From NCBI RefSeq assembly GCF_006345805.1, contig NC_042998.1:68510001-68574000 (forward strand): 64,000 nt of DNA, read 5' to 3'. Both the position numbers and the translations under genes were made by a program. Of this stretch, positions 1 through 64,000 are shown piece by piece. The first letter of the stretch is position 1; each line of letters starts with the position of its first letter. The DNA is from Octopus sinensis. Taxonomy: Eukaryota. Under the pieces are notes generated by a model. It did not search any database. It had not been told where the DNA came from and saw only the letters and a program-made list of their open reading frames with translations.

Positions 1-165
1 TAGCACTGACAATGTTCATGCTCGAATGGTGTAAACGCAGGATTTAAATGTGAGCTACTGCAAGTTTCATGTTTGGATAGTACAGTAATCCAACAGACTC
101 GTCTAGTGTGCCAGGTACTATCCCATTTGCTTGTTTATTTTAATTTTTTCCTTTTTATTTTTTAG

Positions 166-3100
166 ATTCTAAGAAAGGTGACAGTAAAGTCGCTGTCAGT
201 AGTAAACATCCAAGTGGTGACGACGATGATGATGATGGTGATGACGATGATGATGATGGTGATGACAATGATGATGGTGGTGATGACGATGATGATGATG
301 CTGATGATGATGACTCTGGCAGCATTCATGATAGTGGCATTGAAGATGTGAAGTCAGGAAAGAAGAAAGTTAAAAGCAACATCTCTGATGATGATGAGAG
401 TGAAGAAGATGACGATGGTGGTGGTGATGATGACGACGATGATGATGATGCTGACGATGAGGGTGATGACGACGAGGGTGATGACGATGATGATGAATCT
501 GATATAAATGACAGTGACATAGAAGACAGCCAAGTCGAAGACAAGGCATCAAAGAAGAAAGGTAAAAATAATTTTTTCTTTCTAAATTTCATTTCTATAT
601 GGTTACCCAGCCTGCTAGAAACAGCAGCTAAGTCTCCTTCAAATCACACCCAACTGCCTATATATTTCTTTATTCTAACCAAAAAGGAAGTGTGAAGCTG
701 TGTAGCCTATCAGTTAAGATGTGCACCCATTCACAAGATTATGGTCTTGGTTTGCAGATCAGGTACATAATAATGTTCTTGAGCAAGACACTTCATTTCA
801 GAACATTGTTTCATTCTACTCAACTGTAAACAAGTTTCCCTGTAACAGACTGGTATTTCTCTGTGATCTCAGTCAATTATATATGCCATGGGAACCAGTA
901 AACCAGCTCTGTGGGTCGTGGAACTCAAGACAATAACATCCAATGGGTTAATAAGGATTTTTCTTCTTTCTTCTTTGGGTGCCATGTCCAGAATGTAGGA
1001 CATAGGCAATCGTGTCCTGCTACAACTCTCTGTTCTTTGTTTTCTGTAACAATTCCACTTCCTTGGCCAGGTTGGTTGTTTGGGCCAAAAAGCTTTTCGG
1101 CCAGCTGCAGCCAGGTTGGTAATGAAACGGTTAATGGTTCTTCTTCTTCATCATCATCACTTAACATTTCTTATTTGTGGTTTATTTCTTGTGTTGATGT
1201 TTATTCCAGCTCAAACCAACAAACAGCTGCAGAACAAAAAGAGTGATGTTAATCAAGGAAGAACCATTTTTATCAGGTAAATAAAATGTGTGGATGTGTT
1301 TTTGATGGCATCAATTAGTGGTGGGGGAAAGACAAATTTTGTGAGCTTTTTAAGGGTTTTCAAGCAGAGCCACCTTAAGACCCATAGAGGTACTAAGCAC
1401 TTACAAGATTCGGGGCTCCCATAGATATGTAATTCTAAATATAAACAATAATAAACCATAAAATAAATTTATACTTTTCAAAATGAAACAAAACTAACAG
1501 TAAGAGGGAAAAACTGTCCAATCCATGCTAGCATGGAAAACAAACATTGATGATGAGGATGATGATGGTGATGATGACTTCCACTTTATATTTGTAAAGT
1601 TTTCTCCTACTTTTTTTAATTGCAAAGTCTAATCAAATTCTCGAAATTAATCGCACATAACACATCTGCTTCTATATTTAGTAGAGATAAGGCATCCCAG
1701 ATATTTTTGCAAATTTAAAGTGATTTCTTTTGTGCCATAAACAATTTACCATTTCTTGATGTCGTAAGCATCTGCTAATTTCATTTCATGGTCAATCTAG
1801 AGCTGTCTCCAAGACTGATGAGAAGAAGAGACTTGGTCTGAATGAATGCAACAAAGTGGACTCTGCTAAAGGCATACAAGGGCCAGATCATCATCACCAT
1901 CATTATTACATCCATCTTCCATGCTGTCATGGTTGGATAGTTTGACAGGTTCCGACAAGCCAGAAGACTGCATTGTGCTCCAATGTCAGCTTTGGCTTAA
2001 TTTCTACAGTTAGAGGCCCCATTAGAAGACACCTCAGTACTTTGATAATCGGATAAGAGTGTGATATTGTCTTTCGCTTAAATGAATATGTTTGTGGGAA
2101 GACAAATCACTATTTCTTGAAAAAAATTGGCCACAAATATCAGATGTATAGCTTTTTCCAATGTAGATGCTTTTGTGGTTAATCAAATGACCTCTTGTAA
2201 AACAGACAACGCAATAGTATGGTTTCCTTTGGATGGGAACAAAGACAACTGACCACTTCTAGAAAATGCTTTACTACAGACATCACAGTTGTATGGTCAT
2301 CCTGCTGTTTGAGATGACAAATTGTCCTTTCTTGAAAAAGTTTCATCACAGATAACACCAACCACTTTGCAGAGGGTACTGGGTGCCTGTTTCATGATAC
2401 CAGAACACATTCCATATAACTCATACCAGTATGGGAAAGTGGATGTTAAAATGATAATGATGGTAAGGCATGATTTAAAGGAGATTTGGCTGCTACTTTT
2501 AGCTACTCTGACAGCCATGATGAGGTTCTCACTTTGGCTTACACTGCTTTCATTATTAGATAGCTTTAATCAGTTATGCTTAGTTATTATATATATTTTA
2601 TATGTGTGTATATATGTACACATATTGCCAGTACTGCAAGACTGGCTCTCATGCTCTTGGAGTGGTTGGCATTAGGAAGGGCATCCAACTGTAGAAACTC
2701 TGCCAGATCGGATTGGAGCCTGGTGCAGCCTTCTGGCTTGCCAGCTCTCAGTAAAACCATCCAACCAATGCCAGCATGGAATGTGGATGTTAAATGATGA
2801 TGATGACATATGCTTTTATCTTCTATTTAGGAATGTTCCATTCAGTTGTACTGAAACAGATATAACAGACTTATTCTGCAAATTTGGAGAAATTACTTAC
2901 ACTGTCCTGGTAAAGAAAGATAATATTCCTAGAGGTTGGTTCATTCTACTTATTTAATAGTTTCTTTTTTATACATTATTTGCATTATTTACATTTGACG
3001 GATATTTGTCCTCATCTTGTTTGTTAACACAACGTTTCAGCTGTTATACCCTCCAGCCTTCATCAGGTGTCTTGGGGAAATTTTGAACCTTGGTTCTCAT

Positions 3101-6100
3101 TTTGATATTGTTGCTATTATTATTATTATTATTATTCCGGTCACTGCCTGGAATCGAACTCAGAATCTTGGGGTTAGTAGCCCGCGCTCTTGGTGTAGTG
3201 GTTAAGAGTGCGGGCTACCCACCCCAAGATACCGAGTTCGATTCTGGGCAGTGACCTGAATAATTATAATAATATCGAAAAATACCTTAGCAATGAGAAC
3301 CCAGGTTCAAAATTTCCCCAAGACACCTGATGAAGGCTGGAGGGTATATCAGCCAAAACCTGTTAACTGCAAACGATGAGGACAAATATCCGTCACATGT
3401 AAATAATGTACACAATTCCTCATTCTTAAATATAGATCTGTATATTTTTGTGTTTGATGTTTGTATTTATTTTATTTCTTCTTAATCATGAAGTTGATGG
3501 AAATTAGATTTAATGTTTTGTCAGTACAGATACAACAGTTCTGAGTTCAAATTCTGCTGGGGCTATCAGTACAGGTATAACGGTGTGCTTCAGGAGTTTG
3601 CGTCTCAGCCTGGGTTTCAACTTTGCTCCCATTGCGTGCCACGCTGAGCAATTGTCTTTTGCTGTTGTCTCAGATTGACCACTGTCTTTTATATATTACC
3701 TTTTATGTGTTTAAGCCATTGGACTGCAACCATACTGGGGCCCTACCTTGAGGGTACACTCAAGCATATCAGCCTCTTAACCACCCATTCATGTCTAGTA
3801 AAAAAAAAACAAACTATTGTCAACTGTGTTATGGACCTTTTGCAGCATAAACTTATGAACTTATAAAACCCTGCTTTTACTTACATGTTTCATGTTTATA
3901 TTTTCGATGTTTCAGGATCTGGTTTCGTACAGTTTGTAAATAAAGAAGATTCAGAAAAGTGCCTTGAAAGATGTAGTGGAGAAACACCGGTAAAAAGCTA
4001 CTTAAAATCATATTTATCAAATCAGTATAATTGACGTGTTTTAAGGTGACAAGCTGGCAGAATCGTTAGCACACCTGGCAAAATGCTTAACAACATTTTG
4101 TTCATCTTTACGTTCTGAGTTCAAATTCCACCGAGGCTGCCTTTGCCTTTCATCCTTTTGGGTTGATAAAATAGGTCCTAGTTGAGCTCTGTGGTCATTG
4201 TAACCGACTACTCCAAATCCTGAGATTGCTGGCCTCGTGCCAAAAATTGTAATCAATGTAATGTAGTAGTGTTTAATATAATATAGGGCAGTGAGCTGGC
4301 TGAATCATTAGCACGCCGCTACGTTCTGAGTTCAAATTCCACCAAGGTTGACTTTGCCTTTGATCCTTTCAGGGTCGATTAAATAAGTACCAATTAAACT
4401 TTCAGTTAGTGTTCTCAAGATGTCTACCTTTCTCAAATATACTCTGAACTCTTTTGTCTTTCTTCTCTCTCTCACAAACACACATTCTCTCTTTCTGCCT
4501 CCATTTCTCTCTCTCTAACTCTTCCTCATACTCATATTCTTTTTCTCAATTTTTTTCAGTTTCACACTTTTGTCTATTCCCCCCCCTCTCTCTCTGTCTC
4601 CATCCTTCCCTGTTCCTTATATTTAACTACTACTACTTCTACTACTCAGATTAATTCTTTTAAATGCCAATGCCATTTCAGAAAGAGAAGATCTTAAGTG
4701 GTGGTCGCCAACTGTTTGTCTCTGCTGCCCTCTCTCGTGAACAAGTTGATAACTTGAAGTCTTCAAAAACAGAAAATACCAACAAAGATGGTCGGAATTT
4801 GCATTTAGCCCGGGAAGGATGTAAGTTCTGTAACAATCTTAATGAACAAAAGAAAATACATGCTTCTGCTTTATTTTTGCAACCCTTAATAACTTTTTAT
4901 TATGCAGGCATGGCTGTGTGGCAAGAGGTTTGCTTCCCAACCACATAGTTTTGGGTTCAGCCCCATTGCATGCCACCTTGGGCAAGTGTCTTCTACTGTA
5001 GTCTCGGGCCGAACAAAGCTTTGTGAGTGGACTCTCTCATTGCTTCAATAAACGAGGGTTCAGTAAAACACAGCTGAAAGATGACCATTACTTTGAGGCC
5101 ACCTTTGTCTAGGGTCAAAGCTGAGTAGGTAATGGGTGTGTGTGAATATTTCAAGCAATGTGTTCATGGATAGTTTAGGAGTTGGATGCATATGGCACTG
5201 ATGAAAGAGAAATAACTCTTGAAATATGCATATACACCCATTATCTATTTTTCTATTTTCAATTGAATTGTCTACATTAGATATTTTAGTGTACAAGGTA
5301 TTGTAACTTTCAGTGGTGGCTCTGAATTCTGTAGGAAATCTAAAGAGATAAATTTAAAAGTGAGAACATCACTCAGTAAGACACGATATTGACTTGTAAG
5401 CTTGTAATATACTTGGTAGTATATATTAAGGCAGCAAAATGAAATACTGTGTCCCTTGGTAACCCTGTTAGTGCAGGTGCCACTTAAAAGCACCCATTCC
5501 ACACTGTAAAGTGGTTGGTGTTCGGAAGGGCGCACAGCTGTAAAAACCTTGCCAAAACTGACCTCGCCATGAAAAAAGTGCTCTGTCCACTCTGCTGGGT
5601 GGTTGGTGTTAGGAAGGGTATCCAGTTGTAAAAATCCTACTAAAACAGACACAGAAATCTGGTACTGGCTTCTGCCTGGCTAGCTCTTGTGAAACCATCC
5701 CACCATGCTAGCATGGAAGGTAAACGTTAAACAATGATGATGATGATATATAACAAAGAAAAAATAAGAGACAGTAGTTAAATGTCATTTCATTACAACT
5801 GTTTCTTACACATTTTTTATTTGATGTGTGAGTACATTATATCACAATTAAAAAAACCGTATCCAACAAATGATCCATATAATTTCAAGACAATAGGAGA
5901 ATAACCCTGTGTGCAGTGACAATGTCTATTTGCCAGTCAAAGCTGGCCTTGAAAGACCAGCCCCTAGGGGTTAAATACATGTAGTGGTGGATTTTCTCTG
6001 TGTGCTCAGCTTAAATATCTCACTGGATTACTTCAGTACCCAGTATATGGATCCGACTAAAGGTAGTGCTTACAAGTTAAATCAACCCAATCTGGTGCAT

Positions 6101-9100
6101 ACTATTTAAGTACCCAATTCTCTCCAGAATCCTTTATAATATTTTATATATATATATAATAAATTGTTTCGAATGACACAACAATGCACTATAATACAAA
6201 CATTGGACTATAATAACTGTTTAACTTTGTTTTTTCGAAAGCATCTCACCAGTGGTCTCACGAAGCTCCCTGGAAAACTGATTATAGCAGCAACTCCATC
6301 AATTCCTAAGGATATCTGAAGAAGGAATTTTATTCTGAAATATCATATCAGACTATGGATTATTAAATTACAACAGTTATTATTGTCCATTGTTTGTATT
6401 ATAGGGCATTGGTGTGTCATTCAAAGCATTTTATTTTTTAATAACAATACACAAAGCTTCACGCAAACTACAATACTCTCCTATATATATATATATATAT
6501 TATCTGTTTCTTATTTCCCACAGTAATCCGTGTTGGTATGAAAGCTGCTGAAGGCCTTTCCAAATCAGATTTAAATAAACGACTAAAGGTAAGTTTCCCT
6601 TTTTTGTTATTGGTTATTGACCCCAGAATTCAGCTGTGCAAATACACTAATCACTTGGTTTTAATCATTATCTTAACCATCATCTTTGTTTAGCGACTTT
6701 TCTCCAAGTTGTTGGAGGTTAGACAGCTCTAGCAATCAGTGTCTTTAGATCTGACCTCATTGACCATTTTCTTCCCCGTTTTTAGTCTTCCTCCTCCCTT
6801 AGGACCTTCTGCTATCACTGCATGGCATTTCTTAGTAGTATAATGAGCTTATTGTATACAGGGCACAGGTGTACTGTAAATTGTTGGATAAAAAAAAGTT
6901 AAAGAGAAGATAGAAAGCTCCAACCCATTAACTGCCAAATTCTTTCATTCATAATTTTTGGCTTTGTAAGGTGTCTTAGGATTTAAAATAATATACAGTA
7001 TTTAAATTTTCTTATGTGAATTATTTTGGAAATTATGATAAATTTTTCGAAAAGTCCCAAATGGGGATCACTGATAAAAGCATATTTATCGTTTTCTATT
7101 CAATTGCAATAATAAATATTTTAGTTTTTTTTTTTTTTGTAGTTATATGATCAAATGCAGAAGTGTATGAATATTAATGAATGATATAGACAAGAAGTGC
7201 AAAACAAAAAAAAAACTTTTCAAAACCGTCAATATTTTTGTAGTTAAAAAATTGCGATTTATGATATAAAATGTTGTCTAGAATTAGCTAGAGCTAATAA
7301 TGACAAACTTTAACTACTAAATATTGTTAAACACACTTATGAAATTCACTTTAAATACAACAAACTACCAGCAATGAGACTGTTTTTAGCAGATCCCCAA
7401 ATGGGGCTCATGGTAGGCAATGGGTTAAAGAAAGACTGCAATGAAAGCTTGAACTACATGTATAGTATGCAGAATAAAACAGAAAAGTGACCCTTAAAAA
7501 GCCATGAAGAGGAAAGGGGACATAGACACATCGAGAGTAATGTTAATGCATTTTGAAAAGCATGGAAATTTTGAAGGATTCAGTATCCTGACAATAACTG
7601 GATGCTAGTAGTATATTCCATGCTTTGATAATTCTGAGAGTGAAAAAGTCTTTCTGACAACCAAGAGGGCTCTGCTGGTTTTAAAATGATCTAAATTAAA
7701 ACCTCCCATCAAAATTTCATGTTAATTTGTTCCAAACAACTGATTGATTAATTAATGATGTTATTTTACATAGCCGTGAGTGGTGGAGACACTCAGGAGT
7801 GGCTGTGTGGTAAGTAGCTTGCTAACCAACCACATGGTTCCGGGTTCAGTCCCACTGCGTGGCATCTTGGGCAAGTGTCTTCTGCTATAGCCCCGGGCCG
7901 ACCAATGCCTTGTGAGTGGATTTGGTAGATGGAAACTGAAAGAAGCTTGTCGTATATATGTATGTGTGTGTCTGTGTTTGTCCCCCTAGCATTGCTTGAC
8001 AACTGATGCTGGTGTGTTTACGTCCCCGTCACTTAGCGGTTCGGCAAAAGAGACTGATAGAATAAGTACTGGGCTTACAAAGAATAAGTCTTGGGGTCGA
8101 TTTGCTCGACTAAAAGGTGGTGCTCCAGCATGGCCGCAGTCAAATGACTGAAACAAGTAAAAGATGGTGGATAATCTTTTTGGCTTCCACCAAGTCAGCT
8201 GGTGGACATGAAAACTTTTGTGTCTCACTGCTAAAAGGAGTAATTTCTATTTATTCATTATCCATTAGTGTCATAATCATCTCCCTTATATACTTTAACT
8301 GATGGCTTAGCTGCATCCTCTCTCCTTTTTTCAGTCATTTTCAGTCCCGGGCACTTCTTTCACTCATCATCCCTTCCTCTCGCAGTTATCTCCCTTGCAT
8401 ACTTCAGCTGATGCTCTTTCAATGCTTTCTTTAACCCTTTCGTTACCAAACCGCCCAAAGCCGCCCGAAAAAAATTTTGGTTTATGAGACCAAACCGCCC
8501 AAGCCGCCCGAATTTACCTATTCATATTTAAATGAGAATATCAGAGCAAATCTCTTCAGTACATTCGTGAAAACACGTATTATACTTCGTAAACAGTTCA
8601 ACTACAGTTTTGTACAATAATCGAAGTGTAATTTTAATTCCGTGAATTTTGGGAGATTTTTTTCCGAAATTTGTTCCTATTGTGTTTTCAAAATTTGTAA
8701 TTCTGACAAAAAATGGATACGAATTTCATTATATCAAGCAGCGAGTCAGAATTCGAAGGATTTTCTACTGAAGACCTTCATAAATCTAACTCTATGACTG
8801 AAAAAAAAAAAGCATGTGGTATTTGATAATGAATCTGATGTTTCATTTTCCGAAAGTGAAAACAGTGAATCTGAGATCTCCGATAGCGATAAAGAAAACG
8901 AATTGGCACCTGAATGGAGTGAAAATTTAAAAACTGTTTCTTTCGGTGATTTTTCTGAAGAAACTGGACCAAGCCACAGACTTTCCCAGAAGGGTAAAGC
9001 CTTAGACAATTTCTATTTACTTTTTCGAATGAGCCTATTTCAAATCATTACGGCAGAAACGAAACGTTACGCTAAACGTAAACAAAGCGAAAGAAACGAT

Positions 9101-12100
9101 AGTTTGTGGTTTCCCACAACCTTAAATGAAATTAAGACTATTTTGCCATAAATATTATTATGGGTATCAGAAAGTTACCCAGAATAACAAATTCTATCGT
9201 AAAATTTTGTTGTATACCCAATTGAATATTAGCTAATAACCCATTTTCTATAGCGATGTTTGAACAAAATTTTAATAATTTTATATTTTGTGGAATTTAC
9301 CTGTATCTACCTGCAATTAGTCACTTTGTGACAAAAATTATAGTATAGAATTGGTTGAGAATATTTCATTAAATTATCTTCCAAAAATCAGATTAATATA
9401 TTGATAAATAAAAAAGTTATAGTTGTTTAATGAAACCAGACTAAATTTATGATTACATTAGAAATTAATTGAAACACATAAGGGGTGTAATTTGGTCAGA
9501 AATATAGTAACGAAAGGGTTAATATAGGTTAACATAATGCTTCGTGCAGATCTTTCAGTCCTTGCTAATTAACTACAATTAATGCTGATGCCCTTCTCTT
9601 CTTACCACCCACTTCATCGCAACGGGTCATTCCGTTACCCACTTATCTGTGCAGCATCTCCTCACACCATGGATTCACACACTCAAAAGAAATGGAAGGA
9701 ATATTTCATATTCAAACTCAACACCATGCCACTAAGTTTAACTGAACGTTTTTCCTTCTACTCCTTCATCCCCTCTTCATTCATTAGTCCTTGAAGAAAT
9801 GAAGCTAGTATGATCCGCTGGATGTGTAATGTCAGTGTGCACGCAAGACTGAGTGTAAGCGCCCTGAGAGAAATGTTAGACATAAGAAGCATCGGATGTG
9901 GCCTGCAAGAGAGACGTTTGCATTGGTATGGTCATGTACTGTGGATGAACGAGGAGAGCTGTGTGAAGAAGTGCCACTCCCAAACAGTGGAAGGAATCCG
10001 GGGTAGAGGGAGACCCAGGAAGACATGGGATGAGGTAGTGAAGTATGACCTTCAAACACTGGGCCTCACAGAGGCAATGACAAAAGACCAAGACTTCTGG
10101 AGGTATGCTGTGACTGAGAAGACCCAGCAGATAAAATGAGTTTACAGCTGTAGCCTACATCAGTGTCACATAACCAGCCCACTCAAAAGTACCTTGGATT
10201 GTAGGGCAACATGCCTTTGCTTGAGGAGACCTATTGAGTCAAGTTCATCAATATCAAAATCAAATCAAATGGAAATTGTAGTTGTAACCCCCCATGCTGG
10301 TAGCACGTAAAAAGCACCATCCAAACGAGGCCGATGCCAGTGCTGCTTTGACTGGTTTCCGTGCCAGTGGTACATAAAGAGCACCAACCAATCGTGGTCG
10401 ATGCCAGCTCTTCTGGCCCCCTGTGCCGGCAGCACGTAAAAACCACCCACTACACTCTTGGAGTGATTGGCATTAGGAAGGGCATCCAGCTGTAGAAACA
10501 CTGCCAGATCAGGTTGGGGCCTGGTGCAGCCTCCTGGCTTCCCAGACCCTAGTTGAACTGTCCAACCCATGCCAGCATAGAAAACGGAAGTTAAACGATG
10601 ATGAGGATGATGATGAACTCACATTTTGTCTCAATTTTTCCTCCACCTCACTAGTTTCTTGCCTTCATTTCATTTTTCATTCCTACGTATGCAGCTGATA
10701 CTGTCTTGCGTTCCCCATCAGTTGCAGCCAATTGCTCAAACATAGAGGATGTAAAACGCTGCAGTCTTTATTTGATTTCCCTCCTGTCGACTTTAATCTG
10801 AAAAATGATTTTACTCAAAACATTGGATATTCTGCCCCACACAGCAATTACACACATAAACACATTTTATTTTCTATGTACAAATAGATGTACAACTACT
10901 ACTGTAAAGTTTAGTGCTCCACATAGATTATCATAGTCCCATCTGTTTCTAGTATATCATCATCATCATTGTTTAACATCTGCCTCTCCATGCTGGCATG
11001 GGTTGGATGGCTTGACTGAGAACTAGCAAGCTGCACCAGGCTCCAATCTGATTTGGCAAAGTTTCTACAGCTGGATGCCCTTCCTTATGCCAACTGCTCC
11101 TTGAGTGTAATGGGCACTTTTACATGCGACTGGCAAGGGTGCCAGTCAAGTGGCACTGGCATCGGCCATGCTTGAATGCTGCCTTTTTAGTATACAACTG
11201 CTATACTTAGTAGTATTACTTGTTATGGTGCAGAGAACAAATGTTTGTCATCATTGTTTAACATCCGCTTTCCATGCTGGCATGGGTTGGATTGTTTGAC
11301 TGAGGACTGGTGAGCCAGAGGCTGCACCAGGCTCAGTTTGATCTGGCAAAGTTTCTACAGCTGGATACCTTTCCTAACACCAACCACTCCGAGAGTATAG
11401 TAGGTGTTTTTCGGGCCACCGGCACCAGAGCCAGTTAGGCAGTTCTGGTAAGGTGTTTTTAAGTGCTCCCTGCATGGGAGCCAGTCCAGCAGCACTGGTA
11501 ACAACTACACTTGAATATTGTTTTTAAATGTTCTGTAATATAATACAATTAAGTGTTCTCTTGAGGATCTGTTCTTTTTAAGCATCCAGTTGCACTTGGA
11601 ACATCTAATGCAGGATTCCAAACAACCAGAATGGTGAAATGTATGTAAGAACAAATGATATAAACTTGTGTTTATCATCATTTCTCATGTCATGCATTTA
11701 CCTGATGTTGTTATGCAACACTGGTCACAGTGCAGTTGACACTGTTTTTAACTTTTGAATGATGCCACACCACTGGCTAGGCAAGCAGGCCCACGTTCCC
11801 CCTGGATGGGATGCCAGTCCGTCGCAGGGTGGACCCATTAACAGCTGAGTGGGCTAAAGCAACGTGAAATGAAGTGTTTTGCTCAAGAAAACAATGCAAC
11901 ACCCAGTCTGGGAATCAAACCTAACGTCTGGTGATTGTGAGTGCAACGTGCCTAACCGCTTGGCCATACACTGTTACAGTTTCGGTCATTTGACTGTAGC
12001 CATGCTGGAGCACTGCTTTTAGTTGAACAAATCAACCCTAGGACTTATTCTTTGTAAGCCTGGTACTTATTCTATCGGTATCTTTTACTGAACCGCTAAG

Positions 12101-13138
12101 TGACAGGAACGTAAACACACCAACATCGGTTTTCAAGTTATGGTAAGGGACAAACACAGACACAAATAAATACATACATACATAGATATATATAAAACAG
12201 GCTTCTTTCAGTTTCCATCTTCCACTCCTCTTGGTCGACCCAAGGCTATAGTAGAAGATGCATATACACACACACACACACACTCACAGAGTGAGCTTCT
12301 ACACCTACTGTTTATGAAATTCAACACAAATACACACACAGACACTTTATTTTATTGATTGTATTTGATTATAAAGTTTACTTTATTTTCTTCCTCTCTC
12401 TCTCTCTTAACTTTCAGGCAGAAATGAGGCGTCGTCAGAAGTTAAAAGACCCCAATATATTTGTCTCCGATACAAGGCTATGTGTCCAGAATATTCCAAC
12501 ACATGTCACAGACAAACAGTTAAAGGAAGTCTTTCTTAAAGCTGTCAATGACAAGAAGTGTGTGATCACTGAGGTAATCTTTTCATTCATTCATTCATTC
12601 ATTCATCATCATCATCATCATCATAAATGAATTATACTTGTATGTGTAAATGATGAGAACAGGAGTCATGTAATCACATTCATAAGCTAACAGTTGTTTC
12701 TACTATAAACAGCAGTGCACTCTGAACTAAGTGCTTGTGCAGCATCCTATAGCTTCCTCAGAGGTATCAAAATGTAAGCTATGATGGTGATTACATGATT
12801 CCCGTTTTATCAGTCATTAATATATTATTCCACTCTGTCCTTGCTTAACTTCTTACTCTAAAGCATAGGTGTATTGAGTTCTAACTACTGGTTATTAGTA
12901 CTGTTATGCCTAAGTAATGTCATAAAATATATGTATATAACTTGTGTGTGTGTATATATATCATCTTTATGAATTAACTCGGAAATCAGACCAATTCGGT
13001 AATGACGGAATTTTTTAGATATTTCTGTCAGCTTGCTTCAAGACATGTGCTTATAGTGATGAATTAATTATATGTGGTTATTGACGATTTAAAGTCTATA
13101 CTCTACATAACGTATGCATATATATATATGTATGTGTA

Positions 13139-13179
<41 letters not shown>

Positions 13180-13187
13180 TATATATA

Positions 13188-13218
<31 letters not shown>

Positions 13219-16200
13219 TACACATATAAAACGTCATCTACTTCAAAAGCAACTGATAAACAGTCTAGTTTTCAGCTTGAAAAAAATGATGCGTAGTAAA
13301 TTGTTTCAACAAGGAAACCCTGGGTAGCTATATTTCACAAGACTTCTGGTTTTTATTTATAACATTATTTTTTCCTCTCTTAGCTGATTGAGTGCTATTC
13401 AACTTATGTTGTTTTTGTTGCTTTTAACTCCTACCAAGCGGTAGATTTGTAGCCAGTGATTGAGCCTCCTCATCTTGACAGGTGCAAAGGGTGCTGGTGC
13501 CTGAGGTGACAGTTCAGGCTAAGTGTGGTACATGTATGTACATAGATGTATATATACAAAATTTGTCTAAGCATGCAGTTGATAGTGAATCCTTAGTACT
13601 GATGATGTGCAAAGATGCTGAAATCCTGGATAATTTCAGCATCTCTACTGGATGAAAAACTTTCTCAAGGTGAATACTGCAGTTTTGTGGATTATAATTG
13701 CTTAATCCCTGTGGATTATGATTGCTTAATACAGACTTATTTTGAACCAGTATTGCTTCTATCATCAATAATGAATAGAGAAATAGTTAGGCTGGCAAGC
13801 AGATAATTAGATAGATATTAATGAAGTAAAGATTGATTGCCAACATAACACGGCTGTCCTGGTTTAGGATGAATGTTGCTGTAATTTAGCTCCAGGATAC
13901 AACGTCTCCAGCTGGCTATACGACACGATCTGTGTCCTTATATTTTCGAACAATGAATCTAACACCCCCACCCACCCAGCTCAAAACAATATCTGTGTAT
14001 CGAGATTTCCTGGTTATTTCTCTTCATCAGCACAGAATAATTGTTCAGCTAGTTGCACTGCCAAATTCCCATTCAAAATATATAGTTTTCAAAGTGACAA
14101 CTAGTCACTGATTTATAAATTAGAAAATTACTATTTTTAAATTTCACAACAAGGGATATTCAGTAACAGTACTTTGGAGTAAAGATTGTTTGCCAACATA
14201 ACATGGCACTCCTGGGGGTGCTAGATTCCCTTGTTCGAAAGTATAAGGACACAGATCGTCCTAAACCAGAACTGGCATGTTATGTTGGCAAAAATCTTTA
14301 CTCCAAAATACTGTTGCTGAATATCTCACATTGTGAGATTTAAAAATAGTAATTTTCTGATATTAATGAAATATTAATGGCGATAATATGCACACACACA
14401 CACACACACACACATACCCTTCTGTAATTTCTAGCAACTTCCATTTTCTATTTTCTAGTATCCATAAATCTTAACTTATGTTTCTTCAAAATATTTTCTT
14501 TCTTCCCCCAGAGTCGAATCATGCGTGATATGAGTCGCACCAGTGCACAAGGCATTAGTCGTTCCCTGGGATATGGTTTTGTGAGTTTCCAAGAGCACCA
14601 ACATGCTTTGACTGCTCTTCGAAATACAAATAATAACCCAGACATCTTTGGTCCAAATAAAGTAAGTAATCTTTTTACTTGACTCTATTTTGTGCTCAAC
14701 CCTCCTCCTCCTCATCTTTCTTGTAAATAACAAGGAGGAGGCAGAGATGAGGGGTTAACCCTTTCATGTTTATATTACTGTCAACTGTAATTCTATCTTT
14801 CAGAGACTTATTATTGAATTTTCCCTGGAAAACAAGAAAGCTTTAGAAGTTAAACAGAAAAGATTGGATAAATCTAAGGTAAGCTGCTTTACTGTTATCA
14901 TAGGTGGTGGTCATGGTGATGTTTATGGCAGTTTTAGTGGTGGTATTAGGAGTGGCTGTTATTTCTAGCATATCAATCAACCATGTTGAAGCATCCTCAG
15001 TCATTTTTTTCATATCATTTAATTATTAAATGTTGGTTTCAGGGAAGAGGAGAGAAACTGAAGAATTGTTTTGTACATCACCATCATCATTTAACATCCG
15101 GAATTTGTATCTTTGTGGTACCAGTGCCGGTGGCACATAAGAAAACCATCCGAACGTGGCCGTAGCCAGTACCGCATCGACTGGCCTCCGTGCTGTGGGC
15201 ACGTAACAAACACAATCCGATCGTGGCCGTTCGCCAGCCTCGTCTGGCACCTGTGTCGGTGGCACATAAAAAACACCATCCGAGCATGGCCGTCTGCCAG
15301 CCTCGTCTGGCACCTGTGTCGGTGGCACATAAAAAACACCATCCGAGCGTGGCCGTTTGCCAGCCTCGTCTGGCACCTGTGTCGGTGGCACATAAAATCA
15401 CCCACTACACTCTCGGAGTGGTTGGCGTTAGGAAGGGCATCCAGCTGTAGAAACACTGCCAGATCCGACTGGCCTGGTGCAGCCTTCGGGCTCCCCAGAC
15501 CCCAGTTGAACCGTCCAACCCATGCTAGCATGGAAAGCGGACGTTAAATGATGATGATGATGATGATTCCATGCTGGCATGGGTTGGACGGTTTGATAGG
15601 AGCTGGTAAGCTAGAGGGCCGCACCAGGTTCCTTTTGGCTTGGTTTCCAATTTTGGGTGCCCTCTCTAACCCTTTTTTTTTCTTTGTTCAGTCATTGACT
15701 GCAGCTATGCTGGAGCACTGCCTTTAGTTGAACAAATCGACTCCAGCACTTATTCTTCTTTAAGCTGGGTACATAGTATGTCAGTCTCTTTTGCCAAACC
15801 ACTAATTACGGGGATGTAAACACACCGACATCAAATTGTCAAATGATGGTGGGGAGACAAACAGAGACACACAAATACATACACATATATATATATATCA
15901 TCATCATCATCATTGTTTAACGTCTGCTTTCTATGCTGGCATGGGTTGGATGGTTTGACTCTGGAGAGCCATCAGCTGCACCAGGCTCCCATCTGATCTG
16001 ATGAAATTTCTACAGCTGGATGCCCTTCCTAACGCCAACCACTCCAAGAGTGTAGTGGGTGCTTTTTACATGCCACCAGCACAGGAGTCACTCAGTGGGT
16101 ACTGGCATCAGTCATGATTGGTTGGTGCTTTTTACATGCCATCAGCACAGGAGCCAATCAGGCAGACTTGGCATCAACTATGTTCAGATGGTGCTTTTTA

Positions 16201-17907
16201 CGTGCCACTGGCATGAGAGCCAGTCTGGGGGTACTGGCTTTGGCCACATTCGGTTGGTGCTTTTTATATGCCACCGACATGGGAGCCAGTCAGATGGACC
16301 TGGCATTGACCACGTTTGGATGGTGCTTTTTACGTGCCACCAGCGCTGGAGCCAGCCAGGAGCACCGGCCCCAGCTATGATATTGATTTTACTTGACTCA
16401 ACAGGTCTTCTCAAGCATATCGTATAGCCTGACACATTAAGGTATTCTTAACAGGGCTGGACAAGCATGGCTGTGATCTCACTTTAGTTGCTGGGTTTTC
16501 TCAATCACAGCATATCCTCAATGGTCCCAGTCTCCTGTCATTGCCTCTGGGAGGCTCAGTGTTTGATGGTCATGCTTCACCACCTCATTCCATGTCTTCC
16601 TGGGTCTACCTTTTCCACAGGTTCCTTCTTATCTGTTTGGGAGTGGCACTTCCCCACACAATTGTCTTCATTCATACATAACACGTGACCATACCAGTGC
16701 AGTTGCCGCTCTTACACACCACATTTGATGCTTCTTATGCCCAACTTTTCTCTCAGGGCACTTATATATATATGATGGGCTTCTTACAGTTTCCGTCTAC
16801 AAAATCCACTCACAAGGCTTCGGTTGACCCAGGGCTATAGTAGCAGACATTTACCCTAGGTGCCATGCAAGTGTGACCGAACCCAGAACCATGTGGTTGG
16901 TAAGCAAGCTTCTTGCCACACAGCCACACTGGTGCCAATATGTATGATTTATCATTTATAATTATTTTTGTTCTTATTTCCTTGTGACAACAGCAAGTTT
17001 TATCACAGAGGCAAAAGAAAGACATTTTTTCCAAGAAAGACAAAGGACAACAGCCAACAGCTGGTGCCAAAAGAGAGAGATTCCATGGTAAAACACAGAA
17101 GCAGAAAATAATGCCATCGCATTTGGGACCAAAGAATCGTCATAGAGACAAAGGATTGCCTGTCGCTAAAACAGGGAAGAAGTTTAAAGAGAAAAGGATC
17201 AGAGAATTCCAAGGCAACCAAAAACAGAATCAAGTACGTATTATTTTTATCTTTTACTTGTTTCAAACATTAGACTGTGGCCATGCTGGGGCACCACATT
17301 GAAGAATTTTAGTCTGACCCCAGTACTTAAATTTTTGTAAGCTTAATACTTACTGTATTTTAACGTGTATAAGGAACCCATTTTTTTGTCAAAAATTGGG
17401 TTAAAAAAATATGGGAGTTTCTTATACATGGATAGCATTATAATCCCTTACAAAACTGTTTTTCCAAATTTTAAGCCCCCAAAATTAAGGGTTCCTTATA
17501 CACGTTAAAATATAGTATTTTATCAATCTCTTTTGCTGGACTGCTAATTGACAGGGATGTAAACATACCAACACTGGTTGTCAACCAGTTGGTGGGAGAT
17601 AAACACAGACACATGTTAAACCTCTGAACTCAACGCGTTTTTTTTTTGTTTTTTTTCATTCGCTCTCTATTTATTTCCATTTATTCTTTCCTATCAAAGA
17701 GCATTGGCTCGAAATATAAAAAACTCTAGAATATCAAATGTACGTACACCTCAATTCATGTTGTTCTGTATTTGCACCTACCCCTCCACATTAATTACTG
17801 GTTTGTCTTGTTTTTTTCAGAAACCACAAAAAAGAAAAGCATTTTCAGATAACTTTGATTCAATGGTTGCAAAATACAAAAAGAAGATGTTAAGTACGTC
17901 ATCATAG
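166..17907 (+). CDS. RBM28: RNA-binding protein 28 (Nop4-like nucleolar RRM protein), 3' 11 exons; the 5' part lies upstream of the window
   Basis: Exons 166-561, 1210-1276, 2831-2934, 3916-3989, 4682-4820, 6524-6588, 12418-12573, 14512-14661, 14804-14878, 16994-17233 and 17821-17907 all have AG/GT boundaries and compatible phases (1553 nt, frame continuous to TAG). The translation gives an acidic tract, RRM3 (DVNQGRTIFIRNVPF...GSGFVQF), RNLHLAREGLIRVGMKAAEG, KLKDPNIFVSDTRLCVQNIP, RRM4 ([43 protein letters not shown]) and C-terminal FDSMVAKYKKKM, all matching RBM28 motifs as I remember them. The acceptors at 4682 and 16994 have nearby in-frame alternatives. Confidence 0.95.
2983..3408. mobile_element. 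Head-to-head pair of a tRNA-headed SINE-like element with a Penelope-type tail (foldback)
   Basis: 2983-3191 is the reverse complement of 3204-3408 around a 12-nt loop. The head is tRNA-like (GGTGTAGTGGTTAAGAG...GAGTTCGATTC). The tail contains CTGATGA...GAAAC. Confidence 0.75.
6924..7428. mobile_element. piggyBac-like MITE (degraded)
   Basis: CCCATT...ATGGG ends, TTAA on the right and degenerate CCAA on the left, AT-rich interior. Confidence 0.5.
7795..8165 (+). mobile_element. tRNA-derived SINE, representative copy of the commonest family here (other copies near 4905, 12000 (-), 23860 (-), 28300, 38660 (-), 44990, 48330, 61375 and 63380 (-))
   Basis: Head GGAGTGGCTGTGTGGTAAG...GGTTCAGTCCC, central CTTGGGCAAGTGTCTTCT box, internal (TG)n, and tail GGTGCTCCAGCATGGCCGCAGTCAAATGACTGAAAC, repeated many times in the window. 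Confidence 0.85.
8431..9522 (+). mobile_element. Internally deleted piggyBac transposon
   Basis: TTAA at 8431-8434 and 9519-9522 flank perfect 12-bp TIRs CCCTTTCGTTAC/GTAACGAAAGGG. The interior has a frameshifted transposase N-terminus (acidic S/E tract, FYLLF...ETKRYA...WFPTTLNEIK) typical of the PGBD family. Confidence 0.9.
9790..10615 (+). mobile_element. RTE-clade LINE 3' fragment with (GAT)n tail
   Basis: ORF 9810-10139 (MIRWMCNV...RRLHWYGHVLWM...RGRGRPRKTW) is the RTE C-terminal signature, followed by the family 3' UTR. Confidence 0.85.
14122..14358. repeat. Intronic inverted repeat (about 84-bp arms, 70-nt spacer)
   Basis: 14122-14205 is the reverse complement of 14276-14358. Confidence 0.8.
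15080..15570 (+). mobile_element. RTE-tail element with an internal 63-bp tandem expansion
   Basis: About 3 near-identical GCCAGCCTCGTCTGGCACCTGTGTCGGTGGCACATAAAAAACACCATCCGAGC... units precede the RTE-type 3' end and (GAT)n. Confidence 0.75.
15895..16740 (-). mobile_element. RTE-clade LINE 3' fragment
   Basis: Reverse complement of the 9790-10615 element, including the RGRPRKTW-type segment and the (CAT)n tail. Confidence 0.75.
17351..17517. mobile_element. Tc1/mariner (pogo/Tigger-like) MITE
   Basis: 28-bp inverted termini TACTGTATTTTAACGTGTATAAGGAACC (27/28 match) including TA target duplications. Confidence 0.8.
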
Positions 17908-18088
17908 GCTGTGTATTGATTACACTGTTGGTGCTTTTTATGGTGATAAACCATTGAGTCTGTGTGGTTCAATCACATTATCATCTTCATCATAGTCAAG
18001 GAGATTTTTCCCTCACTCAGCTACAGAACATTTTTAACACCAACAAATTCAAATTTGAAATGATGTCTTATTAAATATTACTGATTCA

Positions 18089-18094
18089 AATAAA
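18089..18094 (+). terminator. Candidate RBM28 polyadenylation signal
   Basis: First AATAAA about 180 nt after the stop codon, followed by T-rich sequence. Confidence 0.5.
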
Positions 18095-19059
18095 ATCTGA
18101 AATTGTTATCCAAACCAATACAAGGTTCTATTTTCTTATTGTTTTCATTTTCAGTCACATTTATCTTCTTACAGCTATAAATCTGTTTCTCTTGTAAGAT
18201 CACACCCTCTGTCATCCATCCCCTACACCTAAATCCACATCTTCGCTCCTATTCTTTTCTCGTTCACGAAGCCTCCTTTAGTCTCTTCATTCTTGCAAGT
18301 TACTCGGTGACCTCACTGATGCTGGTGCTACAAAGCAAAAGCACTCGGTAGACTCTGCTGCTCCCAGCGAGTCATCGTTGAAAATGGTTTAAATGGATTG
18401 CAACCAGCCCCCTTCCAGTCACTTTGAAGTTGTTACAGTAGTTCCTCATCAGAATCTTAATCTTCTCCAGTATATAGACAAAGTCTATTGCTTCCATCAA
18501 CAATTTGTACAATAGAGATCATCATCATCATAAGCATTAACCAGATCCAGCCGTATGATGTTCAGACCCTTTTACTCTTCGTTGCATCTTGTAATGCATG
18601 TTCCACACACATGTGATTCTGGCATTCTGGACACTTTCAGCCACAAAGCCATTATCTTCATTTAACGTCTGCTTGCCATGCTAGCATGGGTTAGATGGTT
18701 TGACTGGAACTGGTAAACTAAGGAGCTGCAGCAGATTCCAGCTTGATTTGGCATGGTTTCCACAGCTGGATGCCCTTCCTAATGCCAACCACTGCAAAAA
18801 TGTAATGGGTGCTTTTTATGTGCCACCAGCATGGGTGCTATTTACATGACACTGGCAATGGCCATGACTACGATTTCACTTGACAAGCTTTCTCAAGTAC
18901 AGCATATTGCCAATGGTCTCTGTCACTTGTCATTGCCTCCAAGAGGTTTGACATTTGAAAATCTTAAACACAAAGACCCATGACCCCCAAAGATCTTTTT
19001 CTTTCTAAGAGCTGAAAACATTCCCCCCACCTTCCTCCCAGTTCTACAAGCTCAGAGCT

Positions 19060-22000
19060 TGCACTGTGAAAGGTAGGTCTGGAGAGACACTTGAGATGTT
19101 TGACTGGAGACGTAGATGTGTGCTGTGTCCAAGAGGTACGATGGAGGGCAGCCTCAGCATAGATACAAATTTTTCTGGGAAGGCAACAATGAAGGCCTAG
19201 GTGGTGTAGGTATTCTACTAGCAGTGAAATGGATAAAGTCATTGAGGTAGTTAGAGATGTGATAAGATTATTAAGCTAAGAATAACTGTAACATCTCTGC
19301 ATATGTTCTGCACACCAGATTTGCAGATGCTCAGAAGGACCATTTCTACGAATCTTTTCTGAGGATCACCTTGACAATGACATTCTCGTCATAGCAGGGA
19401 CTTCAATGGACATGTTAGACAACATTCCAATGAATGTACATGGCAGCTACGGCTTTGGCTCCAGAAATGAGGAGGGGACAAAGCTACTGGAGTTTTGCTA
19501 TGCTCATGGCTTACTGGTCTGCAACACCAACTTCAGAAAACCTGCCAACCATCTGATCACTTATCAATCTGGGGGACACACTAGCCAGATTGAATACATC
19601 CTTAGCAGACAGGGATAGATATATGCTCATAAATGCAAAATTCTTCCCAGGCGAAGAATGTACAACTCAACATAAGCTAGTGATTTGTGATTTCAGGCAT
19701 AGGGCCAGAAAGATACTGAGACACAAGTCAATATGGAGCCCAAGGATCGCTCAAATGGGCAGAAATTTAGAGACATCCTCAATGAGACTTATGATGAGGA
19801 GGGAGATATATATGATGCAGAGGACAACTGGAGGTTCCTACGGGACAGTCTTCTGTAAGCAACAGACCAAGGATAACTTTGTGATGGAGCAGTAACGTTG
19901 ATAGGGCCATGAAGGAGGAAAAAGTGGGATGATGACAAAAATCTTATCAGAAAGTTAAAAGGGAGGCTAGAGGTCAGGTCTCTCTTGCTAGGGTAGAAGC
20001 AAAAAAGGAGAGGTTTACCAAAAGTCTTACAGCATGAAGATCAGAGACTTGAAGTGTTCAGGATTGCCAGACAGTAGTATGTCAGTGAGAATCAGAATAT
20101 TGTAGGAGAGAATTGTATGCAGATGGATAATGGCATGCTTGCATTCAATGATGTGGAAAGTTACTATGTGAGGCAGTGGAATGAATAGGATAAAGGGAGT
20201 CTCTCTCATGTGAGCCCATCTGAGGGATCAGCTATTCTAATGGACAGTAGTATAGTAGATAAGGCAATTAAAAACATGAAAGCTGGGTCATCCGGTATCA
20301 CAGCTGCAATGCTCAAAATATCCAGTAAGATAGGCGACTGACTGATTACCCGCACAGTTAGGTGTATTACCCAGAGACTGGCGTAGTAGCATAATTGTTA
20401 GCTGCTACAAGGGTAAGTGATGCGTTAGATAGATGCATCAAATTCCTGGGCCAGGTGATGGAATTTACGAAGAGAGTTATTGCCCAATTAACTAGGAGCA
20501 GAATTACGCTAGATGAAATGCAGTTTGGCTTTGTCCAGGGAAGAAGCAATACTGACGCTATTTTTATAGTCAGGCAACTGCAAGAGAAGTACTTAGCTAA
20601 GAATAAACCATTATACATAGCATTCGTTTATCTAGAAGAGAAAGCCTTCAATAGAATGTCCCACTGTGTGATATCGTGGGCTCTGAAGGGGCTAGGGATA
20701 GACAAGTGGCTGGTGAAAAGTACAGGCCAGGGGCCAGGTACAAAGATGTCAGTAAGATGAGTCAACCACGAGAACAGCGAAGAATTTGGTGTACAGGTAG
20801 GGGTTCATCAAGGCTCAGTCCTTAGTCCTGTTCATCCTTTTTATCATTGTCCTCCAGACCATAACGGAGGAATTCAAGACACGCAGCTTATGGGAACAAT
20901 TATATGCTGATGGTCTGGCTCTCATAGCGAATTCCATATCAGAGTTAGATGAAAAATTCCAGGGGTAGAAGCAAAACCTGGAATGTAAGGGCCTTAAGGT
21001 TAATTTAGCGGAGACTAATGTCCTAATAAGCAAGAAAACTGATGGATCCTAACCCCGTCGAGTAGGTCTCCCTGTTTGATTTGTAGGAAAGGGGTAGGCA
21101 GGAACTTCATACGGGTATCCAGTGCAAGCTGTGGACACACAAGAAGTGCAGTGGGTTAATTGAAAGGTTATCAGAGAAGATAGTTTTCATATGTGGAAGA
21201 TGGACTGGATGTATAAAAACTTCAGGGACTCAGGAAGTTGATTCTCTTAAATACTCTGGTGACTCATTAGAAGTTGTAGGTACTTTCCGCTATTTAGAGA
21301 AGCAAATTAATACAGGGGAAATATGCACGTAGAGTGTGATAGCGAGAATAAGAACAGGATGGAGAGAGCCGTTACCTCTGTTGGCTATGAAAGGTTTCTC
21401 TCTGCGAATGAAAGATTGTATGATGCATATATATGGACTGCAATTCTACATGGTAGTGAGATGTGGGGCCTGAATGCAGAGGACATCCAGAGGTTAGAAA
21501 GGAGTGAGGTTAGTATGCTCCACTGGATGTGTAATGTAAGTGTATATGCTTGACAGAGTGCCAGCGTTCTGAGGGTGAAGTTAGGCATAAGAGGAATTGG
21601 TTGCGGTGTACAAGAGAGAAGACTGTACTGGTTTGGTCATGTGATGCGGATAGATGCCAACAGCTGATCTCTCAAAGGAGATGGAACACGTGGAAGTGGG
21701 AGACCCAGGAAGACTTGGGATGAAGTACTGAAGAGCAGCCTCTGGGAGCTGACCCTTTCAGGCGAGATGACAAAAGACCAAGATACTTGGCCGTACTCAA
21801 GAAGACCCATACCCCACAGCAAAAGTATTAAAACCGATCCTGCTGATGGTGTCAAGCAATTGTGGCGGTGTCATGTAAAAGCGCCTGTGCGGTGCCACGT
21901 ACGAGCGCCCTGCAGTGCCACATAAAAGCACCCAGCACACTCTGTAAAGTGGTTGGCGTTAGAAAGGGCATCTGGTCGTATAAACCATGCTAAATCAGAC

Positions 22001-22085
22001 TGGAGTCTGGTGCAGCTTGCCAGCTCTAGTCAAACCATCCAACCGATGCTAACATGGATAGCGTACCTTAGATGATGATGATGTA
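19060..22085 (+). mobile_element. Decayed RTE-clade LINE (APE endonuclease + RT), many frameshifts
   Basis: Fragments GFGSRNEEGTKLLEFC...NTNFRK...ITYQSGGHTSQIEYIL (APE), MQFGFVQGRSNTDAIFIVRQLQEKY (RT), LYADGLAL (YADD-like), LHWMCNV, and the (GAT)n tail. Confidence 0.9.
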
Positions 22086-22934
22086 TGTAGCTGTTCTCTT
22101 ATCAAGTACACCTATGTAAATCTTGCAGCCTAATTTCAGGATCAAAATCGGTTTGAACTAGCCAATCAGTTCTGCTTTAGCTTCTTTTGGTAAGTAAATT
22201 CTTTCCGTCTTGCACCAGACATCAACCAGTTCGTCTTTACACCACAACTCTCCAAGAAGATAAAGCTTATAACCTGAGTACAATACTTGTATACCTTGTA
22301 TGGTACTCCATCAGGGTATACATAACATGCTCCATAGGATTATATCCAGACTGCCTACAAATCATATTTAAAACAGAAGCACGCATGCATATATACATGT
22401 GTGTATATATATACATATATGCATATTCACACATACACATATATTTCCATATTTCTGTCTAGATATCTATCTACCTACCTATCTACCTATCTATCTATGC
22501 ATACAATAAAACACCTCCCAAAATAAATCTTCTCTCGATACCAGCTAATGTACTGTAGAAATTATTGATGTTCTGTTGCACTGTTTCACAGTAACCAATG
22601 TATGTAAATTGAAAGACAGCGTAGCCATGGCTTCTCCTTTAAAGCTCATGAATACCATGTTGTACGTGTTTACTACAGAAAACAAAAAATGGTATCAATA
22701 AGCAAATGACATACATCAGGTATGTGGGTTTTGGACGTTACACAATATCGTATTGGAGAACAGAAGATACTGAGGAATTCAAAGAAGACTTAGAATGTAA
22801 CATTGCACTAAAATATAACCAAAACAAAATAAACAAACAAATGCACTTAGTAATACTACGACTCTGTTTCTAGTTTAAACATTCAGAGAGAAAATAACAA
22901 ATAAATCATATTTACATGAATGATACATGCATGA

Positions 22935-23250
22935 TTGTGTGGTAAGAAGTTTGTTTCCCTATCAGCTGAGTCTATTATCAAGATTGTGCCGCCTCCTTCT
23001 CTTAACAGGGAAAGGAAGGCTTGGTTTTTCTGTGTAGTAGCCATATTGAAAGAAACAATATGGAAGACGCGAGTAAGAGGGATAGTGACAGGTACTTTCG
23101 TCTCCGGCCAGGGGCTGGTTAACTTTTTTAGTTTCCATCCCGATAGTAAGATCAGGCTGGAGAAGAGATACCTCTCACAGGATATGATCGTGAAAAGATG
23201 GGTGAAAATTGCAGAATCTTGCCTGTCAGTGTTGTATATACATCAATAAT
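22935..23250 (+). mobile_element. Tx1/L1-like LINE ORF2 C-terminal fragment (second subfamily)
   Basis: VSLSAESIIKIVPP...VVAILKETIWKTRVRGIVTGTFVSG aligns with VRLSTESIIKIDPP...VVAIAKEAVWKTRIKGIKTGNFISG of the 25095-27041 element. Confidence 0.75.
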
Positions 23251-24074
23251 GATACTTAGTTAATTAATAGACAAAACCATCGTGTAATACAAACACAAAT
23301 GCCTCAGCCGCCATATCGAAAAAAGAACCTAAGATACAAAGTGTATTTTATAGGATTGAATGCATTCTAGCTATAGAATAGATGAACGCATTATAAAATC
23401 CCCCACAAAGCCATAAGCTAACACTGATAATATACCACAAAAATACTATAACCAATAAACTCATGAACAAGTGGGTTCACATGCTTGTGGCTTGTCAATG
23501 ATATATAAATATATAAATTCGACTGTAAACGTGAGTTGTAAACTTCATGACTTCAACTGTAATATTGGTCCTACAAATACTGCACTCTCGCTGCATTACA
23601 ATGTACTTACAACAAAGCACAGCCTTTCACAACACAACACAAATGTGGACAAGACGGTGTGAAGATCATGTATACTCTACAGAATTTACCATAAATATTA
23701 GACGAGTAATGATAGAAGTAATGCTATAAGACAGCACAGTGCTGACATATAAACACACAAACAACTTACATTAATCACAAACAATAGTAAAGTAGTTCCC
23801 GACAGATGAAGCATAAAAAATATTCAAATTCCAGTTGTAATCATTTATCTTTTAGCATTTCCTCGTTTCAGTCATTTGACTGCGGCCATGCTGGAACACT
23901 GCCCCTAGTCGAACAAGTCAACCCCAGGACTTATTCTTTGTAAGCGTAGTACTTATTCTATTGGTCTCTTTTGCCGAACCGCTAAGTTACGGGGACGTAA
24001 ACACACCTACACCGGTTGTCAAGCGATAGTTCGGTGGTGGGGGACAACAACCACAGACAGACACACACACACAA

Positions 24075-24111
<37 letters not shown>

Positions 24112-24588
24112 CACGCATTGATTTTTTGCGTGTGTTTTTTATGTTTGTTTTTCGTTTTGGGTGTATCTGAGCAGGTATCGCCACGCTTTTGGCATAATTT
24201 GATGCAAATTTTCCGCTCAACTTTGTCATAGTCAATGCGACGATCACACGCTACACACCTTCCTTCTGAGTACTGCTGTAAACAGCAGAAGTGAGCTAGA
24301 ACGTTAAAACTTAGTACGTATGCATAGGCGGTTTCACTCTGCATGCTTTAGCTTCGTTACTATACCGACAGTCTGTATACTTATTGATCAGAGTAGTATA
24401 TATATATATATATTGGTGAGTGTGTATGTCCACAACTGCTTGACAACGTATGTTGTTTTTACGTCCCCGTAACTACCGGTTCGGTAAAGGATACCGATAG
24501 AACGAGTACCATTACTAAATATTCTTCAAGGCGGTGCCCCAGCATAGTAGCAGTCTAATGACTGAAACAAGTAAACGACATATATGTA

Positions 24589-24636
<48 letters not shown>

Positions 24637-25094
24637 TGAAAGGGTTCTATACAGTTTCCATCGACCAAATTCACTCACAAGGTATTGGTCGGCCTTGGGC
24701 TACAATAGAAGTCATTTGCCCAAGGTGTAGCACAGGACTGAACAGGAAACCATTTGGTTGCCAAACGTGTTTCTAAACTACATAGCCATGCGTGCGCCTT
24801 CTTACAAACCCATGAGAAAATATAGGTGTCAAATTTTAGCCCGAAGCCAGCAATTTCGAGGGAAGGATAAAGGGATTACATTGACCCTGGAACTCAGCTG
24901 GTATTTATTTTATCGACTCTGAAAGGATGATAGGCAAAGTCGACCTTGGCGGAATTTGAACTCAGATCGTGATAAAGTCGATTATATCGACCCCAGTGCG
25001 TAACTGGTACTTATTTAATCGACCCCGAAAGGATGAAAAGCAAAGTCGACCTCGGCGGAATTTGAACTCAGAACGTAGTGGCAGACGAAATACG

Positions 25095-27041
25095 AATTTC
25101 TTTATTGCCCACCGGGGGCCAAACATAGATATGGACAGTACAACTGATGGGATCAGTGAATCGATATGATTTTACATAAATGTGACATCAAAAATAAAAT
25201 ACAATACATAAAAATCGAATGGAATACACAGTACAAAAACAATACAAATGAAGCGATGATCAAGTTACGCTCCGATCCCACAAGCCCCGATCTACCGCTG
25301 ATACCTTTATTTTTCCCTTTTTTTTTTTTTTTCCTTCGTCTATTCACACGGTTCCTTGCACGCACAACACTCGTGCAACATACTTCCATCTCTTTTGGAA
25401 CGTACACTCTGACAGACACCTGTTCTCCAGCCACAGTTTCCTTTTCAAATGAAAAGAAAAAAGGATCGTAAATTGTCACCAGAGATAAAGTTGCCTGTCT
25501 TAATTCCTTTTATCCTAGTCTTCCATACAGCCTCTTTTGCTATTGCTACAACCGTGAGAAAACAATTCTTACCTTCGTTCGTTAGAACTCCCGGTGGGTC
25601 AATTTTTATAATTGACTCAGTCGACAGCCGTACTCTTCCTTCGCCGGACAACAGATGTTCAGCATAAGCCCACATTTCAGTTATCTCCGGACACTGAACA
25701 TAGTAGCGTGAGGACGGTTTCCTGTCCCCCCCCCCGCATCTTGGACAGGTCGGCGGACTGACGTTTACCATGTCTTGCGAGCTTATCCCAAACGGGCAAG
25801 CACCTCTGTAGCATTGCCAGGTTAAGGACTTTTGGAAGTTGTCCAACGTTCTCAACCCGAATGTACGATGAAACAAGCTGTCCAGTTGAATAAATCCGAG
25901 ACCTAGAGTCGACCCCAGGCCATCGTCGCATTCAGACTCTACCAACCCACTATATAAAATCCGTGTGGAACCCCCACCGCTGGCGTTGCCCGAGCGCCGG
26001 AACAGCAAGAGGGCCTTACGGCACTCTTTATGCCACTCACTCGACCTCGGTCTACGAGAACACCAGGCTTCCTGTTCGCAAAAACTCTTGAACTCAGGGA
26101 ACATTTGTCTGGCCAGCGGCGAACCACACCCGTTCACTATCCAGGAGAATCCAGAGGTGCCTCAACCTCAACGCATGTCTGCGCATCATTAACCAAGCAT
26201 CCCTAAACCTCCATTTAAAGGCTTTTGACAACAGACAGAGCGTTTCACAAGTGGCGACCTGCCCTTCCACAAAAAGCGAAAGAGCTGTCTCTCCAACCTG
26301 ATCAACCACGAATCCGGACAGGGCACTTCCGCCCTTCCTTTCAGGGATAGCCACCGCCAAGACCAGGTCTTGACTACTGCAGCCACCCTGCTCAATACCT
26401 CCGTCCAGTTCTTCTCTATCTGGAGGCCTGGTCCAAACCAAACTCCCAGCAACTTAACCGGTCCCTCCGTCCAGCGCCTAACAACACTGTCTGAAGGCAT
26501 CGACTTGCCAACCCAGGTGCCGAGCTGCAAGCCGACCGACTTTTCCCGGTTAATCTTTGCTCCTGCTACCTCCTCGTAAGCCTCAATAGTCTTACCTACT
26601 TCACGTAGGCGTGCCACTGTGGTTACACTGATAGTGATATCATCCGCGAAAGCCGTAACAAACTCCTCTAGTCCTGGTTCTCTCGGGATGCCACTCAACC
26701 TTTGCAGTAATGGCTCGAGAGCCATCACATACAAAAGTGGTGAAAGCGAAGCGACATCCTTGACGAACCGAGCGTCTGATGCAGAACGGCTTCGAAAGGA
26801 AAACCGTTCACCCGAACTATCGAGTCAATTTGTTGTGGTACAAGCGATAAACCACCTGAGGAAGCCACGGCCCAGGCCAACCGCGCAAGTACAGTCGCTA
26901 GGTATCGATGGTCAACCCTATCAAAAGCTTTAGACTGGTCCAAATGCACCAATGCCCCACCTTTGCCAGATTTATTACCAAACTCTCTATGGTACAGCGA
27001 ATAAGATGGAGGGTATCCTGAATGGTTCTGCCTGGGATGGC
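25095..27041 (-). mobile_element. 5'-truncated Tx1/L1-clade LINE inserted in a SINE head
   Basis: RT motifs LDQSKAFDRVDHRYL, LYVMALEPLL, FADDITI and INREKS; CPRCG...QCP zinc-knuckle-like segment; 3' UTR ending GTGGGCAATAAAGAAATT; flanked by the two halves of a tRNA-derived SINE head. Confidence 0.85.
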
Positions 27042-27536
27042 ACGGCTACGCATTTCGCCCGGCGTACTTACGTTTCTGCCAGTTCGCGCCTTCTTTTTTC
27101 TTGAAATACGTATTTCTTTACTACCTACAAGAGGCTACACACAGAGGGGACAAACAAGGACAGACAAACGGATTAAGTCGATTATATCGACCCCGAAAGG
27201 ATGAAAAGCAACGTCGACCTAGGCGGAATCTGAACTCAGATCGTGACGGCAGACGAAATACGTATTTCTTTACTACCCACAACGGGTTCAACACAGAGAG
27301 GACAAACAAGGACAGACAAACGGATAAAGTCGATTATATCTATTTCTTCCGCTTTTTTATCTTCTTCTTTTTCTACTTCTACGGCTTTTTCCTCTTTTTC
27401 TTCTATTTCTTAATCAACCCCGAAAGGATGAAAGGCAAAGTCGACCTAGGCGGAATCTGAACGCAGAACGTTTCTGCCAGCACGCCCCTCTAATTCATGT
27501 GAAAATATTAATTTGAAAATTGATTTTAATTTAATA

Positions 27537-27908
27537 TACAGTGATACGTCGGCAGTACGAGTTAATTCGTTCCACGACTGAGCTCTTCTTACGATTTACT
27601 CGTTTTACAAATCAATTTTCCTCATTGAAATTGACTAAAATATAATTAATCTGTTCCAGCCCTTCAAAAACCACTCAAAAACAATTTTTTATGGGTTTTA
27701 AAACAGAAAAGGTGTAGTTATAGGTAAAATGACAATTGTAAAAAAAAGATAATGCAAAAGAAATATGTAAACTGGTTTTATTAACTGAATTACTTAAAGA
27801 AGGGACGATTTGTGTGCTCATACGTCAAGACAAAAATTCGCACGAGTCTCGGCTCGTACAGCAAATTATTCGTACAATGGGGCACACGTACTGCGAGGTT
27901 CTACTGTA
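27537..27908. mobile_element. Tigger/pogo-like MITE
   Basis: TA-CAGTG...GCAGTACG left end and CGTACTGC...CTACTG-TA right end (imperfect TIR, TA duplication). Confidence 0.65.
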
Positions 27909-28695
27909 TTTTTAAATTGAATTAAATTTTAGAGAAATTAGAAGTGGTAGCACAGAGGCAATAACCGTGGTAAATAGTAGCGGTGTTTTGTTAATACCGT
28001 TTACGTTAAAAAAAAAACCAAGAGAAATTTGGCAAGACGGAACAAAACTCCATTCGAGACCCAGGACTAGAGGGTAGTAGAATGGAATAGCTCTCAAGAT
28101 TCAAAGATTAGGTTTTTGTTTTTCTTTTTTGCTTTTCTTTTCTTCTTAGGCGGCAGTAGAAACCCAGCAGATCGTCACAAAATCCGAAACGGTGTACTGG
28201 CTTAAACCCGCTTTCATAGGTCCTGTTTCTGGGTTCAAATTACGCTGAGAAAATTTTCATCTTTTATGCTTCCAGTGTCGATAAAATAAGGTTCTTCTCA
28301 AGGCGTAGCTGAATGGTAAGAAGCTTGTTTCCTACTTCATGGTTCCAAGTTCAGTCCCACTGTGTAGCACCTGGGGCGAGTGCTTTCTACTATAGCCTCA
28401 GGCCGACCAAACCCTTGTGTGTTGATATGGTGGACGGAGACTGAAAGAAGCCCATCATGTGTGTGTGCCTACTACTTGACAACTGGTGTTGGTGTGTTTA
28501 TGTCCCCATACCTTAGCGGTTCGGTAAAAGGGTTCGATAGAATACGTACCAGGCTTTTAAAAATTTAGTACAGGGGTTGATACATTCGACTAAAAATTTC
28601 TTTAAGGCAGAGCCCCAGCATGGCCGCAGTCTAATAACTGAAACAGGTAAAAGGTAAAAGATTAGTAATGACATTGGTTTAATATTCCTCTATGG

Positions 28696-28895
28696 CAGGG
28701 GTTTTCAACCAGGTTCCGCCAGTACAGTCCAGGGGTTCCGCAAGAAGTTACAAAACTGCTAAAATCGGCAGTAATTTTTAATTCTCCTGTGCAGATATGT
28801 GAGCACAAGACTATTAAATTATTGCACAGGGGTTCCTCGAGCCAGTGGAATGTTTCCTTGGGGTTCCGCTCCAGCAAAAAGTTTGAAAAGCACGG
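28696..28895. mobile_element. hAT-family MITE
   Basis: CAGGGGTTTTCAAC left end, GTTTGAAAAGCACGG right end, 8-bp target duplication CTCTATGG/CTCTATTG (7/8). Confidence 0.75.
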
Positions 28896-29821
28896 CTCTA
28901 TTGCGATGGAACCTTGAAGAAATTACTCTCTTTGACTCTTCCTGTCTATGAAATAGATTCTACAAAATCTGTTGTGTCTGGGGAGAGTAATTTTCTTTTT
29001 TTGTGCCTTATTATTTAACACACCCACCGTTAGAATTTCCACTTTTTTTCCTAATTTTTATTTTCCTAAAATTTTCGTTGCGTCTTGCAACCTTTTCAAT
29101 AGTTTTGACTCTCATAAAGAATCTTGCAAACCAAATCCAAAAACGAAATATTCTACAAAATCTTTTATCGTTTAACTTGTTTCAGCCATTTGATTGCGGC
29201 CATGCTAAGGCACCGCCTTGAGAGGTTTTAGTCAAACAAATCGACCCCAGGACTTATTTTAAAATTCTGGTAGTTATTCTATTAGTCCCCCTCTCTCAGG
29301 CCGAACCACTTGGTTTCGGGGACGTAAACAAACCTACACCGGTTGTCGAACGTTAGGAGAGGAACAAGCATTGACAGAAAGATACGCACACGTGTATACA
29401 ACGGGCTTCTATACAGTTTTCGTCTATAAAATTCACCCACAAGGAAAATATTCGGGCAAGGAAACATTTGCCTGAGGTGCCACGCAATGGGTCTGAACCC
29501 TAAAACACGTGGTTGCAAAGCGAGATGTTTGTGTTTTTTTAATCTTTGTAAAGTTTCCCCCTAAATGGGCGCAGCCGCGGGTAAGACGTTTGCTTTCCAG
29601 TCACATGGTTCCGTGTTCAGTCCCACAACATGGCACATTGGGTTTGAAAAGCACGGCTCTATTGCGATGGAACCTTGAAGAAATTACTCTCTTTGACTCT
29701 TCCTGTCTATGAAATAGATTCTACAAAATCTGTTGTGTCTGGGGAGAGTCATTTTCTTTTTTTGTGCCTTATTATTTAACTATTTATTAAAGCTATTCTA
29801 TAATAGCTTTAGGCCGAACAA

Positions 29822-30245
29822 GGGATCTTTTCGGTTTGAACGGCAGTTTTTAAAAATAATTTCCACGTAACTAAACACTTTTAAACTTCGAATACTGGTA
29901 GAATGTGTTTATAAAACATCTTTTTCGCTTGGCTTTATTGAGAAAATTCTATAGTTTGTAAGATATTTGTTGTTGTTTTTTCTTCAATTTCTGCAATTTC
30001 AATCAATCAATGATGTCTATTGAGGTGAAAAACATTCTGTGCCGTATGAATATGTCCCTCGTTTAAGAAACAGATTGGGTTTATTTACATTTCTGAAGAA
30101 AAAAGATACCCTTGCCCCCACCCCTAACCCTAACTAACCCTAAAACAGATTGAGATGCAATAGATCGATACTAGGGTCATAATTATGGGTGACAATTTCA
30201 TATGACACCGCTAGAAAAAACTGCCGTTCAAACCGAAAAGATCCC
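29822..30245. mobile_element. MITE with 30-bp TIRs and internal CCCTAA repeats
   Basis: GGGATCTTTTCGGTTTGAACGGCAGTTTTT and its exact reverse complement at the ends; it interrupts a SINE. Confidence 0.8.
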
Positions 30246-30337
30246 GACGAAGACCTTGTGAGCGGTCTTAGCAAAAGAAAACTGAAAAAAAGTCCACGAA
30301 ATGTATATATATATATGTGTGTATGTGTGTGTGTGTG

Positions 30338-30443
<106 letters not shown>

Positions 30444-31137
30444 GTATGTATATGTATGTATATGTATTAAGGGTGGCGAGCTGGCAGAAATGTTAACACG
30501 CCGGGCGAAATGCGTTGCCGTATTTCGTCTGTCGTTCCGTTCCGAGTTCAGATTCGGCCGAGGTCGACTTTGCCTTTCATCCTTTCAGGGTCGATAAATT
30601 AAGTACCAGTTACGCACTGATGTAGATGTAATCGACTTAATCCCTTTGTCTGTCCTTGTTTGTCTTCGTGCCTGTGTTTAGATCCCCGTATCTTAGCGGT
30701 TCAGTCGATTCGTCCGCCTAAAATTCTTCTAAGCGGTTCCCCAGCATGGCTTCAGTCTAACAACTGAAACTTAAATATAATAAATGATATTATAATAATA
30801 ATAAAATAATTCTTACTATAAAGCATATAACGACATATTTTCCTAAACAGAAATAGTTATTGAAGAACACATGAGGTATATTCACTGATGCTTTTTGGTG
30901 ATGACTGTTCTAAACGACTTAATAACACAGGAACTGCTGGGTAAACAGTCGCCGGCAAACGAGGCCATTTGCTTAGTGAAGGGGAGCAGGCAGTTATTAA
31001 GTTGTTCCCACCCCCATTTCGTTTGTTCTGTCTGAAAACACTCGCCGAGTTCGTTGGAGAAATTTTCGGCGAGGTTTGGCAGCTGCTGTTGTATTGTCGT
31101 TTGCTGCTCTCTGAATAAACTGAAAGAAAGAACAAAC

Positions 31138-31630
31138 ATGAAAGCGACTTTCTTTGGTGTCTTTGCTTTATGTTTGATAGTTTGTTTGTCAGCCACAAGT
31201 GCAGCTCCGGTTGACCCATCGGAAGATGCATCAAATGGATCCCAACCAATCATTCCTTTACCAAAACCTGTAGCCGCAGGGAAAGCCGAACCTGAACCCG
31301 AACCCGAACCCAAGACAACCGTCGACCCCGAAACTCTCCCCATCTCTGTAAAATCTGGTTCGGCTAGTCTTACCTGGCTACCCGAAGCAGATCGCAGAAT
31401 TGTCGATCTTAATTGGTATGTTGACCATCTGACAAGGAAGAACCATGCTCTTAGACTGAAATTTGAAAAATTCGAAGAAATTTTTAAAAGTCTTCATGAT
31501 GAGGAAAAACAAATGTCTGAGGAATTGCATCGTTGGAATATGGGATTATTTTTTCCTGGAATGGCCCATGTTCACGAAACGATTGGCATTACAGGTAACA
31601 TTTTAAACAAGGTGGGAGCAAAAGTCGAAG
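31138..31630 (+). CDS. Putative variable first exon A of a secreted fibrinogen-domain protein (signal peptide, Pro/Glu-rich linker, coiled-coil-like segment)
   Basis: ATG 31138, MKATFFGVFALCLIVCLSATSA signal-like peptide, 164 codons +1 nt, donor G|GTAAGT (phase 1); (ATT)n microsatellite follows the donor. Confidence 0.75.
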
Positions 31631-31661
31631 GTAAGTTTCATTTCAAATATATACATACATA

Positions 31662-31723
<62 letters not shown>

Positions 31724-32326
31724 TATTACTAGTACTACTACTCTGTATCGGAGATGGTGAACAACAGCGTCGTTATGTATATGTTGCATGTCTTCAACTA
31801 TTCGGTTGCTGGTTCATAGCTTTTCTGACGATCGGAGTAAGGAGGAAGTTTGTGTAAAATGAAGCAGAACAATGATTTGTCTATCTATACATACATAGAC
31901 ACCTTTACACAAATGTCATTCACTGTATATACATACTCAGAGGCACGCATTCATACATACATATCTATCTATCCATCCATCCATCCATCCATCCGTCCGT
32001 CCATCCGTCCGTCCGTCCGTCCGTCTGTCTGTCAGTCTCTCTCTCTCTCTCTAATATATATATACACACACACATGCATACATACATTTACATATATATG
32101 CGTACGTGCATGCATGCATACATAAACCGATACTTTGGTGTTTCTGTCCACCTGCAGCCGTGATAATAATGATATCTCACATAGAAAGAAGGTCCCAGGT
32201 TTTGGAAGGAGAGGCTACGGGTGATAAATGGAAGGTAATTTATTTTATCGACCCCCTAAAAAGAACGACAGAGTTACTTTTGCTAAGTCGAACGATTGAT
32301 TTCTGTATAGTAGTTTGGAAGCTGTA

Positions 32327-32357
<31 letters not shown>

Positions 32358-33499
32358 GTGTTTGTGCGAGTGCATGTATATTGTATATTTGTGTTTTCGT
32401 ATGTTGTTGTAATTGATGTTTAACCCTAGGTAGACTCACATAAAATAACAAACTTATGATCAAAAAAAAAAAAAAAAAAAATTCCAGCTTTGACCATCCC
32501 AATAATAATATTTTTCAAGCCACAAGACGGCAAGTTAGCAGAAACATTAGCACGCCGGGTGAAATGCTTAGCGCTATTTCGCCCGTCTTTATGTTCTGAG
32601 TTCAAATTCAGCTGAGGTCGACTTTGCCTTTCATCCTTTCGTGGTCGATAAATTAAGTAGCAGTTGCGTGCAGAGGTCGATCTAATCGACTGGCCCCTTC
32701 CCCCAAAATTTCGGGCCTTGTGCCTAGAGTAGAAAAGAATATTTTTCAAGTCATGTGAAGGGGAACGGGGTACCCAGGTTTTACATGGCCACGGTACTTG
32801 GTGTTATAACAAAGAAGGGCACCAACCCGCTGCCATCGAATTACGATGAAAAGCATTTTATCCATGGCCCCTTAAAATGACGATGGTAATGTTTATTTAA
32901 ATTAATATTATTTTCTATTATGAACTGAAGCCATTCTGGGACACCACCTTGAAGTGTTTAATTCGCACAAACCGACCCCAGGACTTATTTAAATCTAGTA
33001 CTTGATTTACAACTATCCTTCGCCGAAGCACCAATATTTTGGGATATAAACAAACCAACATTGGTTTCAAGCGGTGTGGGGGAGACAGACACAGACACAT
33101 ACATACATATGCATTTTTTATATATGCTGGGTTTCTGCACAGTTACAATTTACTATATTAATTCACAGGGCTATCGTAAAAGACACTTTCCCAAAGTACC
33201 GTGCAGTGGGACTGAACCTGAAACTACACGGTTGCAAAGCGATCTTAGCCATATATCTTTTTTTTTTGTTGTTTTTACATTTTTAGTTTTATATTTTTAA
33301 GATCGTAAGGAAATCTTACTGTTATTTCTAGCAGATGAAGCGGCCATGTAGAGGCACAGTGATGTGGAAAACTGGGCGTTGCAGGCAAAACCAAAAGTGG
33401 GTAGAGTTATGACTGACAGATGAGACTGATTCTGACAGGTGGGGATTGATTGTGATAGACGGCGATTGATAAAGGATCTGAAAAAAAACTGTGAATTAA

Positions 33500-33866
33500 C
33501 GGTGGGCGGGAAGAAGACAGGCGGTCTTGAGGATGCTGGAAGTAGGTAGCAGTGAGGGAGCGGGAATGGGGGGGTTGTGTTGTGTGCCCAAAACTCTGAA
33601 ACCAACCAGCCAACCAGCCAAACAGCCAGCCAATCACATTTCGTGTCTGTCTGTCCGCCAGTCTGCCTGTACGTCCGTAGGATTTGTCTTGTTGCCGGTC
33701 TGCCTGGCTCAGCCCTTGCCTTCTGTTCTACCGATTCGAAACCTGGCTAGCTAGAGCCGGCTACACTAAACAAACCCACGTACACAGCAAGGAGAATAGA
33801 ACTGGTACAACAACAAATAATAATAATAATAATAACAAGAACAACAATTTTTTTAAAAAAAGTGAA
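33500..33866 (+). promoter_or_regulatory. Promoter-like / 5' UTR region upstream of exon B
   Basis: GGGCGG at 33504, CCAAT at 33630, locally GC/CpG-rich and free of recognisable SINEs. Confidence 0.4.
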
Positions 33867-34395
33867 ATGTCGCGAAGGTCTTTCTCGCTTTTCCTGCTTC
33901 TGGGATCGCTGATGTTTATTGTTGTTGCCCTGTTGGGGACAGTTTCTGCCGATGATGACGATGACCCTTCGAAAGTGGCCGCCAAAGAAGCCGCCGCAGG
34001 TAGCGATTCCTCTGAAGAAGACGATTCCGATGATGATGACGATTCCGATTCCGATGACGATGATGATGATGACAGTAGTGAAGAAGATGATAATTCCAGC
34101 GAAGTAAAAACAGGTGGGTTACAACCTTGCAGACTTACTCACCTTCTCCGGAGACTGGACAAAGTCTGCCCCAAAATCCGGGATGACGAAATCAAAGTTC
34201 TGGAAGATACCATTGAAGGCATTGCCGGCAATATGAAAGCAATTGATGATATCATTAAACAAGGAGAAGAAAGTCAAAACCTGAAAGAAGATATTTCTCA
34301 AATATGGAAGGACTTCCGAGGACCGTCTGTCTCAGTTTTACCGGATGACACTCACCTGAATGTGGTTAATATATCGGTACCTGGAGAGCTGTCAG
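33867..34395 (+). CDS. Putative variable first exon B (signal peptide, poly-Asp/Ser tract, PC-x12-C, coiled-coil-like segment)
   Basis: ATG 33867, MSRRSFSLFLLLGSLMFIVVALLGTVSA signal-like peptide, 176 codons +1 nt, donor CAG|GTGAG (phase 1). Confidence 0.75.
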
Positions 34396-34635
34396 GTGAG
34401 CACCATTTTAGGTTTTTTTAAAAACTTTTATTGTTGTTCACCTTCAAAACTGTTTCTTTGGAAATGGTGAAGGAATCGTAGTGAAAGGGAGGCGGGGAAG
34501 TAATCTGTTTATTGTCTTTTCGACCTGCTAGAAATAACAGAAAAAATTCCCTCAAGCTAACTTTAGCCAACCTTTTCCTCTCTGCAACACAATCGCTTTC
34601 AACTGAAGTGACATTTGGTTATGTAGTGTGGTGCG

Positions 34636-34716
<81 letters not shown>

Positions 34717-35359
34717 ACTCTAAAAAGAAAAATGTACATATTAATTAGTTTAAGAAGATGTTAAACTAAATTAGAGAAATTAGTTTTTAAGAGAAAATAT
34801 GGTGTCTGCCGTGTCAACTATCAAAATTTGGGGTTGTTAAAGTTCCGGGGAAGGAGCTGATTGTATGTGTGTGTGTGTATGTGTGCGTGCGTGTGTGTAT
34901 ATGAGTATGTAAATATTACGTGTGTAAATAAATGGATGAGTGAGTATATATGCATGTATACTTGTATGTTTGTGCGTGAATGTGAGTGCTTGTACGAGTT
35001 TATGAGTGTGTACGTGTGTGCGGGTGTGCGGGCGCGCGGGCGCGTATATGAGTGTGAATGCTTGCGTGTGATTTTTGTGAGTGTTTGTGTGTGTGTATGA
35101 ATGTGTATGTGAGCGTGTCTGTAAGCACGCGCACACGCATGTGTGTCCGTGTAAATATGTGTGCGTGTGGCTCCAGTTACCGTGTACCAAACCCGCGCAC
35201 ATGGCTAGAAAAACCAATCACCCAAAGTACCGCGCAGTAGAACCGAACCTGAAACCAAGTGATTACAAAGCGAGATCTTAACCATGCATGCGCCTATATC
35301 AGCAAAATAAACAATTTATTTATTTATTATTTTTCGTTTATCTTTTCCTTTGCCCTTTT

Positions 35360-35612
35360 GTGAAACCCCGCCCTAAGTTATTTAATATATTCAAGACAGA
35401 GCTGCTGATTTTTTTTCTTTCTTGCCCTTATAATTCTTTCATGGAATAAAACTCCGCCCTCTTATTGGTCCAACCCTCTTACACGTGTTTCGTGCTTTCA
35501 TGCATAAGAAGGGCGTGGTCTTTTTTCCCTTGCGCTATCTTTTGTTAGTCAAAACCGGCGGCTGTTATAGCTCAATGGTGGTGTGGTGGCCGGCGGTGGA
35601 TTTCGAAAGCTT
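35360..35612 (+). promoter_or_regulatory. Promoter-like region upstream of exon C
   Basis: GC boxes CCCCGCCC (35366) and CTCCGCCC (35452), inverted CCAAT (ATTGG, 35464), GGGCGTGG (35511). Confidence 0.5.
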
Positions 35613-35627
35613 ATGTCTGTGATAGAA

Positions 35628-37119
35628 ATGCGGTTCTGCTTTAGTTTTTGGCAACTAGTTTGCGTTGCATTAATTTTTTTGATAACCCCCCAATTTAGTT
35701 ATTCACAGGATGTTTTGGATACTTCGGAATCGATAATAACCCCCGAACCTGAAAATGTTGAGCTGGACGTTATTCCCACTGGGGCTCCGTTAGATGGTGC
35801 ACCGTTGGAGGCAAATGGAGATATTGGAGTGACGGAATCCACTGAAGAAAAGAAAGAGCCGAAAGTAGAAAGTGAAGATAAGAAAGATGGAGAAAAAGAA
35901 GTAACAGAGGTGGTTAAAGAAGAATCGGCTGAAGTAAATGAAGCAGTGACAGAAGCAGAAGAATCGGTAGAAGAAGAAGAAGAAGAAGAAGAAGAAGAAG
36001 AAGAAGAAGAAGAAACAGAAGTAGTAGAAGCGGTAGCTGAAGTAAAAGAAGAAGAGATAAAAGTAATAACAGAAAAACCAGTTGAAGTAGAGATAGAAGG
36101 AGATAAAAAAGCGGAAGAAGAAATAGAAGAGGAAAAAGCCGTAGAAGTAGAAAAAGAAGAAGATAAAAAAGCGGAAGAAATAGAGGAAGAAAAAGAAGAA
36201 AAGGCCGTAGAAGTAGAGAAAGAAGAAGATAAAAAAGCGACAGAAGCGGAAGAAATAGAGGAAGAAAAAGAGGAAAAGGCCGTAGAAGTAGAGAAAGAAG
36301 AAGATAAAAAAGTGGTCGAAGCGGAAGAAGTAAAAGAGGAAAAAGCTGTAGAAGTAGAGAAAGAAGAAGATAAAAAAGCGGCAGAGGCAGAAGAAAAAGA
36401 AGAAAGTGAACTTGGAAAAGTGGACCCAAAAGGCGATCCGATATCAATACCCGAACCGGAATCGGATGAACCAGTTGAGAAAAAAACGAACGTTGATGCA
36501 CCAGTAGCTCTACCCGAAAACGATGCCGGCTCAGCTACAGCTCAGCCATCACCAGCAGCAGCAGTAACGACTGATGCTCCGAAACGTGGCACGAAATCTC
36601 CAAAGAAACCGAAGAAAAAACCACGAAGGAAACCGAAGAAGCCGCGCAAGAAAGGTACAAAAGCTCCGAAGAAAGTTACTACCGCTGCCCCAAAGGTTGT
36701 TACTACAACCACTCCAAAGGTAGTTACCACTACAACACCTAAGGTAGTTACCACTACAACACCAAAGATAGTTACCACTACAACACCAAAGATAGTTACC
36801 ACCACAACACCAAAGATAATTACCACCACAACACCAAGGAGAATTATCACCACAACGGAAGAGCCTTGTGTAGACGTATTTAGCGTCGAAGAGAAGCGCT
36901 ACCAATGTAAAGGTTACTGGAAGCGAGGATTAACCATTCTTGGTCTGCAAATTAACAAACTCAAGAAAGAGAACCACGAACTGTTTCTCAAAGTCATCGA
37001 CGCCAATGGTAAAATCAAGTTGGCTCAGGAATCGATTGCTGAACATAAAATCAACGTCAAAGCTCTCAAGAAAAAATTTGCTTGGCCCGACAAAGAGAAT
37101 ATCGGAAACACGCATAAAG
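35628..37119 (+). CDS. Putative variable first exon C (signal peptide, Glu/Lys-rich repeats, basic block, Thr-rich mucin-like repeats, PC-x12-C, coiled-coil-like segment)
   Basis: ATG 35628 (or 35613), MRFCFSFWQLVCVALIFLITPQFSYS signal-like peptide, 497 codons +1 nt without stops, donor AAG|GTAAGT (phase 1). Confidence 0.8.
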
Positions 37120-37809
37120 GTAAGTAGTGATGGTCATAGCATTCTTGTATATTGGTGATATTGGCGGCGGCGGCGGTGGTGGTGATGGTAGTGGTTATAT
37201 TTGTTGCTGTTGTTTTTGTTGTTGCTGGTGGTATTGTTGTTGTTGTTATTGTGGCTGCTGTTGTTGTCGTTACAGCTGTTTCGGTTTTTGTTGTTGCTGT
37301 TGTCGTTACTGCTGTTTCGGTTTTTGTTGTTGCCGTTGCAGTTGTTGTTGTTGTTAAGCCCTGCTCTTCTCCAGACCTTTAATCAACTCCATTTCCACCA
37401 CCCACACCCCGAATTTTTATTCATGCATAGGACACACAGTCAAGGTAGACGTAGGCATGGGTGTATAGTTAAGAAGTTCGCTTTTGCAAATGCGTCGTTC
37501 AGGTTTCGATCCTGCTGAACAGAATCTACAGAAACACGTCCAAAACAAAATTTGATATAAAACTTCCTATTTTATGCACGTAAGATCATGTGATTTAAAA
37601 TGTCCTTTCAATCTGAGGGAGATTTGACAGCTATTTCTAGCAGGTCGAGGTAGGATTTGATTTGCAAGAGATCTGATTGGTATTTTTATGAGATCTAGCA
37701 ACTAGAGGCCTCCTTCATTCTCACTTTCTCTCTCTCTTTCTTTCTCTCTCCCTCTTTCTCTCCCTCTTTCTCTTTAACATATATGTATATTCATATATAT
37801 ATATGTGTG

Positions 37810-37840
<31 letters not shown>

Positions 37841-38187
37841 CTTTGTATATTTTTGTTTATATGTAATTATACGTATAAATATATACATATATACGTGCAT
37901 TTATATGTATATATGTACGTATATGTATATATATATGTATATATATATATTATATATCTATATATATTATTGGATGTATATACGTATATTGCTATATGCT
38001 TTAAGCTATTAAAAATACTATTATTATTTACAGATATGTATTTGTAGTATATATGTGTGTGTGTGAGAGAGAGAGAGAGTGCGCGTGTGTATGTGTGCGC
38101 GCGTGTGTGTCTGTGTATGTATGTTAATGTGTGTGTGTATGTATGTATGTATGTATGTATGTATGTATGTATGTATGTATGTATGTG

Positions 38188-38227
<40 letters not shown>

Positions 38228-38328
38228 TGCCAGCCTCATGTCTGTTGACCGGGCGAAGTAAATTACATACGCGTAGGAATGGTAATTCTTGTTTCACGCC
38301 CTTGTTGAATATTCAGAAGAGTTAAAAG

Positions 38329-38379
<51 letters not shown>

Positions 38380-38615
38380 GTATGTGTGTCTATATGTTTG
38401 TGTCTGTGTTTGTGTCACCCCCCCCCCCCCCACATCGCTTGACAACCGATAGTGGTGTGTTTACGTCCCCGTAACCTAGCGGTTCGGCGAAAGAGACCAC
38501 TAGAATAAGTACTAGGCTTACAAAGAATAAATCATGGGACCAATTTCCTCGACGGTGCTCCAGCATGGCCGCAGTCAAATGACTGAAAAAGTACAAGAGT
38601 AAAGATTAAAGAGAG

Positions 38616-38653
<38 letters not shown>

Positions 38654-38882
38654 TCTTTACTCTATTACTTGTTTCAGTCATTTGACTGCGGCCATGCTGG
38701 AGCACCGCCTTTAATCGGGACTTATTCTTTTGTAATCCCAGTACTTATTCTATCGGTATCTTTTACCGAACCACTAAGTAACGGGGACATAAACACACCA
38801 CCATCGGTTGTCAAGCAATGCTAGGGGACAAATACAGACACACAAACACACACACGCATATATATATATATATTATATATAT

Positions 38883-38928
<46 letters not shown>

Positions 38929-39599
38929 TACGACGGGCTTCTTTCAGTTTCCGTCTACCAAATCCACTCACAAGGCTTTGGTCGGCCCGAGGCTATAGTA
39001 GAAGACACCTGCCCAAGGTGCTACGCAATGGGACTGAACCCGGAGCCATGTGGTTGGTAGACAAGCTACTTACCACACAGCCACTCCTGCGCCTATACAT
39101 ATAATATATATATATAAATAAATAAATAAATAAATAAATATATATATATATTGTTCGAAGATACATCTCGCTGATTCTATGGGATACATCCTCACTGATG
39201 TTTGTAGGGCTTTCAACATCGTCTCCCTTCCTCCACCTTCGCCCCGCTTAATCCCTATAGCAGTAACGAACCAAATCTACCCTCTTTTATCAAAAGCCAC
39301 CAAGCGGTTCTCTGCAACCTCAGGAATCCTCTTTGCTGCTCCAGTCACTCCATTTAATCATGTAATTTTAGAAATGCGAGAGAAACATTCTTCCTTTTCA
39401 TCTGTCAAACTTTCTTTCACACTTATTTTACATCGTCTCCAATTCCTTCCTTCCTTCCTTCTTTCTTTATTCTCCCACACTGTTTTTCTATGCATGAACT
39501 CACTAGTAAATTGTTTGCTTTATAACAGAATGATGCTTCTTACGTTTCTCGTTGTTTCCAACGAGTTTTAACATCCAGTCGTTACATGTTTCAAGATAT

Positions 39600-40290
39600 T
39601 TTGCCAGTCCAATTGCAGTGGCTTTGTCACAGATTTCAAATTAGATCGACCTCAATAGGTTCTGGTCAGGTAAAGACGATCTGCATCTGCCTATGGGTGA
39701 TGCAACTTATTACAAGTCAGCATCTTACGGATTCTTCTCTCAATCTTCCTTATTTCGTTCATATTCCAGTTCAACACATTGAAATTGTAAATAACAACTG
39801 CAACTGCTAAAGAATTTATAGCTAACACCTTGTTACGTGCATTCAAATAGGATTTTAGGACTGCTCATACTTGCGTGCTGAATGCCAGAGCCCTCACTTA
39901 TTCCGTTATATTTCTAAGTTTGTTCCTGCTCGAGTTCTTTTATCATTGTGTCAGCATCTAACACCACTGAATGTAAGGTCTTCAATTTACCTTTCTGGAA
40001 AGTAGCCTTGGCACACTTATCACGACCAAATTCCATCCCGATGTCATCACTGAATGCTTTCATAGTACGTAATAGTCCTTCAAGTTTATTATCGACTTTG
40101 CCATAGTCACCCATATAAAATAGATGACTTATTTTCTCGTCGCCAATTTTATACCCATACGCTTTTCTGTTAAGTTCACTTGTAAAGGGCATTAGGGCTA
40201 TGCAAAAAATTAGAAGAGAAAATGAGTCACCTTGGAAAATGCTGCAGTTGATATTAATATTGTTTATGGTCAATACTCCATTAGAAGGGT
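39600..40290 (-). mobile_element. R4/Dong-like non-LTR retrotransposon RT remnant
   Basis: IFQGDSFSLLIFCIAL...HLFYM...FSDDIGMEFGRDKC, then NWNMNEI...HHP...DRLYL; abuts a (TTA)n tract. Confidence 0.75.
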
Positions 40291-40300
40291 ATTGTTGTTG

Positions 40301-40356
<56 letters not shown>

Positions 40357-40856
40357 CTAAGCCCAAATCATCGTAGCATCCATATACACTTCAATTCGCT
40401 CATGAACTCGGAAAAGTCTGTTGTTTTTTTTTCATATTTTTAGGTCTCTACTTCAGTGTTCTTTTATACAGTTTGACTCGTGTATCCCTAACTTTAATTA
40501 GGTTTTCAACCAACACCTTTGAAATACCTTTCTATTCATTTAAATCTACTTTTCATCTCGTATAAGTCTGTCCCTTGGCTACTAAACATAAAGTCGGACA
40601 AATGTCATACTGGCAAAGGCTTTTGAGCGAAAAACAGGAGTCCACAACTGTCCTCTTATCTCTAGATAATAAGACTGTCTGTTTTCTTGGTGGCATGTCC
40701 GTTTTGGAGAGTTATTGAATCTTAATATTATCTCCCCTTCTCAAGTGGAGGTGGTCATAATTGTCATTTGGTAATTATGACACATCATCTATTAATAAAT
40801 CAAGAATTCAGTTTGTATGGTATTTCATATAGCTGTATTTGTCTATGTTGCTCAAA

Positions 40857-41604
40857 TATGAGGTGTAATCAAAAAGTATCGGGACTGTTGTTATGGTAAC
40901 AGAGCTACAGAACACAGAGTGAAGCCACTTGACACAGATTGACCTTGAACTCTGTCACACATGCACACTATGTTATAACGTTTTCGCCCATTTTTGGTGA
41001 TCATAGCAGTGTTTGGAAGTAAAGCGTGTAGAGTATGGTCTTCTCGTAAAGAAGATCAGGTTTCAGTTGTGCAGGATCTCCCCGTGTCAAGGAAGACGAA
41101 AAAATTTTGAAACGGTCATAACAGTTGATAAATCGTGGTTCTATGGCTATGATTCCAAAGCCAAAGGCTCAGTCTTCACAGTGGAAGACCCCCAACAAAA
41201 TTTTAAGATCTTAGGAATGAAAACCCAGATTCGAAATTTCCCCAAGGCACCCGATGAAAGCTGGAGGGTATATCAGCCGAAATGTTGTGTTTAACAACAA
41301 ACAAGACGAGGACAAATATCCGTCAAATGTAAATAATGTAAATAACGTACATAATTCCTCATCTCTTAAATATAGAACTGTAAGATTTTAAGACGACGAG
41401 GAAATCGAAGAAAATGCGACGAGGCAGCAGCTCTCTATCCCAATAAAGGAGTTCCAGGAATGATTCCATCAATGGCAACGATGCTGGATAAAGTGCTCGG
41501 CTTCAGAAAGGGACTACTTCGGAGGAGATTAAATGTCAAATTCATATGTGTCATAGTTTTCTTTTTATATCACCTATTCCAATACTTTTTGATCAGATCT
41601 CGTA
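40857..41604 (+). mobile_element. Deleted mariner element, interrupted by a Penelope-type SINE tail (~41200-41385)
   Basis: Imperfect TIRs TA-TGAGGTGTAATCAAAAAGTATCGG and CCAATACTTTTTGATCAGATCTCG-TA; ITVDKSWFYGYD (first catalytic Asp region) and EEIEENATRQ...IP...FQE...WQRCW C-terminal remnant. Confidence 0.8.
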
Positions 41605-42156
41605 CATTCCACTGGCCATTTTCAGTTATTTTTCTCAGCTCATTTTTGTTTGAATATTTGACTCCGACGAGAATTTCGAAGTTTTAACTTCCACATTTTC
41701 AGTAAAATCTAAAAGCTGTCAACCGACAAACAAAGTTATCCCCCTTCGTCACTAATTAATAATTCGCTCTCTTCAATATAACAATCTGTGACGGACTGGC
41801 TGATGCATTGCGTCCTTAGCAAGACTCTTCATTACACTGTTGCGTAAGTCTACTCAGCTGAAACAGCTACCAGCCGAGCACTGAAGAAGTTCTGTCTGTC
41901 TGTCTGTGTCTCTTTCTCTCTTTCTCTTTCTCTGTCTCTATCTCGTTTTTCAGCTGCCATAGTCTGGATGTTCGAGATGGAAATGGGATGGGTGTCTTTG
42001 TCTGTTAATGATTGTATAGGCACTCGATATAATTAACGATAGCACGATACATATAATCAAATCTCGCTCGCTTGCAAGTGACGGCTATGTATGCATGTTT
42101 GTGTGAATGTCAGTATGTACGTATGTACACACATACGCACGCACACACACACACAC

Positions 42157-42213
<57 letters not shown>

Positions 42214-42596
42214 TGTCAGCGCGTAAGGTAAGACATATCTAGGATAAGACAAATAGTCTTATCTTAGATATTAAGGATAACAGCTGTCAGTAATGCTCGT
42301 GTTAAAATGTGAAGTCAATAACAGCTTACACAACGCCACTAAGACTCTCACCACCACCACCACTTACAGAGCCAAGTCGCTCAGAAAGAAGAGAAAGATC
42401 TCCGATTTCGCAACGAAACGTATGTTATTTCGGAATTTTTTTTCCTTCTCGAGAGATGGGTCTCTCACTCGCAGCTGTTGGATGGCCGTTGACTCTTATG
42501 AATTCATCTGCCCTTTGACAGGTTTTGTTCCTTGTGAGTCCCACTAAATGCATGCATGCATACATACATACATACATACATACATACATACATACA

Positions 42597-42627
<31 letters not shown>

Positions 42628-45600
42628 TGTGAGTTTATTACAAATTCTATGAAGAGATTTTATCTCAGATAAGAAGCACAGCGTCATGACGTTCTAAGGA
42701 GTTTATTTATACATCCAGTATGGTCTACAGATGGTTATGTTAATTTAATGTTGTTCCAATTACGCACATAGCCTTGCCAATTTCAGACACAGGTTGTTGT
42801 GTACAAGTTTCTAGTTGCTCCATTGTACTATTTAAACTGGTCTCCGCCCCCAAGCAAATCATATCCTCTCCTTGCACTTTCATTTTACTTTTTTAGAATC
42901 AGTGAACCACCATGAGGAGATAAGTAATATCTAGTGTCGCTAACTTCTCAATTCTATTTGGCTTAGACTTATGGTGGCCCATTGCATCTAATAATTTCTC
43001 CACACAAAATGGTATGATTCTGGTAGTGTCTCGTTGTCTTCTTCGTTTTCTTTTTTCTCTCACCACCACTACCGCTTGACAACCAGTGTTGGTTTGTTTA
43101 CGTCTTCTTCACGTAGCTGTTCGGCATAAAGAAACCGATAGTGCAAGTACCAGGCTTTAAGAAGAAATACGTACTAGGCTCGATCTATTGGGCTAAGCTC
43201 TCAGAAGTGGAGCCCCAGCATGGCCGCAGTCCAGTGACTGAAACAAGCAAAGGACAAAATATAAATAAATGGACTCAAAAATTCTTTTCTACTCTAGGCA
43301 TAAGGCCTAAAGTTTGGGGAGAGGGGTCCAGTCGATTAGATCGAACCCAGTAACCAACTGGTACTTAATTTATTGACCCCGAAAGGATGAAAGGAAAAGT
43401 CGGCCTCGGTGGAATTCGAACTCAGAACGTAAAGATAGACGAAATACTTATTTCTTTACTACCCACAAGGGGATAAACACAAAGAGGACAAACAAGGACA
43501 GACAAACGGATTAAGTCGATTATATCGCCCCCAGTGCATAACTGGTACTTAATTTATCGACCCTGAAAGGATGAAAGGCAAAGTCGACCTCGGCGGAATT
43601 TGAACTCAGAACGTAACGACAGACGAAATACCGTTAAGCATTTCGCCCAGCGTGCTAATGTTTCTGCCAGCTCAGCGCCTTAATGAACTCAAACGTTAGA
43701 GCTGCTTGAATATTGTCCCTTTCCTCGAAAACAAGGGTTCGTGTCCCCCCCTCTTCGTACAGCTGACCATTGTCCACTCAGGTTGAAATCTTAATTGAGG
43801 TCGATCCTTTCGCATCCAGATTATTCTGTCAAATATAATGCTTATTAATTCATATTGTTTCGGATTACTCATGTATTATCCATTAGCTTTGAGATCTTGA
43901 TGACGTAATTGTTTATTTTTAGAATGGCATTGTAGGGTAGGTGTGATGAGGCAAATCTGGTCAGTTTGAACATAAAACAGGTTTAATACTTTGACCAGAT
44001 ATGGCTGGCTTAAATGCTAAACGGCTAAGTTTTTGGTTTGAGCCAGTAGCGTGCTCCGTTGAAAGCCTCTTACTAACGACGCTATTGTTCACTTATTGCT
44101 ATATTAGATCATTTTCATAGAAAAATAGTCACATATCGACATCGCTGCTGCTGCTGCTATTAACGTTATCATTGTTATTCTTGTTAACGCTATTATGTTG
44201 TTGTTGTTGTTCGACTCCACCAATCTAGATTGACTAAACTTCTGGCAAACGATGCTCTAGCCATGACTATCCAGTCTGTATCTAAAAAGACAACAGTGTA
44301 TCTTAATTTATAACATTTGCTTGAAGGTAGATTTGGTTTCTATTTCTAGCAGAACAAACAACTAGGTAAAGGTCTTTTTATATGATGAAGTCACGTCGTT
44401 ATTGTTGCTGTTGGTTAGCCCTTTAGCCATGGGCTAAACAACAACCTATGATTAGCCAATGATTCTACAGACCTATTATCCAACGCTTTCCAGTCGTGAC
44501 TATCACATCTTATTTTTCAACGACATTGAGGTTTCAGTGTGATTTGAGTGAAATTTAGCCGCTATTTCCCATCAGATAGAGCAACCACGTAGTGATTCCC
44601 TAATTACAGGTAGATAGGAGGAAGCGTGTGTTCGAGACACTTCTATATTACAGATGTATTATTGACAGAGTCGTTGGAGGGTAGAATTGAATATACCTGG
44701 CGGTATTTGTTCCTACTTTCTGTGATGTGAGTTCAGACTTCACTGAGGTCAGTAGCACAGAATTAATATACACTCGTTAAGATGAAGTGTATATTAACGC
44801 AGCCTTTATATATACCTGTGAAGTTGATGCGTATCACGCACCTGGAATATACACCTGTTACCATGAAGTGATTAACACACCTTCAATATACACTCCCAAT
44901 GTATATTAACATATCTAAGAAGTGTATTAACACACCCTGATTATACACCTGCAAAGAAGTGTTTATTAACACACCTTTAATATACAGGCGTGGCTGTGTG
45001 GTATGAAGTTTGCTTCCCAACCACATGGTTCCCGGTTCAGTCCCACTGCATGACACTTTGGGTGTCTTGTTATAGCCTCGAACCAACCAAAGCCTTGTAA
45101 GTGGATTTCGTAGACGGAAACTAAAAGAAGCCTGTTGTATATCAACATATATACTTAAAAGTGTGTGAGTGTGTGTCTTTGTGTCTGTATTCCCCCTCCC
45201 CAGCTGACAAGCGGTATTAATGTGTTTAGGTCCCTGTAACTTAGCAGTTTGGCAAAAGAGACCGAAAGAACCAGGCTTTAAAAAAAGTGCTGAGGTCGAT
45301 TCATTCAACTAAAAATTCAATTGACTGAAGCAATTAAAAGATAAAAGATACCTTCATAAAGAAAAGAAGAGTGAGAGAAAGTTGTGGTGAAAAAGTACAG
45401 CGGGGTTCACCCCACCCCACGCCGAAGCCTCGTGGAGCTTAGGTGTTTTTGCTCAATAAACACTCACAATGCCCGGTCTGGGATCGAAACCACGGTCTTA
45501 CGACCGCGAGTCCACTGTCCTAACCACTGGGACATTGCGCCTCCACAGCTGCTGCTGTTGTAGTTATTGCTACTGTTAAGTCAACCCTGATTTATCATCC

Positions 45601-45643
45601 GATGATCAAAGAAAGATGTTCCAGCCATCAATGGCCTTTATTA

Positions 45644-45707
<64 letters not shown>

Positions 45708-45769
45708 CAAGGATTATATTGCTTGGATTTGGTTTGCAAGATTCTTTATGTGAGTTCGTGTGTTGAAGC

Positions 45770-46036
45770 ATATTCTGTTGTGTCTGGGGAGATAATTCTC
45801 TTTTGGTGCCTTATAATTTAACACACACACCGGTAAAATTTTCACTCATTTCATCCTTTATTTTTCTAAAATTTTCGTTGAGTCTTGCAACCTTTTCAAC
45901 GACTATTGTAAAGGTTGCAAGACGCAACGAAAATTTTAGAAAAATAAATAAGTAAATGAGTGGAAATTTTACCGGTGAGTGTGTTAAATAATAAGGCACC
46001 AAAAGAGAATGACTCTCCGCAGATACAACAGAATAT
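45770..46036. repeat. Foldback element (about 127-bp arms)
   Basis: 45770-45896 is the reverse complement of 45909-46036; related sequence lies at 28960-29170. Confidence 0.75.
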
Positions 46037-46139
46037 TGTTTAATATTTCCTTCTTTGTATATGGTAACATGTAACAGGAAAGGTATTTTGACTGCTATTT
46101 CTACCAGGTCAAGAGACCACAAAATGTCTCCCCCATTTG

Positions 46140-46400
46140 CTGAACCAATATTTGGGCTATTTGACCATAACATATGGTTACACTATGACCTCTATATGTG
46201 GCGTTCCAGTCACTTAATCTCTACATGTAAATACAATCTTGTTATTTGGCCTCTACATCTGGTTACATTCCAGCTATTTGATCTCTAAATGTGAATACAT
46301 TCTTGTTATTTGACATCTACATGTGGTTACATTCCAGCCATTTGATCTCTACATGTGAATACAATCTTGTTATTTGACCTCTACATGTGGTCATATCTTG
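46140..46400. repeat. Tandem repeat with a 64-bp period built from two ~32-bp subunits
   Basis: GTTATTTG recurs at 46241, 46305 and 46369. Confidence 0.75.
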
Positions 46401-46619
46401 ACTAAGCAATTTCAGTTGTTGTTGTTGTTGTTTCCAGGTGAGATAACTTTTGTAATACAAAAGAAAATTACATAGTTATCTCCCTTTACTATAATTTAGT
46501 CTATCAATGAGAGATGGTTACGTTGATATGCTTGTCTCTCCCGTTTTATGTTATTTGGCGACTTAAATATTAAATTTCTGAGGTCAGAATCGTTTTTTCT
46601 TTTCTGTTTTCAATTTTCT

Positions 46620-47190
46620 TTTGCGTAGGTGTGTAATAAAATTAAAAATTGAATCACTCCAGAGGACATTCACTAAACGAATTAAGGGCCTGACTGATTT
46701 CGATTACTGGGACCGCCTTAAAGCCTTGAAACTCTACTCTCTCCAGCGCCGCCGCGAGCGGTACATCAATTGCATGATGTGGAGAATATACCGCCAGCAT
46801 TGCCCAAACGATCTGAACATTAGCTTCGAGGTTCACTCAAGACTGGGACCACGGGCTATACGTCCCCTGCCTAATTCAGGATCACAACATATATGTAGAC
46901 TGCGACATAATTTCTTTTCCTCAACAGGACCTGCTCTGTTTAACATTGTCCCGAAAGAGATCAAAGAAGAAAAGGATCCCATCACCTTTAAACGGATTCT
47001 GGACAAATTTCTTCGAGGAATACCAGATAAGCCACCCATACCTGGATACAACTCACTCAACAAGAACTCCCTATTCGAATGGACCATGATACCACAAAAC
47101 TTGACTTTAAAAGTATTTAGATAATCCATTCAGGTGGTGTTATTAACTTAGACATGGCCTGGACCAATCTTTAGTCGAAACATATCTAAG
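46620..47190 (+). mobile_element. CR1/L2-type LINE 3' fragment
   Basis: KIESLQRTFTKRIKGLTDFDYWDRLKALKLYSLQRRRERY is the typical CR1-type post-RT motif. Confidence 0.8.
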
Positions 47191-48142
47191 CTTTATTTAA
47201 TTGTAAAATTTATGCCTTAAAATAGTTACGATACCTCAATACCCAAATATCAAATTTGATATTTAATGAATTTAATGCATACGTTGCTTGTCAGATAAAG
47301 GTTAAAAGAAGGGACAAAAAGCAGCAGTAAGTTGTGATGATGATGATGATGATGATGATGTCTTAAGTCGGTGTGTGCATGTGTTTGTGTTTGTGTGTGT
47401 GTATGTGTACGCGTACGTGCATGTATATATGTATGCTGTATGTATATGGATCAATGAGCCTTCTCAGGTTGTATAGAGATTGCTGGAGAAGGTTCATATA
47501 CAGAGGACCTACTCAAGGGCAGATCCCACGCTAGACAAGATATCTATATGTGGGTACACACACATACACACACACACACTCAAACAAACAAATGGGCGTC
47601 AGCTTGTGTACACACACGCACATACACACATACATAATACATGTATGCATACATACATACATACATACATACATACATACATACATACATACATACATAC
47701 ATACATACATGATATATATATATATATGGAGAGAGAGAGAGAGAGAGAGAGAGACATTCATAAAAATCAAACAAGTCCGAAGTACTTTATATAAAATTAA
47801 CTCAAAACTTATTTACTTTATTTGTCTATTAATATCAAAAGAGCCCCGATGTTGTACTCTCTGTTCAAGAGTATCAACCAGTTATTGTCTCTTCTTACAC
47901 GTCACAGTCGTCTGCATCCATCCATTCGTCTCAAATTAATCATTCCATGTGACTTTTTCAATAACAACCAAAATAACGACATAGCTGTTTTCTTTTCTGG
48001 TTCACCGTCTGACGAAAGAATACACAAGCCCTTCTACCAACTAATTTTAACCATACTAACCCCTTTTGCATGTTTATTCTTCGCCATTTAACGCGGTCGC
48101 TTTCATCTCTGATGTTTAACGAATTCTCTATTTTCGTTTCAG

Positions 48143-48290
48143 ATTGCTCAGATGCTTTTAAAAAGGACCACAAGAAACCTGGAGTCTATTTAATTCATCC
48201 TGTTGGATCACCATACAAAGTTCATTTGCTTTGTGTTGACGGCTGGACTGTCATACAAAGACGTTTCGATGGATCAGAAAATTTCCACAG
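48143..48290 (+). CDS. Fibrinogen C-terminal (FBG/FReD) domain, first (constant) exon
   Basis: Pyrimidine tract + TTTCAG acceptor (phase 1); (D)CSDAFKKDHKKPGVYLIHP...LCVDGWTVIQRRFDGSENFH(R); donor AG|GTAAGA (phase 2). Confidence 0.92.
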
Positions 48291-48483
48291 GTAAGAGCTG
48301 TAACAGTTAGCATATAATTTATAGTCGCAGGAGTGGATGTGTGGCAAGAAGCTTGCTTCCCAACCGCAAGGTTCCGGGTTCAGTCCCACTGCGTGGCATA
48401 TTGGGCACGTGCCTTCTATTATAGCCTCAAACCGACCAAAGCCTTGTTAGTGGATTTCGTAGATGGAAGCTGAAAGAAGCTCG

Positions 48484-48524
<41 letters not shown>

Positions 48525-50050
48525 TGTGTGTGTGAGTGTGTGTGTGTGTGTGTGTATGCGTGCGCGCGCACTCGCGTGTTTGTGCGTTTACCCCCACCAT
48601 CGCTTGACTGCTAGTGTTTATGTGTTTACGTCCCTGTAACTTAGCGGTTCGGCAAAAATAACTGATAGAATAAGTACTAGGCTTACAAAGAATAAGTCTT
48701 GGGGTTAATTTGTTCTGCTAAAGGTGGTGCTCCAGCATGGCCACGGTCAAATGGCTGAAACAAGTAAAAGAATAAAAGAATAAAACAATGATGTACACAG
48801 ATCTACAATGGTCAATGTACATCACATTGGTATACGTAACATCTGTAATGGCTTATGTGGCCTAGTGGTTAGGGCGTTGTACTCTCGCTTGGGTCAGGGT
48901 TAGATCGTAGTTTCGATTCGCGGACCTGGCGGCGCGCTGTGTTCTTGAGCAAAACATTTCTTTTCGCGTTACTTCGCGATCATTTCGACACATGATACGT
49001 GACATACTTCTGCATCTGTACAAGTAATGTCAATTTGGTAGAGAGAGTGAGCTAATGCACTGCACAAAAATTGGATCACTATAAACAAATCATCTGTGCA
49101 AGTTGCCCAGCAAAAACTGAACATTCACATGTCGTCTTCAACGAGAGATTCCGTATAATAGTTTACTTAAGATCTACGATGGTTTATATAAAATCAACGG
49201 GTGGTTTATGTAAAATCTATAATGTTTTATGTCTGTGTAAGATCTGTAACGGTGAACGTATTTATGGTTTTACTGAAAAGCCAGTGCCTGTAACCTCCAC
49301 GGGTTCCTTTGTTCAGCTCCAACTTCTATAAATCCAAGTCTGTAGGATAAAACTTGGGCATGGAGGGAATTCCTGCTGATACTCTGTCACAGAAGTGTAG
49401 TGGTGATTCAAAACCAAACCGCTAAGTAGACGATCATGCTTCCCGATCAAACAACAGTAGTTTCCCGTGATCGGTCTTTTAAGCAACTAATCGCGTGATT
49501 CAATTTTCTAGAACTTTTTTCTTGTACCCTATAAAAAGGCCGCTTTCGGCGTAAATTGTAAAATGTAGGGGCAGCTGCACGTTGTGTCCCCATTCTCGTC
49601 AATGAGAATAGCAGATAGCAGATAGTCGACAGAAATCTCTGTTATCATGAATATAGCACAATAGTTTCCAGTAAGCTTGTCAGAAATTCAAAACAGTATA
49701 TTTCCTAGAAGGAAATTATTGCTGTTATTATTTGTAAAAGACCAAAAAATTTTCCATTAAATGTTCTACTCACCATCATTATAGCAAACACACTCGTCAC
49801 ATAAGTATTAAACATGAAGGGGTACAGTGTGGCCTAAAGTTGGGACTAGGTTTGACGGTAAACAAGAGTTGTGTGTGCTGTTGAGTGGAGTCGGCCTGGT
49901 TGGAGGTAGTAGACAACTAATTAGTCTAATTTGTGTTTTTTTTTTGCTTAATAACGGTGGAACTTGCAGCGCCCATGACTTCTATCTATATTTCAGAACA
50001 TACGAGGTTAGTGAGAGGAAGGGTGGAAATTATTCTGAAGCCGAAGGGAT

Positions 50051-50429
50051 GGCTCAAATGCTTGTAACCGGCTCAAAAGCTTGTAACCGTCTCAAATGCT
50101 TGTAACCAGCTCAAATGCTTGTAACCGATTCAAATGATTGTAACCGGCTCAAATGCTTGTAACTGGTTCAAATGCTTGTAACTGGTTCAAATGCTTGTAA
50201 TCGGCTCAAATGCTTGTAACCGGTTCAAATGCTTGTAACCGGCTCAAATGCTTGTAACCGGTTCAAAAGCTTGTAACTGGCTCAAATGCTTGTAACCGGC
50301 TCAAATGCGTGTAACCGGCTCAAATGCTTGTAACTGGCTCAAATGCTTGTAACCGGTTCAAAAGCTTGTAACCGTCTCAAATGCTAGTAACCGGTTAAAA
50401 TGTATGTAATTGGCTCAAATACCTCTAAG
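50051..50429. repeat. 19-bp minisatellite array 1
   Basis: About 20 copies of GGCTCAAATGCTTGTAACC. Confidence 0.9.
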
Positions 50430-50838
50430 CGCTGCAAAATCACCCAGAGTACGGATTGTGTTATCCCTAAGTGTATATGCATGTGACCGGGGACCACATG
50501 TGAACTTGTATTCCTACTGAACCTCCAAACATGAACTCTACGCCTCAGCAACACAATACGCTTCACATCGTTTTAGCTTTCGAATGATGCCACCCGCCGC
50601 TGGTTACACGAGTAGGCCAATATCTACCTCTGATCGGAAGGGTAGTCCGTCACAGGGTTCCTCGTTTACAGCTGAGTGGACTGGAGCAACATGAAATGAA
50701 GTGTTTTGCTCAAGAACACAATGCGCTGCCCTGTCCTGGAATCGAAACCACGATCTAATGATCTTGAGTGCAGTGCTCTAACCACTAGGCTACGTAACTT
50801 CATATATACATATATGAATGTACATGCATATGTATCTA

Positions 50839-50902
<64 letters not shown>

Positions 50903-51270
50903 ATCCAAGCCTGAAAACAAACAACGCGAGGACGTGGAACAAGTATACCGCCCAGGAAAGGAAAGAAAAAAGGAGGAAATAACGTTTCGAGCGGAGTTAT
51001 AGGAAAAGGAAAGATCCAAGGAAGGAAAGACGGAGAAAAAAATGGCCAACGATACACACGCGGTCACATATTGAATAATTATATATATATATAATTGGTG
51101 TATATGGATATTTCAGGAGTTCTTGCTCATTCTTCAGTATCACATCCAACCCATTAACTATCCAAGAACACATGGCTTAAATAGCCAGTAAATTTAGCAG
51201 TAGATATAAATTATATAAATTATACGTAGCTGACATGAATATATGAAACTATCTGCCACTTAAGTTTCAT

Positions 51271-51823
51271 AACCGGCTCAAATGCTTGTAACCAGCTCAA
51301 ATGCTTGTAACTGGTGCAAATGCTTCTAACTGACTCAAATGCTTGTAGCTGGCTCAAATGCTTGTAACCGGCTCAAATGCTTGTAACCGGCTCAAATACT
51401 TTTAACTGGCTCAAATGCTTGTAACCGGCTCAAATGCTTGTAACCGGCTCAAATGCTTGTAACCGGCTCAAGTGCTTGTAACTGGCTCAAATACTTCTAA
51501 CTGGCTCAAATGCTCGTAACCGACTCAAATGCTTGTAACCGTCTGAAATGCTTCTAACCGGCTCAAATGTATGTAACCGTCTCAAATGCTAGTAACCGTC
51601 TCAAATGCTTGTAACCGTCTCAGATGCTTGTGACCGGGTCAAATGCTTGTAACCGGCTCAAATGCTTGTAACCGTCTCAATTGCTTGCAACCGGCTCAAA
51701 TGCTTGTAACTGGCTCAAATGATTGTAATCGTCTCAAATGCTTGTAACTGGCTTAAATGCTTGTAACCAGCTCAAATGCTTGTAACCGGCTCAAATGTAT
51801 GTAACCGGCTCAAATGCTTGTAA
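51271..51823. repeat. 19-bp minisatellite array 2
   Basis: About 29 copies of the same unit, with the same GCGCTGCAAAAT-ACC flank as array 1. Confidence 0.9.
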
Positions 51824-53169
51824 GCGCTGCAAAATTACCTAAAGTGGGGATCATATTATCCTTAAACGAAAAATGGATATTTTGTATATTACGCGTCTCT
51901 ACACAACTTCTTACTAATTATTACCAATGAAGGAAATTGTATAAAGTGATTTGATCTGCGGCGATTAACAGTGAAAACTCGTTTAAATGAAGCCCATTGT
52001 CTTAAAAATGTATAAATTCGATAAAATAGTCCTAAATATATGTCTGAAAAGTAGGAATGTTCATAATGTGGATGCTGGTCGAATGACGTAAACAAAACCA
52101 GAAATAGTGTTCCTAGTTATGTCTGGATGCAAGAGAAACGTGTATCATGGCCTAATTATTCGGTCGACCAAGTGCGTGCCTCAAACCGGCTGAAACATAA
52201 CTGAACTGGGACTACACAGCAATAATAACAATAACAAAGGAGGCTTCCATGTGGTCGTCCCTTCTGCTAGAAATAGTAATCAACTCACAATTCGGGAAAG
52301 TGATGTGTGTATCCAGGATAGAGTAATCCTAAATACATTAAGCTTTAAATAGACAGAATGGTCACGGGTGGAGCATTTTTAAGCATAAGATTGTTTAATC
52401 AGGGTTGATGCGAAATTAAACAACAACAACAACAGCAGCAGCAATAGGTGAACCAATGAGTGTGCCTCTACGAACTGAACGAAATAGAAACCAAACTCCT
52501 TCATATCACATACTACCACCTTAATACTGGAAGACCACATTGAACAATATAGTCGTAGACGAGATGGTAATAACCGAAATAGCCTTGACTATAGGTCCGT
52601 TGGATCAGAACGGACTTGGGGATTAAACAACAATAACAAGACCAACAATGAATTATCAACTGTTACATCCTCAGTCCCGTCTACTGCTACTACAAAGTTA
52701 TCTGTTCTGCTGAACCATCCAGCCGTTCTATTATACATTATCTGTGTTTTTATTTCTACATTCCACAAAAAGTCCATTACTACCTTCATCTTTCTTCTCT
52801 ATAATCACATAAACACATTCAAATAGTGCCGTGTGTGTGTGTATTCTATTTGCGTGTATCCTTATGTCTGTTTTTGATTCCCCACAATCGCTTGGTTTGT
52901 TTATGTCTCAACAACTTACCAGTTCGATAAAAGAGAGCGATAGAATAAGTACAAGGCTGTCGATTTGTTCGACTAAACCCTTCAAATTGGTGTTTCAGAA
53001 TAGCTGCAGTCCAATGACTGAAACAAGCAAAAGATAAAATATATATGAGAGACAGACAGACAGACAGAGAAATACTCTCAAGGAATTCAGGACAGATTCT
53101 CAAAAGAGTTTATACTCGATACAAATAGATATATTCAAATACAAGTTTATACTTGATACAAATAAATAT

Positions 53170-53800
53170 ATACAAATACCAGGTGCCGCAATGGAGACAA
53201 AAGTCACACCAACGTTTACGACACTAGTAATGAGATATCTGAAAGAAAACCTTTATGCCATGTCTATGGTATAGATTTTTTTTATCATCATTTCCAAACC
53301 TAACTACTGAGGAACTGGAAAAGATTCTTGGATAACTGCTTCATATTTTGAAGCATTCATGAATCGGTCAAGTTCACTATGGAAATGAATGGAAAGGAAC
53401 TCTCTTTACTAGAAATTCTAATAATTAAATAAAATGTGACAGTTACGACCGATCTCTACTGAAAATACATAGATACACACCACTGTTTACATTTGAGATC
53501 TTGCCACCCTTCCCACATAAAAAGAAACATACCATTCAATAGGACAAAGCGTATGTTTTCAATAGTTACAAACACAAATGAACGAGAGAAACGACTGGTA
53601 GAACAAAATATGTTACTCCAAAATGCTAATAAGTTCTGCCATAACCAAAGCAAAAGAAATACCGATCTCTGCCTTACAGAGAAGTACTCACACTGAGGCT
53701 GCAAAAATATATATACAAATATAAATATTCCATTTGTAATCCTAAGAATCACAACATCATACATTCAGCTAAACGATACCTCACAATTCCACATTAATCA
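53170..53800 (+). mobile_element. Penelope-like element remnant (RT C-terminus)
   Basis: GAAMETKVTPTF..., SCHPSHIKRNIPFNRTKRMFSIV and DLCLTEK fragments resemble PLE RT/GIY-YIG regions. Confidence 0.65.
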
Positions 53801-54119
53801 TCAAATCTTCGACAAATAATTCTTAAAAAATCGCAAATCATCAACAGCCGAAGACAACCATCAAATCTCATGAGACTCCTAACAAGGGCGAGATTCACAT
53901 CTTATGTTATAGGAATTCTAGATCTGAAATAGTCACTACCATTACTAGAATCAACTTCCTCTATACGCATTGGCCCAGAACATGAGTATTTGAATGACGA
54001 AAGCCCTTACACATAAAATACACATTATACACAAATTTAGTGACATTCTGTTAAATAAAAAATTTAATTAACACTAATTAGTAATAAGCTATACTTGCAA
54101 ATTATTTATTTATAAATAC

Positions 54120-54490
54120 AGTCGTGTCACTCAGTCGGTCACGACGACGAGGGTTCCAGTTGATCCGATCAACGGAACAGCCTGCTCGTGAAATTAACGT
54201 GCAAGTGGCTGAGCACTCCACAGACCCGTGTACTTTTAATGTAGTTCTTGGGGAGATTCAGCATGACACAGAATGTGACAAGGCTGGTCCTTTGTATTAC
54301 AGGTACAACAGAAACGGGAAGAAAGAGTGAGAGAAAGAATACAGTCGGGTTCGCCACCGCCCCTGCCAGAGCCTCGTGGAGCTTTAGGCGTTTTCGTTCA
54401 ATAAACATTCACAACGCCCAGTCTGGGAATCGAAACCGCGATCCTACAACCGCGAGTCCGATGCTCTAGCCACTGGGCCACTGCGCCACT
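54120..54490 (-). mobile_element. Second tRNA-derived SINE family (partial copy also at 45400-45545)
   Basis: Minus-strand head GGCGCAGTGGCCCAGTGGCTAG...GGTTTCGATTCCC with A/B boxes, repeated in the window. Confidence 0.7.
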
Positions 54491-54537
54491 ACATAACTAG
54501 AATAACAGTAAAGATATCAACTTTCAACATTATTATG

Positions 54538-54634
<97 letters not shown>

Positions 54635-55208
54635 AGGCGGTGAACTGGCAGAGTCGTTAGCACGCTGGACGAAATGCTTTGCTGTATTTCGCCGTCGCTA
54701 CGTTCTGAGTTCAAATTCCGCCGAGGTCGACTTTACCTTTTTTCCTTTCGGGGTCGATAAATTAAGTACCAGCGAAACACTGGGGTCGATGTAATCGACT
54801 AGTCCCCTCCCCACAAATTTCAGGCCTGGTGCATTTACAGGAAAGGATTATTATTATTCATTTTGCTGCTGCTGTTGTTGTTGTAATTAGCCATTTATAG
54901 CGTGGCAAATTTGGCATTAGATGAAAATGTGTGGTGACCCCTTTTCTTGGTGTCCGAAACATTTGTTTTGTTTAATGACTAATTTGGGAACTCAACACGC
55001 GTGCGCGCACGAATATATAATTACGGTTGAAAAGAATAGGAATTGGCGTAGTTCATGGTTAAAAACAGGACTGTGGTAATTTGTGGAGGGATGAGTGGGT
55101 TGGAAGTGTCTGAGTGGTGGAGATAAGAGACCAACCAACGTCGAGGATCAGAGGCCATGTGACCTCGAACATCATCAAATAAGAGCAAAAGTTTATCAAT
55201 ATTATAAA

Positions 55209-55870
55209 GGCCGCGAGCTGGCAGAAACGTTAGCACGCCGGGCGAAATGCGTAGCCGTATTTCGTCTGCCGTTACATTTTGAGTTCAAATTCCGCCGAGG
55301 TCGACTTTGCCTTTCATCCTTTCGGGGTCGATTAAATAAGTAGCAGTTACGCACTGGGGTCGATATAATCGACTTAATCCGTTTGTCTGTCCTTGTTCGT
55401 CCTCTCTGTGTTTAGCCTCATGTGGGTAGTAAAGAAATAGGTATTTCGTCTGCCGCTACATTCTGAGTTCGAATTCCCACGAGGTCGACTTTGCCTGTCA
55501 TCCTTTCGGGGTCGGTTAAATAAGTACTAGTTAGGCACTGGGGTCGGTGTAATCGGTATTTCGTCTGCCGTTAAGTTCTAAGTTCAAATTCCGCCGATCT
55601 TTTTGGGGTCGATAAATTAAGTACCAGTTGCGTACTGGGGTCGATCTAATTGACTGACCCTCTCCCCCAAAATTTTCGGGCCTTGTGCCTAGAGTAGAAA
55701 AGAATATTATAGAGATGTTTTACGTTTTGAGTTCAAATTCCGCCGAGGTCGACCTTGCCTTTCATCCTTTCGGGGTCGATAAATTAAGTACCAGTTGCGT
55801 ACTGGGGTCGATCTAATCGACTGACCCTCTCCCCCAAAATTTCGGGCCTTGTGTCTAGAGTAGAAAAGAA
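55209..55870 (+). mobile_element. Tandem chain of tRNA-derived SINE units
   Basis: One head followed by repeated GTATTTCGTCTGCC...GAGTTCAAATTCCGCCGAGGTCGAC bodies. Confidence 0.8.
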
Positions 55871-57789
55871 TATCATAGAGATGTGCTTTTCTAGAATACA
55901 GGAATCACCACGTTACGGAAGAGCTGCACGAAGAAATCTCTCCTGAAAAATCTTGATACAATATTGAGTTCTGTAATGCGAAACATAGTTTACCTTTGAT
56001 TTTACTATCGTACGAAAATCAATGACCATGATATTTATACGTTTCATGTTACGGCAAGATTTTCATGATTCCGTTGCTTTGGTAACGAATTGGGTGTGGG
56101 GTATCTATACTCGTACCTCAGTTATATGTTTATTCTGTTCTGAATTAACTGGAAATGTCACTTGACCCGTTAAAAACTGCCACCAGATCTCTCTCAAATC
56201 ATACCCCTATCACATTAAACAATGTAGTCTTAGATATCCTCGCCCGCAACAATAAAGACGGATTGACCACGGATGGAATGCTTCTCGATCAGGTTAGTCT
56301 AGTGACTCAGTTCATTTGACTTCCCATGTGATTGGAAAGCAAACTTCTTACCGCGCAGCCACGCCTGCGCCCTGGTAAACGGAGGCCGAGGAAACTGGTG
56401 CTGGAGGGTTTGAGTGAGCTAAAGGGATATTGGATAGTTTGTGCGCATATTATTTGGATAAGACAAGAGAAATCTGACGGGTCACTATCTTGGTCTCTCT
56501 ACGGACTCTCCATTTCCGTGAGTTACTCATTATCGTTGCTGTTTCATTTCTCATACCCTATCAATAGCATCTGCAATGTCATCCTTAATTCCATTCCATC
56601 ACAGACCAATCATATTCTCCCGATTACAGCTGTAACGAACCTCCTCTCCAAATAAAGATCCTTTGTATTATAGAATTACCTACAGATGACCAATATTCAT
56701 TATTTACATTTGACGGATATTTTTCCTCATCTTGTTTGTTGTTAACACAGCGTTTCGGCTGATATGCCCTCCAAGCTTCATCAGGTGTCTTGGGGAAATT
56801 TCGAACTTGGGTTCTCATTTCTAAGGTATTTTTCGATGTTGTGTTAACAACAAACAAGTTGAGGACAAATATCTGCCAAATGTAAACAATGTAAATAATG
56901 TACATAATTCCTCATCTCTCAAATATAGAACTGTAATATCCAATATTGATTCCAAATTTGGCTCAAGGCCAGCGATTTCGAGGGAGCGAGAAAGGTGATG
57001 GCATTGACCCCAGTACTCAACTGGCACTTATTTTATCGGCCCCGAAAGGATGAAAGACAAAGTAGGCCTCGACGGAATTTGAACTCAGAACGTAATGAGC
57101 CAGACGAAATACCGCTAAATACTTTGCTCGGTGTGCCACCGAGTCTGCCAGTGCGACGTCTTATCGTGATTGCTGCGCATTATCATGAAATTGTCTCAGT
57201 GCAGAGAAGTGGAAACTTTTGGTTGGTCTTTGAGAAAATGATAACCCTAATCCTAAGACCCTGAATAGGGGTGGCATGATACCACGCAGCTCTACTGAGT
57301 AGGGGGCAGGCAGAGGAGAGAGACAATGCGTCAGAAGGCCGGAGTGTCTTCGATAACGAAATCATACAAGATCAGACGAGTGGCTTCACTTTGCCTTTCA
57401 TCCTTTCGAGGTCGATGAAGTAAGTACCTGTTGAGCACTGGGGTCGAGGTAATCGACTTGTCTCTTCCTCAAAATTTCAGGTCTTGTGCTTATAATAGAA
57501 AAATGTGGCAAGAATGGTCCGAGTGTACGGGCCTACTCTAAGCATACACCTGTAGACTGAATGAAGATGATGTGGAAAGACCACTTGCCTTTCTGGTCAG
57601 GACGACCGTGGCTTTGTAGGGTCTCCACGAACAGTTCTAGGAAGTCTCCGTCTTTTGAGGAACTTTTCGCTGTTAGAATTTATATTCATATCGTTTTTAC
57701 TTTTTACAAAATTCTTCATGTAATTTCACATTGTATTATTCTGTACCGTTCCAATATTTTTTATGAACTCCTAGTGGTAAATAAAAGAT

Positions 57790-58330
57790 TATTATTATGC
57801 TAGTGTAATCTAATTTAATTAGCAGATATTTTATTTTGATGTGTGGTAATAACATGTCTCTTCAGATCTTAACAATCTGTCTTGGGATTCTTGCATATAT
57901 AGGATCGTATTTTTCTACAGGTCGACAATGCGAGTTTCAATTCCAATTTATTCCAGTCTTTTAAGAAACATTCTGGATGTTGTGCCAAATGCACCGATTA
58001 CTACAGGAATAATTATTGTCTCGATCTTCCACAGTCTCTTAACTACATTCTGATATTTCTCAGTGTTTTTCGATCTCTTTGGTATCGACCCTGCTATCAT
58101 AGGGAATGGCAAAATCTATGATTTGACACTGTTCATTTTGTCCTTTATGATCCGGTCTTCTTGCTTCAATAGTATAGTCAGTCTTAATGGGGAAACTCCA
58201 CATAATCTTGTAATTATCATTTTCTATCACATCCTCTGGTTCCTCTTCATACCGCTTTTCTGTTGTTTTGAACCCAAACACTCGACTAAAATTCAAATAT
58301 ATTCAATGTAGAAATGCAGTCTGCATTATA
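57790..58330 (-). mobile_element. R4/Dong-like restriction-like endonuclease remnant
   Basis: ENDNYKIMWSFPIKTD...ARRPD...IIDFAIPYD...KEIEK (RPD...D...EK pattern); abuts (ATT)n. Confidence 0.7.
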
Positions 58331-58355
58331 CTCCTTTTGTGCTAATATACTAGTA

Positions 58356-58401
<46 letters not shown>

Positions 58402-58674
58402 GAGTGAGAGAGTGACGCGTGCCATCAAAGTGACACCGAGGTAAAATATACGAAGCACAGTATACCCATCATGACTACACGTACGATACAGGCACAGCAG
58501 GTACATGCATCGCAACCATATTTGCGCGACATGCTGCTCAAGATAAACAGCGCATGACCTTGCAGGTGGAGTCCAGTTATAATAATAATAATAATATAAT
58601 AATAATAATAATGATACAGTAAATATTCTGCTCAATACCACAGATTTGCTTGTCAGTTATTTGACCTTAACCAT

Positions 58675-59106
58675 TTGAGCATGTCCCTTAGTGGCTGACG
58701 ATACGTGCATCTCTGATCACGAGCAGAAGTAGTGGGGGAGCATCATAGCCATGTGTTGAAAGGAATTCTTGGAGGTTTGGATGATTCACCTTTGGAAACA
58801 TGGGTGTTTCGTTCATCATCCTTAAATAACTGTTATTCAAGAACCTATTGAGCGGGATGGGCTACTCGACCTGAAGAAAATTCTAACTGGGCCCCACCTC
58901 CAAGGTCATGCGCTGTTTATCCTGATATGAGATCACCATGTCGCGTACATATGGTTGTGATGCATGTGCCTGGTGTGCCCTTATCAGACGGGTAGTCATG
59001 ATGGGTATATTGGGCTTCGTATATTTTACCCCAGTGTCACTTTGATGATATGCACTGCTCTCTCACTCAATAATAATAATAATGATGATGATGATGACTA
59101 TGATGA

Positions 59107-59195
<89 letters not shown>

Positions 59196-59591
59196 TTGAG
59201 TGAGAGAGCACTGCATACCATCAAAGTGACACTGGGGTAAAATATACGAAGCCCAATATACCCATTATGACTACCCGTCTGATAAGGGTACACCAGGCAC
59301 ATGCATCACAACCATACGTGCGCGACATGGTGATCTCATATCAAGATAAACAGCGCATGACCTTGCAGGTGGGGCCCAGTTAGAATTTTCTTCAGGTCGA
59401 GTAGCCCATCCCGCTCAATAGGTTCTTGAATAATAGTTATTTAAGGATGATGAACGAAACACCCATATTTTCAGAGGTGAATTATTCAAACCCCAAAGAA
59501 TTCCTATCAACACACGGCTATGATACTCCCCCACTACTTCTGCTTGTGATTAGAGATGCACATATCGTCAGCCACTAAGGGACATGTTCAA
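58675..59591. repeat. Two 396-bp copies of a non-autonomous element in inverted orientation around a microsatellite loop
   Basis: 58675-59070 (-) and 59196-59591 (+); a third partial copy lies at ~58400-58580. Confidence 0.85.
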
Positions 59592-59608
59592 CTACTAGTA
59601 GTAGTATT

Positions 59609-59667
<59 letters not shown>

Positions 59668-59848
59668 CAAACTTCACTCTTTTGTGTGCTGTATTTCGTC
59701 TTTTGATTTAGTGCACAATGTCTTGGCCCCTCTAACCAATAAAGGGAGCCATCATCATCATTATTATTGTTACTGTTGTTGTTTATTTATGCTATTAAAG
59801 AACTTACCATAAACCTAATTGTGTTTTATTTTCTCTTTTATTCTTCAG

Positions 59849-60350
59849 ATCTTTCGATGAATACCTTTCTGGCTTCGGCAATTTCTCAGGAGAATTCTTC
59901 GTTGGTTTAGAAAATCTTCATCGTATGACCCTCAGTCAGTCCTACACTCTACGAGTTGACGTCAAAAGCGCCGCTGGCAAATGGTATTTTGCTGTGTTCA
60001 ACAATTTTGCAGTGTCTGATGAGACTGACCAATTCCGTCTCAAATTAGGCAACATGACAGCTAGCAATACCGATGACGTTATGGATCAATCACGTGACAA
60101 ACCCTTCAGTACTTATGATCGTGACAACGACGATTGGTCAGGTGGTAACTGCGCTCAACATTTCCGAGGCGGATGGTGGTCGGGTAACTGTATCACGAAT
60201 CTCAACCAAATGTGGTGCAGCAACGGCTGTTTGAGATGGGGTGACACCCGCGTGGTCTCTTCTATAATGCGCATTCGACCGACATCCACCGCTGATCCTG
60301 ACGATATGACTGAAACCCCTAATCCAGTCGGTTTCTCAATCAAAGCATAA
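59849..60350 (+). CDS. Fibrinogen C-terminal (FBG/FReD) domain, terminal exon
   Basis: TTCTTCAG acceptor (phase 2, completes AGA); SFDEYLSGFGNFSGEFFVGLENLHRMT...FSTYDRDNDDWSGGNCAQHFRGGWWSGNC...MRIRP...KA*. Confidence 0.95.
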
Positions 60351-60407
60351 ACTTAATTATTCAAGAACTGTTTAAGATGATTTTATAATTGCCTTTAATT
60401 AAAGAAC

Positions 60408-60413
60408 AATAAA
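60408..60413 (+). terminator. Candidate polyadenylation signal of the FReD gene
   Basis: AATAAA 58 nt after the stop codon. Confidence 0.6.
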
Positions 60414-61286
60414 TATTCAAAAATTCTAAATTCTACCACACCAGATCCTTTCGCCTTTCATATCTTCTGAAAGTCACACGCGTGACAACACACATTAAAA
60501 GTAATCACATCGAGTATATTAAATATATTAACGATGGTGGTTTGTTGATAACCACCACAATTCTGGACACGTAATTTCCGTTAAGTGGATTAAAAAACAA
60601 AGTTAAACATTTCTGAGAACAAGAATTAGGACGAAGAATATAAAAAATAAATTGGTAAATTAAGAACAAAAATAAAAGAAATAATAAATTATAGTTATAA
60701 ATAAATAAAAATCTAAAAGATAATGATAAAATTATTTCTCTGCAGTTGTATCTTTTGGCAAGAACAATTCTGTGTAAAACATGTAAAGTTGTTTAATTTT
60801 TTTCTCGTTCTTTTTCTTTCTGTGTGTATCGTTATTTTTTTAATAAGTATAACTGAAATAATTGGCATAAAATTCTTTGACGTACATTTCTCCGTGTATT
60901 AACCTTCAATGTGCTATAAAAACATATTTGAAAAACAACTTTCTTTTTTATTCAATCAGAACGATGCGAGTTATTTCCGTTGTTATTCATTGTTTTCCGT
61001 TCGTTTTATCATTCTTTATTTTGGTTATAAGAGAGTTAGGATGAAATGTTTTGCATTTTTTTCGCCTTGTTTCCTTCATATTTTTTCACAAAATAACCCG
61101 AAACGAACCACAAAACAACACGAAACAAAGCGCTGTTAATGGATTTTCCAAAAATAATTAATAATACGCATTATGTTGCGGTGAAAATGGCACAAATATA
61201 TGACACAGTTTTCGTTGACAGGACACCCTACTACTATCATAACTACCATCACTAACACTACTACTACAACCTTCATCGCTACAACA

Positions 61287-61377
<91 letters not shown>

Positions 61378-61849
61378 GGCTGTGTGGTAAGTAGCTTGTT
61401 ACGAACCAGATGGTTCCGGGTTCAGTCCCACTGCGTGGCACCTTAGGTAAGTGTCTTCTGCTATAGCCTCGGGCCGACCAAAGCCTTGTGAGTGGAGTTG
61501 GTAGACGGAAACTGAAAGAAGCTCGTTGTATATATGTATATATATATGTGTGTATGTGTGTGCGTGTGTGTGTGTATGTTTGTGTCTGTGTTTGTCCCCT
61601 CAACATCGCTTGACAACCGATGCTGGTGTGTTTGCGTCCCCGTAACTTAGCGGTTCGGCATAAGAGACCGATAGAATAAGTACTAAGCTTCCAAAGAATA
61701 AGTCCTGAGGATCGACTAGCTCGACTAAAGACGGTGCTCCGACATGGCCACAGGCAAATGACTGATACAAGTAAAAGAGTAAAAGAGAATAATAATAATA
61801 ATGGTTTCAAAATTTTCCACATGGACAGCAATTTTGCGGGTGGGGGTGA

Positions 61850-62575
61850 TGAGTCGATTACAGCGACTCCAGTATTTGACTGGTATTTATTTCATCGACC
61901 CCTGAAAGGATGAAAGGCGAAGTCGACCTCGGCGGAATTTTGAACTCAGAATGTAAGGACCCGACGAAATACCTATTTCTTTATTACCCACAAGGGGCTA
62001 AACACAGAGGGAACAAACAAGGACAGACATAGGTATTAAGTCGATTACATCGACCCCAGTGCGTAACTGGTACTTAATTTATCGACCCCGAAAGGATGAA
62101 AGGCAAAGTCGACCTCGGCGGAATTTGAACTCACAACGTAACGCAGACGAAATACCGCTAAGCATTTCGCCCGGCGTGCTAACGTTTCTACCAGCTCGCC
62201 GCCTTTTCTTACTTAATTTATCGACCCCGAAAGGATGAAAGGCAAAGTCGACCTCGGCGGAATTTGAACTCACAACGAAACCCGACGAAATACCTATTTC
62301 TTTATTACCCACAAGGGGCTAAACACAGAGGGGACAAACAAGGACAGACATAGGTATTAAGTCGATTTCATCGACCCCAGTGCGGAACTGGTACTTTTTT
62401 AATTTATCGACCCCGAAAGGATGAAAGGCAAAGTCGGCCTCGGCGGAATTTGAACTCAGAACATAGCGGCAAACGAAATATCTATTTCTTTATTACCCAC
62501 AAGGGGTTAAACACAGAGACGAAATACGGCTACGCATTTAGCCCGGCGTACTAACGATTCTGCCAGCTCGCCAAC
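61850..62575 (-). mobile_element. Tandem chain of tRNA-derived SINE units with nested tail insertions
   Basis: Tails ...GTGGGTAATAAAGAAATA repeatedly abut GTATTTCGTC on the minus strand. Confidence 0.8.
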
Positions 62576-64000
62576 ACTGAAAAGGCATAGTCTGAGAGCG
62601 TGGACTTCAGTCGGTCACGTTACCTCCTGGGTCCAGGAAGATAGCCTGTTTTACGTGATCCAGACCTTTATGAAATTATACAACTACTCTGCCTCTCCAT
62701 CTCTGTCGACTTGGAGTTACATATACCTTGTAGCTGTTGACGATGGGCGCGGATGCTCATGACTTGGAAATTCTGGTCACGTTGATGGCTACCACATCAA
62801 TATCTGGTAACCAGATATTACTTCCAAGTGAGCTTACTTCCAGTGAGCTTACTTCCAAGGCGACGGTAGCCCACATGCATTCACATTGACTATTCTGAAT
62901 AAATCTACATTTACATGAAAGGGGCAAAGTGAGAGTTAGTTGTGGGTGTTTCTACTAGGAAATTCTTTTGTTTACGGTTCCTCGCAAATCTTCCATTTCG
63001 TTGGGTTTTTAGTTTTTACTTTGTTGTAATTTCTTGCATTGATGTTTTAGCATTTGTGAGTTTGTTGACTTGTAATTTTTTTTGACATGATGAAGTCAAC
63101 ATTGGCAATGTATATAGATGGGATTCATTAATTGTTTTGTTACTTGTGCTTACTTTGCGTGGGAGTTGTGTTGGTGTAGCTTTGAATTATGTTGCGTTTA
63201 TCCTTGTAATATTGGTGGTATGTGATGGTAGTAGTGGTGGTGATGGCAGACGTGGTGGCGGTGGTGATGATGATGATGTTGATAGTATTAGTGTTGTTGC
63301 TGGAATGGGTGTTGGGGGTAGCGTTGTTTAAATGCATCTCAATCGTTCGATCGAATTTCCCGGGTTTTCGTTATCTTTTATTTGTTTCAGTCATTAGACT
63401 GTGGCCATGTTGGGGCAGCGGTATGAAGAATTTGTATTAGAATGAATCGACCCCTGTACTTATTTTGTTTTTATTAAAACCTGGTACTTATTCTATCAGT
63501 GTCTTTTGCCGAACCGCTAAGTTAAGGAAAGTAAACAAACCAGCACCGAGTGTCAAGCGTTAGTGGGGGACAGGCACAGACACAAAGACACACACACAAA
63601 CAAACATACACACACACACACACACACACACCACACACACACACATATATATATATATACACATATATATATATACGTACATACATACAAACATATATAT
63701 ATATGTACATACATATACACTCACACGCACACACACATACAACGGGATTCTTTCAGTTTCTGTATACCAAATCCACTCGCAAGGCTTTGATCGTAATGAG
63801 GGTATAGAAGAAGACACTTGCCAAGGGTGCCATGCTGTCGGACTGAACCTGGAACAACGCAGTCGGGAAGTAAGTTTCTTATCACTTTTTTTTATTGAAT
63901 GTTGAAACTCGAAACAAATAGACCAATAAATATAATGGCGTATGAAATTTCGGTCAAAACTCTTCAGATACAAAAAAATTGCAGGCTGCCACGGGCGTCT

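What the first reader, a model, noticed from the sequence alone, without database searches (positions are those of the whole stretch)
31138..60350. Candidate 'variable first exons + constant fibrinogen domain' locus: three different secreted chains from one gene
Seen in the sequence: three large exons (31138-31630, 33867-34395, 35628-37119) each begin ATG + hydrophobic signal-like peptide. Each ends one base into a codon (always G) at a consensus donor (GTAAGT, GTGAG, GTAAGT). The next recognisable coding exon (48143) has a phase-1 acceptor, so G+AT gives Asp and DCSDAF..., the normal start of an FBG domain, with any of the three. No FBG or other coding exon is visible in the short gaps between A, B and C, and only one FBG exon pair exists in the window. 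Established: signal + coiled coil + FBG is the architecture of fibrinogen, angiopoietin-like and molluscan FReD proteins, and alternative first exons spliced to shared constant exons are known from vertebrate clustered protocadherins and UGT1A. Inference: this locus yields three isoforms (about 380, 392 and 713 aa) with identical FBG heads on very different stalks. I know of no such arrangement described for a cephalopod FReD.
Basis: partly seen in the sequence, partly recalled or inferred. Interest (0 to 1): 0.92.

Follow-up and report, generated by a model that had tools for sequence, protein, structure and literature searches.

The report
Three alternative stalk exons, one fibrinogen head
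An octopus gene for a secreted fibrinogen-type sugar-binding protein carries three different, evolutionarily conserved starting exons upstream of a single shared head domain, so it probably makes three proteins with one head on three different stalks, although no RNA evidence from this animal could be consulted.

Summary
Exons A (31138-31630), B (33867-34395) and C (35613/35628-37119) each start with ATG plus a signal-like peptide. Each ends on a G, one base into a codon, at a consensus donor. The only fibrinogen (FBG) exon pair (48143-48290, 59849-60350) opens with a phase-1 acceptor.

New here:
- A, B and the FBG are single copy in the 2.7-Gb genome.
- Argonauta hians has the same order A-B-C-FBG1-FBG2, with all three donors in the same phase.
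- These five blocks are the only unique conserved sequence in the locus.
- A and B are under purifying selection (dN/dS 0.15-0.18, synonymous sites saturated).
- No conserved, usable acceptor leads into B or C.
- A spliced mRNA from a more distant species joins a B-type stalk directly to the orthologous FBG.
- A limpet homologue has the same three-exon plan with one first exon, and its stalk aligns without gaps with exon A right to the exon end.

Alternative first exons on constant FBG exons is therefore the best reading. It is strong for C, good for B and inferred for A. No transcript of this species could be seen, and public gene models conflict. A, B and C are not detectably similar to each other. 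Verdict: plausible new variant of a known gene layout, moderate interest.

The parts
30968..31067 (+). Conserved non-coding block 70-170 nt upstream of exon A's ATG; candidate promoter or 5'UTR of isoform A
   Evidence: It is 96% identical between this genome and a second Octopus species (L021), against 58-84% in the flanking non-coding DNA. Short collinear blocks are also seen against Argonauta, with a weak local-alignment z of 3.2.
31138..31630 (+). Alternative first coding exon A: signal-like peptide, Pro/Glu-rich stretch, W-x12-W, helical stalk, W-x6-PG linker; ends in phase 1 (G|GTAAGT)
   Evidence: Sequence. Single copy in the genome. Orthologues with the same phase-1 donor occur in Argonauta (G|GTCAGT) and in a second Octopus species (G|GTAGGT). 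dN/dS is 0.154. The stalk aligns without gaps with the pre-FBG stalk of Patella, at E 6e-5 and 9.6e-5.
33867..34395 (+). Alternative first coding exon B: signal-like peptide, poly-Asp/Ser/Glu acidic tract, P-C-x12-C, helical stalk, W..GP linker; ends in phase 1 (G|GTGAGC)
   Evidence: Sequence. Single copy. The Argonauta orthologue keeps the ATG, the signal peptide and the phase-1 donor, and has a TAA two codons before the ATG. dN/dS is 0.175. A B-type stalk (BLASTP E 7e-10) is joined to the FBG in mRNA contig L015/P0001.
35613..37119 (+). Alternative first coding exon C (ATG at 35613 or 35628): signal-like peptide, Glu/Lys-rich repeats, basic KKPKK tract, six PK(V/I)(V/I)TTTT mucin-like repeats, P-C-x12-C, helical stalk; ends in phase 1 (G|GTAAGT)
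   Evidence: Sequence. The Argonauta orthologue is annotated as C+FBG (P0029, 790 aa). dN/dS is 0.123. Conservation begins about 50 nt before the first ATG.
37120..48142 (+). Intron between exon C and FBG exon 1 (11 kb). Under the model, the introns used by A and B end at the same acceptor and span 16.5 kb and 13.7 kb.
   Evidence: It holds no unique block conserved with Argonauta, only repeats and reverse-transcriptase fragments.
48143..48290 (+). Constant FBG exon 1: phase-1 acceptor, phase-2 donor; encodes (D)CSDAF...ENFH(R)
   Evidence: Sequence. It is 92% identical in protein to Argonauta, with dN/dS 0.022. Polypyrimidine content is 0.75, and conservation starts 11 nt before the exon.
48291..59848 (+). 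Intron inside the FBG domain (11.6 kb)
   Evidence: It is absent from mRNA contig L015, where the two FBG parts abut. It holds only repeats shared with Argonauta.
59849..60350 (+). Constant FBG exon 2 with stop codon TAA at 60348-60350
   Evidence: Sequence. It is 83% identical to Argonauta, with dN/dS 0.053. It lies within the Pfam PF00147 match.
60408..60413 (+). Candidate poly(A) signal AATAAA, 58 nt after the stop
   Evidence: Read directly from the sequence. Conservation with Argonauta ends at about 60381. Its use is inferred, not shown.

Best explanation
This is one fibrinogen-related (FReD) gene with three alternative first coding exons and two constant exons.

Proposed mechanism:
- Transcription starts upstream of A, B or C.
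- The donor of the first exon transcribed is always in phase 1 and always ends on G. It is spliced to the first competent acceptor downstream, which is FBG exon 1 at 48143. Exons B and C have no usable acceptor of their own, so they are removed with the intron.
- This is the logic of the clustered protocadherin and UGT1A loci.
- Each mRNA encodes its own signal peptide and stalk, followed by the same 216-aa FBG head. A has a short Pro/Glu-rich stalk without Cys. B has a poly-acidic stalk. C has a long Glu/Lys-rich, basic and Thr-rich mucin-like stalk.
- By analogy with ficolins, angiopoietins and tenascins, the helical part of the stalk would oligomerise the heads. The low-complexity part would decide where or to what the lectin-like head is tethered.

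Shown: the exon anatomy; single-copy status; conservation of order, phase, donors and coding constraint in Argonauta; absence of any other conserved exon; a B-type stalk joined to the FBG in a mature mRNA of another species.

Inferred: separate promoters; the A-to-FBG and B-to-FBG junctions in this species; oligomerisation; ligand binding.
For: 1. Anatomy is as described.
2. The same five blocks occur in the same order in Argonauta hians. The donors are G|GTCAGT, G|GTGGGT and G|GTAAGA, all in phase 1, and the acceptor is tttcag|AT.
3. Between the two species the only unique collinear matches in the locus are A, B, C, FBG1 and FBG2. Similarity stops 8, 3 and 5 nt after the three donors and begins 1 nt before B's ATG.
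4. Constraint is coding: pN is 0.21-0.28 against pS 0.66-0.73, giving dN/dS of 0.154 (A), 0.175 (B) and 0.123 (C).
5. No FBG remnants lie between the exons in either species. The FBG, A and B are single copy.
6. No route leads into B or C. Argonauta has an in-frame TAA two codons before B's ATG. All AGs upstream of B or C with a polypyrimidine fraction of at least 0.6 meet a stop in both species. Internal phase-1 AGs have a polypyrimidine fraction of 0.65 or less, mostly below 0.3, against 0.75 and 0.9 for the true acceptors.
7. Logan contig L015 (2258 nt) has an uninterrupted CDS in which the two FBG exons abut, so it is a spliced mRNA. Its N-terminus is B-type (BLASTP E 7e-10 against B, 1.4 against A, no alignment with C). 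Its FBG is the closest relative outside octopods, at 62% identity.
8. The Patella caerulea homologue has the same plan: one large first exon ending K G|GT, then FBG1 and FBG2. Exon A's stalk aligns with the Patella stalk without gaps, at E 6e-5 and 9.6e-5. The distance from the W..FPG motif to the exon end is the same in both.
9. Each first exon has its own conserved upstream block.
Against: - No transcript of this species, or of any Octopus, could be seen.
- Exact look-ups of the three predicted isoforms, and of the Argonauta and O. vulgaris-variant A+FBG and B+FBG products, found nothing. A profile of exon A found no A+FBG protein among 1.8 billion representatives. Records close to the window appear to be withheld, so this absence is weak evidence.
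- Public annotations do not show the model. O. vulgaris has one chimeric A'-B'-C'-FBG' protein. Argonauta has an A+B protein without FBG plus a separate C+FBG protein.
- A, B and C are not significantly similar to each other, so an origin by exon duplication is not demonstrated.
- The AG at 35624-25, two bases before C's second ATG, is in frame, open and conserved. It is a formally possible B-to-C acceptor, with a polypyrimidine fraction of 0.5.
- Very short non-conserved 3' exons for A or B would have escaped the comparison.
Confidence: 0.6

Rival explanations
1. Only C, or C and B, is the first exon of the FReD gene. A (and perhaps B) is a separate small gene for a secreted helical protein without FBG. 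It would end by read-through of the donor, or by splicing to a short, poorly conserved 3' exon.
For: No A+FBG product was found anywhere. Read-through ORFs stop soon after the donor in B (8 codons in Octopus, 2 in Argonauta) and in A of Argonauta and the second Octopus species. The Argonauta annotation contains an FBG-less A/B protein.
Against: The donor GT, its +5 G and its phase are conserved in two to three species although synonymous sites are saturated. The residues after the donor are not conserved (GKFHFKY..., GRFHFK*, GQFFFLS*). No other conserved block exists to splice to. A's 3' end is positionally homologous to the end of Patella exon 1, which is annotated as joined to the FBG. A B-type stalk is joined to the FBG in an mRNA.
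Confidence: 0.22
2. A, B and C are consecutive exons of one long transcript, using cryptic internal splice sites, as in the public O. vulgaris and Argonauta models. The locus would then give one chain, not three.
For: P0028 (O. vulgaris, 795 aa) joins parts of A, B, C and the FBG. P0003 (Argonauta, 290 aa) joins A to B. In Octopus the frame is open from 33681 to B's ATG, with a phase-1 AG at 33749-50. A phase-1 AG at 35624-25 precedes C's second ATG.
Against: The two public models use different, non-homologous internal sites. P0028 cuts off the conserved end of the FBG domain. P0003 reads through B's donor into a stop. Both look like single-transcript gene finders forced to absorb extra coding potential. 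The Argonauta acceptor inside B's signal peptide has no AG at the matching place in Octopus. Argonauta has a stop two codons before B's ATG, and the orthologue of the 33750 AG meets a stop after 4 codons. The ATG and signal peptide of B and C are conserved, which is unexplained for internal exons, and an internal hydrophobic segment would put the disulphide-bonded FBG on the wrong side of the membrane (inference). The mRNA L015 starts with a 71-nt leader and then the B-type signal peptide.
Confidence: 0.08
3. A and B are decaying remnants of whole-gene tandem duplicates that lost their FBG exons and are not expressed as protein.
For: No transcript evidence for A. The layout could arise from tandem gene duplication followed by loss of the FBG exons.
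Against: ORFs, start codons, signal peptides and donors are intact in Octopus, a second Octopus species (exon A only) and Argonauta. dN/dS is 0.15-0.18 while dS is 1.6-2.0. No FBG debris lies between them.
Confidence: 0.03
4. Assembly artefact: collapsed or mis-joined paralogues that each own FBG exons.
For: None found.
Against: A, B and the FBG are single copy in the 2.7-Gb assembly. The same arrangement is present in the independent Argonauta hians assembly and is implied by the O. vulgaris model.
Confidence: 0.02

Closest known systems
Variable-first-exon / constant-exon loci of vertebrates (clustered protocadherin alpha and gamma, UGT1A)
   Same: A tandem row of large first exons, each with its own start codon. 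All end in the same phase at a strong donor. None has a usable acceptor. A single set of constant exons follows, tens of kb downstream (sequence evidence).
   Different: There are only three variable exons. They are not detectably similar to each other, whereas protocadherin and UGT1A variable exons are clear paralogues. Here the constant part is the recognition domain and the variable part is the stalk, the reverse of UGT1A and protocadherin. Promoter choice is not shown.
Patella caerulea FReD 'hypothetical protein SNE40_020517' (P0002) and its locus
   Same: The same three-exon plan: one large exon (signal, low complexity, helix, W..FPG linker) ending in phase 1 on G, then FBG exon 1 of 49-50 codons and FBG exon 2. 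The FBG exons are 43-49% identical (tblastn). Its stalk aligns with exon A.
   Different: There is a single first exon. No other signal-bearing ORF lies in the 10-kb intron or in the 4 kb upstream.
Unnamed mRNA P0001 / L015 (Logan assembly of run SRR27980891; species not identified)
   Same: It encodes a signal peptide, an acidic tract, P-C-x12-C, a long helix, a W..YPG linker and then DC...FBG. It is the orthologue of the predicted isoform B. The AF2 model shows a disordered acidic region, one helix at residues 116-159 and a confident FBG domain.
   Different: It comes from another species (FBG 62% identical). Nothing is known about other first exons there. A search with its FBG found no sister isoform.
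Gastropod FREPs (Biomphalaria) and other invertebrate FReDs; vertebrate ficolins, angiopoietins and fibrinogen chains
   Same: A secreted protein with a C-terminal FBG domain behind an N-terminal oligomerising or spacer region. The FBG keeps the FSTxDRDND...NC...GGWW motifs.
   Different: There is no IgSF domain (FREPs) and no collagen-like region (ficolins); Pfam finds nothing in the stalks. Vertebrate fibrinogen's three chains come from three genes, whereas here three chains would come from one gene with an identical head.

Membership tests
Fibrinogen-related domain (FReD) proteins, Pfam PF00147 | FBG domain scoring above the Pfam gathering threshold | tested here: met
   PF00147 at E 2.9e-39, 135.6 bits against a cut-off of 22, covering residues 164-334 of isoform A. 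The domain is split over exons 48143-48290 and 59849-60350.
Fibrinogen-related domain (FReD) proteins, Pfam PF00147 | Secretion signal at the N-terminus | tested here: inconclusive
   Each of A, B and C begins with a hydrophobic core (Kyte-Doolittle 10-residue mean 3.0-3.6) followed by small residues at -3/-1: TSA|A, VSA|D and SYS|Q. No dedicated signal-peptide predictor was available.
Fibrinogen-related domain (FReD) proteins, Pfam PF00147 | N-terminal oligomerising (coiled-coil or collagen-like) region before the FBG | tested here: inconclusive
   The AF2 model of orthologue P0001 gives one 44-residue helix (116-159, block-mean pLDDT mostly 61-79) before the FBG. Oligomer state was not tested.
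Variable-first-exon / constant-exon gene architecture (protocadherin, UGT1A type) | Several tandem first exons, each with its own start codon, all ending in the phase required by one shared constant acceptor | tested here: met
   for Octopus and for Argonauta. Exon lengths are 1 mod 3, the last base is G, and the acceptor at 48143 is in phase 1.
Variable-first-exon / constant-exon gene architecture (protocadherin, UGT1A type) | Variable exons lack functional acceptors, so downstream ones are skipped | tested here: met
   Tested in silico only. No pyrimidine-rich AG upstream of B or C gives an open frame in either species. Internal phase-1 AGs lie in purine-rich context. One weak conserved AG at 35624-25 remains.
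Variable-first-exon / constant-exon gene architecture (protocadherin, UGT1A type) | Each variable exon has its own promoter | tested here: inconclusive
   Conserved upstream blocks exist: 96% identity at 30968-31067 between two Octopus species, and Octopus-Argonauta local-alignment z of 3.2, 2.9 and 6.9 for A, B and C. There are no start-site data. A shared non-coding upstream exon with mutually exclusive choice is not excluded.
Variable-first-exon / constant-exon gene architecture (protocadherin, UGT1A type) | Mature transcripts joining each variable exon directly to the constant exons | not testable with these tools
   No RNA data for this species are reachable. Indirect evidence only: a B-type stalk plus FBG in an mRNA of another species, and C+FBG in an annotated Argonauta model. 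Nothing was found for A.
Variable-first-exon / constant-exon gene architecture (protocadherin, UGT1A type) | Variable exons are paralogues of one another | tested here: not met
   hhalign gives E 0.24 (A vs B), 0.24 (A vs C) and 0.61 (B vs C). Only the layout is shared: P-C-x12-C in B and C, W-x12-W in A, then a helix and a W..P(G) linker.
Biomphalaria-type FREPs | One or two IgSF domains N-terminal to the FBG | tested here: not met
   Pfam finds no domain in any of the three stalks at E up to 0.1, apart from sub-threshold low-complexity hits in B.

The most novel reading that the evidence does not exclude
The three first exons have been kept for the whole time since Octopus and Argonauta split because the three chains work together. 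The Cys-free A stalk and the two C-x12-C stalks (B and C) would co-assemble through their helices into mixed oligomers. One gene would then build a multi-chain, fibrinogen-like assembly, or a set of combinatorial lectin oligomers, whose tethering (acidic, mucin-like or plain) is set by promoter choice.
Probability: 0.08. Interest if true: 0.8.

Novelty: new variant of a known kind. Interest (0 to 1): 0.5.

Why it matters
If transcripts confirm it, this would be, to my knowledge, an undescribed arrangement for a fibrinogen-related gene. My full-text searches found no report of a FReD gene with alternative first exons.

- One conserved recognition head would be placed on three unrelated secreted stalks by choice of first exon.
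- The arrangement is conserved across octopods. At least one stalk type (B) is shared with a more distant species, and another (A) resembles a limpet stalk.
- It offers a compact model for how invertebrate lectins diversify their context rather than their binding site.
- It also explains why automatic annotation of this locus gives mutually incompatible, chimeric proteins in two public genomes. That is a practical warning for cephalopod gene catalogues.

Tried and rejected
- **Exact look-ups.** The three predicted isoforms, an alternative start for C, an O. vulgaris-variant FBG version of A and B, and the Argonauta A+FBG and B+FBG products are not in the 15-billion-protein collection. The tools warn that records near the window's genome may be left out.
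- **Search with C+FBG**. It was swamped by low-complexity words. Only 2 hits were scored as significant, and P0001 was missed.
- **Search with the FBG of P0001 inside a padded query,** to catch sister isoforms of 311-989 aa. It returned only P0001 and the two octopod models.
- **Profile of exon A against 1.8 billion representatives.** It found only octopod A exons and one spurious coiled-coil repeat protein.
- **The four Logan contigs carrying exon A of a second Octopus species.** They are collinear with genomic DNA and bounded by microsatellites, so they say nothing about splicing.
- **Paralogy of A, B and C.** Not significant.
- **Another split-FBG locus in this genome (C11:20.33 Mb).** I checked it for the same layout. 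It is a different, angiopoietin-like gene with no signal-bearing first-exon array.
- **A minus-strand ORF with a hydrophobic start at 61822.** It is repeat-derived.
- **Literature.** Searches for cephalopod FReDs, LOC115224852, the SRA run numbers, and FReD plus alternative first exons or promoters gave nothing relevant.
- **tblastn of exon B against the Argonauta locus.** It failed, probably because of the composition adjustment for the acidic tract. The exon was found by blastn and by ORF listing instead.

Full report
**1. Observation**

- Exon A runs from ATG 31138 to 31630 and ends ...GTCGAA G|GTAAGT.
- Exon B runs from ATG 33867 to 34395 and ends ...TGTCA G|GTGAGC.
- Exon C runs from ATG 35628 (a second in-frame ATG lies at 35613) to 37119 and ends ...CATAAA G|GTAAGT.
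- All three lengths are 1 mod 3.
- The next coding block starts behind tttcgtttcag| at 48143. G+AT makes Asp and the reading continues CSDAF.... It ends in phase 2 at 48290. It resumes behind ttcttcag| at 59849 and runs to the TAA at 60348-60350.
- The joined products are 380, 392 and 713 aa. The common part is a full FBG domain, Pfam PF00147 at E 2.9e-39. Pfam finds nothing in the stalks.

This is not a chance pattern.
- A, B and C are the only long ATG-initiated ORFs on the + strand of the window that start with a hydrophobic N-terminus and are not microsatellite translations.
- Two of the three perfect MAGGTRAGT donors on that strand are the ends of A and C.

**2. Not an assembly artefact and not relics**

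The window is G000:C2:68,510,001-68,574,000 of a 2.72-Gb assembly with 13,516 contigs.
- Searching that genome with the FBG finds only the two exons here. The next best FBG is 38% identical and lies elsewhere.
- Exons A and B are single copy.
- tblastn at E up to 10 finds no FBG debris between A, B and C.

**3. The same locus in Argonauta hians**

Two annotated Argonauta proteins led to a 33-kb locus, L016.
- It holds, in the same order and downstream of the same RRM-protein gene, an A exon, a B exon, a C exon, FBG exon 1 and FBG exon 2.
- All three donors are in phase 1 on a G: G|GTCAGT, G|GTGGGT and G|GTAAGA. The acceptor is tttcag|AT.
- A sensitive blastn of the whole Argonauta locus against the window gives only these five unique, collinear blocks inside the locus. 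Everything else is repeats.
- Similarity stops 8, 3 and 5 nt after the three donors. It begins 1 nt before B's ATG and about 50 nt before C's first ATG.
- Synonymous sites are saturated (dS 1.6-2.9), yet dN/dS is 0.154 for A, 0.175 for B, 0.123 for C, and 0.022 and 0.053 for the FBG exons.

A and B are therefore protein-coding exons under selection, with selected donor sites. Nothing else conserved lies nearby to splice to. A second Octopus species (Logan contigs L021-L024, 83% nucleotide identity) also keeps exon A and its donor, G|GTAGGT.

**4. Can A run into B, or B into C?**

- In Argonauta a TAA lies two codons before B's ATG.
- Every AG upstream of B or C with a polypyrimidine fraction of at least 0.6 meets a stop codon, in both species, when entered in phase 1.
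Its Argonauta counterpart stops after four codons.
- Phase-1 AGs inside B and C are numerous because of GAA/AAG codons. They sit in purine-rich context: polypyrimidine fraction 0.65 or less, mostly below 0.3, against 0.75 and 0.9 for the two real acceptors.
- One weak candidate survives. The AG at 35624-25, two bases before C's second ATG, is conserved and in frame. Its product would carry C's signal peptide as an internal hydrophobic segment.

The two public models that do join the exons use different, non-homologous cryptic sites.
- O. vulgaris P0028 joins A1-93, B79-176, C from residue 183 and a truncated FBG.
- Argonauta P0003 joins A to an AG inside B's signal peptide and then reads through B's donor.
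- Each model damages a conserved feature.
- I read them as artefacts of gene finders that allow one transcript per locus. This is inference.

**5. Evidence from outside the octopods**

A spliced mRNA with a B-type stalk:
- P0001 (418 aa) comes from a 2258-nt Logan contig of run SRR27980891. It has a 71-nt leader, an uninterrupted CDS and a 930-nt trailer.
- The two FBG exons of the window abut in it at about position 817, so it is a spliced mRNA.
- Its FBG is the closest non-octopod relative of ours, at 62% identity.
- Its N-terminal 199 residues are specifically B-type: BLASTP E 7e-10 against B, 1.4 against A and no alignment with C. The shared features are a signal peptide, an acidic tract, P-C-x12-C, a helix and a W..YPG linker, followed directly by DC...
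- So a B-type first exon spliced directly to this FBG is a real, expressed combination in a related lineage.
- AlphaFold2 on P0001 gives a disordered acidic region, one helix at residues 116-159 and a confident FBG domain.

A limpet homologue with one first exon:
- The Patella caerulea protein P0002 has the same three-exon plan: one large first exon ending K G|GT, then FBG1 and FBG2. It has only one first exon.
- Exon A's stalk aligns with the Patella stalk over 54-57 columns without gaps (BLASTP E 6e-5, hhalign E 9.6e-5).
- The number of residues from the W..FPG motif to the exon end is identical in both.
- Exon A's 3' end is thus positionally homologous to a first-exon end that precedes an FBG exon.

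**6. What is not shown**

- No RNA from this species or genus could be examined.
- No A+FBG protein was found anywhere.
- No sister isoform of P0001 was found.
- A, B and C are not significantly similar to each other. They share only a layout, so their origin by exon triplication is a hypothesis.
- Separate promoters are suggested only by conserved upstream blocks. One is 96% identical at 30968-31067 between two Octopus species. Octopus-Argonauta local-alignment z values are 3.2, 2.9 and 6.9. A shared non-coding leader exon with mutually exclusive choice is not excluded.

**7. Most likely mechanism**

- There is one FReD gene with three alternative, signal-bearing first exons.
- The donor nearest the cap is spliced to the first competent acceptor, at 48143. 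Downstream first exons lack acceptors and are removed with the intron.
- The products share the FBG head and differ in stalk. A is short and Pro/Glu-rich, without Cys. B is poly-Asp/Ser/Glu. C is long and Glu/Lys-rich, with a KKPKK tract and six PK(V/I)(V/I)TTTT repeats of mucin type.
- By analogy with ficolins, angiopoietins and tenascins (established knowledge, not tested here), the helix would oligomerise the heads and the low-complexity part would set localisation or matrix attachment.
- My confidence that all three exons are spliced to the FBG is about 0.6. By my own estimate it is roughly 0.9 for C, 0.8 for B and 0.65 for A.

**8. Comparison and novelty**

- The layout works like the variable-exon/constant-exon loci of clustered protocadherins and UGT1A. 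It fails one of their defining features, paralogous variable exons, and it reverses the roles: the recognition domain is constant and the scaffold varies.
- It is a member of the FReD superfamily. It is not a FREP (no IgSF domain) and not a ficolin (no collagen-like region).
- Full-text searches found no description of a FReD gene with alternative first exons, and nothing on this locus.
- I rate it a new variant of a known kind, of moderate interest. It is conserved, tidy and easy to test, but it is unconfirmed at the RNA level and not conceptually surprising.

Noticed in passing
window 31138-60350; proteins P0028 (O. vulgaris) and P0003/P0029 (Argonauta hians, locus L016): Public gene models of this locus contradict one another. 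One is a chimeric 795-aa protein made of internal pieces of A, B and C plus a truncated FBG. Another is a 290-aa A+B fusion that reads through B's donor. They are probably annotation artefacts caused by the alternative first exons.
   Followed up: partly
L016 about 15891-15896 (Argonauta FBG exon 1 donor), against window 48291: The intron inside the FBG domain begins with GC (CACAG|GCAAGT) in Argonauta and with GT (CACAG|GTAAGA) in Octopus. It is a GC-AG intron at an orthologous position.
   Followed up: no
window about 144-17910 (+): The upstream neighbour is a multi-exon gene with long acidic tracts (144-695). Its exons match the 3' part of an 821-aa RRM-domain protein gene that lies upstream of the Argonauta locus (14560-14910, 16954-17220, 17818-17910). 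Synteny is therefore conserved.
   Followed up: partly
window 26189-26824 (-); also 19557-20760 (+), 39914-40303 (-), 46582-47124 (+): There are retrotransposon fragments. 26189-26824 matches reverse transcriptase RVT_1 at E 2.6e-9. The others look LINE-like but fall below Pfam thresholds.
   Followed up: partly
many sites, e.g. window 4300-4400, 30560-30625, 43357-43612, 55283-55440, 61975-62460; also L016 4950-5030 and 9094-9233: A short interspersed repeat is present in many copies in both orientations in the window. It is also recognisable in the Argonauta locus, so it is an old octopod SINE-like family.
   Followed up: no
window 35613 and 35628; L016 10001 and 10016: Exon C has two in-frame ATGs five codons apart (MSVIEM...). 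Both are conserved in Argonauta, and the surrounding roughly 50 nt of leader (ATGGTGGTGTGGTGG...) is conserved too. Which one is used is unknown.
   Followed up: no
window 31656-31720 and 30183-30470: An (ATT)n microsatellite starts about 25 nt after exon A's donor. (TA)n and (CA)n runs lie 670-950 nt upstream of exon A. The same kinds of repeat bound the Logan contigs of the second Octopus species.
   Followed up: no
exons B and C (window 34110-34165 and 36865-36915) and exon A (31375-31420): B and C both carry P-C-x12-C just before the predicted helix, as does the B-type mRNA P0001. Exon A has W-x12-W at the corresponding place and no cysteine at all in the mature stalk. This may bear on whether and how the chains are disulphide-linked.
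   Followed up: partly
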